Part shown: positions 1-48,154 of the stretch, piece after piece
Layout of the letters: the number at the start of each line of letters is the position of its first letter
How positions within the stretch are numbered: position 1 is the first letter of the stretch
Notes under the pieces: model-generated
What the model was told of the DNA's origin: nothing
The model's input: only the letters and a program-made list of their open reading frames with translations
Databases searched by the model: none
Source: Aquificota bacterium
GTDB lineage: Bacteria; Thermosulfidibacterota; Thermosulfidibacteria; Thermosulfidibacterales; B14-G1
Length of the DNA: 48,154 nucleotides
Direction: 5' to 3'
NCBI GenBank assembly: GCA_015486105.1
Contig: WFSI01000093.1
Coordinates: 1-48,154 of the forward strand
Position numbers and translations under genes: made by a program

Positions 1-144
1 TATGTCCACCACCAAGGTACCATCTTCTCTGAAGTCAATGTTACTCACCAGAGCCGGCTCAAGAAGGATCTTCTCCGTTTCCGGATCCTTCACCCTCTTG
101 AGAATGGCCGCCATTTCGTCCCGGCTGGGAACTCCTATAGTCAT
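1..144 (-). CDS. DUF59/Fe-S cluster assembly domain protein (Mrp/ApbC or SufT-like N-terminus); partial, runs off the window
   Basis: Not in the ORF track. Manual translation from the ATG at 144 gives [48 protein letters not shown], which matches the DUF59 pattern L-x-x-V-x-D-P-E. ATGA overlap with the aminopeptidase stop. Confidence 0.65.
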
Positions 145-1247
145 GGGAGATCCACAAACCTCCCGCCTTTATAAATAAGCCTGCCATCGGCATACACCTC
201 TCCCTGGGACATACCCTTGATGAAGTCCCAGTGAAGCCCTGACTTGTTGGTGCTCCCCGTTTCGGGATAGGCCGCCCCCGCCGCCATGTGGATGGTACCC
301 CCTATCTTTTCGTCAAAGAGGATGTTCTTGGTGAACCGCTTGATACCATCGTTTAAGCCAAAGGCTACCTCTCCCAGATAACGGGCCCCTTGGTCGGTAT
401 CTAGCATCTTATTGAGGAACTCCTCTCCCTTATCGGCCCGGGCCTCCACGATCTTCCCCCCCTTGAAGGTTAGACGCACACCGTGGACTTCCACCCCCGA
501 GTAGCAGGCGGGATAATTGAAATAGATGTGCCCCTCTACAGAGGTCTCCACGGGAGAGGTGAAGACCTCGCCATCGGGCATGTTCCTCTTACCGTCACAG
601 TTTATCCACTTGCGCCCCTTTACAGAGAGGGTGAGATCCGTTTCAGGACCTACATAGCGCAGCTCCTTCACCCCCTGGAGACGCTCCCTTATCACCTCCT
701 GACGGGCTGAGACCCCCTTCCAGTGGGCCACGGGGTCATCCTTATCCACCCCACAGGCAGCGAAGAGAAACCCCTCGTACTCCAGAAGGGACATTTCGGC
801 ATCCTGGGCAAAGGCCTGGGTGGGATAAGGCGCCAGGACCCACCCGAACTCCCCCTTCATCTCCCGCTCGTCCAGGATATCCCTGATCTCCCGCTGGGCC
901 GCCCGAGCCTTGGCCATTTTGGCAGGGTCCACATTGGTGAGCTCCCTGGTGTTGGGCTCGCTCAGAAAGGCGATGAGGCCGTTGACGGTCCGGGCCGTCA
1001 CCCGGTCTATCTCGGAGATGAAAGTGAGCTGGGCATCCTGAGCCAGGGTGTAAAAGAGGTAATTCTGCCCCTCAAAGGAAAGCCTCACCATGGGATGGGC
1101 ACCCCTGTTCAACACCTCCCGAAAACAGGCCCTCACCACAGGCTCTGCTAGGGTAGTGGCCCGGATGATCACCACATCTCCCTCCTTCACCCCCAGGGAA
1201 TACTCCACCAGCAACCTGGCCAGACGATCTATCCTCACATCCTGCAT
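141..1247 (-). CDS. Aminopeptidase, peptidase M29 (thermophilic metalloprotease / aminopeptidase T/II) family
   Basis: Motifs [32 protein letters not shown] and SGLHWD; GGAGG RBS upstream. Confidence 0.93.
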
Positions 1248-1654
1248 CCCTTCACCTCCTCAGTGGATTTCAAGCCATCCCTTTCAAACTACAACAGCCT
1301 TGGCCATCCAATCAAACAGGTCCGTGGCCCTGAGTTCCAAGGGGTTCTGTCCGGATCGCAGAACCACCGCTTCCCGATAACCAAGCACAGATACTTACCG
1401 TTACAACGGTCCATGCCACCATGACCTTTGCCTCCTAAAGGCCAGTATAAACAGGCAAAAGCAACCACTGGGAATTTTCAAAAAAGGCTCGATCTTGGGG
1501 CTCTATTCACCGTATATAGATTTATGGATTGAAACCAGGTCTCTATCAGGACATAAGGGAGTAAACCCATGACAAAAGGTCTCTCGGATATAAAGGCGAC
1601 TGGACCAACAGAAAAACCCACAAAAGCAGGAAATAAAAAACGTTAAAGGGAGAT

Positions 1655-1682
1655 AATGGGCAACCCTGCAGGGTTGCCCATT
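1655..1682. repeat. Perfect 28-bp palindrome AATGGGCAACCCTGCAGGGTTGCCCATT (REP-like or terminator-like)
   Basis: Read directly: two 14-bp arms are exact reverse complements. Confidence 0.8.
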
Positions 1683-1730
1683 TTGGCAGTTTTTCGTGAC
1701 AGCCACAAACCCCAGTCAGAGCTGCGAATT

Positions 1731-1889
1731 TTATTTGTGCCAAACCACCCAATTCTCCACAGCCAGGCCGGGGGCTCGGGAGAATTCTTTCTCGTTATTG
1801 GTGACAAGAGTTAATGAGAGACTCCTGGCGTGGGCCGCTATGAAAAGATCCATGGCCCCAATAGGCTGTCCCGTCCTTTCCAGATCTAT
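1731..1889 (-). pseudogene. vapC: C-terminal fragment of a VapC/PIN-domain toxin
   Basis: Manual translation gives IDLERTGQPIGAMDLFIAAHARSLSLTLVTNNEKEFSRAPGLAVENWVVWHK*, the typical VapC C-terminal half (G-x-P-I-G-x-x-D-x-x-I-A-A-H-A...L-V-T-N-N-x-x-E-F-x-R). An in-frame TAA lies immediately upstream (1890-1892). No N-terminal half or vapB is present. Confidence 0.8.
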
Positions 1890-1957
1890 TTACACCACTT
1901 CGCAGGTGGTGTAAACAGGTATTAAACAAGCTTCTATCCCACTTCGTAGGTGGTATA
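1889..1957. repeat. Two tandem REP-like hairpins (core CCACTTCGYAGGTGGT)
   Basis: TTTACACCAC-TTCGCAG-GTGGTGTAAA at 1889-1915 has a perfect 10-bp stem. A degenerate copy CCACTTCGTAGGTGGT lies at 1939-1954. Confidence 0.7.
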
Positions 1958-1973
1958 TATGGAACCAGGACGG

Positions 1974-4382
1974 TTACTCACCCTCCAGGATCACCTGGCG
2001 GATCACCCTCACGGCCCTTTCTTTCCCATCCTCCACAGGGAGGTGCTCTTTCACCAGTTGATAGGGCTTGATAAACCCCCCCTTGACAGGCAGGGCCTTA
2101 AAGGAGAGAAGCCTCTCTTCATGACGGACCTCCAGGTCCGCCATGCCCTCCATCTGGGAGAGTCTGTCAGTCAGATCCGGGGGAAAGGGGGCAGTGAGCA
2201 CCTCCCGAGGCACCTGAAGGTGGTAATAGATAGCCTTAGCAATCTTACTTAGGGAAGGGGCACTTAAGGGAAGGGCCTCTTCCCTAATCACATCAACGCC
2301 AGGGGGCAGATCTTGATTGACTCTTTTGGCGATCTCGCCACAAGGCACAAAAGCTGTAAGGAAGAGATCGCAGGGTTCACCCAGGCTCTCTATGCCTAAA
2401 GGCAAGGCCATGGCAAAGACAACCCTCGCCTGGGGATTAAACTTTCCCCTATAGGCCAAGGGAATCTGGGCCCGCCTCAACAGGCAAGTGAAACACTGGA
2501 CAAAGTGATTGTGGCCCAATAGGGCCCCATCCCCTTTAAAAGCCAACCATACCCTGAGCCTATGACTCACATCCTTAGCAAACAGGGGGAGGGCTATCTT
2601 TCCCCTATTATCCTCAGGCAAAACATGGGCTACCCTTCCGTTACAGAGACCGCAACCCGTACAAACCTCCCGGCAGTCAGGGGTGGTTAGCCCCTTCAAG
2701 GCCCTCTCCCTCTCCCGCCATAGAAACTCCTTGGAAAAACCCATATTCACAAAATCCCAAGGGAGTGGTTCTTCCCTGGCTCGCGTCCTGTAAAGGAGAA
2801 AGGACAAATCTATTCCCACCTCCTCCATGGCGTCACGCCACAGGGAATAGTCGAAATGTTCCCCCCACTGATCAAATATGGCCCCTCTGCGATAAACAGC
2901 CTCCAAGAGCCCCTGTGTCTCCTCTCCACCTCTGGCCAACAAGGCTTCCACCAAGCTCTGGCGAGGGTTGTGAATGTTCAGGTCAATCCCCTTCCTGGGA
3001 ATGAGCCTCCTAAGCACAGCTCTCTTCCCCTCAAAGGCCTCCAGGGCATCCTGAGGGTCCCATTGAAAAGGGGTATGGGGCTTAGGCACAAACGGAGACA
3101 CAGAAACACGGAGTCGAGGTCTACGGGAAGAAGCCCTCCTGGCCCTCTCCATCACCCTGCGCACCAGGTAAGCTATAGCCTCCACGTCTTCCCAGGTCTC
3201 CGTAGGAAGACCCATCATGAAGTAAAGTTTCATGAGGTCCCAGCCAGCAGAGAACACCTTTTCCACCGTCTCCATGATTTCGTCTTCGCTGATGTTCTTA
3301 TTCACCACGTCCCTAAGGCGCTGGGTCCCTGCCTCAGGGGCCATGGTGAAACCCGTCTTTCTCACCTTTTGAATGGAGGCGATGAGGTCCCGGGTAAGGG
3401 TTCCAGAGCGAAGGGCAGGGAGAGAGAGGGAAACAAAGGACCCTTCCCCAGCCTCCATAAAGGTTTGTATGATTCTATGGATACACGAGTGATCCGTGGG
3501 AGAGAGAGAAAGAAGGGAAACCTCATTATAGCCAGTGGACTTGAGGCCCTCCTCCACCAGCTTCAAAAGGGTAGCTACACTTCTCTCCCTAACAGGTCGG
3601 TACTGATAACCCGCCTGGCAAAAACGGCATCCCCGGCTGCATCCCCGCATGATCTCCACAGTCACACGATCGTGCACGATGGGGATCCAAGGCATAAGCA
3701 CCCTACAGGGAAAAGGTACCTTCTCCAAATCCAAAACTATGCGCCGTTCAACTTCACCCCCAAAAACAGGAGACCACATTCCTTGAATCCGGGCGAGACG
3801 GTTTACCCTTTCCTCCCGGGAAGCCCCATCCCTTAAAGCCTCCAGCATCGTCTGGACTATCTCCACCTGTGCTTCCTCCGACTCCCCTACAAAAACCAGA
3901 TCCACGAAAGGAGCAATGGGGACAGGGTTCACCGTGGCCGCCCCACCCACTATAACGATGGGATCTCCCTCCCCCCTCTCTTCAGCCCGGATAGGAAGTC
4001 TGGAAAAGCGCAAGGCCTGGAGGAGGTTAGTGTAAAGGAGTTCATGGGGCAAAGACACCTCCAACACATGAAAGTCCTTGGAGGGCCTTCCCGTTTCCAA
4101 GCCCCAAAGGGGCACACCCTCCTTCTCCATGGCATCCAAGGCATCCACCCAAGGAAGATAGGCCCTGTCAGCCAAAACCCCTCCCATACCATTGAGGATA
4201 TGGTAGATAATCCTTAACCCCAGATGGGACATACCCACCTCATAGGTATCGGGAAAAAGGAGAAGGACCCTCAGGTCATTCTCCTCCCAGCCTTTGTTAT
4301 ACGAGTTCAACTCGCGGCCTAAGTAACGGCCAGGGCGCTCCAAGAGAGGTAAAAAAAATCGGAGCCCTTCTAAGGGTTTCAC
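1974..4382 (-). CDS. TIGR03960-type radical SAM protein fused to a TIGR03936/DUF2344 radical-SAM-linked domain
   Basis: FPDTYEVGMSHLG, radical SAM motif CSRGCRFC, APEAGTQRLRDVVNK, C-terminal CREVCTGCGLC, then GHNH...RRAQIPLAY.GKFNP...ALPLGIESLGE (DUF2344). Confidence 0.88.
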   Translation of the reverse strand: MKPLEGLRFFLPLLERPGRYLGRELNSYNKGWEENDLRVLLLFPDTYEVGMSHLGLRIIYHILNGMGGVLADRAYLPWVDALDAMEKEGVPLWGLETGRPSKDFHVLEVSLPHELLYTNLLQALRFSRLPIRAEERGEGDPIVIVGGAATVNPVPIAPFVDLVFVGESEEAQVEIVQTMLEALRDGASREERVNRLARIQGMWSPVFGGEVERRIVLDLEKVPFPCRVLMPWIPIVHDRVTVEIMRGCSRGCRFCQAGYQYRPVRERSVATLLKLVEEGLKSTGYNEVSLLSLSPTDHSCIHRIIQTFMEAGEGSFVSLSLPALRSGTLTRDLIASIQKVRKTGFTMAPEAGTQRLRDVVNKNISEDEIMETVEKVFSAGWDLMKLYFMMGLPTETWEDVEAIAYLVRRVMERARRASSRRPRLRVSVSPFVPKPHTPFQWDPQDALEAFEGKRAVLRRLIPRKGIDLNIHNPRQSLVEALLARGGEETQGLLEAVYRRGAIFDQWGEHFDYSLWRDAMEEVGIDLSFLLYRTRAREEPLPWDFVNMGFSKEFLWRERERALKGLTTPDCREVCTGCGLCNGRVAHVLPEDNRGKIALPLFAKDVSHRLRVWLAFKGDGALLGHNHFVQCFTCLLRRAQIPLAYRGKFNPQARVVFAMALPLGIESLGEPCDLFLTAFVPCGEIAKRVNQDLPPGVDVIREEALPLSAPSLSKIAKAIYYHLQVPREVLTAPFPPDLTDRLSQMEGMADLEVRHEERLLSFKALPVKGGFIKPYQLVKEHLPVEDGKERAVRVIRQVILEGE

Positions 4383-5446
4383 TTACCTCCACCCAAAAGG
4401 CGAGTAATATCATTGTAAAAGGCCATGGCCATGATGGCGATAATGATAATCAGACCCACCTGCTGGGCAGTTTCCTTGGCTCTGGTGCTCAAGGGTTTTC
4501 TCCTCACGGCCTCAATACCGAAAAAGAGAAGGTGCCCTCCATCAAGGATGGGAATAGGGAAGAGATTGATTACCCCCAGATTAATGCTTATGAAAGCCAT
4601 AAAAGTGAAGAGACTAACTATACCCGACTTCACCTGCTGAGAGACCATCTGAACTATGAGGATGGGTCCTCCTACACTCTTGACAGGCACCACCCTCTGA
4701 AGAATCTTTATAATCCCCACTATGGTTAGATAGACCATCCGGTAGGTGTACTCCCACCCCCTTAGCAAAGCCTTAGCGGGATTAGACCTCTCTATCCTGT
4801 AAGTCCCTGCCGCCACTATTCCAATCCTCCCCACCACCCTCTTCTCTCCAAAGATGGTGCGGGCCTTCTGGGGCTTGGGAACAATGGTGAGAACAACCCT
4901 CTTTCCCTGCCTGTCAACCACTAACCTCAGAGGTTTTCCAGGGCTTTTCTGGATCAACCTGGCCATAGATTCCCAGGAATCCACATGCCTCCCCTCTATA
5001 AGGACAACTCGGTCTCCTGACATAAGCCCCGCCTCTTGGGCCCTGGAACCCGCCATTACCTGGCCCACTACGGGCTCTAACACAGGGATTCCCCAAAGAT
5101 AAAGACCTGTCATCACCACAAGGGCAAAAAGGATATTAAACAAGGGGCCAGCTCCCACCACAGCCACCCTCACAGAAAGGGGCTTCTCATAAAAAGAAGT
5201 CCCTCTCTTCTCCTCAGGGACCTCCTCCTCTGGGTCCTCACCCACCAGCTTTACATACCCTCCTAAAGGCACCGAGGACAGGGCGTATTCCGTCCCCCCT
5301 TTTTCTACACTCCAAAGCTTGGGCCCAAAACCTATGGAAAAACGCTCCACCCCCACGCCGAAGGCCTTGGCCACGATAAAATGACCTAACTCATGGACAA
5401 AAATGAGTACTCCCAATAAGAAAATAGCTACAAGTATCCCTACCAT
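4379..5446 (-). CDS. rseP: RIP metalloprotease RseP (M50 with PDZ domain)
   Basis: HELGH zinc motif, FSIGFGP, PLGGYVK, AGPLFN and NLFPIPILDGGH. Start reassigned to the ATG at 5446, which has an AGGAGG RBS. Confidence 0.95.
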   Translation of the reverse strand: MVGILVAIFLLGVLIFVHELGHFIVAKAFGVGVERFSIGFGPKLWSVEKGGTEYALSSVPLGGYVKLVGEDPEEEVPEEKRGTSFYEKPLSVRVAVVGAGPLFNILFALVVMTGLYLWGIPVLEPVVGQVMAGSRAQEAGLMSGDRVVLIEGRHVDSWESMARLIQKSPGKPLRLVVDRQGKRVVLTIVPKPQKARTIFGEKRVVGRIGIVAAGTYRIERSNPAKALLRGWEYTYRMVYLTIVGIIKILQRVVPVKSVGGPILIVQMVSQQVKSGIVSLFTFMAFISINLGVINLFPIPILDGGHLLFFGIEAVRRKPLSTRAKETAQQVGLIIIIAIMAMAFYNDITRLLGGGK

Positions 5447-5525
5447 GTTCAACCTCCTGGACTGAGGTATTAATTGACACGTATCGGGAAAGCAAGGCGA
5501 AAACCAAACCACAAGCGATGAAAAC

Positions 5526-5554
5526 AAAAAAGGCGGACCTATCAGGTCCGCCTT
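5526..5554 (-). terminator. Intrinsic terminator after the csp genes
   Basis: AAGGCGGACCT-ATC-AGGTCCGCCTT (11-bp stem) followed by a T run on the minus strand. Confidence 0.8.
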
Positions 5555-5573
5555 ACCCTCGTCCGAAGTGATT

Positions 5574-5780
5574 TTATATCTTGCTTACTTCAGCAGCCTG
5601 GGGCCCTTTAGACCCGTCCACTACTTCGAACTCTACCTTCTGGCCCTCCATAAGAGAACGGAAACCATCCTCATGGATAGCAGTATAATGCACAAACACG
5701 TCGGTGCCTGTGTCGTCCCGGGTAATAAAACCATACCCCTTACTGTCGTTGAACCACTTCACTGTTCCTGTGTACCTCAT
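5574..5780 (-). CDS. csp: Cold-shock protein (CspA family), copy 2
   Basis: [15 protein letters not shown] (RNP1) and DVFVHY (RNP2); 68 aa from the ATG at 5780 with a GGAGG RBS. Confidence 0.96.
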
Positions 5781-5964
5781 GCTACTTTCTCCTCCTACAA
5801 TTTTTGGCGCACTCACCGAAAAACCCAGAACGGTAACAACCTGAACGGGGACAAAAGAGAGATGGTGTTAATTATACGCCTTTTAGCCTCTCTTTTAGTA
5901 GGGAGAGGGAGAAAGGAGAGGAAAGAGAGTCTTAACTAATCAATTCCGCCTCCTCCCACCTCCC

Positions 5965-6171
5965 TTAAACTTTCTCTACATTAGCTGCCTGGGGCCCCTT
6001 AGCACCCTCTACTATCTCGAACTCCACTTTCTGGCCCTCTGCAAGGGAGCGGAACCCCCCCTCTTGAATGGCCGTATAATGAACAAACACGTCGGTGCCT
6101 GTGTCATCCCGGGTAATGAAACCATACCCCTTACTGTCGTTGAACCATTTCACTGTCCCTGTGTACCTCAT
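5965..6171 (-). CDS. csp: Cold-shock protein (CspA family), copy 1
   Basis: Same RNP1/RNP2 motifs; AAGGAGG RBS. Confidence 0.96.
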
Positions 6172-6194
6172 GCTGCTTTCTCCTCCTTACTTTG

Positions 6195-6244
6195 GTACAG
6201 ACTCCACCCTTCCATAGGATTTTTAAGGGGAAGTCAGAATGTAC
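6195..6244 (-). promoter_or_regulatory. Structured 5' leader hairpin of csp copy 1
   Basis: On the minus strand, GTACA..GACTTCCCCTT...AAGGGTGGAGTC-TGTAC forms an interrupted stem just upstream of the RBS. Confidence 0.4.
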
Positions 6245-6469
6245 TTTTGGTGCTCAAAAACTCTCCTTTCTCCCTAATGCTGGGGGCATAGGAGCACACC
6301 TCAAAAGAGAAGTCAACAGGAAAATTCATGAAAATAGACTCTTTATAAACATAGCAAAGCTAACCAGCTTAAAAATAAAGATAAAGCCTGTAAAAATTTT
6401 TATCCCCTGGACCCCAAGAAGCCTTATTTCTGTGGCTTCCTTCCCAAAGGAGTGCTATAAAGACACCCC

Positions 6470-7252
6470 ATGCGGGAAAGGCTAACAATTATCGTACCTA
6501 CCTTCAATGAGGAGGAAAATCTCCCTCAGTGCTTGGAAAGCGCACAGTGGGCTGATGAAATCATGGTGGTAGACTCAGGAAGCACAGACGCCACATTGAA
6601 AATTGCTCAAACATACACCCACCGCATCCTCCAACACGAATACGTAAACTCTGCCACCCAAAAAAATTGGTCCATACCCCAGGCCACCCACCCCTGGGTC
6701 ATGATAGTAGATGCCGACGAAAGGGTAACACCCCCACTGAGGAAAGAGATAGAAGAGATACTCCATAGACCCCAGCACCAGGGGTATTCTATTGGAAGAC
6801 TCAATCACTTCTTGGGATACCCCTTGCGCCACGGAGGTTGGAGCCCCAAAGAAGACAGGAATATACGCCTATTCATGAGGGACAAGGGGAGATACGAAGA
6901 TAAAGAGGTACATGCCGATGTATTGGTTCAAGGAACGGTGGGACACCTCACTCATCCCCTCATCCATTACTCTTACCGGACATTGGATCAATACTTCAAA
7001 AAGATGGACCGATACACCCAATGGGCAGCCATGGACATCATAAAAAGGGGAAAACCTGTCAGGTGGCACCACGTCACCATCCGGCCCCTGGGAGACTTTA
7101 TAAGGCTCTACTTTATGAAACTGGGTTTACTGGACGGCCTTCCTGGTCTCATTATTGCCTTGCTTTCAGCTTATTACGTAATGGTCAAATATTCCAAGGC
7201 TTGGGAAATAGAAAAATCCTCCTTGACAAGAGGAGAGAAAACCCAGTATTAG
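6470..7252 (+). CDS. Glycosyltransferase family 2 (WaaE/KdtX-like LPS beta-1,4-glucosyltransferase type)
   Basis: [21 protein letters not shown] motif, VHA..., HYSYR and GLLDGLPGL. Confidence 0.88.
7223..7252 (+). promoter_or_regulatory. Candidate sigma70 promoter for the IclR gene
   Basis: TTGACA (7223-7228), an 18-nt spacer, then TATTAG; an AT-rich tract follows. Confidence 0.35.
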
Positions 7253-7288
7253 AACAGAAAAATAAATTATGTTTGGAAGGAGAAAGCC

Positions 7289-8107
7289 ATGGGGAAAAGG
7301 GCTAAATCAGATTATCTCATTCAATCCGTCTCCAACGCATGTGACATTATGGAATGTTTCTCCATAGAGGAGGATGAGCTGGGCACCACCGAGCTTGCCA
7401 GAAGATTAGGCCTCCATAAGAACAACGTTCAGAGACTATTAGCCACTTTAGAGTACAGGGGATACGTGGAACAATCCAAAATCTCGGGCAACTATAGGCT
7501 GGGACTCAAGGTCTTTGAATTAAGCCAGGTCTATACAAAACACCTTTACCTCTTCAAGCAAGCCAGAACTATCCTTGAAAAGGTCCAGGAGAAATGCAAC
7601 GAGACCACCTATGTAGGAGACCTGAGAGGGGAGTACGTAGTATATCTCATGTCTGAAGAAACCAGCAGATCAGTAAGGGTGGTCTCTAGAGTAGGGGCCC
7701 GCTTTTACCCCCACGCCACAGCTTTGGGAAAAGCCATTTTGGCATTCCTCACCCCGGAGCAGCTGGATGCCATTTACCCCCAGGAGGAGCTCCCCTCCTT
7801 CACCCCCAACACCATAGCTAACAAAAAAGCCCTCATACATCACTTAGAAGAAATCCGGGAAAAAGGCTATGCCTTGGACTTGGAGGAACAAGAAGAAGGG
7901 GTAAGGTGCATAGGAGTTCCCCTTTTCGATCATACCTTAAGGGTGATAGGAGGACTATCCATATCAGGGCCCATAACCCGTTTTAGCGAGGATCGCTTGG
8001 AAAATGAACTCATCCCTCAAGCCATAGAAGCAGGCCAGGAGCTATCCCAACGCCTGGGCTATGGTATAGGGAAAAAGATCAGCAAGCTCGTGGGCGAACT
8101 GATTTAG
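7289..8107 (+). CDS. IclR-family transcriptional regulator
   Basis: N-terminal HTH (ELARRLGLHKNNVQRLLATL...YRLG), HATALGKAILA and GYALDLEEQEEGVRCIG. Confidence 0.93.
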   Translation: MGKRAKSDYLIQSVSNACDIMECFSIEEDELGTTELARRLGLHKNNVQRLLATLEYRGYVEQSKISGNYRLGLKVFELSQVYTKHLYLFKQARTILEKVQEKCNETTYVGDLRGEYVVYLMSEETSRSVRVVSRVGARFYPHATALGKAILAFLTPEQLDAIYPQEELPSFTPNTIANKKALIHHLEEIREKGYALDLEEQEEGVRCIGVPLFDHTLRVIGGLSISGPITRFSEDRLENELIPQAIEAGQELSQRLGYGIGKKISKLVGELI

Positions 8108-9377
8108 CCGCAAAGAGATTTATTATCCCTATAGGAGTGGGGTCTATCACCCTCACCCTTCTGTGAAGAGCAGCAGCTACGTCTTTGGAAGTAAGGTCAT
8201 CCAGGAATAGACCATCATCATTGAGGACCACTGAAGGAATGATCACCTCTCCCGCTGGAGCATCCTTCACCCCCTCAATGATGTCCATGCCAGAAAGGAG
8301 CCCCGCCACAGTCACATGATCACCAAAGAGCCTGTTCTTTATAGCCACCACATAGCTCTTTTCCTTCAGGGGGGAACTTTCTATGCAGGCCGCAAGGTAA
8401 GGGGCAAAAGCCTCCCCCGTGATAAAAATAAAGGGGGTAAAAATCTGAAAACCAGAAAAATCTAATTTTTCCCACTCATGAAGGAAAAAAGGGACCATAC
8501 CCACCCCGTCCTCCCACTGGGGGAAATCCCCATAGTGATCCAAAGAAGGAAAAGGAAGACCAGCTTTTATGTACCACTCATCGGAGAGAAAGAGGAAGGG
8601 AGAACCCACCTTACGTGAGGCCTCCTTCTGCATGGAGGAAGCCTTACGAACAAAATCCCTGGCATACTCCTCAGTTACAGGGACCAAGGGATAAAGCCCA
8701 TGGCGAAACCGGGTAATACCCACAGGAACAACGGCCATGGACATCACATGGGGATAAAGGGGAACCACATCACCCACGGTTTTTTCAAACACCCTACCAT
8801 CGTTGATTCCTGGACAAATGACCACCTGGAGATGGACCTTTATCCCTAAGGAGACTAATCTCTTGAGGCGGCTGTAGCCATGAGCCCCCTCGAGAGTACC
8901 CATCAAAAAGGACCTCACTTGGGGATCCGTAGCGTGAAGGGAGACATAGAGAGGTGAAAGGTGCTGTTCCTCCAAACGCCGCCAATCCTTTTCCCTCAAA
9001 TTAGTAAGGGTAATATAGTTGCCATGAAGAAAGGAGAGACGATAGTCATCGTCTTTAAGGTAGAGGGAATGCCTCATGCCCGACGGCATCTGGTCCATAA
9101 AACAGAAGATGCACTTGCAGGAACATTTCTTAGGGACAATATCCTCCAGAATTAAGCCCAAATCCTCCCCGGGTCGTCTCCCGATTTCCACCTCCCACAC
9201 CTCACCCCGAGCCTTCTCCACCAAAATCTCCAGCACCTCTTCCCCTGAGGTAAGGAAATGAAAATCCAACCAATCATTAACCTCCCTACCGTTTATCTGA
9301 AGAATTTTATCCCCCTCCTCCAGACCCACCTCAAAAGAGATGGAGTTAGGGGAAATACCCTTAATTACAAGGGCCAT
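8079..9377 (-). CDS. PDZ-domain radical SAM protein (DUF512/TIGR03279 family)
   Basis: N-terminal PDZ-like segment (GLEEGDKILQING), CSCKCIFC, KDDDYRLSFLHGNYITLTN, QWEDGVG and VTVAGLL. Confidence 0.88.
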   Translation of the reverse strand: MALVIKGISPNSISFEVGLEEGDKILQINGREVNDWLDFHFLTSGEEVLEILVEKARGEVWEVEIGRRPGEDLGLILEDIVPKKCSCKCIFCFMDQMPSGMRHSLYLKDDDYRLSFLHGNYITLTNLREKDWRRLEEQHLSPLYVSLHATDPQVRSFLMGTLEGAHGYSRLKRLVSLGIKVHLQVVICPGINDGRVFEKTVGDVVPLYPHVMSMAVVPVGITRFRHGLYPLVPVTEEYARDFVRKASSMQKEASRKVGSPFLFLSDEWYIKAGLPFPSLDHYGDFPQWEDGVGMVPFFLHEWEKLDFSGFQIFTPFIFITGEAFAPYLAACIESSPLKEKSYVVAIKNRLFGDHVTVAGLLSGMDIIEGVKDAPAGEVIIPSVVLNDDGLFLDDLTSKDVAAALHRRVRVIDPTPIGIINLFAAKSVRPRAC

Positions 9378-9922
9378 CACAACTCCTCAGAAAGGGCCTT
9401 GATTCCCCGATATATATAGTCCAGTCCTGATACCATAGTGGCCATAAAGGTGACCAGCTCTAAAGCCGCTAAAAGATGATCCGTGGAAAGGGACAGGCCA
9501 TGAAAGAGAAGAGTGGCAAAAACCGTAACCACCTGGAAAAAGGTAGTTCCTTTACCTAAGAAAGAAGGACTAACCTCCACTACTCCCCCAAAAAAAAGGG
9601 CGGTCAGTACTACCCCTCCTACCAGCAACACATCTCGAGAGACCACAGTAATGGCCAACCAAGGAGGAGTATAATTCATAAAAGCCATAGTTATAAAGGC
9701 TCCATCTAAAAGAACCTTATCTGCCAAGGGATCCAAAAGAGTGCCCAGATAACTCTTCTGGTTAAAGCGCTTGGCTATGTATCCATCCAAGAGATCCGTA
9801 AAGGAGGCTAAAATAAAGATAGTCAAACCCAATACCACCCTTTTATACACTAAGGCCGTCACAAAAAATGGAACGGAGCAAAGCCTGAGAAGAGTGAGAA
9901 GATTGGGAATAGTGATTACCAC
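9377..9922 (-). CDS. CDP-alcohol phosphatidyltransferase (PgsA/cardiolipin synthase-like)
   Basis: TIPNLLTLLR and the signature TDLLDGYIAKR...GTLLDPLADK. GTG start at 9922 preferred. Confidence 0.9.
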   Translation of the reverse strand: MVITIPNLLTLLRLCSVPFFVTALVYKRVVLGLTIFILASFTDLLDGYIAKRFNQKSYLGTLLDPLADKVLLDGAFITMAFMNYTPPWLAITVVSRDVLLVGGVVLTALFFGGVVEVSPSFLGKGTTFFQVVTVFATLLFHGLSLSTDHLLAALELVTFMATMVSGLDYIYRGIKALSEEL

Positions 9923-9923
9923 A

Positions 9924-10325
9924 TTAATCCCCCAAGATGCTGCCCTCACTCCTTAGGGCATCTTGAAGATACTCCGAATCAATATAGACTTCTACTTTCA
10001 CATGCCACTCCCCACCTTCCAAGGATTGCCCCTCCTGAGGAGGAGTGAAGGAAGCTTCCAAGACCCTATACTTCACTATAAACTCCTTTAACCTACCCTT
10101 TATACTATCCATAAAGGACTCTACCGTGACGGTATCCTCCTCAAGAAGGGAAACCTCCCGTTTCACTGCCTGGAAAAGAGCCTCCTCTAAAGCCTCATGG
10201 TAAGCCTGAGGTCTATCTTCTCCCTTCACAGCCACCTGAGCCTCCCCCTCAGACCTCACCAAAAGGCCTTGACTGAAAGCCGCCAAGGCAAGAAAAACCG
10301 CTAAAGCTCCCAAGAAAACCCTCAC
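9924..10325 (-). CDS. Secreted hypothetical protein, FlgT-N-like domain
   Basis: Signal peptide followed by VRSEGEA...AYHEALEEALFQAV; tightly packed between rdgB and the CDP-alcohol transferase. Confidence 0.55.
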   Translation of the reverse strand: MRVFLGALAVFLALAAFSQGLLVRSEGEAQVAVKGEDRPQAYHEALEEALFQAVKREVSLLEEDTVTVESFMDSIKGRLKEFIVKYRVLEASFTPPQEGQSLEGGEWHVKVEVYIDSEYLQDALRSEGSILGD

Positions 10326-10930
10326 AAATCCCTCTCCAAAAGACGGGCCAAGATTTCAACCATCTTTTCCAGAGCCTTGGCCCGGTGGCTTATCCTATTC
10401 TTTTCTTCAGGAGGAAGCTGAGCCATAGTTTTACCGTAAGAGGGAAGGTAGAAAACAGGATCATAGCCAAATCCACTCTTACCCCGAGGCTCCTGGCCAA
10501 CAAAACCCTCACAAACACCTTCCACCACATACTCCTCACCCCGAGGAGTGACCAAGGCCATGACACAACGAAACCTGGCCTTTCTCTCCCCCAGTGGCAC
10601 ACCCTCAAGCCTTTTCAGGAGAAGGGCGCTCCTTTCATCATCCCCTAAACCCTCGCCACCAAACCGGGCAGAATATACCCCAGGCCCACCCCCCAATGCA
10701 TCCACCTCCAAACCAGAATCATCAGCCAAGGCTATTAATCCAGTGAAGCGGGCTACAGACCTAGCCTTTTTTAATGCATTATCGACAAAGGAATCTCCAT
10801 TCTCCTCCACAGATGGTATAGATGGGAAGGCATCCATAGAGAGGACCTCCCAACCTTTATCTGCCAGCAGGGCTTTCAGCTCCCGGATCTTTCCAGGATT
10901 TTTTGTAGCTACTACCAACTTAATAATCAC
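10322..10930 (-). CDS. rdgB: XTP/dITP diphosphatase (Ham1)
   Basis: ATKNPGKIRE, ADDSGL, PGVYSARF, GFGYDPVF and KNRISHR. GTG start at 10930 with a GGGGGAG RBS. Confidence 0.96.
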   Translation of the reverse strand: MIIKLVVATKNPGKIRELKALLADKGWEVLSMDAFPSIPSVEENGDSFVDNALKKARSVARFTGLIALADDSGLEVDALGGGPGVYSARFGGEGLGDDERSALLLKRLEGVPLGERKARFRCVMALVTPRGEEYVVEGVCEGFVGQEPRGKSGFGYDPVFYLPSYGKTMAQLPPEEKNRISHRAKALEKMVEILARLLERDL

Positions 10931-10962
10931 ATCTCCCCCGGTTGATGGGTAAACACTTTTCC

Positions 10963-11035
10963 CATATAGGATACCTACAGGGTTCATTTCAAGGGAGAGG
11001 CCTTTCTTGAAATGGATAGTGAGGAGGGATAAAGT
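10963..11035. promoter_or_regulatory. Back-to-back divergent sigma70-type promoters (rdgB operon / DUF507-bamD operon)
   Basis: The inverted repeat CATTTCAAG...CTTGAAATG (10985-11014) supplies TTGAAA on each strand. Plus strand: TTGAAA-17-TAAAGT (11007-11035). Minus strand: TTGAAA-18-TATATG. Confidence 0.45.
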
Positions 11036-11056
11036 CAACCACTTTAGGGGGTGGTA

Positions 11057-11341
11057 ATGAAGTTAAAAGAGGAGCATATCCAACAAATCGCCAAGGTCAT
11101 GGCCAGAAGAGCCGTAAGGGATGGGTTGGTCCAGGGGAAAGAGCCCTTAGAAGAAAGGATTAGCAGAGTCATCTTTAAGGTAATCCAAGCAGACATGGCA
11201 AAAGAAAAGGCCATAGACCAAGAAGCCCACGATCTTCTCAAGGAACACATAAAAGATATAGAAGCTCATAGTATCAGCTACCACAAGATGTTTCAAAGGG
11301 TTAAAGAGAAATTGGCCCGGGAAAGGGGCCTCATCTTATGA
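11057..11341 (+). CDS. DUF507 family protein
   Basis: MKLKEEHI...EKAIDQEA...YHKMFQRVKEKLARERGLIL pattern. Confidence 0.8.
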   Translation: MKLKEEHIQQIAKVMARRAVRDGLVQGKEPLEERISRVIFKVIQADMAKEKAIDQEAHDLLKEHIKDIEAHSISYHKMFQRVKEKLARERGLIL

Positions 11342-11610
11342 GTTTCAGCAGGGAAAGGGTTTTCCACTTAGTGACCCTCATCGTAGAAGGACTGGAGAAA
11401 GAGGAAATCACTATTCCCGAGCCAGAAAAGCTGAGGGGCCGCCTCACTCGGGTTTTCAGCGACGAGCTCCGGATATTAGAAACCATAGACCAGGATGTAA
11501 GGTCCAAGATAGGGAAGATGAGCAAGCCCATGGCCGAAGGAAGCGGAGAGTGGAAGGCCCTTTACGAAAGGTTTTTTGACGAAGAGTGGAAAAGGAGACT
11601 AAAATTGTGA
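11338..11610 (+). CDS. DUF507 family protein (second paralog)
   Basis: SRERVFHL...IDQDVRSKI...EGSGEW..LY.RFFDEE pattern; ATGA coupling to the previous gene. Confidence 0.8.
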   Translation: MSFSRERVFHLVTLIVEGLEKEEITIPEPEKLRGRLTRVFSDELRILETIDQDVRSKIGKMSKPMAEGSGEWKALYERFFDEEWKRRLKL

Positions 11611-12395
11611 GAAGGCTTCTCCTCCTTACCCTTCTTCTACCTCTCTTAGGAGGATGCCTCTTTTGGGGAAAGGGAAAGGAAAAGAAAGAAAACTCTTCTT
11701 CTCCCGAAGAACTCTACACAACAGGAGAGCAAGCCCTCTTTAACAGAAAATTCGGCACAGCTAAGGAACGATTCAAAAAGCTATTAGAAGCATCCCCAGA
11801 AAGCGAATTCTCCCGAACCGCTAGGTTAGGACTGGCCGAAGCCTACTTCAGAGATGGAGATTACGAAGAAGCTGCTCAGGCCTATAAGGACTATTTAGAC
11901 CTGCACCCTTTGAGCCCCAACTCCGATTACGTCCAATACAAGCTGGGCATGTGCTACTATAAACTTATGCTTCCCCCCGATAGAGATCAAAAATACACCC
12001 AAGAAGCTATCAAGGCCTTTGAAAAACTGATCAAGATTTACCCCACAAGTCCTTGGACAATCAGGGGCGCTCAACTCCTCAAAGAGTGCAAGGAAAAGTT
12101 GGCCCAACATGACATCTACGTGGGTAAATTCTACTATAAAGTGAAAGAGTACAAGGCAGCCCGGCTCCGTTTTCAAGCCGCTTACGACCGGGTAAAAGAA
12201 GGGGAATCGGCCGCCGAAGCTCTGTATTGGTTGGGTAAGACTTATCAAACCTTAGGGAAGAAGAAAAAGGCCATAGAGTGCTATCAAAAGGTAGTAAAAG
12301 AATATGGTATGTGGGGAGATGTAGACAAAGCCGAGGAGGCCTTAGAAGACCTGCAGAAAAATAGAAAAAGAAGAAAAAGGTTCCTCCTCTTTTAA
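11607..12395 (+). CDS. bamD: Outer membrane protein assembly factor BamD (TPR lipoprotein)
   Basis: Lipobox LGGC, TPR repeats, PDRDQ..T..A...F and LAQHDIYVGKFY. GTG start at 11607. Confidence 0.9.
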   Translation: MRRLLLLTLLLPLLGGCLFWGKGKEKKENSSSPEELYTTGEQALFNRKFGTAKERFKKLLEASPESEFSRTARLGLAEAYFRDGDYEEAAQAYKDYLDLHPLSPNSDYVQYKLGMCYYKLMLPPDRDQKYTQEAIKAFEKLIKIYPTSPWTIRGAQLLKECKEKLAQHDIYVGKFYYKVKEYKAARLRFQAAYDRVKEGESAAEALYWLGKTYQTLGKKKKAIECYQKVVKEYGMWGDVDKAEEALEDLQKNRKRRKRFLLF

Positions 12396-12410
12396 AGGGA
12401 GGTAAAAAAT

Positions 12411-12941
12411 ATGAATCCCTTAGATATCCTTTTAGGGCTTATCATCCTGTTTTTTGTCATTTTAGGGCTTTACAGGGGTTTTTTCCGGGAGATAATGTCC
12501 CTCTTAGGTTTCATCCTGGGGCTATATCTGGCCCTTCACTTTTATGCCCCCTTAGCCCACTGGGCCATTAAATGGTTTCCCTCTTTTCCTGCCTTAGTAA
12601 ATGTTTTTTCCTTCTTAATCATATTCCTTACCACAGTCCTTTTGGCTGCCGGTGTGGGGGTAATATTCAAAAAGCTCATCATCATTGCTGATCTAAAGAT
12701 TACCGATAGGCTCTTAGGAGGCCTGTTTGGCTTTGGCAAGGCTTTCCTAATAAATTCTCTCATCGTCATATTTTTAGTAGCCTTTGTCCCCCAAGGAGAA
12801 AAACTGGTAAGGAACTCCCCTTTGGCTAAAACCACCCAACACCTTACTCAAATAGTACTAAGATTTGCACCTCCAGAGTTGAAGCATAAATTTTTTAACG
12901 GGCAGCAAAAGACCAACTCTATGGAGGAAGGGCATGATTAG
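12411..12941 (+). CDS. cvpA: CvpA family membrane protein
   Basis: MNPLDI...GLYRGFFRE and DRLLGGLFG; several TM segments. Confidence 0.9.
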   Translation: MNPLDILLGLIILFFVILGLYRGFFREIMSLLGFILGLYLALHFYAPLAHWAIKWFPSFPALVNVFSFLIIFLTTVLLAAGVGVIFKKLIIIADLKITDRLLGGLFGFGKAFLINSLIVIFLVAFVPQGEKLVRNSPLAKTTQHLTQIVLRFAPPELKHKFFNGQQKTNSMEEGHD

Positions 12942-13731
12942 AAAACCAGCAGTAGCAGGATACTTTTATCCCCGGGACCCCATAAGACTCCGGGAGATGA
13001 TTGAACAGTTCCTGGTTCCCCAAGCTGACAGGATCAAGGCCTCAGGGGCATTATGTCCTCATGCAGGTTACATGTATTCAGGTCCTGTAGCCGGAGCTGT
13101 TTACTCCCATATCCAGATTCCCGAGAGGGTGATCCTCATTGGACCCAACCACACGGGTTTAGGGGCAAAAGCCTCGATCATGACCCAAGGATCATGGCTC
13201 ACCCCTTTTGGTGAGGTAGAGGTAGATACCACTTTAGCTTCCAAAATTTTGGAATATTCCCAGCACATCAAAGAAGACACCCAGGCCCATCTGGCAGAAC
13301 ACTCCTTAGAAGTCCAAATCCCCTTCCTCCAGTATTTCAAACCCCAAGTCAAAATCGTGCCCATCACCATCATGGGGATCTCCTACAGCACAGCCCAAGA
13401 GATAGGAGAAGCCATAGGCAAAGCCGTAGCTTCCCAGGAAACAGTTATCATAGCCAGCTCTGACATGACCCATTACGAACCCCAAAAAGCCGCCGCCAAT
13501 AAGGACCACAAGGCCTTAGAAGCCATCCTCAAATTAGACCCCCAAGAACTCTATGAGAGGGTTACGACCATGGATATCTCCATGTGTGGAGTAATGCCCA
13601 CTATAGCCACTTTAATAGCCTGCATACACTTGGGATGTAAAAAAGCCCAGCTTATCCGTTACATGACCTCAGGAGATACCACAGGAGATTACTCCCAGGT
13701 AGTAGGATACGCTGGGGTAGTCATCCACTAA
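12934..13731 (+). CDS. amrB: MEMO1-family protein (AmmeMemoRadiSam system protein B)
   Basis: RKPAVAGYFYP, PHAGYMYSG, GPNH, EHSLEVQIPFLQ, SSDMTHY, MCG and VVGYA. Confidence 0.92.
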   Translation: MIRKPAVAGYFYPRDPIRLREMIEQFLVPQADRIKASGALCPHAGYMYSGPVAGAVYSHIQIPERVILIGPNHTGLGAKASIMTQGSWLTPFGEVEVDTTLASKILEYSQHIKEDTQAHLAEHSLEVQIPFLQYFKPQVKIVPITIMGISYSTAQEIGEAIGKAVASQETVIIASSDMTHYEPQKAAANKDHKALEAILKLDPQELYERVTTMDISMCGVMPTIATLIACIHLGCKKAQLIRYMTSGDTTGDYSQVVGYAGVVIH

Positions 13732-14198
13732 CTCCGCAATGTAGCCTTTAGCCTCTTAGGCTCCAAGAATAAACCAAGGGCACCCGCAGCATCCCCCATC
13801 AACACATGGGCCTTAGTAAGCAAGGGTGGATAAAGTCCCTCCCCTCCAAGAAGGGCAATAGCCAAATCCCCCTCCTCCATCATGAGAAGGTCATTGGAAC
13901 CGTTGCCTAAAACCGCTACTCCTCCCTCCAAAGAAGAAACAAACCGGGCCTTAGACTCCCTCTCCTGCCCAGGCTCCAAGATGAAAAGGTCCACAGGTAA
14001 GCCCTGGAGTTCCTCCTTAGCCATACCAAAAGTATCAGCAGTAATTATGTGAATCTTTAAGAAAGGGGCAATCTCGGAAAGGCTTTCCCTTACCCCCGGA
14101 GTAAGCCTTCCATCCAAGGCCAACGTGCCATTATAATCAGAAACGAGGTGGGAAAGCCTCAGAAAGCCGAATCCCGGAATGTCAATTTCTATAGGCAA
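13728..14198 (-). CDS. HAD-superfamily hydrolase (soluble P-type ATPase-like, COG4087)
   Basis: DYNGTLALDG, TADTFG, GNGSND and a C-terminal RLKATLR. Confidence 0.85.
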   Translation of the reverse strand: MPIEIDIPGFGFLRLSHLVSDYNGTLALDGRLTPGVRESLSEIAPFLKIHIITADTFGMAKEELQGLPVDLFILEPGQERESKARFVSSLEGGVAVLGNGSNDLLMMEEGDLAIALLGGEGLYPPLLTKAHVLMGDAAGALGLFLEPKRLKATLRS

Positions 14199-15126
14199 GA
14201 AGGATACGCCCCAGTTTCAAGTAGTAATAAGGATTGACGGCCACCTTACCCACCCTTACCTCATAATGTAGATGGGGAGCCGTACTCCTTCCTGTATTCC
14301 CCACCCGAGCTATAACTTGGTCCCTCTTCACCTTTTCTCCAACCCTAACGAGAATCTTGGAACAATGACCATATCGGGTAGAAAAACCATAGCCATGATC
14401 CACCACCACCATTTTGCCGTATCCCCCATTCCTCCCAGCAAAGACGACCACCCCGTCAGCGGGAACCCGAATAGGGGCACCCACAGGGGCTGCAATGTCT
14501 ATCCCTTCGTGGAATTCCCTTCTACCTGTGAAAGGACTTTTTCGGTACCCAAAGGGAGAAGTGATCCATCCTCTAACGGGATACCCCAAAGGGGTATGGG
14601 CTAAAAGAGCTTCCCTACTCCTCAGAAACTCCTCTAAGATATGAAAGCTCTCCCCTTGGACCTCAGCTGATCTTCTCACCCTAAAAAGGTCCCTCTTAAA
14701 GTCCATAATGAGCCTCTGGGTATTCTCCCTCAAGCCCTTCATCCTCTTTCTGAGGACAAACTCCTCCGGTCCCCCTAAGGCCAGGGTCTTATCCCCAGAA
14801 TCCAAATGGGCCAGTTTCCTAATCCTATTATCCATAATCTGGAGGCGAATCATACTGTCCTCAGTATCCTTCAACTCCATGGCCAGCTTTCTAAACTCCA
14901 ACTGATAGGAAGCCACCTTTTCCTCCAGCCTGTCGGCTTCCCTGGCCCTTAGGCTCCTCTGCACATAACCCGCTAAGAGAAGAGCATTGGCACCTGCGAT
15001 GCCTAAAAGCATCAGCAAGACCACAAGGAGAGAAAAAAGACTAAAGGTGATCTCCTTTTTCTTCTCATAACTGGAGAAAAGGAGGATAGCATAGCGCTTC
15101 TTCCGTAACCTCCCCATAAAACCCAT
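14182..15126 (-). CDS. M23 family metallopeptidase with N-terminal TM and coiled coil
   Basis: HEGID, YGH and GRSTAPHLHYEV motifs. Confidence 0.93.
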   Translation of the reverse strand: MGFMGRLRKKRYAILLFSSYEKKKEITFSLFSLLVVLLMLLGIAGANALLLAGYVQRSLRAREADRLEEKVASYQLEFRKLAMELKDTEDSMIRLQIMDNRIRKLAHLDSGDKTLALGGPEEFVLRKRMKGLRENTQRLIMDFKRDLFRVRRSAEVQGESFHILEEFLRSREALLAHTPLGYPVRGWITSPFGYRKSPFTGRREFHEGIDIAAPVGAPIRVPADGVVVFAGRNGGYGKMVVVDHGYGFSTRYGHCSKILVRVGEKVKRDQVIARVGNTGRSTAPHLHYEVRVGKVAVNPYYYLKLGRILLAYRN

Positions 15127-15246
15127 CTACACCTCCTCCACTGGTTTCTTAAAAGCACATCTCCATCCATTTTTCAAGGTTAAACTTCTTTCTATTTTTC
15201 ACCTTTCTTGACCAATATACCTTAGAGGGATAAGGATGGCCCTTTG

Positions 15247-16119
15247 ATGAGGGAAAAAATACGCATAGAGGATCTCCTCACTATAGCCTTCTGCGGTATC
15301 ATGGCCCTACTCACCCTTCTAAACAGTGAGAGAATACCTCAATGGGCCATTCATGTAGCCATAGACCTCACTACAGCCGTAGTTTGTATCATCATACCAT
15401 GGGCCACAGCAGGGAAAACCGATTCCTTCTCCTTCCATCTACGTCACTGGTACGTACTGGTGGTAGTACCCCTGAACTTTATGAATCTCAAAGGGGTGAT
15501 TCATGGAATCAACCCACGAAACTTCGACCACCTTCTTATAAAGATCGATCACTGGATTTTTGGGGTAAACCCCACCCAATGGATCCAGCACATCATCAAC
15601 CCATGGCTCACAGAGTACCTCCAGTGGGCGTATATGTCTTACTTCCTCATCCCTGTAATCCTGGGCATAGTTCTCTACAAAGAAAAACGCTATCATGATT
15701 TTAGGGTATCGGCCACAGTAATCCTTTTGGCCTTTTACCTCTCTTATTTAGGATACTTAGTAGTACCTGCCGTAGGACCTCGTTTCACTTTGCCTCATCA
15801 GATCCCTCTCCAGGGAGTGTTCCTCACTCACGAGCTCAAGGACCTCCTAAATATCTTAGAACCCACCCCCCACGATTGCTTCCCCAGCGGCCATACCGCT
15901 GTAGCCCTGGCCTGCGTCTTCTTAGCAGCCAGGTACAATCGAAGGCTCTTCTGGATTTACGTGCCCACCGTCTCCAGCCTCATTTTTTCCACAGTATACC
16001 ACCGGTATCACTATGTGATAGATGTAATAGCAGGTATACTTCTGGCTTTAATCGCCTGGTGGTGGGGTAATTGGCTTTTCTCATGGTGGGAGGACCACAC
16101 CCAGAACCACGAGGGATAA
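15247..16119 (+). CDS. PAP2-family integral membrane phosphatase/phosphotransferase (Aur1/IPCS-like subgroup)
   Basis: PAVGPRF, CFPSGH and HRYHYVIDV; multiple TM segments. Confidence 0.87.
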   Translation: MREKIRIEDLLTIAFCGIMALLTLLNSERIPQWAIHVAIDLTTAVVCIIIPWATAGKTDSFSFHLRHWYVLVVVPLNFMNLKGVIHGINPRNFDHLLIKIDHWIFGVNPTQWIQHIINPWLTEYLQWAYMSYFLIPVILGIVLYKEKRYHDFRVSATVILLAFYLSYLGYLVVPAVGPRFTLPHQIPLQGVFLTHELKDLLNILEPTPHDCFPSGHTAVALACVFLAARYNRRLFWIYVPTVSSLIFSTVYHRYHYVIDVIAGILLALIAWWWGNWLFSWWEDHTQNHEG

Positions 16120-16138
16120 GGACTACCTGGGAGGGACC

Positions 16139-17749
16139 TTGAGGGCACCAGAGGAGCTTGCCGGCACACCTTCCCCCCAAGAATCTCAAAGGGGAGTGGC
16201 AGGGGCCACCCTCACCATCGGCTCCTTTACCCTTATAAGCAGGATCCTGGGTTTCGCCCGGGACATACTCATAGCCAGTCTCTTGGGAACCTCCAACACC
16301 GCCGACGCCTTCTTTGTAGCCTTTCGTATTCCCAATCTCTTCAGAAGACTCCTGGGGGAAGGGGCTCTAAGTGCCGCTTTCATACCTGTCTTTACCCAGT
16401 ATCACCTCAAATCACCTCAGGAAGAGACCCAAGAATTTTTAAACAGCGCTTTTTCCTTCTTCTTCACCATTTTGCTAATCCTCCTAATCACAGGGGAGGC
16501 CTTCACCCCATGGCTGGTAAAAATCACTGCTCCAGGATTCTCCCGCATTCCAGCCAAAATGGCCCTCACCGTATCCCTCACCCGCATCACCTTCCCTTAC
16601 ATCTTCTTCATAGGTCTGGCTGTTCTCACCATGGCCCTCCTCAACGCCCTCCAGCGATTCGCCATTCCCGCCTTCAGCCCGGTGCTCTTAAACCTCTCCA
16701 TGATTGCCGCCTTACTCCTGGCCTACAAAAAACCGGGGGCCGTCTTCTTTCTGGCCTGGGGGGTGATAATAGGAGGAATCCTTCAGTTTTTTCTCCAGGC
16801 AGGAACCATCTATAAAATGGGGTGGAGGCTCAAGCCCACCCTAAACCTTTTCCATCCTGGCGTATTAGAGACAGCCACCCTTATGCTCCCATCCGTTCTG
16901 GGTTTAGCGGTAAACCAGATTAACACCTTTGTGGACACTATCCTGGCCTCCCTTCTTCCGACAGGGAGTGTCTCCTATCTCTACTACGCTAACAGACTGG
17001 TCCAGTTCCCTCTGGGTCTCTTTGGCATCGCTTTAGGAACAGCCATACTCCCTACCCTCTCTCGGCAACAAACCTTAGAAGACAGAGCGTCCTTCAAAGA
17101 AACCTTCACCTTTGGCCTCTCCTTAGTTCTCTTCATCACTCTCCCTGCCCTAATGTGGCTCCTCATATTTGCCACACCCACCATATCCACCCTCTTCCAA
17201 AGATCAGCCTTCACTTGGAGGGCAGCCCAAGCCACAGGACAAGCCCTCTTTTGCTATGCCTTGGGACTGGGCTCCTTTGCCATGGTAAAAGTAGTGGTAC
17301 CCGTTTTCTACGCCAAAAAGGATATGAAAACCCCCGTCAAAGTTGCTGTCATCACTCTATTCCTTAACATCATCCTCAACCTTATCCTAATGATTCCATT
17401 GAAACATGCGGGCTTAGCTTTGGCCACTTCCATAGCCTCAACCTTCAACCTGCTCCTCCTTCTCCTTATCCTGGACAAAAGGGGTGAAGGCCCCCATTGG
17501 AATTCCTTGGGAAAGGCCACTGTCAGAAACCTCCCCCCCCTCTTAGGCCTCATTGCAGGCTCCCTTTTGTACGTCCATTTTCTGCCCTTTCACCCTCAAC
17601 AAGCCACTTGGGAGAAAGGGATGTGGATCCTGGGAGCCATACTTCAAGGAGGTGCCCTCTATCTTTTAGGGGCCTGGTGGACTAAGAGCCAAGAGCTGAA
17701 AGTCCTATGGGATATCCTCTTTAGAAAAACTAGCATGAAAGAGAGTTGA
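16139..17749 (+). CDS. murJ: Lipid II flippase MurJ (MviN)
   Basis: SRILGFARD, AFRIPNLFRRLLGEGA and YANRLVQFPLG. Confidence 0.95.
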   Translation: MRAPEELAGTPSPQESQRGVAGATLTIGSFTLISRILGFARDILIASLLGTSNTADAFFVAFRIPNLFRRLLGEGALSAAFIPVFTQYHLKSPQEETQEFLNSAFSFFFTILLILLITGEAFTPWLVKITAPGFSRIPAKMALTVSLTRITFPYIFFIGLAVLTMALLNALQRFAIPAFSPVLLNLSMIAALLLAYKKPGAVFFLAWGVIIGGILQFFLQAGTIYKMGWRLKPTLNLFHPGVLETATLMLPSVLGLAVNQINTFVDTILASLLPTGSVSYLYYANRLVQFPLGLFGIALGTAILPTLSRQQTLEDRASFKETFTFGLSLVLFITLPALMWLLIFATPTISTLFQRSAFTWRAAQATGQALFCYALGLGSFAMVKVVVPVFYAKKDMKTPVKVAVITLFLNIILNLILMIPLKHAGLALATSIASTFNLLLLLLILDKRGEGPHWNSLGKATVRNLPPLLGLIAGSLLYVHFLPFHPQQATWEKGMWILGAILQGGALYLLGAWWTKSQELKVLWDILFRKTSMKES

Positions 17750-18865
17750 TCCCTCCTCCCTTCTCACCACCAGCCTTCCCCCGTGCTTCTTAACCACTTC
17801 ATGAAACACTGCCACGCTCCAATGGTGAAAGGCTGGCTCCTGTTGGGCATGAGCCCAGGGCTGAAACATGGTGACCAGAACCCCTTCCGGCACCTCCACC
17901 CCTCGAAGTTTAGCTACAAGCTCCATAACTCCATCCTTCACCTGGGCCTCTATCCCCAGGTCTCCCTTGAGGGGACAGAAGTCCCTGCAAGTCTGGTGGG
18001 CCCCCTTCACCATATAAAGAAGCCCCTTAGTGAAAAGGGTCTTATTTCCCTTCACAACAAAAGTGGAAGGGACCACATGAAAAGAGATCCCAAGAGAACC
18101 CAAATATCTGGAAAGATTTAACTTCTTGGCCTCCTCGCTCCAAACGAGATCGGGAAGAATCCGAATCACCTCCATAAGATCCAGAGACTCATATACATGC
18201 TCTCCCTTGACCCTGATGAAATCTGTGTACTCGTCCACGGCCTCCTCCAGGTTTTCCAAGGCCTCCTCCATCATCCGAAAATAGGGATTGCCTTCCTCAT
18301 CCATGCACTCCTTGGAGATGATCCTCAAATAACCACCCAAAGGCATCACGGCATTGCGCACGGTATGAGCCATATACCTGGAAACCCCCTCTAAAACCTT
18401 CAGCTCCTCCACAGCACGGCGGTGGGTAATATCGGTAAAGGTCCTGATCACCCCCCTGGTCCCTCTATCAAGACCCCAAGGATAGGTCCTCACCTCAAAG
18501 ACCCTCTTCTCACCACCTATGAGAAGAACCAACTCCTCCTCCTCTCCCTCTCCCTTAAACATCACCCGCTTGCAAGAGATACCCCTGCAGGGAATGAGGG
18601 ATCCTTGGATGACCTCGTAGCACTTCTTTCCTTCATACTCACCGGGAATCCTAAAAAGCTCTCTCATGTATCTGTTCAAAACCAGAATGTTCATCTCATC
18701 ATCTATCACCAAAATACCCTCATAAAGGGCATCAAAGGCCGCACCCAGAATCGCCCCAAGCTCCTTGAGCCTTCTATCCTTTTCCCTGGCCCTAACCCTG
18801 AGCTTAGCTAGACTCTTCTCATGGGGGGATATCTTCTTAATTTTCCGAGCTTTTACCTGGGACAT
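17705..18865 (-). CDS. PAS-domain histidine-kinase-like protein with degenerate ATP-binding domain
   Basis: PAS with KCY..PC...C, DIT linker and H-box MAHTVRNAV; the N, G1 and G2 boxes are not recognisable. Confidence 0.75.
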   Translation of the reverse strand: MSQVKARKIKKISPHEKSLAKLRVRAREKDRRLKELGAILGAAFDALYEGILVIDDEMNILVLNRYMRELFRIPGEYEGKKCYEVIQGSLIPCRGISCKRVMFKGEGEEEELVLLIGGEKRVFEVRTYPWGLDRGTRGVIRTFTDITHRRAVEELKVLEGVSRYMAHTVRNAVMPLGGYLRIISKECMDEEGNPYFRMMEEALENLEEAVDEYTDFIRVKGEHVYESLDLMEVIRILPDLVWSEEAKKLNLSRYLGSLGISFHVVPSTFVVKGNKTLFTKGLLYMVKGAHQTCRDFCPLKGDLGIEAQVKDGVMELVAKLRGVEVPEGVLVTMFQPWAHAQQEPAFHHWSVAVFHEVVKKHGGRLVVRREEGSTLFHASFSKEDIP

Positions 18866-20925
18866 TCTTTTCCTTCCCCCTCCAAAGGCAAAAAGATCAG
18901 GAAGGTAACACCCACAGGAGGATTGTTCACCACCTCTATTTTACCTCCATGAAGCTCGGCAATCCTCTTGGCAATAGAGAGTCCCAAGCCAGTACCCGTG
19001 CTTTTGGTGGTAAAAAAGGGATTGAAAATGTTAGACAAATCCTTTTCTGGAATGCCTCCTCCTGTATCTGAAACCTCCACCCTCACCATCTCCCCGCCCT
19101 GTTTTACTGCCCGAGAGGTGGAAACCGTGATGGATCCCTTCCTTCCAATGGCTTGCAGGGCATTAGAAATAAGGTTCATAAAAACCTGCCTTATCTGAGG
19201 AGGATCTACATATACAGGGGGAAGGGCCCTATCCAGCTTCTTAACCACTATGATGTTTCTATCCCTCAACTCCTCAGCATGGAGAAAGAGCACATCGTCC
19301 AAAAGGGCATTGATGTCCGTGAGTCTCTTCTTAAGACGGGGAACCTTAGAATAACCCAATACGTTGGAGAGAATCTTTTCGGCCTCCTCCACCTCTTTGA
19401 GGATGGTCTTGGTGTAAACCTTATCGGGACAGTCCTCAGCCATCTTGTCATGAAGTCTCTTGGCAAATCCCCCAATAGCCACCAAGGGATTCTTAAGATC
19501 ATGAGCCACCCGGGCAGCTAACTCTCCCAGTGTAGCCAATTTCTCAGAATGAAAGAGCCTCTCCTGAGCATCCTCCAGATCCTCGCTGGTCCTTTTCAAA
19601 GTCTCCTGAAGCCTCCCGCTCTCTAAAGCCAATGCCAACTGATGGGAAAACATGGTGAGAAACTGCATCTCTTCAGCCTCTAAGGAAGCACTCTTGCCCA
19701 CCACCAGGGCCCCCACCAGGGTCTTTTCTCCCATCAAGGGCAAAGCCACATGGAACACACCCCCTTCACAAAAGGGTAAGTCCTTGGCAACGTTGGAAAG
19801 ATGAAGGGCCTCACCTTTTTCCAGCTCCTTTAAGAGGTAATCAGGAAGGCTAACCTCCCTGATATCCCGAAAGGCAGGAGAAGACTCTACCCTTTTAAGG
19901 TACTCCTCTTCTATCTCCCACTCCCTATCCCCCCAGGGGGAAAGACCAAACCAGGAAATGCCTATGAAACCCTTCAAACACCCGGTAGAGGAATAATGAA
20001 GAAAAAGAAAGGCCTGGGGAAGACCCAAACCCTTCTGAGGATCGGTAAGGGCTCTAAGGGCCAAAAGGGCTCTCTTCCTAAGCTCCGATGTCATTCTATA
20101 AGCATTACCCACCTGATACAAGATAGAGAGAAAGCGAATCTGCCTCTCCCTCTCATCCACCAAACCTTTAAGGCGCTCGTAAAGGGCAATATTCTCTAAA
20201 AAAGTACCAGCTAGTTCCGCCAGTATGTGAATCACCCGCTTCTGATAACGATTGAAGCTCGTCCTTTTGGGAAGGTAAAGCTCTATCACACCCCAGTTAC
20301 CCTTAGGAGACTCCAAGGAAACCACCCACCTCTTAAAAAGATCTTCACTGTAATAGCGTATCAAATCCCCCTTATCCTTAGTCTCCCTAACACCATAGGT
20401 GCGGTGACCCTGAGTATCGAAAAGGGTCACACTCACATAAGAAGCCTTAGAAAACCTCTTGGCAAAATGGGCCAGTTTTTCACCCATCTCCTCTCTATCC
20501 AAGGTAGATCCTAATTCCCTACCCGCAGAGTAGAGATCCAGAAGAAGCCGGGATCCCATCTTTAATTCTCTCTTGGACTGGAGATTCCTAAGGAACTGAT
20601 CCACCTGGCCTGTTACTACCTGAAGGAGCAATCTGTCATTGGGGGACAGCTCCCTCTTTTTCACTACAAGATCCCCCCTTGGCTCATTCCCATGAAGCAA
20701 GGTAAATATTTCAAATTCCTCCTTCTCACCCTCCAAAGCCTTTTTATAAGAATTGGAGTCCAAGCCCTCCGGCCATAGATAAACCTGCCCTGGCATAAAG
20801 AGGCATATGCCTTCCAAAGAAAGGGCTTCGCCCACTAAAGCCAAAATCTCCCTGATGCCCCTCTTAAAGCTAGCTTGGCTACATATAATACCACATATCC
20901 TTAAAACCAGATCGAGAGGTTCCAT
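18853..20925 (-). CDS. Cytoplasmic multi-GAF sensor histidine kinase
   Basis: GAF-like repeats, SEKLATLGE, H-box AHDLKNPL, NLISNA, DTGGG, FNPFF and GTGLGL. ATG at 20925 with a GGGAG RBS. Confidence 0.92.
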   Translation of the reverse strand: MEPLDLVLRICGIICSQASFKRGIREILALVGEALSLEGICLFMPGQVYLWPEGLDSNSYKKALEGEKEEFEIFTLLHGNEPRGDLVVKKRELSPNDRLLLQVVTGQVDQFLRNLQSKRELKMGSRLLLDLYSAGRELGSTLDREEMGEKLAHFAKRFSKASYVSVTLFDTQGHRTYGVRETKDKGDLIRYYSEDLFKRWVVSLESPKGNWGVIELYLPKRTSFNRYQKRVIHILAELAGTFLENIALYERLKGLVDERERQIRFLSILYQVGNAYRMTSELRKRALLALRALTDPQKGLGLPQAFLFLHYSSTGCLKGFIGISWFGLSPWGDREWEIEEEYLKRVESSPAFRDIREVSLPDYLLKELEKGEALHLSNVAKDLPFCEGGVFHVALPLMGEKTLVGALVVGKSASLEAEEMQFLTMFSHQLALALESGRLQETLKRTSEDLEDAQERLFHSEKLATLGELAARVAHDLKNPLVAIGGFAKRLHDKMAEDCPDKVYTKTILKEVEEAEKILSNVLGYSKVPRLKKRLTDINALLDDVLFLHAEELRDRNIIVVKKLDRALPPVYVDPPQIRQVFMNLISNALQAIGRKGSITVSTSRAVKQGGEMVRVEVSDTGGGIPEKDLSNIFNPFFTTKSTGTGLGLSIAKRIAELHGGKIEVVNNPPVGVTFLIFLPLEGEGKECPR

Positions 20926-21003
20926 CTTGTATCTCCCTTTACTAAGGATAATGCAAAAGTGAGGTATTATCAAAGCTTACAGATTGGAGAATCCGCCTTT
21001 TTC

Positions 21004-21021
21004 CTAAGGTTGAAACCTTAG
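21004..21021. repeat. Palindrome CTAAGGTT-GA-AACCTTAG between nuoN and the kinase
   Basis: Perfect 8-bp arms with a 2-nt centre; no U-tract on either side. Confidence 0.5.
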
Positions 21022-21094
21022 AAAGGTAAAAACCCCATTTAGGATATTCCCCAAAAAGCCAAGACTGCAAACACCAAAAGCGTAAAATACATCC

Positions 21095-22543
21095 CTAAAA
21101 GGCAAGCCAAGCAAAAGAGCTATAGGAAGCAGAAAGGGCACTCCCTGGAAAGATACCCAATTGAAATATGCCTACTACAACGATAAGCAAGGCAATAACG
21201 GCGGCAGGATGAATGGAAAAGGCATACTCCTCCTTCGGTTCTACCATATACATCACATAAACCACCTTTAGGTAATAGTAGGCAGCCACGGCGCTGTTAA
21301 AAACAGCTATAATGACCAAGGGTATAAGCCCCGATCTTATTCCAGAGGCAAATACATAGAACTTACCCATAAAACCTGCCGTCCCCGGGATACCTGCCAG
21401 AGAGAAAAAGCATATGGCCATAGCCGCTGCCAACACAGGTCTTTTAGCTGCCAAGCCAGCATAATCCGAGATGTCCACGAATCTCTCTCCCTGACGACCT
21501 ACCAATGACACGACACCAAAGGCCCCCAGATTCATAAGGGAATAGGCCAACATATAAAATATCACCGCCGCTCCTCCTTGCCTGGAGGCAGCAGCCACAC
21601 CCACCAAAGCATATCCGGCATGGGCTATGCTGGAGTAAGCCAGAAGACGCTTAATGTTTTCCTGGCGAAGGGCTGCAAAGTTTCCAATAACCATGGAAGC
21701 CACCGATACCACGGTAACTATGACTACCCAATGGGCCTTCAAGGGATACAGCGCCATTCCCAAAAAGCGAAGCATCACCGCAAAAACAGCTACCTTGGCT
21801 GCTGTAGCCATGAAACCAGCTACAGGAGCAGGGGCACCGCCATAGACGTCAGGGGCCCACCCATGAAAAGGCGCTGCCGAGACCTTGAAGAAAAAGCCCA
21901 CTAACACCAATACAACCCCCACAAGCAGCGTAGCGGAAGGAGAAGCAGTGGAGACAAACCGAGCTACATCCTGAAAATAAAGGCTCCCCACAACACTATA
22001 TATGAAAGCCAACCCCATAAGGAAAATGGCTGATGCAAACCCGCCCAAGAATAGGTACTTCAAAGCCGCCTCATTGCACAGGTCCCTTTGACGCACAAAA
22101 CCTGCCAAGGCATAGAGGGCAATGGAAAGAACCTCCAATCCCACGAAAAAGAGGATAAGGTGCTGGGCCGAAGTCATAAAGAAAAGCCCTATAACTGAAA
22201 AAAGAATAAGGGCGTAATACTCTCCCAGGTTCCGACCTTCTTGGCGAAGGTACCCAGGGGAAAAAAGGAAGGTGAGACCAGCAATAAGGATGTATATAAG
22301 AAAAGTAATGATAGATAGTTTATCAGTTATTAGGGTATGAGCAAAGGTAAGACTATGCACATTCCAAAGGCCCAAGGAAAACCAGGCGGCCAGGGCTAGC
22401 CCCACCAATCCCAGATAGCCATAGTGACTCTCCCTTCCCTTGGCACCAAAGACATCTACAAACAGCACCACCACCCCCGTAACTAAAAGCACAATAACGG
22501 GCAACAAAGGGCGAATATTGACAGACAACGCTTGAGTAGTCAT
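21095..22543 (-). CDS. nuoN: NADH-quinone oxidoreductase subunit N
   Basis: [38 protein letters not shown] and FSLAGIP. Confidence 0.95.
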
Positions 22544-24123
22544 GGCCTCACCTCAACCTTGCGTTCTTCCACTACGGACGCCGCCAGGGAAATCTTCCCC
22601 TTTATTTCAGGATTATGCTCCATGGCCACAGCTGTATCCCCCTTAATCTGGGCAATGAAATGGGCAACGGAAGGCTCCATCCTCTGTAAAACTGGCTTTG
22701 GATAGATGCCTATCCAAAACATGGGAATGCTGAACATGAGGCAGATCACAACCTCCCTAAGCCCAAGGTCCTTCAAAGAAAGATTTTCCTTAACGGTGAT
22801 TTCATGGAAAAAGACCCTCTTAACCAGCCAAAGCATGTAACAAGCAGAAAGCACCGAAGTTGTAGCCCCCAATGCCCCATAAATAGGATACGCCTTAAAG
22901 GTTCCCACCAAGGCCAAAAACTCCCCAACAAAACCGTTTAACCCAGGGAGACCTATGGAAGAGAAGGTAGCAATCAGGAAAAAGGCAGAATATATGGGCA
23001 TAACCTTGGCAATGCCTCCATAATCCTTTATAAGTCGAGTGTGTCTTCTATCGTAGGCCATACCCACCAGCAAAAAGAGGGCACCCGTAGAAATACCGTG
23101 GTTTACCATCTGGAGGAGCCCCCCAGAAACTCCTTGCAAGGTAAGGGCAAACATACCCAGCATAACCAAACCCAAGTGGGAAACAGAGGTATAAGCCACC
23201 AGTTTCTTCATATCATCTTGGACCAAAGCCACCAAGGCCCCATAGATAATGCTGATAATAGCCAGTATCAAAAAAAGATTACTGAACCGAAGGGCCGCAT
23301 GGGGAAAGAAGGGCATACAAAACCGCATGAAACCGTAAGTACCCATCTTTAGGAGCACACCAGCAAGAATCACCGATCCGGCAGTAGGGGCTTCCACGTG
23401 GGCATCGGGCAACCACGTATGAAAAGGGAACATGGGCACCTTAATAGCAAAGGCCAAGGCAAAGGCCAAAAAGAGCCATGGGGCAAGAGACGGGGAAACA
23501 GGCGTTGATAGAAGCTTGGCTAAACTGAAGGTGAGCTCCCCCGCCACCCGATAGTGATGATAATAAAGGAAAATGATAGAAACCAGCATAAGCACAGAAC
23601 CCGCCATAGTATAAAGGAAGAACTTGATGGCGGCATATACCCTCCTGGGCCCTCCCCAGACGCCAATAAGGAGATACATGGGCACCAGCATGGCCTCCCA
23701 AAAGAGATAGAAAAGCAGCATGTCCAAAGCACAAAAGACACCAATCATGGTGGTCTCTAAAAGAAGAAAGGATATCATGTACTCCTTGATATGCTTCTGG
23801 ATAGACCAGGAGGCCAATATAGAGAGCATAGTTAGAAAGGTAGTGAGAAGCACTAAAAAGAGGGTTATACCGTCTATCCCCAGGTGATAGTTGGCCCCCA
23901 GGATCTTGATCCACGGAATCTTCTCAACAAACTGAAAGTGATAAGTTCCCAAGTGAAATTTAAAATAGAGCGGGATGGAAAGAATAAACTCCGCCACAGT
24001 GGTTACAAAAGCCACCCAGCGAAGAAGGTCTTTGCTCTCCTTATCAACGAAGAGCAAAACAAGCACACCCACCAATGGGAAGAAGGTAATAATAGTCAAA
24101 ACAGGATACGTAAAACCGCCCAT
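22540..24123 (-). CDS. nuoM: NADH-quinone oxidoreductase subunit M
   Basis: [16 protein letters not shown] and [29 protein letters not shown]. Confidence 0.96.
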
Positions 24124-24138
24124 CTCTCCTCTCCTCGC

Positions 24139-26019
24139 CTAAAATAGTCTGCCAATCCAGTAGATGACCACTGCTCCCATCAGGATCATCCAGGCATAGT
24201 CGGGGATATACCCCGTCTGAAACTGCCGGATGCCGCTCCCAGCCAGACGACAGAGCCTCCCCACCCCATTTACTGTGCCATCTATAATGACCACATCCAC
24301 AAACTTCCACAGAAGGTAACGAGACCCATCCACCAAGGGATTGATAATAAAAGCGAAGTAAATCTCGTCCACATAGTACTTGTTATAGAGCAAGGTATAG
24401 ACAGGCCTAAAGGTCCTGGCCATCCCCACAGGGTCAGGCATTTTCCTCATGTACATGAAATAGGCCAATATGATACCAGCTACCCCCATGATGACCGAAA
24501 TAACCAAAAGCACATGCTCCACCCCTGCCCCAGCTTCCTCCCCATGGGCTGCTACTTCACCCAAAACCTTATTAAGGAACCCACCGATACCCCCATGGGG
24601 ACCCAAAGCCAAAAGACCTACCACTGCTGAACCAACAGCCAGTACTATCAGAGGCACCGTCATCACTGGAGGCGATTCTTGAGCTATTTCATAGAGATGA
24701 CTATCCCTAGGCTTACCAAAGAAGGTGAGAAAGATAAGCCTAAACATATAAAAAGCCGTGAGGAAAGCTGTAAAGGTTCCCACAAACCAAATCACCTTGT
24801 GTCCATGCATGAAGGCCCCCGCCAAGATCTCGTCCTTAGACCAGAAGCCTGATAAAGGAGGTATACCTGAAATGGCCAATGCCCCAACTATAAAGGTCCA
24901 TCCTGTGATGGGCATCTTCTTGATAAGCCCTCCCATCTTCTGCATGTTCAGCTCACCGTGAAGCATATGCATCACCGAGCCAGCGCAGAGAAACATAAGG
25001 CCTTTGAAGAAGGCATGGGTAAAGAGATGGAAGATACCAGCAGCGTAAACCCCCACTCCAACACCAATAAACATGTAACCCAGCTGACTTATGGTAGAAT
25101 AAGCCAAGACACGCTTGAGGTCATTGTTCACCAAGGCAATAGTGGCAGCCAATAAGGCGGTAAAAGCACCGATGGAAGCCACTATCTCAGCAGAGAAGGG
25201 GGCCAAATTGTAAAGGACATGGACCCTGGCCACCATGTACACACCCGCAGTGACCATGGTGGCAGCATGGATAAGGGCACTGACCGGGGTAGGGCCTTCC
25301 ATGGCATCAGGGAGCCACACATAGAGAGGGAACTGGGCAGATTTACCAACGGCGCCAACAAAGAGAAAGAGGGTTATGAGGGTAATGATAAGGGGAGAAG
25401 CAAGAGAAGCCCTGGAAAAAACATCAGCAAACATCAAAGAACCATAGAACTTGTATATGGCAAAGAGACCGATCATGAACCCGAGATCTCCAAGTCTGGT
25501 AGTGACAAAGGCCTTCATACCTGCATTGGCCGCGCTGGTCTTCTCATACCAGTACCCGATAAGCAAGTAGGAGCAAAGGCCTACTCCCTCCCAGCCAACA
25601 AACATGAGTAAAAAGTTGTTAGCAGAAACCAGCAGGAGCATAAAAAATGTGAACAGGTTTAACCAAGAAAAGTATTTAGCGTAACCCCTGGGGGTCTCGT
25701 GCTCCATGTACCCAATTGAATAGAGATGAATCCAGGCAGCCACAAAGGAAACCGTGGCCAACATAACCGCCGATAGCTCATCAACAAGGAATCCAACGGG
25801 TATCCTGAAACTCCCCACCGGAATCCACGTATAAAGGTTCATATCACCATGAGCACCGCCTATCACCTTAGAAAGCACCACTAAGGAACATATGCATGAG
25901 GCAAAAAGGGCTGGCACCGCAATGAGATGGGCTTTCTTCTTGGTCACCCACAGAAAGATGCCGTTTATGGCTGCACCCAAAAGAGGAATAAAAACGGCCC
26001 CCACCACCCAAATCATCAT
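24139..26019 (-). CDS. nuoL: NADH-quinone oxidoreductase subunit L
   Basis: GWEGVGLCSYLLIG and GKSAQFPLYVWLPDAMEGPTPVSALIHAATMV. Confidence 0.96.
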   Translation of the reverse strand: MMIWVVGAVFIPLLGAAINGIFLWVTKKKAHLIAVPALFASCICSLVVLSKVIGGAHGDMNLYTWIPVGSFRIPVGFLVDELSAVMLATVSFVAAWIHLYSIGYMEHETPRGYAKYFSWLNLFTFFMLLLVSANNFLLMFVGWEGVGLCSYLLIGYWYEKTSAANAGMKAFVTTRLGDLGFMIGLFAIYKFYGSLMFADVFSRASLASPLIITLITLFLFVGAVGKSAQFPLYVWLPDAMEGPTPVSALIHAATMVTAGVYMVARVHVLYNLAPFSAEIVASIGAFTALLAATIALVNNDLKRVLAYSTISQLGYMFIGVGVGVYAAGIFHLFTHAFFKGLMFLCAGSVMHMLHGELNMQKMGGLIKKMPITGWTFIVGALAISGIPPLSGFWSKDEILAGAFMHGHKVIWFVGTFTAFLTAFYMFRLIFLTFFGKPRDSHLYEIAQESPPVMTVPLIVLAVGSAVVGLLALGPHGGIGGFLNKVLGEVAAHGEEAGAGVEHVLLVISVIMGVAGIILAYFMYMRKMPDPVGMARTFRPVYTLLYNKYYVDEIYFAFIINPLVDGSRYLLWKFVDVVIIDGTVNGVGRLCRLAGSGIRQFQTGYIPDYAWMILMGAVVIYWIGRLF

Positions 26020-26032
26020 ATCTCCTCTCCTC

Positions 26033-26338
26033 TCACCACTTCATCAAGTGTGCCCGATCTACATCAACACCACCCCTGTTCCTGTAAAAGGTGGTGATGA
26101 CCGCCATCCCAATGGCCGCCTCAGCAGCGGCCACAGCCATGACAAACAAGACAATGACCTGACCCTCTGCACTCCCCATGTGCCTGGACAACGCCATAAA
26201 CAAAATATTCACCCCGTTGAGCATAAGCTCTAAACAGAGAAACATGACGATGGTGTTTCTCCTAACCATCAATCCCAACGCTCCCAAGAGAAAAACCAAC
26301 ACACTCAACACCGTATACTGAAAAAGCCCTACTCCCAC
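26033..26338 (-). CDS. nuoK: NADH-quinone oxidoreductase subunit K
   Basis: RRNTI..F.CLELMLN and VAAAEAAIG. GTG start at 26338 (101 aa). Confidence 0.94.
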   Translation of the reverse strand: MGVGLFQYTVLSVLVFLLGALGLMVRRNTIVMFLCLELMLNGVNILFMALSRHMGSAEGQVIVLFVMAVAAAEAAIGMAVITTFYRNRGGVDVDRAHLMKW

Positions 26339-26348
26339 CTTATACCCC

Positions 26349-26852
26349 CTACAGCTTCTTCTTAGCCAATGCCACAGCTCCCAAAGCAGCAACAAAAATG
26401 AGAACGGAAACCAGCTCAAAGGCCAGCATGTAACGGGTGAAAATGAGATGGGAAATCTCACCTATGGACACACCGTGGGATCCCCCTTTCACCCATCCCT
26501 TCCACTCCACACCAAGGACAACCACTTGAATAACAAAGAGGACAACAGCGCCTAAGCCGAACAAGAACCTCCAAGGCGCTATCCTATCCTCATACTCCCC
26601 TTTGTGCAGGTTCATGAGCATGAGAACAAAAAGGAAAAAAACCATGATGGCTCCAGCGTAGACGATGACCTGGAGCATAGCAATGAAGGGAGCCCCCATA
26701 AGAGCCAAGTACATAACAGCAGTAATACACAAATTAGCCAACAGAGAAAGGGCCGAATAGACGGGATTTTTGAGAAAAACTACCCCCAAAGCCGAGAGGA
26801 GAATCAACACAGCCAAAAAGAAAAAAAGCACATCCCAAAGATTAATAATCAT
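26349..26852 (-). CDS. nuoJ: NADH-quinone oxidoreductase subunit J
   Basis: NPVYSAL, QVIVYAGAIMVFFLFVLMLMN and FELVS. ATG at 26852. Confidence 0.94.
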   Translation of the reverse strand: MIINLWDVLFFFLAVLILLSALGVVFLKNPVYSALSLLANLCITAVMYLALMGAPFIAMLQVIVYAGAIMVFFLFVLMLMNLHKGEYEDRIAPWRFLFGLGAVVLFVIQVVVLGVEWKGWVKGGSHGVSIGEISHLIFTRYMLAFELVSVLIFVAALGAVALAKKKL

Positions 26853-26854
26853 AG

Positions 26855-27286
26855 CTACTCCCCACCCGTTTTCTCTAAGAGCCAATTCTTTTCCTTTAAC
26901 AGATGCACTCTACCAGGACCCGGTACCGTTAACTCATAATCCTGGGTCATCTCTATTGCCCCTCGGGGACAAGCATCCACACACAAGCCGCAAAATATAC
27001 ATCTACCATAATCAATGGCGTAATACTCAGCATACTTACCCACATCAGAGCGCTTAAACTCGGGATCCTCCTTCCCATAGAGCTTTATTGCATACGCAGG
27101 ACAAATCTCCTCACAGAGACCACAGGCACAGCATCTCTCTCTTCCATCCTCATCTACCTTGAGAATGTGCCTCCCCCTGTATCTATCCGAGACCTGCCTT
27201 TTCTCGTATGGATATTTTATAGTGATATGAGGCTTAAAGAGATGGCCAAAAGTGACGCTCAATCCCTTAATCAACGGCCCAATCAT
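26855..27286 (-). CDS. nuoI: NADH-quinone oxidoreductase subunit I
   Basis: YPYEK, RYRGRH and two CxxCxxCxxxCP motifs. Confidence 0.95.
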   Translation of the reverse strand: MIGPLIKGLSVTFGHLFKPHITIKYPYEKRQVSDRYRGRHILKVDEDGRERCCACGLCEEICPAYAIKLYGKEDPEFKRSDVGKYAEYYAIDYGRCIFCGLCVDACPRGAIEMTQDYELTVPGPGRVHLLKEKNWLLEKTGGE

Positions 27287-27289
27287 GAC

Positions 27290-28297
27290 TTAAATTCCCC
27301 CTTGGAGAAATAGCATCACACCACCTGTTGCCACTATGTTCAACAGAGTTAAAGGCAAAAGATACTTCCAGGAAAATCCCATGAGTTGATCGTATCTGAA
27401 CCGAGGATAGGTCCACCTAACCCATAGTAAGAAAAAGAATACGGCCACTATCTTAATCAGGAACCATATGGGTCCAGGAACCCAGGCCAAAAAGGAAACG
27501 GGGCTGTACCACCCGCCCAAAAAGAGACACACAGCCACAGCAGAGGTAACTGCCATATTGGCATATTCCCCTAAGAAGAACATGGCAAACTTCATAGAGC
27601 TATACTCAGTATGATACCCACCTACCAATTCCGATTCGGCCTCCGGTAAATCAAAGGGCAAACGGTTAAGTTCGGCAGTGGCAGCCACCATATATAAAAT
27701 AAATGCCAAGGGCTGATACGCCACCAGCCACATGTTTTTCTGATAATGGACGATATCCACTAAACTAAAAGAACCCACAATCATGAGCACGCCCATGATA
27801 GAAAGCCCCAGTATAAGCTCATAGCTGATGAACTGAGCAGCAGATCTCAAACCACCAAGCAAAGGGTACTTGGAATTGGCAGACCACCCACCAAACACGA
27901 TGGCATAGACAGAAAAAGAAGACACGGCCAACAGGTAAAGAACGGCCACATTTATATCAGTAATCACCAGATTGATCTTATGCCCAAAGAGGGTAATGCT
28001 CTCCCCAAAAGGAATAACCCCTATGGCCAAAATGGCAGGAATAATAGCTATTGTAGGGGCCAAAAAGTAGAGGAACTTATCGGATTTGCTCGCTACAATA
28101 TCCTCTTTAAAAAAGAGCTTAAGGCCGTCGGCAAAGGGCTGCAAAAGCGCATGGGGACCGCAGTACATAGGCCCCAGCCTATCTTGAATATGGCCGGAAA
28201 CCTTCCTCTCAGCTAATGTCCCATACGCAACTATCAACATGAGCACCGCAAACAGCACTAACAGCTTAACCAATGCCACTATGATAGCCAGTAACAT
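27290..28297 (-). CDS. nuoH: NADH-quinone oxidoreductase subunit H
   Basis: ERKV...QDRLGP, QPFADGLK and RLPFDLPEAESELVGGYHTEYS. Confidence 0.97.
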   Translation of the reverse strand: MLLAIIVALVKLLVLFAVLMLIVAYGTLAERKVSGHIQDRLGPMYCGPHALLQPFADGLKLFFKEDIVASKSDKFLYFLAPTIAIIPAILAIGVIPFGESITLFGHKINLVITDINVAVLYLLAVSSFSVYAIVFGGWSANSKYPLLGGLRSAAQFISYELILGLSIMGVLMIVGSFSLVDIVHYQKNMWLVAYQPLAFILYMVAATAELNRLPFDLPEAESELVGGYHTEYSSMKFAMFFLGEYANMAVTSAVAVCLFLGGWYSPVSFLAWVPGPIWFLIKIVAVFFFLLWVRWTYPRFRYDQLMGFSWKYLLPLTLLNIVATGGVMLFLQGGI

Positions 28298-28300
28298 AGC

Positions 28301-30595
28301 TCACTCCTTAATGTTACTTAACCTGATTCCCTGGTACCAAGAACCCTTCAAGGTACTTGTCAAGGGAAAATCCGAGAATCCCAAAGAGACCAATGCCCCA
28401 CCCTTAGGCACCTCGTCTTTGACCAAAAGCTTCATATGGAATTGAAGATCATCCGACTCCATTATCACCCTATCGCCCTCCTTAAACCCTAACTCCCCAG
28501 CATGCTCCGGATTCAAAGCAACCCAGGGCTCAGGTTCCAGATGTACAAAGGCATTGCAAAAATCCATCTTCACTCCCATCTTGTAAAAGGGATAATCAAA
28601 CAGAGCAGGAATATCCCCTCTCAATAAATCTTCCTTAGCACTCGACACCTGGGGAGCCTTCAAAACCTCCTTGGAGAGCTCTTGAAAAACCAAAGAAGAT
28701 ACATCCTCTATCTGTTGAAAATCTCCCAAGGGCTTACCCCATTCCCGTGATAATTCCATAGCCACTTGCCAGAGAGACAAAGAATCTCCCTTGGGCTTAA
28801 TAGCCCTCTTACGCTTTTGAGGTTCCCAAAACATGTTCAGCACGGTGCCTCCATCCTCTGCAAAACTGGTAGCGGGTATAAAACAATCCGCATAGGCAAC
28901 GGTCTCCGTAAAGAACATGTCATGCACAACCAACAGGTCCAAATTAGAAAAGGCTTCCTTTATCAAAGATCCATAAGGATAGTCTCTAAAAAGATCCGTG
29001 GAGGAAACAAAAAGGGCCTTTACCTCTCCAGATACACACTTGTTCAATATATCTTCCACGGTTTCTCCATTGGGTGACCAGAATCCCATTTGAAAAGCCC
29101 CTTTAGGATTACCGCCCCAATCCAAAAAGAGGGGAACCACATTCAACCTCCCACCCAACCTCTTTAAGAGATCCCTACCAGCGGGGCTGAGTCTATTTCC
29201 CCCCAAAAGAAGAGGCTTCTTGCCCTCCAATCCCTGGGCAATCTCTTTAACCGTCTCTTCAGAAATCCCGCTTCCCTTTACTAAGGGGCTATACTCTTTC
29301 CCCTCCAAAGCCAGCAGAAGGGCTTCCAGCAATTTCTCTTCCCATCCCGGTAAGGGATTAGCATGCACAGTGGCAAACTTGTAGAGAAAAGAATCAGCAG
29401 TTACCAATAGATAAAGGGGAGATCCCCCTTCCTTACACCCTTTACCGATACTGAGGGCTAAAACTGGATGATGAAGACTCACATCCTCTCCCACCACAAA
29501 GTAGGCCTCTGCTTTCTCCACATCCTCCAAGGAGTTTACAGAAGGCTTCTCAGGGTAACCCTTTTCACCATAAAGCCTGTAATCCACATACTCGCTACCC
29601 AACACCTCCCTCATAAACCTTCCCATAAGAAGGTAGTCCTCACACGTGAGATGGGGAGATGCTAATGTTGCCACTTGGCCACCATTACCAACAATCTCTC
29701 TTAGTCTCTCAGTCACGAAAGTGAAAGATTCTTCCTTCGCAATACCCCTCAGCTTATTCCCTTCCCTCTTTAGAGGAACAGCGATCCTTTCCCCATGATT
29801 TGCAAACTCAAAACCATAACCCCCCCTGTCACAAATCCAAGGGGAAGGATAAGCTGTTTGATGCCGAATCTTCAAAAGCTGATCATCCCTCTGGCCCAAA
29901 TCCAACCAACAACCTATTTCGCAATGGGGACACACACTAGCAGTAAAATCCAGCTTCCATATACGGGTTTTATACCGATAAATATTAGACGTTATAGCTC
30001 CCACAGGACACAAAGCCTCCATATTAAAGGTGTAACGATCAGCAAAGGTCTCGCTCTCATAGGGACCTACTATCGTCCTATGTCCCCTCTCATAGGCACC
30101 CCAGTTGGTACCCCCCATCACCTCGGAACCAAACCTGACACACCTTCTGCAAAGAACGCAGCGGCTCATCTGATGAACAATTAGGGGCCCTAAATACCGG
30201 GTAGGGTACTTATGGGGCTCATCATGAAGGCGCTTTACCGGCTCTCCATACTTAAAAACAAAGTCCTGCAACTCACATTCACCCGCTTGATCGCACACGG
30301 GACAATCAAGAGGATGGTTCACCAAGAGAAACTCCAACAGCCATTTTCTGGCTTCTTGAACCTTTTCGCTATTGGTATAGATCTCCCAACCATCCTGGAC
30401 TTCTGTTATGCAAGCAGGCATAAGTTTAGGAGCACCTTTGACTTCCACCAAGCACATCCTACAGATGCCCGCCGGCTTCAAATATGGATGATAACAAAAG
30501 GCCGGGATATCAACACCAATGCGGTTGGCAGCATTTAGTACAGTCGTCCCTGCGGGAACTTCAATTTCTATTCCATCAATAACTACCTTGGGCAT
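28301..30595 (-). CDS. nuoG: NADH-quinone oxidoreductase subunit G
   Basis: N1b (CYHP..ICRMC..C), N5 (HPLDCPVCDQAGEC), N4 (CVLCRRC...CPVG) and N7 (CPHCEIGC...ICDRG), plus a molybdopterin-oxidoreductase-like C-terminus. Confidence 0.9.
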   Translation of the reverse strand: MPKVVIDGIEIEVPAGTTVLNAANRIGVDIPAFCYHPYLKPAGICRMCLVEVKGAPKLMPACITEVQDGWEIYTNSEKVQEARKWLLEFLLVNHPLDCPVCDQAGECELQDFVFKYGEPVKRLHDEPHKYPTRYLGPLIVHQMSRCVLCRRCVRFGSEVMGGTNWGAYERGHRTIVGPYESETFADRYTFNMEALCPVGAITSNIYRYKTRIWKLDFTASVCPHCEIGCWLDLGQRDDQLLKIRHQTAYPSPWICDRGGYGFEFANHGERIAVPLKREGNKLRGIAKEESFTFVTERLREIVGNGGQVATLASPHLTCEDYLLMGRFMREVLGSEYVDYRLYGEKGYPEKPSVNSLEDVEKAEAYFVVGEDVSLHHPVLALSIGKGCKEGGSPLYLLVTADSFLYKFATVHANPLPGWEEKLLEALLLALEGKEYSPLVKGSGISEETVKEIAQGLEGKKPLLLGGNRLSPAGRDLLKRLGGRLNVVPLFLDWGGNPKGAFQMGFWSPNGETVEDILNKCVSGEVKALFVSSTDLFRDYPYGSLIKEAFSNLDLLVVHDMFFTETVAYADCFIPATSFAEDGGTVLNMFWEPQKRKRAIKPKGDSLSLWQVAMELSREWGKPLGDFQQIEDVSSLVFQELSKEVLKAPQVSSAKEDLLRGDIPALFDYPFYKMGVKMDFCNAFVHLEPEPWVALNPEHAGELGFKEGDRVIMESDDLQFHMKLLVKDEVPKGGALVSLGFSDFPLTSTLKGSWYQGIRLSNIKE

Positions 30596-30612
30596 CTCAG
30601 GGACCTCCTAAG

Positions 30613-31815
30613 TTACTTGTCTACATCTCCGAGCACAATATCTAAGGTACCTATTATAGCAGCCATATCGGCCACCTTATGGCCCTTAGAGAGGAGGGGA
30701 AGAGTTTGAAGGTTCATGAGAGATGGCAGCCTAATCCTCAGCCTAAAAGGCTTAGGACCCCCGTCACCTACTACATAAAACCCCAACTCCCCTTTAGGAG
30801 CCTCTATGGACTGATAAACCTCACCTACAGGAGCATGGAAGCCCTCACACACAAGCTTGAATTGATGGATAAGGGCCGCCATATCCCTATGTTCTCCCCT
30901 AACCAAATCCGGATCAGGAAAGAAAAGCTTACCCTCGAGAGCATGTATAGGACCCTCCGGTAAACCCTCCAAGGCCTGAAGAATAATCCTCCTACTCTGC
31001 CTCATCTCCTCCATTCTCACTAAGTACCTGTCATATGTATCACCGTGCTCACCCGTAGGGATCTCAAAATCAAACTGCTCGTATCCCGAGTAAGGATATA
31101 CCTCCCGTATATCCCATCTGAGCCCGGAACCTCTAAGCATGGGACCCGTAGCCCCGTAAGCTATCGCATCCTCCTTACTCAAAACCCCCACATTCACCGT
31201 TCTCAACTTCCATATCTTGTTTTTGGTAAGAAGATTTTCGTACTCCTCAATCTTGCCAGGAAGGATATCCAAAAACGCCTTCAGCTTGGGAATAAAAGCC
31301 TCAGGCAAATCCCATCTCACCCCCCCCACCACAAAGTAGCTTTGATGCATCCTCACACCAGCAACCATCTCCAAAAGCTCATAAGTGATCTCTCTCTCAC
31401 GGAAGGTGTAAAGGAAAACTGTTACAGCACCAATATCCATGGCGTGGCTACCCAGCCATATCAGGTGACTGGCAATCCGAGCCAGCTCAGCCATGATCAC
31501 CCTGATATACTGAGCACGAGGTGGCACCTTAATGCCAAGCAACTTTTCTACCGCCAAGCAATAGGCAAAATTATAAGCAGGACAGGCCAGATAATCTAAC
31601 CTATCTATCAGAGGAATCACCTGCTGATACGTTTTAGACTCTGCCAGCTTCTCCGTACCCCTGTGAAGATACCCTATGACAGGTTGGGCATCTACAACCG
31701 TTTCTCCCTCCAGATCCAAGATGACCCTCAACACACCATGGGTACTGGGATGCTGAGGCCCCATATTGAGGGTAACTGTCCTTCTCTCAGCCCGCTCTGT
31801 GGTCACACTCATCAT
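30613..31815 (-). CDS. nuoD: NADH-quinone oxidoreductase subunit D
   Basis: NMGPQHPSTHGVLR, GYLHRG, EAPKGE and a C-terminal LGDVDK; no Ni-binding CxxC. Confidence 0.97.
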   Translation of the reverse strand: MMSVTTERAERRTVTLNMGPQHPSTHGVLRVILDLEGETVVDAQPVIGYLHRGTEKLAESKTYQQVIPLIDRLDYLACPAYNFAYCLAVEKLLGIKVPPRAQYIRVIMAELARIASHLIWLGSHAMDIGAVTVFLYTFREREITYELLEMVAGVRMHQSYFVVGGVRWDLPEAFIPKLKAFLDILPGKIEEYENLLTKNKIWKLRTVNVGVLSKEDAIAYGATGPMLRGSGLRWDIREVYPYSGYEQFDFEIPTGEHGDTYDRYLVRMEEMRQSRRIILQALEGLPEGPIHALEGKLFFPDPDLVRGEHRDMAALIHQFKLVCEGFHAPVGEVYQSIEAPKGELGFYVVGDGGPKPFRLRIRLPSLMNLQTLPLLSKGHKVADMAAIIGTLDIVLGDVDK

Positions 31816-32280
31816 CTACTCCTCAAAATCATAACCTTCAGTAGGATAGTCTTTCCTCAAGGGATGACCAGGGAAATCCTCTGACAAATAAAGCCTGGTA
31901 AGATTCGGGTGACCTTCAAATTCTATACCAAACATGTCGTAGACCTCCCGTTCCATCCAATCTGCTCCAGCCCAAAGCCCACAGGAGGAAGAAACAGTCT
32001 CACCTTCCTCCAAACCTACCTTCACCCGGAGCTGGACTTTAGAATCCATGTTTCTCAAGTGATAGACCACATAAAAACGAGGGCTCTCGCCCTCACCCAT
32101 ATCCAAACCACAGAGATCCACCAAACAATTGAAACCGAAGTCCCTTCTCAGAAGTTCCAGGGCCTCAAAAAGGGAAGATTTATCCACCACCCAGGTATGC
32201 TCTCCTCTAAATTCCGCCTCGTTTATCACCGCCCCTTGCAAACACTCCTTTGCCTCATCCAGCCAATCCATAGCAATCAC
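31816..32280 (-). CDS. nuoC: NADH-quinone oxidoreductase subunit C
   Basis: ADWMEREVYDMFGIEFEGHP...GHPLRKDYP. Confidence 0.96.
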   Translation of the reverse strand: MIAMDWLDEAKECLQGAVINEAEFRGEHTWVVDKSSLFEALELLRRDFGFNCLVDLCGLDMGEGESPRFYVVYHLRNMDSKVQLRVKVGLEEGETVSSSCGLWAGADWMEREVYDMFGIEFEGHPNLTRLYLSEDFPGHPLRKDYPTEGYDFEE

Positions 32281-32286
32281 CTGTAA

Positions 32287-32856
32287 CTATATCTTATTTT
32301 GAAAAGATTCTTTCTCTATCTTCTTCTGAAGCATCAGAATAGCCTGAAGCAAAGCTTCAGGCCTAGGGGGACAGCCAGGAACATAGAAATCCACTGGCAC
32401 TACCTTGTCCACACCTTGCACCACAGCGTAACTCTTATATATACCACCGCCAACAGCACAGGCCCCCATAGCTATAACCCACTTGGGATCGGGCATCTGA
32501 TCATAAACCCTCTTAAGGACAGGAGCCATCTTCTTAGTAAGGGTGCCAGCGACTATCATGAGATCAGCCTGCCTAGGAGATGGTCTAAACACCTCCGCTC
32601 CAAAACGGGCCATATCATAGTGAGAAGCAGCCGTAGCCATCATCTCAATAGCACAACAGGCTAAACCAAAGGTCACCGGCCAGATAGACCATTTTCTGGC
32701 CCAGTTCACTGCCTTATTTAGGGAAGTAATGAGCACTCCCCCCTTTTCCAACATTTCAAGCTCGGCCTCTGTTACGCTCTCCTCTACCAACCTCTCCTCA
32801 GGCTTCACCAACCTGGGGATCTCTACCTTTTCAACAGGAGTTCTCTTCACTCCCAT
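32287..32856 (-). CDS. nuoB: NADH-quinone oxidoreductase subunit B
   Basis: [16 protein letters not shown] and [12 protein letters not shown] at 32856. Confidence 0.97.
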
Positions 32857-33203
32857 TCCAAAGCCCCCCTCCCCCACACATAGACAAAGATAGCCAAGAA
32901 TATAGCGATAAAAACCACCATCTCCAAAAAACCAAAGAGCCCCAGTCTTTTGAAACTCACAGCCCAGGGATAGGTAAAAACAACCTCTATATCAAAAACA
33001 AGAAAGAGAAGAGCAACGATGTAGTAATGAATGAAAAAGGGAGCCCGGGCATCTCCGATGGGATCCAAACCACACTCATAAGGAGAAAGTTTGATAGAAT
33101 CGGGTCGCTTTGGTCCCAGTAAAGCAGAGGCCAAAACAGCAAATACCCCAAAACCAACTCCCAACAAGAGCACAAGGATCAATGGCCAATACGCTTCTCT
33201 CAT
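32847..33203 (-). CDS. nuoA: NADH-quinone oxidoreductase subunit A
   Basis: PYECG and [15 protein letters not shown]. Confidence 0.96.
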
Positions 33204-33228
33204 TGGATATCCCCCAAAAATCGAAGGC

Positions 33229-33282
33229 TACATATCACCCAGTCCCCAGCCATGTCAATAGAGAAAATTGTTTTTTTCACAA
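33229..33282 (-). promoter_or_regulatory. nuoA promoter with conserved upstream element (shared with 40411-40440)
   Basis: Minus strand reads TTGTGAAAAAAACAATTTTCTCTA-TTGACA, an 18-nt spacer, then TATGTA. Confidence 0.65.
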
Positions 33283-33335
33283 TATCTCCTCCACCTAACC
33301 TGCAAGTGCGTGCAGATAGAGCAAAACAATCTTCC

Positions 33336-36300
33336 TTAATTAACAGCCTCTACCTTTTCCAGTTCCTCTTCCTCTTCTATCTCCTCTGGAGGTCTATCAC
33401 AGTGGAGGCACCTCTTAGCCTCTTCAACGGCCTGATCCAACGAAAGGCCCTCATTCACCTCCACGAAACTTTTTCTATCCTCCAAAGGCAACATGCAAGG
33501 CTTCGCCCGGGGGAGAGTCACCAGATAAGCCTCCTCATCATAGGTGGTTCCAACCACTTCCCTTTCGGGGAAGGGAATTTTACCTTCATAACCAAAGTAT
33601 TTGTCGATCTCCATAGCAGCTAACCTTCCATGGGCCACGGCTTCCACCACCGTGGCAGGGTTAACTGCGTCTCCCCCTGAAAACACGCCAGGGATGCTGG
33701 TCTTCATAGTCCTATCATCCACTTGCACAAATCCCCATTTATTGAAAAGCTCTTCTTGGGCATCCAGTCCTTTAGTTAAACCCTGACCTATACAAGGAAT
33801 CAAGGTATCGGCCTCTATAGCAAAATTGGAGCCTTCCACAGCAACAGGTCGCCTCCTGCCACCCCTATCGAAACCCCTGGTCTCCATGCGAACGCACTCT
33901 ACCCCCGTCACCTCGCTCTCACCTAGCACTTTAACAGGCGTAATGAGGAAATTGATCTTGACACCCTCTTCCAAAGCCTCTTCAATTTCCTCAGGAAAGG
34001 CAGGCATATCGTTCTTAGTGCGACGATAAATAATGCTCACCTCCTCAGCCCCCAACCTAAGGGCGGTCCTGGCAGCGTCAATGGCAGTATTACCACCTCC
34101 CACTACCACGACTTTATTCCCAATCTCCACCTCCTTACCTAGATTCACATCCCTCAAGAAGTCTATGCCGTGGTACACGCCAGGCAGATCCTCGCCTGGC
34201 ACATTCAGTTTATAGGAGGTATGAGCACCAACCCCCACGAACACAGCCTTATAACCCTCGTCAAAGAGGTTCTGAAGGCTATCCACCTTGTGGTTCAGCT
34301 TAAGATCAACCCCCGCCTCCACAATTCTTTCTATCTCCCTATCCAGCACCTGGGGGGGCAACCGGTAATCAGGGATACCCACCCTCATCATACCTCCCGC
34401 CACTGGCAAGGCTTCAAAAACAGTAGGCAAGTAGCCTAAACGGGTAAGATAAAAGGCGCAGGCCAAACCTGCCGGTCCAGCCCCTATTATAGCCACTTTC
34501 TCCTTTTTGGGATCCTCAGGAGGCCCCCAGGGACCCGCATCTTTCAATGCCCAGTCAGCAAAGATCCTCTTGATCTCCCTTATGGCCACCGCCTCATCAA
34601 ACTTCTCCCTGTTACACTTCTTCTCGCAAAAGGCAGGACACACCCGGGAGCAGGCCGCAGGAAAGGGATTGTTCTCCATGTGAACGTAGTAAGCCTCGGG
34701 TATCTTATTTTCCGCTACCAAGGCTACATACCGGGCAGGATCCACACCAGCAGGACAGGCATTCTGACAGGGGGCATAAAAGAGGGCAGCGCATACACCA
34801 GCAGGACATTTTTTGTCCACGATATGAGCAATATACTCATCTCTGAAATACCTCATAGTGGAAAGGACAGGATTGGGAGCAGTTCCCCCCAAGGCGCAAA
34901 GGGATGTGTTAATTATGAGGTGCCCCAAGGTATCCAGGGTGTCTAAGTCCTCTATCTTGCCTTCACCGTTGGTAATCCTCTCCAAGATATTCAGCATCTG
35001 CTTTAGACCCACACGACAAGGTACACACTGACCGCAGGACTCCTCCACACAAAATTCCAGGAAAAACTTGGCTATATTAACCATGCAGGTATCTTCATCA
35101 AGAACAATCATACCACCAGAGCCCATAATTGCGCCCAGTTCCTTCAAAGATTCATAATCTATGGGAGTATCCAAGTAAGGAGCAGGGATGCAACCACCCG
35201 AAGGACCTCCCGACTGTATAGCCTTAAACTTCTTGCCTTTGGGAATACCCCCACCAATATCGAACACCATCTCCCCCACGGTGGTGCCCATGGGGACCTC
35301 CACCAATCCGATATTGTTCACCTTACCCGTAAGGGAAAAGACCTTGGTGCCCTTACTCTTTTCCGTACCCATGCTGGCATACCAGTCACCGCCGTTCCGG
35401 ATAATAGGGGGAATATTGGCATAAGTCTCCACATTATTGATATTGGTGGGCTTGCCCCAAACGCCCTTATTGGCAGGAAATGGAGGCTTGGGTCTGGGCT
35501 CTCCCCTGCCTCCCTCCACAGACTTGAGCAAGGCCGTCTCTTCTCCACATACAAAGGCACCTGCCCCAATCCTTATCTCCACATCGAAGTCGAACCCCGT
35601 ATCCAGAATGTTTTCACCCAAGAGTCCATACTCCCGGGCCTGGCTCATGGCTATTTCCAGCCTCTCAATGGCTATGGGATACTCTGCCCTTATGTAAATG
35701 TAGCCCTTCTTCACGTTTCCAATAGCGTAAGCAGCTATGGCCATGCCTTCCAATACCCTATGGGGGTCGCCCTCCATGACGCTCCTGTCCATGAAGGCCC
35801 CGGGGTCGCCCTCATCGGCGTTGCAAATTATATACTTCTCATTACCAGGGGCCTTCCTGGTAAACCCCCACTTGAGTCCTGTGGGAAAGCCGGCGCCACC
35901 TCTGCCCCTCAGGCCGCTCTTTGTCACCTCCTCAATCACCTGCTCAGGGGTCATCTCCATTAAAACCTTAGCCAAAGCCTCGTACCCGTTCTCGGCAATG
36001 TACTCATCTATGGACTCAGGATCTATCTTACCCGCATTTTCAAGAACTATCTTGTGCTGCTTGGCGAAGAAGCTGTACTCCATCATGCTCCTGACCACCT
36101 GCCCAGTGACCTCGTGGAGGAGCATCCTCTCCACAGGCCTTCCTTTGAGCAAATGCTCCTCCACAAGAAACGGCACATCCTCAGGCTGAACCCTGGCATA
36201 GAGAAGCATATCAGGATAGATCACCACCACGGGGCCCAAATCACAGGTCCCTCCACATCCCCTTTTTACTACCTTCACCTCAGCCTCTAAGCCCCTCCTC

Positions 36301-36395
36301 TTTATCTCTTCTTCAAAGGCTGCCCTGACCTTAGGAGACCCACTGGCCACGCAAGCCGTACCCTCACAAATTAAGACATGGGTTCTATAAATCAT
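33336..36395 (-). CDS. nuoF: NuoF/HydB(HndC)-like flavoprotein fused to a GltD/NfnB-like FAD/NADPH oxidoreductase domain
   Basis: Trx-like [2Fe-2S] (CEGTAC...CGGTC), GRGGAGFPTG, NADEGDPGAFMDR, GGPSGG, ESCGQCVPC..SLC and H...KCPAGVC. These are followed by PCQNACP, CSRVCPAFCEKKC, GAGPAG, GGGNTAIDAAR, YRRT and EAKRCLHC. Confidence 0.9.
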   Translation of the reverse strand: MIYRTHVLICEGTACVASGSPKVRAAFEEEIKRRGLEAEVKVVKRGCGGTCDLGPVVVIYPDMLLYARVQPEDVPFLVEEHLLKGRPVERMLLHEVTGQVVRSMMEYSFFAKQHKIVLENAGKIDPESIDEYIAENGYEALAKVLMEMTPEQVIEEVTKSGLRGRGGAGFPTGLKWGFTRKAPGNEKYIICNADEGDPGAFMDRSVMEGDPHRVLEGMAIAAYAIGNVKKGYIYIRAEYPIAIERLEIAMSQAREYGLLGENILDTGFDFDVEIRIGAGAFVCGEETALLKSVEGGRGEPRPKPPFPANKGVWGKPTNINNVETYANIPPIIRNGGDWYASMGTEKSKGTKVFSLTGKVNNIGLVEVPMGTTVGEMVFDIGGGIPKGKKFKAIQSGGPSGGCIPAPYLDTPIDYESLKELGAIMGSGGMIVLDEDTCMVNIAKFFLEFCVEESCGQCVPCRVGLKQMLNILERITNGEGKIEDLDTLDTLGHLIINTSLCALGGTAPNPVLSTMRYFRDEYIAHIVDKKCPAGVCAALFYAPCQNACPAGVDPARYVALVAENKIPEAYYVHMENNPFPAACSRVCPAFCEKKCNREKFDEAVAIREIKRIFADWALKDAGPWGPPEDPKKEKVAIIGAGPAGLACAFYLTRLGYLPTVFEALPVAGGMMRVGIPDYRLPPQVLDREIERIVEAGVDLKLNHKVDSLQNLFDEGYKAVFVGVGAHTSYKLNVPGEDLPGVYHGIDFLRDVNLGKEVEIGNKVVVVGGGNTAIDAARTALRLGAEEVSIIYRRTKNDMPAFPEEIEEALEEGVKINFLITPVKVLGESEVTGVECVRMETRGFDRGGRRRPVAVEGSNFAIEADTLIPCIGQGLTKGLDAQEELFNKWGFVQVDDRTMKTSIPGVFSGGDAVNPATVVEAVAHGRLAAMEIDKYFGYEGKIPFPEREVVGTTYDEEAYLVTLPRAKPCMLPLEDRKSFVEVNEGLSLDQAVEEAKRCLHCDRPPEEIEEEEELEKVEAVN

Positions 36396-36421
36396 TGCAT
36401 CCTCCCTTAGTGATCATGGCT

Positions 36422-36802
36422 CTATTCTAAAGGCGTAGAGACCACATATTCCTTCACGGTTTCACCCCTTATTATGTGGCTTTCTATGATCTCTTTGGCC
36501 TTTTCAGCAGTGAGATTGCAGTACATCACCTTTCTCCCTTCTCTATCCTCCACCAAAGCCACGGGCTGAATAGGATCGCTTCCCATGAACCCCGTCTGGG
36601 TCACCACTACATTGTGGAGATCATGCTCTTCTATTGCATCCAAAAAGGCCTTTAACACCTCTCTGGCGCCAGCGGCTATCCCTGAGGTTCCCATAGGAAC
36701 GACTATTCTATAGTCATACTCCCCCTCCCTTATGTCCATCTTCTTCTTAGCCTGCTCCCTTATTTTCCTCAATTGATCCAAGGTTCTCACCTTCTCTGCC
36801 AT
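36422..36802 (-). CDS. HndB-like thioredoxin-fold ([2Fe-2S] ferredoxin-like) subunit lacking the usual cysteines
   Basis: RTLDQLRKIRE N-terminus, RIVVPMGTSGIAAGAREV, VTQTGFMGSDPIQP and IIESHI..G..V.EY. Confidence 0.8.
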   Translation of the reverse strand: MAEKVRTLDQLRKIREQAKKKMDIREGEYDYRIVVPMGTSGIAAGAREVLKAFLDAIEEHDLHNVVVTQTGFMGSDPIQPVALVEDREGRKVMYCNLTAEKAKEIIESHIIRGETVKEYVVSTPLE

Positions 36803-36812
36803 AACTCACCTC

Positions 36813-37361
36813 CTACTCTGCTTTCATTACATCTCTAAGATTTTCGTTTATATAACCCCTTAAAAACCCGAGCACATTAGCATCAGACATGGGTACATCA
36901 CCCAGCAAATCCTTCACCTTTTTGCTATCAAAAAGAAACTCACCTTTCCCCTCATACTTCACTACAAATCTGACCTCAGGGTTAGAAACAATAAGGGCAA
37001 AGAGGGTACCGGCTAAATCCCCCATAGGGGGACGATCTATGTGACTTAATCCAAACGCCGCTTCCAGGACAGTTCCTTTACCAGGGCTACTATCCAAACT
37101 GAAATAACCATCACAATGCTCGGCCACCCACTTAAACATCGGTATCCCCAAGCCCACCTTTCCACCTTGCTTAGTTGTATAAAATGGATCCTGAACCCAT
37201 TTTAACTCTTTGGCAGTCATACCTCTGCCATCGTCCTTAACCCGCACCTTAAGGAGATCCCTGTCCATATCTTCATTTATGACGAGCTCTATCTTCCTCG
37301 CACCAGCGGCTAAAGAGTTTTGAAGTATGTCCATTATATGCAAGGCAAGTTCCTCCATCAT
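36813..37361 (-). CDS. Stand-alone HATPase_c (histidine-kinase-like ATP-binding) protein
   Basis: ELALHIMDILQNS, DDGRGM, DPFYTTK, GLGIP, GKGT and HIDRPPMGD. Confidence 0.88.
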   Translation of the reverse strand: MMEELALHIMDILQNSLAAGARKIELVINEDMDRDLLKVRVKDDGRGMTAKELKWVQDPFYTTKQGGKVGLGIPMFKWVAEHCDGYFSLDSSPGKGTVLEAAFGLSHIDRPPMGDLAGTLFALIVSNPEVRFVVKYEGKGEFLFDSKKVKDLLGDVPMSDANVLGFLRGYINENLRDVMKAE

Positions 37362-38137
37362 GATTCATCTTGCCCCAATTCGAGAGAATTTGAAGAGCGA
37401 TGAAGCACCTGAACCGCCTCCTTGCCCCTCTTCAAGGCCTGCATAAAACCCCACCACGAAGGCTCCTCCATGAAAAAGAGGGTAACAACAGCCCCTATAT
37501 CTTCAGGGTAATGGGCATCTGAAGCGCTCACGATAGTATACTTCCGCAACTCAGGCCACTTAGCTACAGCTTGCTCCGGTGTTAGCGCCCGGGAAACCTC
37601 TACCGCCTCAAGATCCAAATAATCGGGAATAAACCCCAACTGGTTGATTACACCGTAGGAAGCCCTGTCCACATGGGCAGGAATGGGGAAACCCTGATAG
37701 TCCTTCACCATTCTGACGCATGCGTCAAAAGAGAGGGACAAGGAGTTAAGAAGGAGTTTCTCCTCAAATCCCACCACATTTTCATCCTCATCCACTATCA
37801 CCTGATCCCCGAAATAGTCGGGGTTGTTCTTCACATCTGGAAGATACCCATAGATTACATCTCTAAAAGAGAAGACCGCATCAAGAGTTCCGAAATAAGC
37901 CAAAAGATGAACCTCCTCTTCCGTCTGGAGCTCCATTCCTGGAATGACCTGCACTCCTATCTTATCCCCTATCCTCTTGGCATACAACACGTTGTCACAA
38001 GTATTATGATCAGTAACAGCAATCATATGAATACCCTTCTCCTTGGCTTCTCTCACGATACGCCCTGGAGACATCTCCAGGCTCCCACAAGGAGATAAAG
38101 TAGAGTGTATGTGAAGGTCCGCCATATACCACTTCAA
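37358..38137 (-). CDS. PHP-domain phosphoesterase
   Basis: DLHIHS.LSPC, TDHN, EEVHLL, PAHVDR and SDAH; TTG start with a TTGA overlap. Confidence 0.9.
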   Translation of the reverse strand: MKWYMADLHIHSTLSPCGSLEMSPGRIVREAKEKGIHMIAVTDHNTCDNVLYAKRIGDKIGVQVIPGMELQTEEEVHLLAYFGTLDAVFSFRDVIYGYLPDVKNNPDYFGDQVIVDEDENVVGFEEKLLLNSLSLSFDACVRMVKDYQGFPIPAHVDRASYGVINQLGFIPDYLDLEAVEVSRALTPEQAVAKWPELRKYTIVSASDAHYPEDIGAVVTLFFMEEPSWWGFMQALKRGKEAVQVLHRSSNSLELGQDES

Positions 38138-38484
38138 GAATCATCCTCCCCCCTCAAAAGCTCATACAACACCCCGGACAATTCAAATAAAGGTAATTTG
38201 GAAACAAGAATAGGAATCCCCTCTTTCTCCGCTTTATCCAATACTTCAGGTGAAGGAACTATACCTTTAGCAAGCACGATTCCCCCCAGATCACTTACTT
38301 TAGCTACAGCCACTATATTTAAATGCCTCTGAATAGTAAGCCACAAATCCCCTGCATTAGCACCAGCCATTACATCGGAAAGAAGGTCCGATGCATAGGC
38401 CCACCTCACCTCCCTGTCTTGGACATCCACACCCCTCGTCACTAATTCTAAATCCAATTTGTCTATAATATTTTTAAGCAGCAT
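38134..38484 (-). CDS. DRTGG-domain protein
   Basis: YASDLLSDVMA, LWLTIQRHLNIVAVA and AEKEGIPIL. Confidence 0.85.
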   Translation of the reverse strand: MLLKNIIDKLDLELVTRGVDVQDREVRWAYASDLLSDVMAGANAGDLWLTIQRHLNIVAVAKVSDLGGIVLAKGIVPSPEVLDKAEKEGIPILVSKLPLFELSGVLYELLRGEDDS

Positions 38485-38923
38485 CTTTCCTCCTAAAAAC
38501 CACAGAATATATCTTGGTTCCTTTGCCCATCTCCGACTCTATATGAAAAACATCAGACTTTTCCTTAATATTAGGCAAGCCCAAACCTGCACCGAAACCC
38601 AATTCTCTTATCCAGAGAGGAGCCGTAGAGTAACCAGGAGTCATGGCCTTTTCTACATCCTCAATACCCGGGCCATCATCTTCCACAACCACCTCCACTC
38701 TGTTAGGCTTAACCTCAACCTTCAAGTGACCACCCCTATCCGCGTAAGATGCCAGATTCATCTCAGCCTCAAAACAGATTATAGATACCTTTTTGATCAC
38801 ATCATCCTCGACCCCTATTTCTTGCAAGCGCCTCTTTATCTCTGTAGAAACTACGCCCACATTGTCCAAATCCCCACCTTTCAAAATCGCATAGTGAAGA
38901 ACAACCTCCCAGCCTTCACTCAA
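38474..38923 (-). CDS. Anti-sigma-factor-type Ser/Thr kinase (RsbT/RsbW-like HATPase)
   Basis: FEAEMNL, EDDGPGI, AMTPGYSTA, GFGAGLGLPN and GKGT. TTG at 38923 overlaps the upstream stop (TTGA). Confidence 0.88.
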   Translation of the reverse strand: MSEGWEVVLHYAILKGGDLDNVGVVSTEIKRRLQEIGVEDDVIKKVSIICFEAEMNLASYADRGGHLKVEVKPNRVEVVVEDDGPGIEDVEKAMTPGYSTAPLWIRELGFGAGLGLPNIKEKSDVFHIESEMGKGTKIYSVVFRRKDAA

Positions 38924-39279
38924 AGATACTTCCCCTCTGAACACCGAATCCCTTTTAAGTACAACCTGCCGCAGGCCTCAAAGGTGGGGATAGGGGTACT
39001 TAATAACACTATACCGTTCTCCGTTGCCCAACTAATCACTTTCTCTTCAGTGGGCTTCTTACCCCTCACGTAGAGAATAGCCGGAATACCCATCACCTCC
39101 GCCACTCTCACTACCTGTGGTGCCACATTACTAGTGACAGTAAGGGCAGGTCCGCCTCTCAGAGCCAGAACATCAGACAGAAGATCCGCCGCACAAGCGG
39201 CTTCTATTTCCCTTCTTCCCTCTTCTTCCAGGTTCAAGAACTGGGCTTCCAATAGCTCAGCTACTTCCTTCAGTTTCAC
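38920..39279 (-). CDS. DRTGG-domain protein
   Basis: ACAADLLSDVLA, QVVRVAE, VRGKKP and FEACGRLY. Confidence 0.85.
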   Translation of the reverse strand: MKLKEVAELLEAQFLNLEEEGRREIEAACAADLLSDVLALRGGPALTVTSNVAPQVVRVAEVMGIPAILYVRGKKPTEEKVISWATENGIVLLSTPIPTFEACGRLYLKGIRCSEGKYL

Positions 39280-39766
39280 TCAATCCCTCCCTCTCATAGT
39301 ACCCCTTCACTATATTCCAGGCCCGCTGGGGACTGAGCCTCCCGTAAACATCTTCACCAATCATAATAACAGGGGCAAGACCACAAGCCCCAACGCATCT
39401 CACGGTATTCACAGTAAACTTCTGATCTTTAGTGGTGCCCCCCACCTTAACCCTCAGCCTGTGACAGAGGGTTTCCAGCACATCCTTCCCCCCCTTCACG
39501 TGGCAGGCAGTTCCCAAACAGACACGGATCTCATACTCCCCTATGGGCTCTGTCCTGAAAAAGTTGTAAAAGGTTACCACGCCATAAACATGGCTGGGCG
39601 GAACCCCTAGTTCCTGGGCAACATACCCAATAATCTCCGGCGGAAGATAGCCAAAGACCCCTTGAGAAAAGTGAAGCACTTTAATAAGGGACCCAGGATC
39701 CCCCCTGAAATTCGCCACGAAGTCCTTAACCTTATTATGCTCCGGCGTGTCCGGCAGTTTCACCAT
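39257..39766 (-). CDS. nuoE: NuoE/HydC(HndA)-like [2Fe-2S] subunit
   Basis: QGVFGYLP, VYGVVTFY, CLGTAC and CVGACGLAP. Confidence 0.92.
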   Translation of the reverse strand: MVKLPDTPEHNKVKDFVANFRGDPGSLIKVLHFSQGVFGYLPPEIIGYVAQELGVPPSHVYGVVTFYNFFRTEPIGEYEIRVCLGTACHVKGGKDVLETLCHRLRVKVGGTTKDQKFTVNTVRCVGACGLAPVIMIGEDVYGRLSPQRAWNIVKGYYEREGLSETEGSS

Positions 39767-39778
39767 TGCCCCCCTCCT

Positions 39779-40351
39779 TTAACGAGCACCAAATTCAAAC
39801 CAGTGATAAACATCCCTCATGAGCTGTTCATAACTACCCTTCACACCCTCATAGAGTCGGGCATTCTCTATAGCAATAGTAGCCTGCTCAGCCAAAGCCT
39901 GAACAAAATCTACCTCATCCGCGCCAAAAGCCCGGGGGTTAGAAGTATAAAGTCTAAGAACACCAATCACTTTACCCCTCAACACCAAAGGAACACTAAG
40001 TATAGAAGCTACGCCTTCCTTTACAGCCGCCTCTTTATACTGGACCCTAATATCATGAGCTGCATCATAAACAGCTACAGGTTTACCCTCCATGGCATCG
40101 GCGACGCTTCTGTCAGCCTCAACGGGACCCTTCTTTAAATAATCCTCAGAGATGCCATAAGAAGCCACCAACTCCAATCGCTTAGACTCCTCATCCAAAA
40201 GCCGCAGAGTAGCACCCTTGACCCCCATCACTTCCGAAACCTTCTTCACCGCCCGGTCAAAAACTTCCTTGAGACTAAGAGTAGAGTTAATCAATCTACT
40301 CACTTCTTTGAAAGTCTCAAAATACTTCTTATACCTCCCCTCTTCTGCCAT
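39779..40351 (-). CDS. Stand-alone GAF-domain protein
   Basis: INSTLSL.EV, LELVASYG, SILSVPL, VIGVLRLY and LAEQATIAIENARLY. ATG at 40351. Confidence 0.88.
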   Translation of the reverse strand: MAEEGRYKKYFETFKEVSRLINSTLSLKEVFDRAVKKVSEVMGVKGATLRLLDEESKRLELVASYGISEDYLKKGPVEADRSVADAMEGKPVAVYDAAHDIRVQYKEAAVKEGVASILSVPLVLRGKVIGVLRLYTSNPRAFGADEVDFVQALAEQATIAIENARLYEGVKGSYEQLMRDVYHWFEFGAR

Positions 40352-40386
40352 AAAAGCACCCCCCCCCCAAGGTACTATTCTGGGAG

Positions 40387-40440
40387 AGATTACTACCCCG
40401 GTGAAATCATTGTCAATAGAGAAAATGATTTCCTTCACAA
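40387..40440 (-). promoter_or_regulatory. Promoter of the GAF-nuoE...nuoF-fusion operon with conserved upstream element
   Basis: Minus strand reads TTGTGAAGGAAATCATTTTCTCTA-TTGACA, an 18-nt spacer, then TAATCT. The inverted repeat GAAATCATT-N12-AATGATTTC (40403-40432) straddles the -35 box. Confidence 0.65.
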
Positions 40441-40591
40441 AAGAGACTTAAGAACCCTCTTGCCTCTTCCTAATCCACTATCTTCAAGAGCTTCCATAGC
40501 AAAGCCATCCCCTTTTAAGACCCCCGCCTCAACAAGTCTTTACTGATTCTTATCCTTTATGCTAAAGGGTGGCCGCTTGAAGGAGAATTTC

Positions 40592-40714
40592 ATGTTTAAA
40601 AAGCTGGGCGAGAATAGACTGAGCAAGAAGGCCTGGATTATTATCTTAGGCACACCCTTGGTCCTTATACTACTGCTGCTCCTCCTCTCTTTGGTTATAA
40701 GGTTGGGAAAATGA
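40592..40714 (+). CDS. Small single-pass membrane protein (40 aa), unannotated
   Basis: AAGGAG RBS; MFKKLGENRLSKKAWIIILGTPLVLILLLLLLSLVIRLGK*; ATGA overlap with dprA. Confidence 0.65.
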   Translation: MFKKLGENRLSKKAWIIILGTPLVLILLLLLLSLVIRLGK

Positions 40715-41790
40715 AAAGCAAAGAATGGAGCCTCTTCCTCTCCCTGGCACCCGGGGTGGGCGCTAAAACTTACAGCAGACTCATCACAGCATTAGGTTCC
40801 ACCAAAGCCGTTTTTGAGGCTTCGAAGAGAGAATTAGAGGCCATTCCGGGGATCAGGCCTTCTGTCATAGAGACCCTACTCTCCCCGGGAACCTTATTAG
40901 AAAAAGGCAAAGAAGTCTTACGGGATTTACAAGAACACAAAATAGGTTATATTACCTTAGAACAAAAAGACTATCCTCTTTCCCTCAAAATCATCCCTTA
41001 TCCTCCTCCAGTTCTTTACTACAAAGGGAACCCATCCACATTAAAGGAGCCATGTTTCACCGTGGTGGGTACCAGAGGGGCATCCCCCTATGGCTTGAAC
41101 ATGGCCTTTAACTTATCCAAGGGGTTAGCCCATGCTGGATTGGTAATCATTAGTGGCTTAGCCCGGGGCATAGATACCTCGGCTCACAAAGGGGCTCTTA
41201 GTACAGGGATCACAGCTGCCTTCCTGGGCTCTGGACTAGATACCCTTTACCCTCCAGAAAACAGAAGATTAGCCCAAAGCATTATAGAGAAAGGAGGTGC
41301 AATCTTAAGTCCCTACCCCCCCGGAACCCCACCGGAACGGGGGCATTTCCCAAGACGCAACCTCCTCATGGCAGCCTTGGGGACAGGGGTTTTGGTTGTG
41401 GAGGCCGGGGAAAAGAGCGGTGCCCTCATGACAGCTCACTATGCCAGGAATATGGGCAAAGAGATCTTTGCTCTACCCGGTCCCGTGGGACTATCTCGAA
41501 CCAGAGGAGTCCACACACTCATAAAAGAAGGGGCCCATCTAATAGAGGACACCCAGGACATCCTGAACGTTCTACATATAAAAGGCAAAAAAGCACCGAG
41601 AAAACCCCCTATGACTGAAACAGAAAAAAGGGTGTGGGAAACCCTAGAGGAAGGGGCCTTACCCATCGAGGTACTCATGGAAAAATGCGATCTCACCCTC
41701 CAGGAGGCTTACTCACTCCTCCTCCAAATGGAGCTGAAGGGACTGATAGCCAGCGGGGGAGGAAATATCTTTATGAGAAGGGCATTATGA
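40711..41790 (+). CDS. dprA: DNA processing protein DprA (Smf)
   Basis: YPPPVLY, VVGTR, SGLARGID, FPRRN, VVEAGEKSGALMTA and a C-terminal winged helix. Confidence 0.95.
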   Translation: MKSKEWSLFLSLAPGVGAKTYSRLITALGSTKAVFEASKRELEAIPGIRPSVIETLLSPGTLLEKGKEVLRDLQEHKIGYITLEQKDYPLSLKIIPYPPPVLYYKGNPSTLKEPCFTVVGTRGASPYGLNMAFNLSKGLAHAGLVIISGLARGIDTSAHKGALSTGITAAFLGSGLDTLYPPENRRLAQSIIEKGGAILSPYPPGTPPERGHFPRRNLLMAALGTGVLVVEAGEKSGALMTAHYARNMGKEIFALPGPVGLSRTRGVHTLIKEGAHLIEDTQDILNVLHIKGKKAPRKPPMTETEKRVWETLEEGALPIEVLMEKCDLTLQEAYSLLLQMELKGLIASGGGNIFMRRAL

Positions 41791-43835
41791 AGAAAAAACT
41801 GGTCATTGTTGAATCACCAGCCAAGGCCCGTACCCTGAATAAGTACCTTGGCAGGAACTTTCAGGTGAAAGCCAGTATGGGCCATGTAAGGGATCTACCT
41901 AAAAGCAAATTAGGAGTAGATGTAGAGAACAACTTTGCCCCTACTTATGTCACCATAAAAGGAAAAGAAAAAATTTTAAAAGAACTTAAAAGGGACGCCA
42001 AAGACTCCCAAGAGATATACTTGGCCTCAGATCCTGACCGGGAGGGAGAAGCGATAGCCTGGCACATTGCCCAGGCGTTGGGGAAAAAGGAAGGCAAAAA
42101 GCTCAGGAGGGTTCTCTTCCACGAAATCACCAAAAAGGCCATTCAAGAAGCTTTAAAACGCCCTGGCCCCATTGATACTAACAAGGTAAACGCACAACAG
42201 GCTAGGCGCGTCTTAGACCGGTTAGTAGGCTATACTCTCTCCCCCCTTCTCTGGCGCAAAGTAGAAAGAGGACTGTCCGCAGGCAGGGTCCAGTCCGTAG
42301 CCGTGAGACTCATCTGTGAGCGGGAAGAAGAAATAGAAAAGTTCGCTCCCCAGGAATACTGGAGCATCACCGCTCACTTAGAGAAAAAAGGAGTACCTCC
42401 TGCCTTTTCTGCCAACCTTTTCAAGATAAAAGGCAAAAAAGCCGAACTTCCCAAGAAAAAGAAAGTCAAGGAGGTCCTCGATAGCCTAAAAGGAGCCACC
42501 TATAAGGTAGTAAAAGTTGATAGAAAAGAGAGAAAAGACAATCCTAAACCCCCTTTCACCACCTCTACCCTCCAGCAAGAAGCAGCCAGAAAACTGGGAT
42601 TCACTGCCAAAAAAACCATGCTCGTTGCCCAACATCTCTACGAAGGTACGGACCTGGGAGAAGAAGGACCTGTAGGTCTCATTACTTACATGAGAACGGA
42701 TTCGGTAAGGCTATCCCCAGAAGCCCAGAAACAGGCTCGGAAAGTTATCAAGAAACTCTGGGGAGAAAGGCATCTCCCCTCCAAGGCCCCTCAGTACAAG
42801 AGCAAAAAAAGCGCCCAGGATGCCCATGAGGCCATCAGACCTACAGAACCCTCCAGGATTCCCGATTCCCTTAAAGGGCTCCTGCCTCAAGAACACTGGA
42901 AACTCTATAAGCTCATCTGGGACCGGTTCATGGCAAGCCAGATGAAACCCGCCCTCTACGATGTAACCACCGTGGACATCCTAGCAGGGGAATGCCTGTT
43001 CAGAGCCACAGGGAGAGTGCTTAAGTTCCCTGGATACACCATACTTTACACTGAAGGAAAAGATGAAAAAGGGGAAGAAGAATCCGTCAGCCTTCCCCCT
43101 CTAAAAGAAAAAACCACCTTAGAACTCATAAAATTAGAATCTAAACAGCACTTCACCCAGCCTCCTCCAAGATTTACTGAAGCCACCTTAGTAAAAACCT
43201 TGGAAGAGAGGGGCATTGGTAGACCCAGCACCTATGCTGCCATCCTCTCCACCATTCAAGAGAGGGGCTACGTAGAAAAAAAGCAGAAACGCCTTCATCC
43301 CACCATCCTGGGCCGTACAGTAAATGAACTTCTAGTAAAGTTCTTCCCCCGAATTCTGGACGTAGATTTTACCGCCCGCATGGAAGAATTCCTGGACGAA
43401 ATCGAAGAAGGTAAGAGGGAATGGGTAGAGCCCCTGCAGCAATTCTACACCCCTTTTACGGAAGAACTGAAGATAGCAGAAGACAAGATGGAACGGGTAA
43501 AAAAAACGGGCAAGACCACGGATATTCTCTGTGACAAGTGCGGCAGACCCATGGTGGAAAGGTGGTCCCGTCATGGCCGATTCCTAGGCTGTTCAGGATA
43601 CCCAGAGTGCAAAAATATCATACCCCTCAACTCACAAGGAGAAATCGTGAGGAAAGAAGAATTGGATAAATCCTATCCATGTCCCGCAGAAGGGTGTGAT
43701 GGCTACCTGGTGAAGAGGAGGGGTCGGGGTGGACGGTTCTTTTACGGCTGCAGCAACTATCCCAAATGCAGATTCACCACCAACAAGCTGGAAGATATAG
43801 AAAAAGGAGATCAAAAAGAAGGCCCAACCCCCTGA
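41787..43835 (+). CDS. topA: DNA topoisomerase I
   Basis: LVIVESPAK, DPDREGE, SAGRVQS, LITYMRTDS, AHEAIRP and two C4 zinc ribbons. ATG at 41787 (ATGA overlap). Confidence 0.97.
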   Translation: MKKKLVIVESPAKARTLNKYLGRNFQVKASMGHVRDLPKSKLGVDVENNFAPTYVTIKGKEKILKELKRDAKDSQEIYLASDPDREGEAIAWHIAQALGKKEGKKLRRVLFHEITKKAIQEALKRPGPIDTNKVNAQQARRVLDRLVGYTLSPLLWRKVERGLSAGRVQSVAVRLICEREEEIEKFAPQEYWSITAHLEKKGVPPAFSANLFKIKGKKAELPKKKKVKEVLDSLKGATYKVVKVDRKERKDNPKPPFTTSTLQQEAARKLGFTAKKTMLVAQHLYEGTDLGEEGPVGLITYMRTDSVRLSPEAQKQARKVIKKLWGERHLPSKAPQYKSKKSAQDAHEAIRPTEPSRIPDSLKGLLPQEHWKLYKLIWDRFMASQMKPALYDVTTVDILAGECLFRATGRVLKFPGYTILYTEGKDEKGEEESVSLPPLKEKTTLELIKLESKQHFTQPPPRFTEATLVKTLEERGIGRPSTYAAILSTIQERGYVEKKQKRLHPTILGRTVNELLVKFFPRILDVDFTARMEEFLDEIEEGKREWVEPLQQFYTPFTEELKIAEDKMERVKKTGKTTDILCDKCGRPMVERWSRHGRFLGCSGYPECKNIIPLNSQGEIVRKEELDKSYPCPAEGCDGYLVKRRGRGGRFFYGCSNYPKCRFTTNKLEDIEKGDQKEGPTP

Positions 43836-43871
43836 GGTTAAAGGCACTCAGAGGTCTTTAACGGAAAGAAA

Positions 43872-43900
43872 TTGAAATAGCACCGCCAAAGAATTAACTT
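43872..43900 (+). promoter_or_regulatory. Candidate sigma70 promoter for the OYE-family gene
   Basis: TTGAAA-17 nt-TAACTT, preceded by the hairpin GTTAAAGGC...GTCTTTAAC (43837-43862) after the topA stop. Confidence 0.45.
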
Positions 43901-43930
43901 TCCCTCAGAAAAACAAAGGGGAGAGAGAAA

Positions 43931-45838
43931 ATGGAAAGGTTCTTTAATCCCATCAAATTAGGTAGATTAGAATTAAGAAATCGATTCATCATGGCTCCTA
44001 TAAAAACGGCCTATGGCACACCCGAAGGGAAAGTGACCCAAAGGCACCTCAATTTCTACAGTAAAGTGTCCCAAGGAGGGGTATCCCTCATCATCCTTGA
44101 GCCCGTATCTGTATTGAAGAATGGCAAGGAGCACCCTAAACAGCTATGCATAGACAGCAAAGAATGCGCCTCAGAACTGGAAAAGATAGTGAAACTTCTG
44201 CACAAAAATAGTACCTACGCCTGCCTGAATCTTAACCACGCGGGAAGGGCTGCCAACCCCAAGGCCACAGGAGGAAACCCAAAGGCACCATCACCTGTGC
44301 TATGCCCTTCCACAGGCCAGACCCCCCAGGAACTCACCACCGAGGAAATAAAAGAAATCATCACCGCCTTTGGCATTGCAACTCAGAGGGCTATAGAAGC
44401 AGGATTTGATGCCATTGAAGTCCAGTGTGGTCACGGATACCTTGTAAGCCAGTTCATGAGGAAAAGCATTAACAAAAGGGAAGACGCCTACGGCCGAGAC
44501 CCCCTCCTCTTCGCCAAAAGAGTGCTGGAGGAAGTAACCAGCAAGGCGGGAGACACCCCAGTGTTCATTCGCATATCGGGAAGTGAATTCGTAGAAGGAG
44601 GGATCACGCCTCATGAGAACCAAGCCCTCATCGCTCTGGCGGAAGAACTGGGGATAAAGGCCATCCATGTGGGATTTGGAAACGCCTGCGAAACACCACC
44701 TTGGTATTTCGGTCACATGGCTCTGCCAGAAGAACCCCAACTCGAAGTCCTTAGGGAAATAAGGGGCATGACCAAACCCCCCCTCATCGCAGCGGGTAGG
44801 ATGGCCTCCAAGGAAAAACTCCAAAAAATAGCCGATGAAAACCTAAGCGACATGGTAGCATTTGGCAGACCCCTCATAGCCGATCCCCTGCTGGTGAATA
44901 AACTGGAGGCTGAAGACTACGACTCCATAGTTTACTGTGGCTACTGCCTTCAGGGCTGCCTTTTCAATGTGAAAGCTGGATTGGGTCTTGGATGTATAGT
45001 CAATCCAGGCATAGACAAGGAAGAACCCCCTCCCCCAAAGGAAAAACTTAAATGCGTGGTGGTGGGCGCCGGTCCTGCCGGCATTGTGGCAGCCATAAAC
45101 TTGGTGCAAAGAGGACATAACGTTAAACTATATGAAAAAGAGAAAGAACCAGGAGGCCAATTCAGACTTGCTCCTCTATCTCCCTTAAAGAAAAACATGA
45201 CCAGACCCTTGAACTCCCTGATAAAACAGCTTGAGACAAGCCATGTGGAGATAATCTTTGGAAAAGAGGTGACAGTTGATCTCCTCAAATCTGAAGCCCC
45301 TAACGTGGTAATTATTGCCACGGGGAGCGTACCCAACGTCCCCCACATCGAGGGGCTCAAGACCCAGTACTGGATGACAGGCGTGGACTTCTTCACGGAC
45401 AAGAAGTCCGTGAAGGGAGAAAGGGTTCTTATCATAGGAGCCGGTATGGTAGGCGTCGAGGCGGCAGAGATCCTCAGCAGAGAGAACAAGACCGTGGTGG
45501 CTACCAAAAGGACAGACACTATAGCCAACGACATGGAACCCATCACCAGAAACCTCCTTCTCAAAGACCTGAACTCCAGGGCCAATGTAAAGCTCATGCC
45601 CAACACCACCGTTAAGAGGTTCACGCCCCAAGGAGTGGAAGTGGTTTCTCAAGGAAAAGATACGCTCCTAAAGCCCTTCAATACGGTGATCCTCACCGCT
45701 GGCATGGAACCCTCCGACGCCCTCTACCAAGAACTCAAAGATAGTATAGAAAAATTAGAAATCATAGGGGACTCCAAAGAGCCCAGAAGTATATACTGGG
45801 CAACTCAGGAAGGATACGAGGTTGGAGTGAAGTACTAA
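43931..45838 (+). CDS. NADH:flavin oxidoreductase, OYE-like TIM barrel with [4Fe-4S] and FAD/NAD(P) domains (2,4-dienoyl-CoA/enoate reductase-like)
   Basis: NRFIMAP, LNHAGR, GHGYL, NKREDAYG, CGYCLQGC...C and GAGPAG. Confidence 0.9.
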   Translation: MERFFNPIKLGRLELRNRFIMAPIKTAYGTPEGKVTQRHLNFYSKVSQGGVSLIILEPVSVLKNGKEHPKQLCIDSKECASELEKIVKLLHKNSTYACLNLNHAGRAANPKATGGNPKAPSPVLCPSTGQTPQELTTEEIKEIITAFGIATQRAIEAGFDAIEVQCGHGYLVSQFMRKSINKREDAYGRDPLLFAKRVLEEVTSKAGDTPVFIRISGSEFVEGGITPHENQALIALAEELGIKAIHVGFGNACETPPWYFGHMALPEEPQLEVLREIRGMTKPPLIAAGRMASKEKLQKIADENLSDMVAFGRPLIADPLLVNKLEAEDYDSIVYCGYCLQGCLFNVKAGLGLGCIVNPGIDKEEPPPPKEKLKCVVVGAGPAGIVAAINLVQRGHNVKLYEKEKEPGGQFRLAPLSPLKKNMTRPLNSLIKQLETSHVEIIFGKEVTVDLLKSEAPNVVIIATGSVPNVPHIEGLKTQYWMTGVDFFTDKKSVKGERVLIIGAGMVGVEAAEILSRENKTVVATKRTDTIANDMEPITRNLLLKDLNSRANVKLMPNTTVKRFTPQGVEVVSQGKDTLLKPFNTVILTAGMEPSDALYQELKDSIEKLEIIGDSKEPRSIYWATQEGYEVGVKY

Positions 45839-45844
45839 ATCTAA

Positions 45845-45870
45845 GGGGGGACAGGAGAAACTGCCCCCCC
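45845..45870. terminator. GC-rich hairpin between convergent genes
   Basis: GGGGGG(A)CAG-GAGAAA-CTGCCCCCCC. Confidence 0.55.
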
Positions 45871-45876
45871 AGAAAC

Positions 45877-47199
45877 TCACATCTTCATCATAGCATCCTT
45901 GGCCGCCAGCATCACGGGATTGGAACTGGGAAGAGGAGTGAGGAGGGGATGGGAACAGTGCTGGAGAAAGACCAAATCGTCTACCTTCATCTTTTTCCCT
46001 ATGCAGAAACTCAAAAAGTTTATAAGTTCACCTACCGAATCGCCCCCCTTAATCTCTGCACCAATAAGGGCACCTGAGGAGCAGTCAAAGATGAGCTTCA
46101 GGAAAAGGTTGCAGGTCTCAGGCATGGTAGCAGGGTGCTTATCGGGAACCTCACAGGTACCTACGGCGTATCTAATGCCCTCTCCCTGAGCCATTTTCTC
46201 GTTCAGACCAGCCATACCTAAGGAGAGATCAAAGATCTTCGTGGCGAATGACCCGATCACCCCAGGAAACTCTCTGCGGTGTTCAGATACAGCATTTGAG
46301 GCCGCAGTCACACCCTCCCATACGGCAATTGAGGCCAACTTCACGGGGGTCTCCTTCCCTGTAACAAAGTTGATCTTGCTCCTGCAGTCCCCCGCAGCAT
46401 AGACACCCTCAATATTTGTCTCCAGATACTTGTCCGTCTTTACACCAAATTTGCCCAACTCTATCCCCATCTTGGAGGCAAGGCCCGTATTTGCCCTGAC
46501 TCCAATGCCAAAGATTACCACATCAGCCAGAAGATCCACTCCCGAGTCCAAGTGCACTCTCTTCATGCCCCTATCTGCTTCGATACCTATGGCTGTGCTC
46601 CTGGTGCATATCCTTATATCTTCAGCCCTCATTTTGAACTCTGCCGCCTCACAGAACTCCTCGTCAAAGACCGTCTGGAGACAATGGGGAAGCATCTCCA
46701 CTATGGAAACATCCATCCCCCTTCTTCTAAGCTCCGTCCCTACTTCTAATCCAATAAAGCCACCACCGACGATAACTGCAGAATTAGCATGCTCTAAAGC
46801 TTCCTCTACCCTTATCATGCTTTTTCTGTCTTTAATACTGAAGACATCCTCCAGCTCAGCCCCAGGAATGGGAGGAATAATAGGCTTAGATCCTATTGCA
46901 AGGATGAGCTTGTCAAATTCTACTTTTCCTCCGCTTTGAAGCGTGGCTACTTTATCCTTAACTTCAACTACCACATCCACGATGAGATCCACACCCACCC
47001 CTGTAACCATGGAGTCCGGTATCACAATAGAATCCCTTGGAACCGTTCGACCCATTGAGTATGGAATAGCACAAGGAATAACCGTTAAGGGGCTGGTCCT
47101 GATCTGAGCCACTTCAAGGTGGGGATTCATCGCCCTGGCAAATCTCGCCGCAGAAATACCAGCGGGGCCTCCTCCTATCACCAACAGATCCTTCTTCAT
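45877..47199 (-). CDS. FAD-dependent pyridine nucleotide-disulfide oxidoreductase (NADH oxidase/CoA-disulfide reductase family)
   Basis: GGGPAG, single redox Cys in PCAIPY, GGGFIGLE, TNIEGVYAAGD and a C-terminal dimerisation domain. Confidence 0.88.
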   Translation of the reverse strand: MKKDLLVIGGGPAGISAARFARAMNPHLEVAQIRTSPLTVIPCAIPYSMGRTVPRDSIVIPDSMVTGVGVDLIVDVVVEVKDKVATLQSGGKVEFDKLILAIGSKPIIPPIPGAELEDVFSIKDRKSMIRVEEALEHANSAVIVGGGFIGLEVGTELRRRGMDVSIVEMLPHCLQTVFDEEFCEAAEFKMRAEDIRICTRSTAIGIEADRGMKRVHLDSGVDLLADVVIFGIGVRANTGLASKMGIELGKFGVKTDKYLETNIEGVYAAGDCRSKINFVTGKETPVKLASIAVWEGVTAASNAVSEHRREFPGVIGSFATKIFDLSLGMAGLNEKMAQGEGIRYAVGTCEVPDKHPATMPETCNLFLKLIFDCSSGALIGAEIKGGDSVGELINFLSFCIGKKMKVDDLVFLQHCSHPLLTPLPSSNPVMLAAKDAMMKM

Positions 47200-47240
47200 C
47201 CTGTCCTCCTTTTCACGGCTCTTCTGAAACCAAGAGCAAT

Positions 47241-47633
47241 TTAAGCAGCATAAACGGTAAAAGGCTTCTCTCCCTCTTTTCTAACCTCTTTAATGTGATT
47301 CTCATCGTCCACCAAGACCACAGTAGGTGTCCAGTTCTTGGCCTCATCCTCCATAGCCTGGGCATAGGCAGCGATGATCACCTTGTCCCCCACAGTCACT
47401 TTTCGGGCAGCAGCACCGTTAAGGCAAATAACCCCCGAACTGGGGGGTCCCTCTATCACATAGGTATTGAAACGCTCCCCGTTGGTAATGTTCCAGATCT
47501 CCACCACCTCGTAAGGCAGAATGCCACTGGCCTTTAGAAGCTCCCCATCAATGGTAATGCTTCCCACATAGTCCAAATTGGCCTCTGTCACTGTAGCCCT
47601 ATGGATCTTCGCAAGAAACATTCTCCGCATCAT
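47241..47633 (-). CDS. panD: Aspartate 1-decarboxylase
   Basis: [16 protein letters not shown] (G-S autocleavage site), TYVI and NGAAAR. Confidence 0.97.
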
Positions 47634-47645
47634 GCTTTTACCTCC

Positions 47646-48154
47646 TTAAAGGCTATCTACGCCCAACTGAATATTGTCTATAAGTCTTGCCGGACCCACC
47701 TTTACCGCCAAAGCCACCAGAGTACCCTCTTTCACTTCCTTAAGGGATAAAAAGGTATCGGGGTCCACTACTTCCACATAATCTATGGTGGCCAGGGGTT
47801 CGGCTTGAATCAGCTTTACCACCTCCTTTCTGAAGGTGCCAGCGTCCTTTTCCCCCTGGGCAAAAAGCTCCTGAGCCCTTCTAAGGGAATGGTAGAGACA
47901 CAGGGCTCCCTTTCTCTCTTGTGCATTTAAATATGCATTCCTGGAACTCATGGCTAAACCATCAGGTTCCCGAATGATAGGCATGGGTACGATCTCCAGA
48001 TCCATGTTGAGATCAGCCACCATGGTGCGAAGGACCACGTACTGCTGAAAGTCCTTCTTACCAAAGTAAGCCCTATGGGGCCTCACAATATTGAAGAGCT
48101 TGCAACACACGGTGGTGACTCCCCGGAAGTGACCGGGCCTGGAAGCCCCACACA
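47646..48154 (-). CDS. panC: Pantoate-beta-alanine ligase (5' end outside window)
   Basis: [35 protein letters not shown] and RLIDN; the frame stays open to the window edge. Confidence 0.96.

Follow-up and report, generated by a model that had tools for sequence, protein, structure and literature searches.

A HydBC-type flavoprotein module beside a NuoG-containing complex I operon without nuoEF: a candidate NAD(P)H input head in a family of hydrothermal-vent bacteria

How does a complex I receive its electrons when its operon retains nuoG but lacks nuoE and nuoF? The question is raised by a stretch of 48,154 nucleotides (the window; contig WFSI01000093.1, assembly GCA_015486105.1) from a family of hydrothermal-vent bacteria related to Thermosulfidibacter and comprising two genera. 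A sequence-only reading of this DNA had described the operon as nuoA-B-C-D-G-H-I-J-K-L-M-N, with nuoD adjoining nuoG. Pfam and the sequence of the junction confirm this order on the minus strand, without nuoE or nuoF inside the operon:

32847-33203, minus strand: nuoA (Pfam Oxidored_q4)
32287-32877, minus strand: nuoB (Pfam Oxidored_q6)
31816-32280, minus strand: nuoC, separate from nuoD (Pfam Complex1_30kDa)
30613-31815, minus strand: nuoD (Pfam Complex1_49kDa)
28301-30595, minus strand: nuoG, 764 aa (Pfam Fer2_4, NADH-G_4Fe-4S_3, Fer4_Nqo3, Molybdop_Fe4S4, Molybdopterin)
27290-28297, minus strand: nuoH (Pfam NADHdh)
26855-27286, minus strand: nuoI (Pfam Fer4 families)
26349-26885, minus strand: nuoJ (Pfam Oxidored_q3)
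26033-26338, minus strand: nuoK, GTG start at 26338 (Pfam Oxidored_q2)
24139-26019, minus strand: nuoL (Pfam Proton_antipo_M, Proton_antipo_N)
22540-24123, minus strand: nuoM (Pfam Proton_antipo_M)
21095-22543, minus strand: nuoN (Pfam Proton_antipo_M)

All eleven core subunits (A, B, C, D, H, I, J, K, L, M, N) score above the Pfam cut-offs. Between nuoD and nuoG lie 17 nt, stop to start, which include AGGAGG; nuoE/F have no space there. The NuoE and the NuoF of ~420-450 aa without extra domains that mark the canonical 14-subunit form are absent from the operon in the window. NuoG scores 432.9 against the NCBIfam NuoG equivalog, under the cut-off of 470. Its ligands for N1b (C34/45/48/62), N5 (H94/C98/101/107), N4 (C146/149/152/196) and N7 (C222/225/229/255) are all present and invariant in 22 sequences.

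Upstream on the same strand the NuoE/HydC-like, HndB-like and NuoF/HydB-like fusion genes of the earlier reading are all found. Five regulatory genes and one thioredoxin-like gene lie between the NuoE-like gene and the fusion:

39779-40438, minus strand: GAF-domain protein, 219 aa, which opens the co-directional run and is a possible sensor (Pfam GAF_2, E 2.5e-21)
39257-39766, minus strand: NuoE/HydC (BfuC)-like [2Fe-2S] subunit, 169 aa (Pfam 2Fe-2S_thioredx, E 5e-49)
38920-39279, minus strand: DRTGG-like paralogue, 119 aa, cassette (38% identity to the DRTGG protein, E 3e-13)
38474-38944, minus strand: SpoIIAB-like HATPase, 156 aa, cassette (Pfam HATPase_c_2)
38134-38484, minus strand: DRTGG-domain protein, 116 aa, cassette (Pfam DRTGG, E 2.4e-4, below cut-off)
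37358-38137, minus strand: PHP-domain phosphoesterase, 259 aa, cassette (Pfam PHP, PHP_C)
36813-37361, minus strand: second HATPase-domain protein, 182 aa, cassette (Pfam HATPase_c, E 1.3e-12)
36422-36802, minus strand: thioredoxin-like, HndB/HydD-like protein, 126 aa (PDB matches; no Pfam match)
33336-36395, minus strand: NuoF/HydB (BfuB-type)-GltD/NfnB-type fusion, 1019 aa (Pfam and PDB matches)
33204-33335, minus strand: spacer of 132 bp from the fusion stop to the nuoA start

The NuoE-like protein, with cysteines at 83, 88, 124 and 128, is closest in the PDB to HydC (8a6t_C, 7q4v_C) and NfnC, complex I NuoE ranking lower, and it stays under the cut-off of every NCBIfam NuoE model. In the fusion, Pfam finds 2Fe-2S_thioredx (4-79), Complex1_51K (157-329) and NADH_4Fe-4S (441-524), followed in the C-terminal part by Fer4_20 (535-618) and Pyr_redox_2 (633-923). 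On PDB comparison, residues 2-587 match NiFe-HydB (7t2r_B) with 829 bits as against 425 bits for Nqo1 (2fug_1), and residues 541-1000 match NfnA, StnC and TmNfnB. The N-terminal thioredoxin-like site B5 (C10/15/47/51) is invariant in a 14-sequence alignment. Beyond residue 529, alignment to HydB brings out a CPxxxC motif that would represent the B2 site, which canonical NuoF does not have. The HydB half is thus predicted to contain an N-terminal [2Fe-2S] domain, an FMN/NADH site, an N3-type [4Fe-4S] cluster and the B2 motif, and the GltD/NfnB-type half [4Fe-4S] clusters, FAD and an NAD(P)H Rossmann fold. Concerning the core features of Bfu enzymes, FMN/Nuo51, SLBB (a match below the Pfam cut-off) and NADH_4Fe-4S are found in the BfuB-type fusion, which by Pfam and alignment also has the B5 and B2 sites, and the thioredoxin-like [2Fe-2S] domain is found in the BfuC-like protein.

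The sequence-only reading had called this module possibly electron-bifurcating. For bifurcation, PMC11829005 describes as essential the ferredoxin-type domain (B3/B4) with which HydB ends. Pfam gives no Fer4-type match for such a domain in the fusion, and the similarity to HydB fades after about residue 540, where Fer4_20/GltD starts. Bifurcation is thus unsupported, because GltD stands in place of the domain that HydB requires.

Nor is the regulatory cassette unusual, as had been suggested. Among 80 related loci, 23 contain the same four-gene cassette; they come from many phyla and are for the most part ordinary HydABC operons. The cassette of the window is set apart only by the lack of a HydS sensor. 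The 119-aa DRTGG-like paralogue, without any Pfam or NCBIfam match, recurs among related loci; with the NCBIfam model for anti-sigma F factor the 156-aa HATPase reaches E 4e-13, which is below cut-off. HydABC/HndABCD loci of Bacillota (L053, L054, L075) share with the window the DRTGG-like, HATPase, DRTGG, PHP, NuoE-like, second HATPase, thioredoxin-like and HydB genes, at 33-66% protein identity. At the junction of the first HATPase and the DRTGG gene, which in the window follow each other directly, the Bacillota loci have a gene for a HydS-like sensory hydrogenase of 432-448 aa (3/3 tested), and HydA follows HydB in 4/4 tested. The window has neither gene and no H-cluster catalytic subunit; unlike in these loci, its HydB carries GltD and its thioredoxin-like protein is depleted of cysteines. 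This 126-aa protein matches in the PDB the N-terminal domain of StnB/HydB/NfnB and the Aquifex [2Fe-2S] ferredoxin. Its designation as HndB-like stands as far as sequence likeness to the fold is concerned, but not as an HndB/HydD [2Fe-2S] subunit. It cannot bind the cluster, since it has a single cysteine (C95), unlike most homologues (at least three in 50 of 59 homologous matches at other loci).

Is the arrangement a peculiarity of one genome? Four of five family relatives (G001-G004) likewise have the gene order nuoABCD-G..., and in them the fusion immediately precedes nuoA; the fifth is not assessable. The synteny for which the earlier reading had called is therefore kept in the family. Seven order-mates (G007, G008, G009, G011, G012, G013, G014) possess the canonical nuoABCD-E-F(~426 aa)-G...N. 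The two kinds of operon appear to be orthologous because of subunit identities of 57-80% for NuoA, B, D, H, I, K, L and M, 48-55% for NuoJ and 42-51% for NuoN. Likewise, in the canonical 14-gene loci of order-mates (L096-L102), nuoA-D and nuoH-N are apparently orthologous to those of the window and NuoG is orthologous, with 55-62% identity in the N-terminal domain. There, however, nuoE and a 426-aa nuoF stand between D and G, and nuoCD forms one fused reading frame; in the window family C and D are distinct genes. Since the order-mates keep nuoEF within the operon, loss of nuoEF together with a Bfu-type module beside nuoA is a family-specific swap. Canonical-size NuoF is found in none of six family genomes (73-96% complete), and the same query finds it in most order-mates. 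Relatives of genus g2 encode an additional NuoE/NuoF(544 aa) pair; it could serve as head instead, and we counted it against assigning this role to the module.

Outside the family the association is looser. Of 44 loci in other phyla, 15 have the fusion next to a NuoG-like gene; among the 22 that are assessable, having at least 4 kb on both sides, 11 show such a neighbour and 11 do not. All ten of the 15 NuoG-like neighbours that were run through Pfam have NuoG/FdhA-type architecture. Nowhere in the 80 loci of other lineages does the module adjoin nuoA-N. As this linkage is seen in one family of two genera only, shared gene order is weak evidence.

The window genome, a MAG of 155 contigs and 94% complete, was searched for other heads and partners. 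The [FeFe]-hydrogenase H-cluster domain (Fe_hyd_lg_C) has no match in it or in the five family relatives, while the control genomes of Thermotoga and Bacteroides do match. NuoG is the sole molybdopterin-family protein in all six. Neither a canonical nuoEF nor a HydA or FdhA is thus found elsewhere in the window genome and the five relatives, which supports the sequence-only reading. A second nuo cluster (contigs C2, C112) passes from nuoD directly to nuoH, without E, F or G; of the two clusters, only the operon adjoining the flavoprotein module has kept NuoG. The genome also encodes a canonical NfnAB.

Which known systems come closest? Complex I of Campylobacter and Helicobacter keeps NuoG, has unrelated small proteins in place of NuoE/F inside the operon, and takes flavodoxin as donor. 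The window likewise retains NuoG without canonical NuoEF, but its candidate replacement is a hydrogenase-type NuoEF homologue outside the operon. The sequence-only reading had cautioned that Nuo-linked HydBC-type modules might already be catalogued, and they are: Schut et al. 2022 (PMC9304861) predict, in the part used here, a complex I with a BfuBC head, named Nuo-Bfu, in Geobacter, Deferribacteres, Planctomycetes and Nitrospirae. Since such complexes have been proposed, the window system is, on that account, a variant of them. Both combine a proton-pumping Nuo membrane/quinone module with a NuoG-type subunit and HydB/HydC-type proteins, and both are, as far as that account goes, known from gene clusters and not from a purified enzyme. 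As Nuo-Bfu is described there, BfuABC stand in the middle of a 14-gene cluster, whereas in the window the operon itself includes the G homologue alone, the E/F homologues standing 5' of nuoA, behind a regulatory cassette. BfuB of Nuo-Bfu carries the ferredoxin-type B3/B4 domain, in place of which the fusion has the GltD FAD/NADPH domain; ferredoxin and NADH are proposed in the same part to confurcate onto menaquinone. The published definition of Bfu, in the part used here, demands a ferredoxin-type 4Fe-4S domain in BfuB (PMC9304861), and this requirement probably excluded the window fusion. The electron-bifurcating transhydrogenases NfnABC/StnABC (Nfn-Bfu; cryo-EM entries 9n5u, 9bov, 8oh5), whose chains are the top PDB matches for both halves of the fusion, share with the window the HydC-like, the HydB-like FMN and the GltD/NfnB-like FAD-NADPH parts. 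According to PMC11829005, the A subunit of these enzymes contains GltD as an insertion, from which the core is fed via the A-cluster chain, while B keeps B3/B4. In the window, GltD is joined to B at its C-terminal end, where it takes the place of B3/B4, and the module has no A subunit, the only nearby A-type protein being NuoG.

NuoG as docking partner was examined by modelling. A complex model of NuoG 1-250, fusion 95-545 and the NuoE-like protein passes its controls, with an ipSAE of 0.81 (best of three controls 0.00). Of 80 solved complexes 58 attain that mark, and of 110 mismatched pairs 2 do. At least 95% of contacts coincide between the model runs, and the partner's pLDDT is 79 or more. 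The modelled interface involves residues 453-466 and 496-499 of the fusion, around the N3 cysteines, and residues 42-47, 78-93 and 162-180 of NuoG. The pass may show likeness only, because similar complexes (complex I, HydABC) have been solved; it was to be expected by homology to these, and we counted this against the module as head. Group-fixed differences between the family-type and the canonical NuoG N-terminus affect 13 of the 43 positions in the modelled interface, as compared with 25 of the 172 positions outside it (odds ratio 2.5; p 0.024 by Fisher test, relatedness uncontrolled). For NuoF, substitutions specific to the family show no significant enrichment in the interface (4/29 versus 26/422 positions, p 0.12).

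On balance, the module in our view probably serves this complex I as its input head and carries an NADH/FMN and an NADPH/FAD site. In canonical complex I NuoF docks on NuoG, and HydB likewise on HydA. In the window family, the ancestral nuoE and nuoF were lost from between nuoD and nuoG, and a HydBC/Bfu-type module, consisting of the NuoE-like protein and the HydB-type NuoF-GltD/NfnB fusion with its own regulatory cassette, now stands directly 5' of nuoA. The N3-type [4Fe-4S] face of the fusion would dock on the N1b/N4/N5 domain at the N-terminus of NuoG, from where electrons would pass via NuoI and NuoB to quinone, coupled to proton pumping. That NuoG takes the position of HydA/HndD, as first proposed, is favoured by context, architecture and model; the physical binding itself we infer, and half of the 22 assessable loci have no NuoG-like gene. 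The nucleotide specificities are presumably those of the related proteins, i.e. NADH at the FMN site of NuoF and NADPH at the FAD site of GltD/NfnB-type proteins. With two such sites, NAD(H) and NADP(H) could both be linked to the quinone pool, the operating direction being possibly either one, and the two nucleotide sites may be energetically coupled.

The main alternative, which we hold to be a serious though clearly less probable one, is that the NuoE-like protein together with the fusion constitutes a soluble enzyme of its own, an Nfn/Stn-like NADH/NADPH (possibly also ferredoxin) oxidoreductase that merely neighbours nuo. The NuoG-containing complex I would then be fed by another donor, e.g. 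ferredoxin or flavodoxin, as proposed for NuoEF-less forms. Between them the two proteins hold the full transhydrogenase set of FMN/NADH site, FAD/NADPH site and connecting clusters, the solved structures nearest to the GltD part are those of the subunits that bind NADPH in NfnABC and Stn, and the pair may work alone, as half of the assessable loci of other phyla have no NuoG-like neighbour. Moreover, the module and nuoA-N may be transcribed separately, because the 132-bp spacer contains a TTGACA-like hexamer, a possible promoter ahead of nuoA; on its coding strand no terminator-like hairpin was found, which counts for little because the scan overall gave no more sites than shuffled sequence. 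Against independence, the loss of nuoEF and the module beside nuoA coincide in one family. NuoG and its full cluster chain are kept only here, the second nuo cluster being without E, F and G alike, and NfnAB is already encoded. NfnAB also weighs against the module as head, since it makes the need for a further NADPH link less than obvious. The modelled docking passes its controls, and extra substitutions occur at the modelled NuoG interface.

That the true NADH head lies elsewhere is very unlikely: the window genome has one further NuoF-like gene besides the fusion, a 612-aa HydB-type gene on contig C84 between POR genes and a 236-aa protein that is, with NuoG, the only one bearing Fer2_4, and although this HydB/HydC-type pair is a complete HydBC-type core with a ferredoxin-type C-terminal domain, it belongs to a self-contained POR-BfuC-BfuB-short BfuA cluster with its own NuoG-like subunit, whose orthologues in the four order-mates examined (G008, G009, G015, G017; BfuB and BfuA 61-68% identity) coexist in three (G008, G009, G017) with canonical-size NuoF, and although a canonical nuoEF could hide in the unassembled ~6% of the genome, no canonical-size NuoF was found in any of the six family genomes.

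Returning to the module as head of complex I, a bolder version appears to us rather improbable, namely that it is a three-way redox splitter, in which the HydBC FMN-[4Fe-4S]-[2Fe-2S] site would bifurcate or confurcate among NAD(H), NADP(H) and the NuoG chain to quinone. The GltD domain sits exactly at the position of the ferredoxin-reducing B3/B4 domain of HydB-type enzymes. If this were true, NADP(H) would replace ferredoxin, and complex I, while pumping protons, would also act as an energy-coupled NADH/NADPH transhydrogenase, for example by 2 NADH + NADP+ + MQ -> 2 NAD+ + NADPH + MQH2, the pmf-driven reverse also being conceivable. A kinase/phosphatase cassette derived from hydrogenase operons would then switch the enzyme.

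Complex I is commonly described in two forms, one with a fixed NADH head (NuoEFG) and an 11-subunit form lacking all three head subunits. The genome studied here (1.89 Mb in 155 contigs, estimated completeness 94%) carries on contig C93, the window, a co-directional minus-strand run from 40438 down to 21095, for which Pfam assigns the following genes.

39779-40438 (-): GAF-domain protein
39257-39766 (-): NuoE-like protein, 169 aa, thioredoxin-like [2Fe-2S] type
between the NuoE-like gene and the fusion (-): two HATPase genes, a DRTGG gene and a PHP gene (the cassette)
33336-36395 (-): 1019-aa NuoF/HydB-GltD fusion
21095-33203 (-): nuoA, B, C, D, G, H, I, J, K, L, M and N

The gene arrangement described in the sequence-only reading is correct, as seen from these assignments and from the 17 nt between the nuoD stop and the nuoG start. 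A 119-aa protein without a Pfam hit is a paralogue of the DRTGG protein. Likewise without a Pfam hit, the 126-aa protein encoded at 36422-36802 resembles the thioredoxin-like N-terminal domain of HydB, StnB and NfnB as well as the Aquifex [2Fe-2S] ferredoxin. Its earlier designation as HndB-like thus holds for the fold but not for the cysteines, of which it has a single one, against at least three in 50 of 59 homologous hits of related loci. HndB/HydD-like thioredoxin-fold proteins with at most one cysteine make up 9 of the 59 hits and occur, besides the window, in loci L009, L062 and L074; loss of the [2Fe-2S] site is therefore not peculiar to this genome. GAF-domain genes stand at both ends of the run. 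The second lies 121 bp beyond nuoN on that strand and codes for a sensor kinase of 706 aa (GAF-HisKA-HATPase); next comes a 386-aa protein with a PAS domain (both within 17705-20973, minus strand). At 43931-47199, a plus-strand gene encodes a 635-aa protein in which an OYE-type NADH:flavin oxidoreductase is joined to a pyridine-nucleotide-disulphide oxidoreductase domain, and its convergent neighbour a 440-aa pyridine-nucleotide-disulphide oxidoreductase with dimerisation domain.

By Pfam, the fusion comprises an N-terminal thioredoxin-like [2Fe-2S] domain, the NuoF FMN and [4Fe-4S] domains, Fer4_20 and a pyridine-nucleotide-disulphide oxidoreductase domain. Among PDB chains, residues 2-587 match NiFe-HydB (7t2r_B, 829 bits), FeFe-HydB (7q4v_B, 769 bits) and NfnB (9n5u_B, 714 bits), and complex I NuoF far more weakly (Thermus Nqo1, 425 bits). 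Residues 541-1000 resemble the NADPH-binding GltD-like part of NfnA (9n5u_A, 9bov_A), StnC (8oh5_C) and Thermotoga NfnB (4ylf_B). In residue-level alignment the HydB likeness extends through a CPxxxC motif after residue 529 (B2, a site absent from canonical NuoF) and fades where HydB has its C-terminal ferredoxin-type domain; Fer4-type Pfam families find no match in the fusion. Invariant cysteines in 14 diverse fusion homologues fit the N-terminal [2Fe-2S] cluster, the N3-type [4Fe-4S] cluster, the B2 motif and further cysteine groups of the GltD part. The nearest PDB chains of the NuoE-like protein are HydC and NfnC, and it scores under every NCBIfam NuoE cut-off. Together, the HydB- and HydC-type likeness, the missing Fer4-type match and the GltD part indicate that the module (fusion plus NuoE-like protein) is a HydBC/Bfu-type core with a GltD FAD/NAD(P)H domain in place of the ferredoxin-type domain of sites B3 and B4.

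Used as query, the fusion found some match in 39 of 41 genomes, and a single frame spanning both of its halves only in the window's family and in two distant genomes, G019 (54%) and G035 (51%). The fusions of the window's genome and of family relatives G001-G004 are 83-100% identical to the query; that of G005 is cut by a contig end, and linkage to nuoA was therefore scored in G001-G004. The fusion lies immediately upstream of nuoA-B-C-D-G in G001 and G002, and in G003 and G004 a contig break splits the gene, the last ~100 codons being on the contig that runs into nuoA. The full cassette is seen in G002 to G005. An H-cluster protein is absent from all five family relatives, each of which has NuoG as its sole molybdopterin-family protein. 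By contrast, seven order-mates from two sister families have the order nuoA-B-C-D-E-F-G-H with a NuoF of ~426 aa. Identities between the family and these order-mates are 78-80% for NuoB, 66-70% for NuoD, 69-71% for NuoH and 65-71% for NuoL, falling to 48-55% for NuoJ and 42-51% for NuoN, the least conserved shared subunits; from these values the nuo operons of both groups appear to be orthologous. The simplest history is a deletion of nuoEF in an ancestor of the family that also held the fusion module 5' of nuoA.

In sister-family canonical operons (L096-L100, from G007, G009, G011, G013 and G014), nuoC and nuoD form one frame of ~505-558 aa (fused NuoCD), and in the window's family each has its own gene (154 and 400 aa). 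Replacement of NuoG by a foreign homologue was considered and rejected, as its nearest non-family relatives are the order's own NuoG proteins. The best non-family matches, among them a protein named Thermosulfidibacter takaii, reach 41-44% identity and the next best 31-35%. The C-terminal domain of NuoG is 30-40% identical between the groups and 37-40% between genera inside the canonical group, and the low overall NuoG identity comes mostly from this fast-evolving domain. In relatives of genus g2, three further genes stand between dprA and topA, which adjoin in the window (40711-41790 and 41634-43835); no catalytic gene is adjacent to this trio.

G003 contig C36, 1637-4317 (L105): thioredoxin-like protein, 153 aa; NuoE-like protein, 186 aa; NuoF-like protein, 544 aa, without C-terminal cluster domain

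NuoG keeps all ligands of clusters N1b, N5, N4 and N7, which are invariant in 22 sequences. A complex of NuoG with the module, as envisaged in the sequence-only reading, was modelled with NuoG 1-250 as partner of fusion residues 95-545 and the NuoE-like protein. It reached an ipSAE of 0.81 (best of three controls 0.00; in the benchmark, 58 of 80 solved complexes attain this mark, as do 2 of 110 mismatched pairs), with runs agreeing in at least 95% of contacts and a partner pLDDT of at least 79. In the modelled interface, NuoG 42-47, 78-93 and 162-180 face the N3-cysteine region of the fusion, as in complex I and HydABC. The model thus passes its controls, but because like complexes have already been solved, the pass would indicate likeness to them and not prove docking. 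Group-fixed differences in the NuoG N-terminal domain occupy 13 of 43 modelled interface positions versus 25 of 172 others, with an odds ratio of 2.5 and p 0.024 when relatedness is ignored, and the changes between family and canonical group include W85/G and E169/W. This domain is 55-62% identical between the groups and 81% between canonical-group genera whose NuoD differ by a similar amount. On the NuoF side, family-specific substitutions are found at 4 of 29 interface positions versus 26 of 422 others, which is not a significant excess (p 0.12). We lean towards the reading in which the N-module of this complex I is made up of the NuoE-like protein and the fusion.

The fusion is widespread, with thousands of database hits (at least 8000 scored proteins in a word-based search); identity is ~60% in Spirochaetes, Chrysiogenales and Bacillota, and the nearest non-family fusions reach 62-65%. 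Neighbourhoods were surveyed in the best 80 of at least 600 matching stretches on one-genome-per-species contigs, a set that may leave out records near the window's own genome. Among these best 80, 44 loci hold a full-length fusion; a NuoE-like gene lies just upstream in 38 of the 44, a NuoG-like gene is adjacent in 15 (11 of the 22 with at least 4 kb on both sides), and nuoA-N stands beside the fusion in none. Ten of the 15 NuoG-like neighbours were put through Pfam and all have NuoG/FdhA architecture, seven being full FdhA-type (880-1021 aa) and three shorter; one of 972 aa has a C-terminal NuoE-like domain. The 11 of 22 assessable loci without a NuoG-like neighbour, within the same best 80, support a stand-alone soluble enzyme of NuoE-like protein and fusion, as does the 132-bp spacer between fusion and nuoA with its possible promoter. 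A scan of 32700-41000 gave 8 promoter-like and 9 terminator-like sites, no excess over shuffled means of 8.7 and 8.7, and none of these sites lies within that spacer on the coding strand. We regard such a soluble enzyme as possible though doubtful.

Of the best 80 among at least 600 stretches, 23 contain the four-gene cassette, 7 together with the fusion and 16 with an ordinary ~600-aa HydB; HydA follows HydB in all four loci tested. This points to the cassette as a usual companion of HydABC-type operons, and the earlier impression of an unusual combination with it is overstated. The window's cassette differs in lacking HydS: in three Bacillota loci tested, the first HATPase is separated from DRTGG by a 432-448-aa HydS-like protein. 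Non-hydrogenase enzymes, too, are accompanied by this kinase/phosphatase cassette, which is known from hydrogenases under HydS regulation. An Atribacteria MAG (L048, 552-21202) carries, upstream of this cassette, NuoB/D/H/I-like genes (28-50% identity) that probably make up a membrane-bound hydrogenase-type module. The cassette is followed there by NuoE, the fusion, a further NuoE/HydB pair and a NuoG-like gene, and the locus may represent a second membrane-linked system of Bfu type.

The whole-genome check for other partners agreed with the sequence-only reading: the 94% complete genome has no H-cluster domain and no molybdopterin-family protein besides NuoG. NuoG/HydA-type N-termini number two, that of NuoG itself and one in a 236-aa protein of contig C84, the only contig with further NuoE/NuoF homologues. 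GltD-like hits beyond the fusion lie on C20 and C5.

C84, 3648-9700 (L006): Por-Bfu-type cluster with POR gamma/alpha/beta, NuoE-like protein (162 aa), HydB-type protein (612 aa) and BfuA-like protein (236 aa)
C20, 670-11693 (L103): Hdr-like cluster with 1129-aa HdrA-like/GltD fusion, MvhD, 994-aa flavoprotein, CCG and Fe-S subunits
C5, 2042-4317 (L104): canonical NfnAB pair, 283 and 476 aa
C2, 7860-9244, and C112, 119-5510: second nuo-like cluster of 11-subunit type, nuoA-B-C at the contig end and nuoD-H-I-J-K-L

The 612-aa HydB-type protein of C84 ends in two [4Fe-4S] clusters, the 236-aa BfuA-like protein has no catalytic domain, and the cluster fits the 'Por-Bfu' type as given in the available part of Schut et al. 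2022. Orthologues are present in the four order-mates examined (G008, G009, G015, G017), with BfuB and BfuA 61-68% and the cluster proteins of loci L106-L109 61-76% identical. That the head of this complex I is encoded elsewhere is very improbable, since the NuoE/HydB genes of C84 sit in a Por-Bfu cluster with its own BfuA-like protein, and orthologues of that cluster coexist with canonical-size NuoF in three of these four order-mates (G008, G009, G017), which argues for Por-Bfu as a separate unit. In the second nuo cluster nuoH directly follows nuoD, E, F and G are lacking, and the subunits are 32-59% identical to the window's; within this genome NuoG is therefore kept only where a NuoEF-like module adjoins.

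With the module as N-module, NADH would react at the FMN of the fusion, and electrons would pass from the N3-type cluster through N1b, N4 and N5 of NuoG to NuoI, NuoB and quinone. The GltD domain, NADPH-binding in relatives, would be a second, FAD-based site coupling NADP(H) to the same chain. The electron bifurcation suggested earlier finds no support in the predicted domain content, because B3/B4 are replaced by GltD, though B2 and B5 are present. In the available text of PMC11829005, non-bifurcating homologues lack sites B2-B5 and deletion of B3/B4 in a HydABC ended bifurcation. A three-way coupling of NADH, NADPH and quinone is a slim chance, suggested by GltD occupying the exact place of the ferredoxin-reducing domain. 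Contig C124 encodes a fumarate reductase/succinate dehydrogenase-type flavoprotein, which makes a partner that consumes quinol conceivable.

The surmise that Nuo-linked HydBC-type modules may already be catalogued was borne out: as far as the available part of Schut et al. 2022 (PMC9304861) goes, 'Nuo-Bfu' complexes were proposed from 51 sequences, with BfuABC in mid nuo cluster and a ferredoxin-type BfuB, defined by domains including a ferredoxin-type 4Fe-4S domain. By Pfam the fusion differs in having no such domain, and it appears to lie outside this catalogue definition. In the open-access literature, supplements apart, we found no account of a nuo operon headed by a NuoF-GltD fusion (the clade tables of PMC9304861 could contain the type) and no paper on the DRTGG/PHP cassette, and the available parts of PMC8097209, PMC5736913, PMC6349859, PMC7311640 and PMC10327494 hold nothing bearing on the fusion. 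Complex I with a HydBC-type head is therefore a predicted kind already known, of which the proposed NuoF-GltD head would be a variant.

Since sister lineages keep nuoEF and the window's family has none, with a hydrogenase/formate-dehydrogenase-type flavoprotein bearing an added NADPH/FAD domain at the front of its operon, complex I of this family appears to have undergone a recent, traceable head exchange. If the fusion docks on NuoG, the family would provide a case of modular head-swapping from nature, with a complex I able to draw on NADPH or produce it directly. A concrete test system would also follow for the still unproven idea of bifurcating 'Nuo-Bfu' respiratory complexes, in a variant with a pyridine-nucleotide branch instead of the ferredoxin branch.

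Follow-up and report, generated by a model that had tools for sequence, protein, structure and literature searches.

A HydB-GltD fusion flavoprotein beside a complex I operon without nuoEF: a probable input head for NADH and NADPH

I propose that a 1019-aa flavoprotein, half HydB/BfuB and half GltD, probably joins a NuoE-like protein to form an input head, for both NADH and NADPH, that replaces NuoEF in the complex I encoded next to it. The fusion architecture itself is already known; the nuo context is new. The features that matter lie on one strand of the window (the whole stretch of DNA analysed, 48,154 nucleotides):

21095..28297 (-), nuoH, I, J, K, L, M and N (Pfam)
28301..30595 (-), nuoG, 764 aa, 17 bp after nuoD, with nuoE and nuoF not in between
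30613..31815 (-), nuoD (Pfam; 67-77% identity to sister-family operons, range joint with nuoB)
31816..32280 (-), nuoC (Pfam; 51-62% identity to sister-family operons)
32287..32877 (-), nuoB (Pfam; identity range as for nuoD)
32847..33203 (-), nuoA (Pfam Oxidored_q4)
33254..33282 (-), 29-nt nuo promoter/operator block, copy 1, upstream of nuoA
33336..36395 (-), HydB/BfuB::GltD fusion flavoprotein, 1019 aa (translation, Pfam, structure relatives, dN/dS)
36422..36802 (-), orf126, 26 bp upstream of the fusion (translation; weak NCBIfam fdxn_Clost match, 4e-9)
36813..37361 (-), HATPase_c protein, 182 aa (domain search)
37358..38137 (-), PHP-domain phosphoesterase-like protein (domain search)
38134..38484 (-), DRTGG-domain protein (weak Pfam match, 2.4e-4; conserved in fusion clusters elsewhere)
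38474..38944 (-), HATPase_c_2 / SpoIIAB-like kinase-type protein (domain search)
38920..39279 (-), orf119, conserved 119-aa protein kept in fusion clusters of other lineages; no match in Pfam or NCBIfam
39257..39766 (-), NuoE/HydC/BfuC-like [2Fe-2S] subunit, 169 aa (Pfam 2Fe-2S_thioredx, 5.3e-49)
39779..40438 (-), GAF-domain protein (Pfam GAF_2, 2.5e-21)
40412..40440 (-), 29-nt block, copy 2, TTGTGAA-N8-TTTTCTCTATTGAC, upstream of the GAF/nuoE...fusion unit

The two halves of the fusion

The first-pass annotation described a HydB-type protein whose ferredoxin domain had given way to an NADPH/FAD module. The reading frame exists and its coding strand is the minus strand, the plus-strand translation being full of stops, and every motif named in that description is present in the translation. 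The N-terminal part is predicted to carry a Trx-like 2Fe-2S site, an FMN/NADH site, a 4Fe-4S cluster and a Zn hinge, and the C-terminal part two [4Fe-4S] clusters, FAD and an NADPH site in a GltD-type module. All five Pfam domains that had been suggested for a scan were matched: Complex1_51K at residues 157-329 (1.8e-46), SLBB at 353-401, NADH_4Fe-4S at 441-524 (2.3e-33), Fer4_20 at 535-618 and Pyr_redox_2 at 633-923 (1.2e-33). The Trx-like 2Fe-2S (B5) domain at the N-terminus is matched by 2Fe-2S_thioredx (PF01257, residues 4-79). Both halves are under strong purifying selection (dN/dS 0.04-0.05).

There is good reason to place the first half with HydB. Its 2Fe-2S site, C10/C15/C47/C51, is invariant in an alignment of 78 sequences, EGDPGAFMDR lies at 195-204 and SGGPSGG at 395-401, and the ligands of the NuoF-type 4Fe-4S cluster (B1), C454/C457/C460/C500, are conserved. 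The His/Cys3 hinge (Zn or B2), C437/H524/C530/C535, is kept in 74/74 fusions; its last part is the stretch H524...KKC530PAGVC535, and it corresponds to C437/H524/C529/C534 of T. sibiricus NfnB, as given in the available text of PMC12018979. A NuoF-like core with B1, a B5 domain and a His/Cys3 hinge are what one looks for in a Bfu B subunit. The annotation's view that the motifs are HydB-type and not respiratory agrees with the comparison of NADEGDPGAFMDR, present in 59/74 fusions and 17/27 long HydB, with NADEGEPGTFKDR, present in 5/5 canonical NuoF of the sister families and 19/24 short NuoF2-like proteins. A phylogeny groups the fusion with HydB, apart from the sister families' canonical NuoF (support 100).

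Canonical NuoE/NuoF share with the fusion the FMN/NADH fold, an N3-type 4Fe-4S cluster and a NuoE 2Fe-2S partner. Unlike canonical NuoF, the fusion has AFM-type motifs in place of TFK-type ones, an extra N-terminal 2Fe-2S domain, the Zn hinge and a 480-residue GltD module. It scores 512.5 bits against the NuoF equivalog (NCBIfam TIGR01959), below the cut-off of 558.65, and neither its motif nor its gene place, which is not between nuoE and nuoG, is that of a respiratory NuoF. Its best solved relatives are the HydB/BfuB chains 7t2r_B (4.9e-248) and 7q4v_B, in an alignment that is low-confidence beyond residue ~540. A homology of the C-terminal domains of A. woodii and A. mobile HydB to Fer4_20 was considered and dropped, phmmer posterior support being low beyond ~540.

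The usual ferredoxin domain is indeed missing (there is no CX2CX2CX3CP pair), and at its position the GltD Fer4_20 supplies two clusters of its own. What follows reads as the complete GltD-type unit that had been claimed, Fer4_20 plus Pyr_redox_2 with PC..CP, GGGNTA, YRR and RCLHC: PCQNACP at 542-548, CSRVCPAFCEKKC at 582-594, GAGPAG at 638-643, GGGNTAIDAAR at 766-776, YRRT at 790-793 and RCLHC at 995-999. Two nicotinamide sites in one polypeptide, also claimed, stand at the level of sequence, one HydB/BfuB-type for FMN and NAD(H), the other GltD-type for FAD and NADP(H). The NADP(H) specificity of the GltD module we infer from its motifs.

The module shares with NfnB, GltD and the N-terminal part of DPD a Fer4_20 with two 4Fe-4S clusters, the FAD motif GxGxxG and the NADPH-type motifs GGGNTA...YRR. 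Unlike theirs, it is permuted: the first Cys pair has moved to the C-terminus, so that PC..CP comes first and RCLxC last, after the FAD/NADPH domains. Its nearest relatives are the NADPH modules of NfnA 9n5u_A (1e-117), of 9bov_A and of StnC 8oh5_C, the similarity to Stn/Nfn-Bfu modules ranging from 1e-117 to 1.5e-95. K609, R791 and R792 are invariant in 78/78 aligned sequences. Lys609 stands at the position of StnC K170, where TmNfnB has Glu; in bifurcating NfnB the Glu at that position is a ligand of the FAD-proximal 4Fe-4S cluster (PMC10482914). This lysine makes the FAD site resemble that of the Stn type, which does not bifurcate, and the permuted Fer4_20 and the GxGxxA and YRR motifs are likewise those of Stn/Nfn-Bfu modules. 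A bifurcating NfnB would have the Glu ligand and an NfnA partner. The fusion has neither that ligand nor an adjoining NfnA/PyrK-type partner, and a separate NfnAB pair is encoded on contig C5.

The StnABC/NfnABC (Nfn-Bfu) transhydrogenases (PDB 8oh5, 9n5u, 9bov; PMC7483475, PMC10482914, PMC12018979) use the same set of modules as found here: a NuoE-like subunit, a NuoF-like Bfu core, a GltD-type NADPH/FAD module and a NuoG-like Fe-S wire. In those enzymes, however, the GltD module is inserted in the NuoG-like A subunit, where it supplies the mid-potential path, and their B subunit still has a ferredoxin-reducing B3/B4; in the fusion the module is joined to the C-terminus of the B subunit and replaces B3/B4. 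They are also soluble, whereas NuoG here is part of a membrane complex I.

The fusion might have been an artefact of assembly. It is not: homologues share both halves, and the junction is invariant in the 78 aligned sequences. The family is large, with at least 8000 matches, and among the 120 matches listed the proteins are 850-1037 aa long with both halves. A scan of genome contigs with HydB-core patterns gave mostly ordinary HydB, with fusions in 8/80 loci; the metagenome scan for fusions used a junction-specific alignment. An 89%-identical relative is named Thermosulfidibacter takaii, an isolated species, in one source.

Such proteins are already in print: PMC6163223 describes an enlarged HydB in Vallitalea guaymasensis, and PMC11406978 (mSystems 2024) names the type "sub-type I BfuB", which it assigns to group A3 [FeFe]-hydrogenases. 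As far as the available text of the two papers describes them, their polypeptide architecture is identical to that of the fusion, the B3/B4 domain of HydB/BfuB being replaced by DPD_II (Fer4_20) plus a FAD/NAD(P)-binding domain, the trait that defines sub-type I; a NuoE/BfuC gene is also nearby in both cases. The available literature on this type contained no report of its biochemical characterisation. The difference is in the partner: sub-type I BfuB is described as encoded with the [FeFe]-hydrogenase HydA/BfuA, while here nuoABCDGHIJKLMN lies downstream and no HydA/BfuA is encoded with the fusion in the family's genomes (0/6, assemblies 73-96% complete). Outside the lineage the fusion usually adjoins a gene for HydA, FdhA or a NuoG-like protein. 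Among 50 fusion ORFs with a visible partner, 43 have such a gene downstream of the fusion (HydA 12, FdhA 16, NuoG-like 15; one locus, L204, is mislabelled in this set); for 28/78 fusion ORFs no partner is visible, most of these being at contig ends. A single origin of the two nuo-adjacent arrangements was rejected (AU test, p 0.003, for a group named after the tree had been seen).

An operon that has lost nuoEF and a promoter block it shares

The gene order A-B-C-D-G recurs in G001, G002, G003, G004 and L128-L130, while the two sister families (five genomes) retain D-E-F(~425 aa)-G. A canonical ~425-aa NuoF was not found in any genome listed for f1, the family of the source genome. NuoG keeps all the ligand positions of N1b, N5, N4 and N7. 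Over its first 215 residues it shares 55-62% identity with canonical NuoG, as against 35-36% with HydA/NuoG-like partners, and its C-terminal part is only 29-38% identical to sister-family NuoG; by sequence this is the vertically inherited canonical NuoG. Each of 6/6 family genomes has one NADH-G_4Fe-4S_3 protein, the NuoG of the nuo operon, and Fe_hyd_lg_C, the [FeFe]-hydrogenase domain, occurs in 0/6 (assemblies 73-96% complete). The fusion adjoins nuoA in six independent assemblies: the window, G001, G002, L128, L129 and L130.

Six regulatory-type genes, typical of hydrogenase clusters, separate the fusion from the NuoE-like gene ~3 kb upstream. The NuoE-like protein matches NCBIfam HoxE/NuoE below or near the cut-offs; it is 50-59% identical to the NuoE accompanying fusions elsewhere and 36-39% to the sister families' canonical NuoE. 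The last of the six, orf126, is predicted to have a Trx-like 2Fe-2S-ferredoxin fold from which the cysteine ligands are missing, and in most loci examined is the gene immediately before the fusion.

The two units share a 29-nt block. Its pattern, TTGTGAA-N8-TTTTCTNTATTGAC, has two matches in the window, with 0 mismatches and 0 expected by chance, and the rest of the 1.89-Mb genome holds no further copy except one match with 3 mismatches. Across the phylum the block occurs at 22 places in 15/18 genomes, a reversed-pattern control giving 0. All of the 19/22 places that were checked are upstream of nuoA or, in family f1 only, of the nuoE...fusion cluster. The block before nuoA is conserved across all three families of the phylum, and the placement of copy 2 is repeated in G001, G002, G003 and G004. 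Near copy 1 are a -35 TTGACA at 33258-33253 and TGnTATGTA at 33237-33229, with the nuoA ATG at 33203. A generic promoter/terminator scan returned nothing above chance and missed the conserved block, and the genome has no perfect Rex-type box (TTGTGAA-N4-6-TTCACAA). Behind copy 2, translation of the GAF gene probably begins not at the listed GTG but at an ATG past the block, ~90 nt further downstream. This gene is present in G001 and probably absent from G002, G003 and L129, since the block lies only ~125-260 nt from nuoE there. Since the ancestral promoter of nuoA-N is still in place, each unit probably has its own transcript.

A probable head for complex I, and other readings

If the fusion is the input head, then it and the NuoE-like protein would dock on the retained NuoG, taking the place of the lost NuoE and NuoF. 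By homology, NADH would be oxidised at FMN, its electrons passing via the NuoF-type 4Fe-4S into the NuoG chain and from there to NuoI, NuoB and a quinone, assumed to be menaquinone. NADPH, again by homology, would be oxidised at the FAD of the GltD module, whose two 4Fe-4S clusters would sit where Bfu enzymes have their ferredoxin-reducing B3/B4 clusters, with the mobile 2Fe-2S domain of the NuoE-like subunit linking them to the FMN site. The net outcome would be a proton-pumping NAD(P)H:quinone oxidoreductase or, in the reverse direction, a pmf-driven producer of NADH and NADPH. The nucleotide sites might be either independent or obligatorily coupled.

The connection of the fusion to the NuoG wire draws indirect support from the missing nuoEF, from NuoG being the sole partner of NuoG/HydA type, and from the shared block. 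The BfuB-type core, the intact NuoG and purifying selection in both halves favour the head, and so does a precedent, the Nuo-Bfu complexes predicted by Schut et al. 2022, complex I with a bifurcating-type module (PMC9304861). In the available text of that paper, the NADH module of complex I is replaced by a HydB/HydC-type (Bfu) module, reduction of menaquinone is predicted, bfuABC stands in the nuoEFG position mid-cluster, BfuB has ferredoxin-type B3/B4, and BfuB was picked by IPR017896. The gene content here is likewise that of complex I membrane and Q modules with a Bfu-type B/C pair replacing NuoEF. The layout differs: no bfuABC is found at the nuoEFG position and no ferredoxin-type B3/B4, the B- and C-like genes lie before nuoA in a unit of their own that has its own copy of the promoter, B3/B4 is replaced by the NADPH/FAD module, and NuoG is the vertically inherited canonical one.

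Several facts count against the head. The promoters are separate, and adjacency is weaker than an operon; the regulatory-type genes of a hydrogenase cluster stand between the NuoE-like gene and the fusion; and the C-terminal part of NuoG is poorly conserved. Genus g2 of the same family has a NuoE2/NuoF2 pair next door (NuoF2 544 aa, with the respiratory-type TFK motif), which could be the true head of complex I in that genus. Finally, because the 18 genomes of the phylum are related to one another, their phyletic pattern counts as no more than one or two evolutionary events.

Alternatively, the fusion and the NuoE-like protein may be an orphaned, soluble remnant of a HydA- or FdhA-linked Bfu cassette, working as an NADPH:NAD+ transhydrogenase or a diaphorase while complex I is fed otherwise, e.g. 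by ferredoxin via NuoG/NuoI. The set of orf119, HATPase, DRTGG, PHP, HATPase and orf126 recurs unchanged at loci linked to hydrogenase or FDH, enzymes linked to ferredoxin (e.g. POR, Por-Bfu) are ones on which the genome relies, and the separate promoters and the 28 fusion ORFs with no visible partner, though most are at contig ends, point the same way. This reading is unlikely all the same. A remnant leaves unexplained why the family that gained the fusion is the very one that lost canonical nuoEF, why NuoG retains all its clusters, and why the fusion cluster carries a block found elsewhere, at the places checked, only before nuoA. Moreover, the conserved NuoF-type 4Fe-4S would be a dead end in a stand-alone enzyme.

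It is also unlikely that the head is a Bfu-type coupling device with NADP(H) in place of ferredoxin, carrying out quinone-driven NADH-to-NADPH transhydrogenation or confurcation of NADH and NADPH. Electrons of NADH would then split at FMN, one path leading to quinone via NuoG, the other passing through the mobile NuoE cluster, the GltD clusters and FAD to NADP+. Run in reverse, the device would confurcate NADH and NADPH obligately and thereby have a greater driving force for pumping protons with a low-potential menaquinone.

That the fusion serves a partner encoded elsewhere (the 236-aa small Fe-S protein of the POR-linked Bfu cluster, an Hdr-type complex, or a gene missing from assemblies that are 73-96% complete) is very improbable: the genome does have other Fe-S flavoprotein systems, Por-Bfu (C84), an HdrA-like protein with a GltD insert (C20) and NfnAB (C5), but the Por-Bfu cluster comes with a NuoE and a HydB gene of its own and is conserved with them across the order, the C20 protein is HdrA-like and not NuoG-like, 6/6 genomes lack HydA and have a single NuoG-type protein, and the fusion adjoins nuoA in six independent assemblies. 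The C20 protein, 1129 aa and GltD-containing, had been entertained as a StnC-like partner and was rejected as HdrA-like, within an Hdr/MvhD cluster.

What an NADH/NADPH head would mean

The private 29-nt block offers a simple handle on the regulation of the whole system. If the fusion is the input head, it would give a concrete, culturable test case for the Nuo-Bfu class, so far only predicted, and for the widespread sub-type I BfuB. In sub-type I a simple, assayable NADP(H) site takes over from the ferredoxin branch of the bifurcating core, and for that reason the disputed flavin/cluster mechanism of Bfu enzymes would be easier to probe. There would then be a natural complex I that accepts electrons from both NADH and NADPH or that, run backwards by the membrane potential, could make both nucleotides in a hydrogen- and sulfur-dependent autotroph.

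A HydB-type flavoprotein carrying a GltD module

The fusion is a single minus-strand open reading frame, 33336..36395, of 1019 aa, and every motif named in the first-pass annotation is present in its translation. A Pfam scan divides it into a Trx-like 2Fe-2S domain (residues 4-79), a Nuo51 FMN domain (157-329, 1.8e-46), SLBB (353-401), the NuoF 4Fe-4S region (441-524), Fer4_20 (535-618) and Pyr_redox_2 (633-923). In NCBIfam the first half scores 512.5 bits, slightly below the NuoF equivalog cut-off of 558.65, and the second half is grouped with PRK12771/GltD-type NAD(P)-binding proteins. Within family f1, the window's own, dN/dS is 0.04-0.05 for both halves.

The first-pass annotation took the N-terminal half to be of the HydB type and not respiratory NuoF, and motifs, structures and phylogeny all agree. 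In an alignment of 130 NuoF-like sequences from the collected loci, NADEGDPGAFMDR and QxGGPSGG are the forms of HydB and the fusions, while NADEGEPGTFKDR and IPGGSSTP are found in the canonical NuoF of the sister families. The nearest solved relatives are the B subunit of NiFe-HydABCSL (7t2r_B, 4.9e-248), A. woodii HydB (7q4v_B) and NfnB/StnB (9n5u_B, 9bov_B, 8oh5_B); respiratory Nqo1/NuoF falls far below them, at 1e-126 or weaker. A quick maximum-likelihood tree of the NuoF core (130 rows, LG+G4, SH-aLRT only, with 20 ordinary HydB rows sampled at random from the genome loci) places canonical NuoF, NuoF2-like proteins and HydB plus the fusions in separate groups with support of 99-100. C437, H524, C530 and C535, kept in 74/74 fusions, match the Zn hinge of T. 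sibiricus NfnB reported in PMC12018979. The first GltD cluster motif begins 8 residues past the last hinge cysteine.

What does the GltD half do? Its closest matches are NADPH modules: NfnA (9n5u_A, 1e-117; 9bov_A, 7e-112) and StnC (8oh5_C, 1.5e-95), with T. maritima NfnB next (9e-95), and it has the GGGNTA...YRR stretch in common with these enzymes. The final 25 residues of the fusion (EEAKRCLHC) align to the start of the Fer4_20 profile, which means that in the GltD cluster domain the first Cys pair has moved to the C-terminus. StnC and NfnA carry GltD inserts permuted in the same manner. Lys609, invariant in 78/78 aligned fusions, aligns to StnC K170, a position that NfnB fills with the Glu ligand of its FAD-proximal cluster. 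Since the Lys form accompanies a non-bifurcating FAD (Kumar et al., PMC10482914), the GltD half reads as a plain module by which NADPH would enter or leave the Fe-S chain. This runs counter to the second bifurcating centre suggested for sub-type I BfuB in PMC11406978.

A complex I operon without nuoE and nuoF

On the minus strand of the window the genes run GAF, NuoE/HydC-like, orf119, HATPase, DRTGG, PHP, HATPase, orf126, fusion, and then, after a spacer of 132 bp, nuoA, B, C, D, G, H, I, J, K, L, M and N. Neither nuoE nor nuoF is present between nuoD and nuoG. The same order recurs in both genera of family f1 (G001-G004 and metagenome contigs L128-L130). Among the 18 genomes of the phylum, in three families, the fusion is confined to f1, where all six genomes have it, one as a fragment. 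In the other two families the nuo operon is the ordinary nuoABCDEFGHIJKLMN, and its NuoF is about 425 aa long. The genomes compared are MAG-grade and closely related. The membrane and Q-module Nuo subunits are 65-77% identical between families; the NuoG N-terminal domain shows 55-62% identity between families, against 35-36% to HydA or NuoG-like partners, and NuoG of the window keeps every cluster ligand. It follows that the nuo operon came down by vertical descent and that nuoEF were lost from it.

In the window's own genome, which is 94% complete, Complex1_51K occurs in just two genes: the fusion and the gene for a 612-aa HydB of a POR-linked cluster. All six f1 genomes contain exactly one NuoG-type protein, and no [FeFe]-hydrogenase domain was found in any of the six. 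The POR-linked cluster, which lies outside the window (contig C84, 3648-9700), comprises POR gamma/alpha/beta, a NuoE-like protein (162 aa), the classical HydB with its 2x[4Fe-4S] tail and a 236-aa small 2Fe-2S/4Fe-4S protein. It looks like a Por-Bfu-type cluster, and, with its own NuoE, it is conserved across the order, in all three families examined. Further GltD-containing genes of this genome encode NfnAB (C5), an HdrA-like protein (C20) and a 509-aa GltD-like protein (C101). The HdrA-like protein (C20 5749-9138, locus L208; 1129 aa) has an inserted GltD module 50% identical to the GltD half of the fusion, and its gene is clustered with MvhD, HdrB/C-like and FrhB-like genes.

Just upstream of the fusion, orf126 (36422-36802, minus strand) has a thioredoxin-like 2Fe-2S ferredoxin fold without the cysteine ligands. 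In most loci of other phyla a homologue (34-49% identity) immediately precedes the fusion, so orf126 is probably part of the fusion's complex.

Between dprA and topA the sister genus carries an additional orf153-NuoE2-NuoF2 unit, oriented divergently from the fusion cluster (L114 7836-10516 in G003; L214 2094-4627 in G004). Its NuoF2 (544 aa) has the respiratory-type TFK motif and no Zn hinge. The window has dprA (40711-41790) directly beside topA (41634-43835), and the pair is therefore absent from the window's genus. A 547-aa NuoF2-like gene occurs in G010, of family f2. In all three sister-genus assemblies (G003 C36/C19, G004 C176/C127, L131) contigs break in the region that encodes the C-terminal part of the fusion, close to its acidic Glu-rich tail, which suggests that this stretch is hard to assemble.

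A putative nuo control element before both units

The spacer between the fusion and nuoA cannot be aligned among relatives, except for a single block, ATTGTGAAAAAAACAATTTTCTCTATTGACA...TGnTATGTAGCC. In G009, G011 and G013 the canonical operons likewise carry the block ahead of nuoA. It would therefore be the ancestral promoter of nuo, with nuoA-N probably forming a transcription unit of its own. The pattern TTGTGAA-N8-TTTTCTNTATTGAC matches the window twice, against 0 expected:

29-nt elements TTGTGAA-N8-TTTTCTCTATTGAC(A) found by pattern search of the window
33254-33282, minus strand, before nuoA
40412-40440, minus strand, just upstream of the GAF/nuoE...fusion unit

The rest of the genome holds no copy save one match with 3 mismatches. 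With at most 1 mismatch allowed, the block occurs at 22 places in 15 of the phylum's 18 genomes, and the reversed pattern, used as a control, at none. Each f3 genome has a single copy; f2 has two in tandem about 150 bp apart, and f1 two that are separate. The downstream gene was checked at 19 of the 22 places (the remaining three are in G007, G014 and G016): it is nuoA at every checked place of f2 and f3, and in f1 (G000-G004) one copy precedes nuoA and the other the nuoE...fusion cluster. The element thus appears to act as a private nuo promoter/operator across the phylum. No perfect Rex box was found. The -35 region of the POR-linked cluster resembles the block (TTTTCTTTATTGACA) but lacks the TTGTGAA half.

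It seems, then, that the fusion cluster has acquired its own upstream copy of a nuo-specific control element, which in my judgement is the strongest indication that the fusion and nuo units work together. Against a joint complex I stand the separate promoters of the two units and the presence, inside the upstream unit, of regulatory genes typical of hydrogenase clusters. Furthermore, the NuoE2/NuoF2 pair beside the cluster in the sister genus could be the head of complex I there.

Fusions in other genomes and a proposed role beside complex I

The fusion is widespread. A word-indexed search returned at least 8000 matches; the 120 listed are 850-1037 aa long, contain both halves and are 57-93% identical to the fusion. 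They are labelled NuoF or hydrogenase in their sources and originate from Bacillota, Spirochaetes and Chrysiogenales, as well as from a MAG that one source calls Thermosulfidibacter takaii (89% identity). The architecture itself is already known from print, as an "enlarged beta-subunit with a GltD domain" in a Vallitalea genome paper (PMC6163223) and as "sub-type I BfuB" in Hydrogenedentota and five other phyla (PMC11406978). In the literature searched, the fusion was found in hydrogenase contexts only, and no biochemical characterisation of the type was found.

Genome contigs, relatives of the window's genome and a junction-specific metagenome scan gave 78 fusion ORFs with a complete core.

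First partner-type gene downstream of the fusion (78 ORFs; locus L204 is mislabelled in this count)
FdhA, often split by an in-frame TGA: 16/78
NuoG-like protein, 550-830 aa: 15/78
HydA: 12/78, plus 2 probable
NuoG of a nuo operon: 5/78
None seen, mostly contig ends: 28/78

In 21 of the 50 ORFs with a visible partner, fusion and partner are separated by a second NuoE2/NuoF2 pair (about 530 aa, TFK-type). Pfam confirmed HydA adjoining the fusion in 5 of 8 genome loci, as well as the 611-aa NuoG-like protein of L141. The FdhA partners (e.g. L165 11509-12570, L181 5362-6417, L207 11246-12307) are interrupted near residue 353, after which the same frame resumes, the pattern that a selenocysteine TGA would produce. 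In one Atribacteria MAG (L044 10812-13803) a 620-aa HydB-plus-Fer4_20 ORF and a 370-aa Pyr_redox_2 ORF are separate, through either a frameshift or a natural split.

The fusions are not monophyletic in the NuoF-core tree. The six of family f1 group together (support 100), and their sister group (95) is a clade of 38 rows (98) made up of HydA-, FdhA- and NuoG-like-linked fusions. Deep within that clade are five metagenome fusions (L138, L141, L144, L164, L198) with nuoK/L/M/N directly upstream, on the same strand, of PHP-nuoE-orf126-fusion-nuoE2-nuoF2-NuoG-like (611 aa). This is a second juxtaposition with nuo, independent of that in f1, and these loci may encode a complex I whose head genes lie at the 3' end. 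Grouping the five with the f1 fusions, a grouping named after the tree had been seen, was rejected by an AU test (p 0.003).

In the literature searched, which lay largely outside subscription journals, no paper was found that places the fusion beside a nuoEF-less complex I; the supplements of PMC9304861 and PMC11406978 may list cases. The term "Nuo-Bfu" was found there only in PMC9304861. PMC4758237 reports a GltD-related flavoprotein in place of NuoI in mbx-like operons.

According to PMC12018979, the low-potential branch of Bfu enzymes lies beyond the Zn hinge and runs from FMN through the mobile 2Fe-2S of BfuC to B3/B4 in the C-terminal domain of BfuB and on to ferredoxin. I propose, from homology and gene context, that the clusters, FAD and NADP(H) of the GltD module stand in the position of B3/B4 and ferredoxin, because the first GltD motif comes 8 residues after the hinge cysteine, and that NuoG would be the A-type wire of the fusion. 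Independent use of the NADH and NADPH sites would be the simpler reading, and obligate coupling the bolder. Electrons from NADH, entering at FMN, and from NADPH, entering at FAD, would reach quinone via complex I, or complex I run in reverse would produce both NADH and NADPH.
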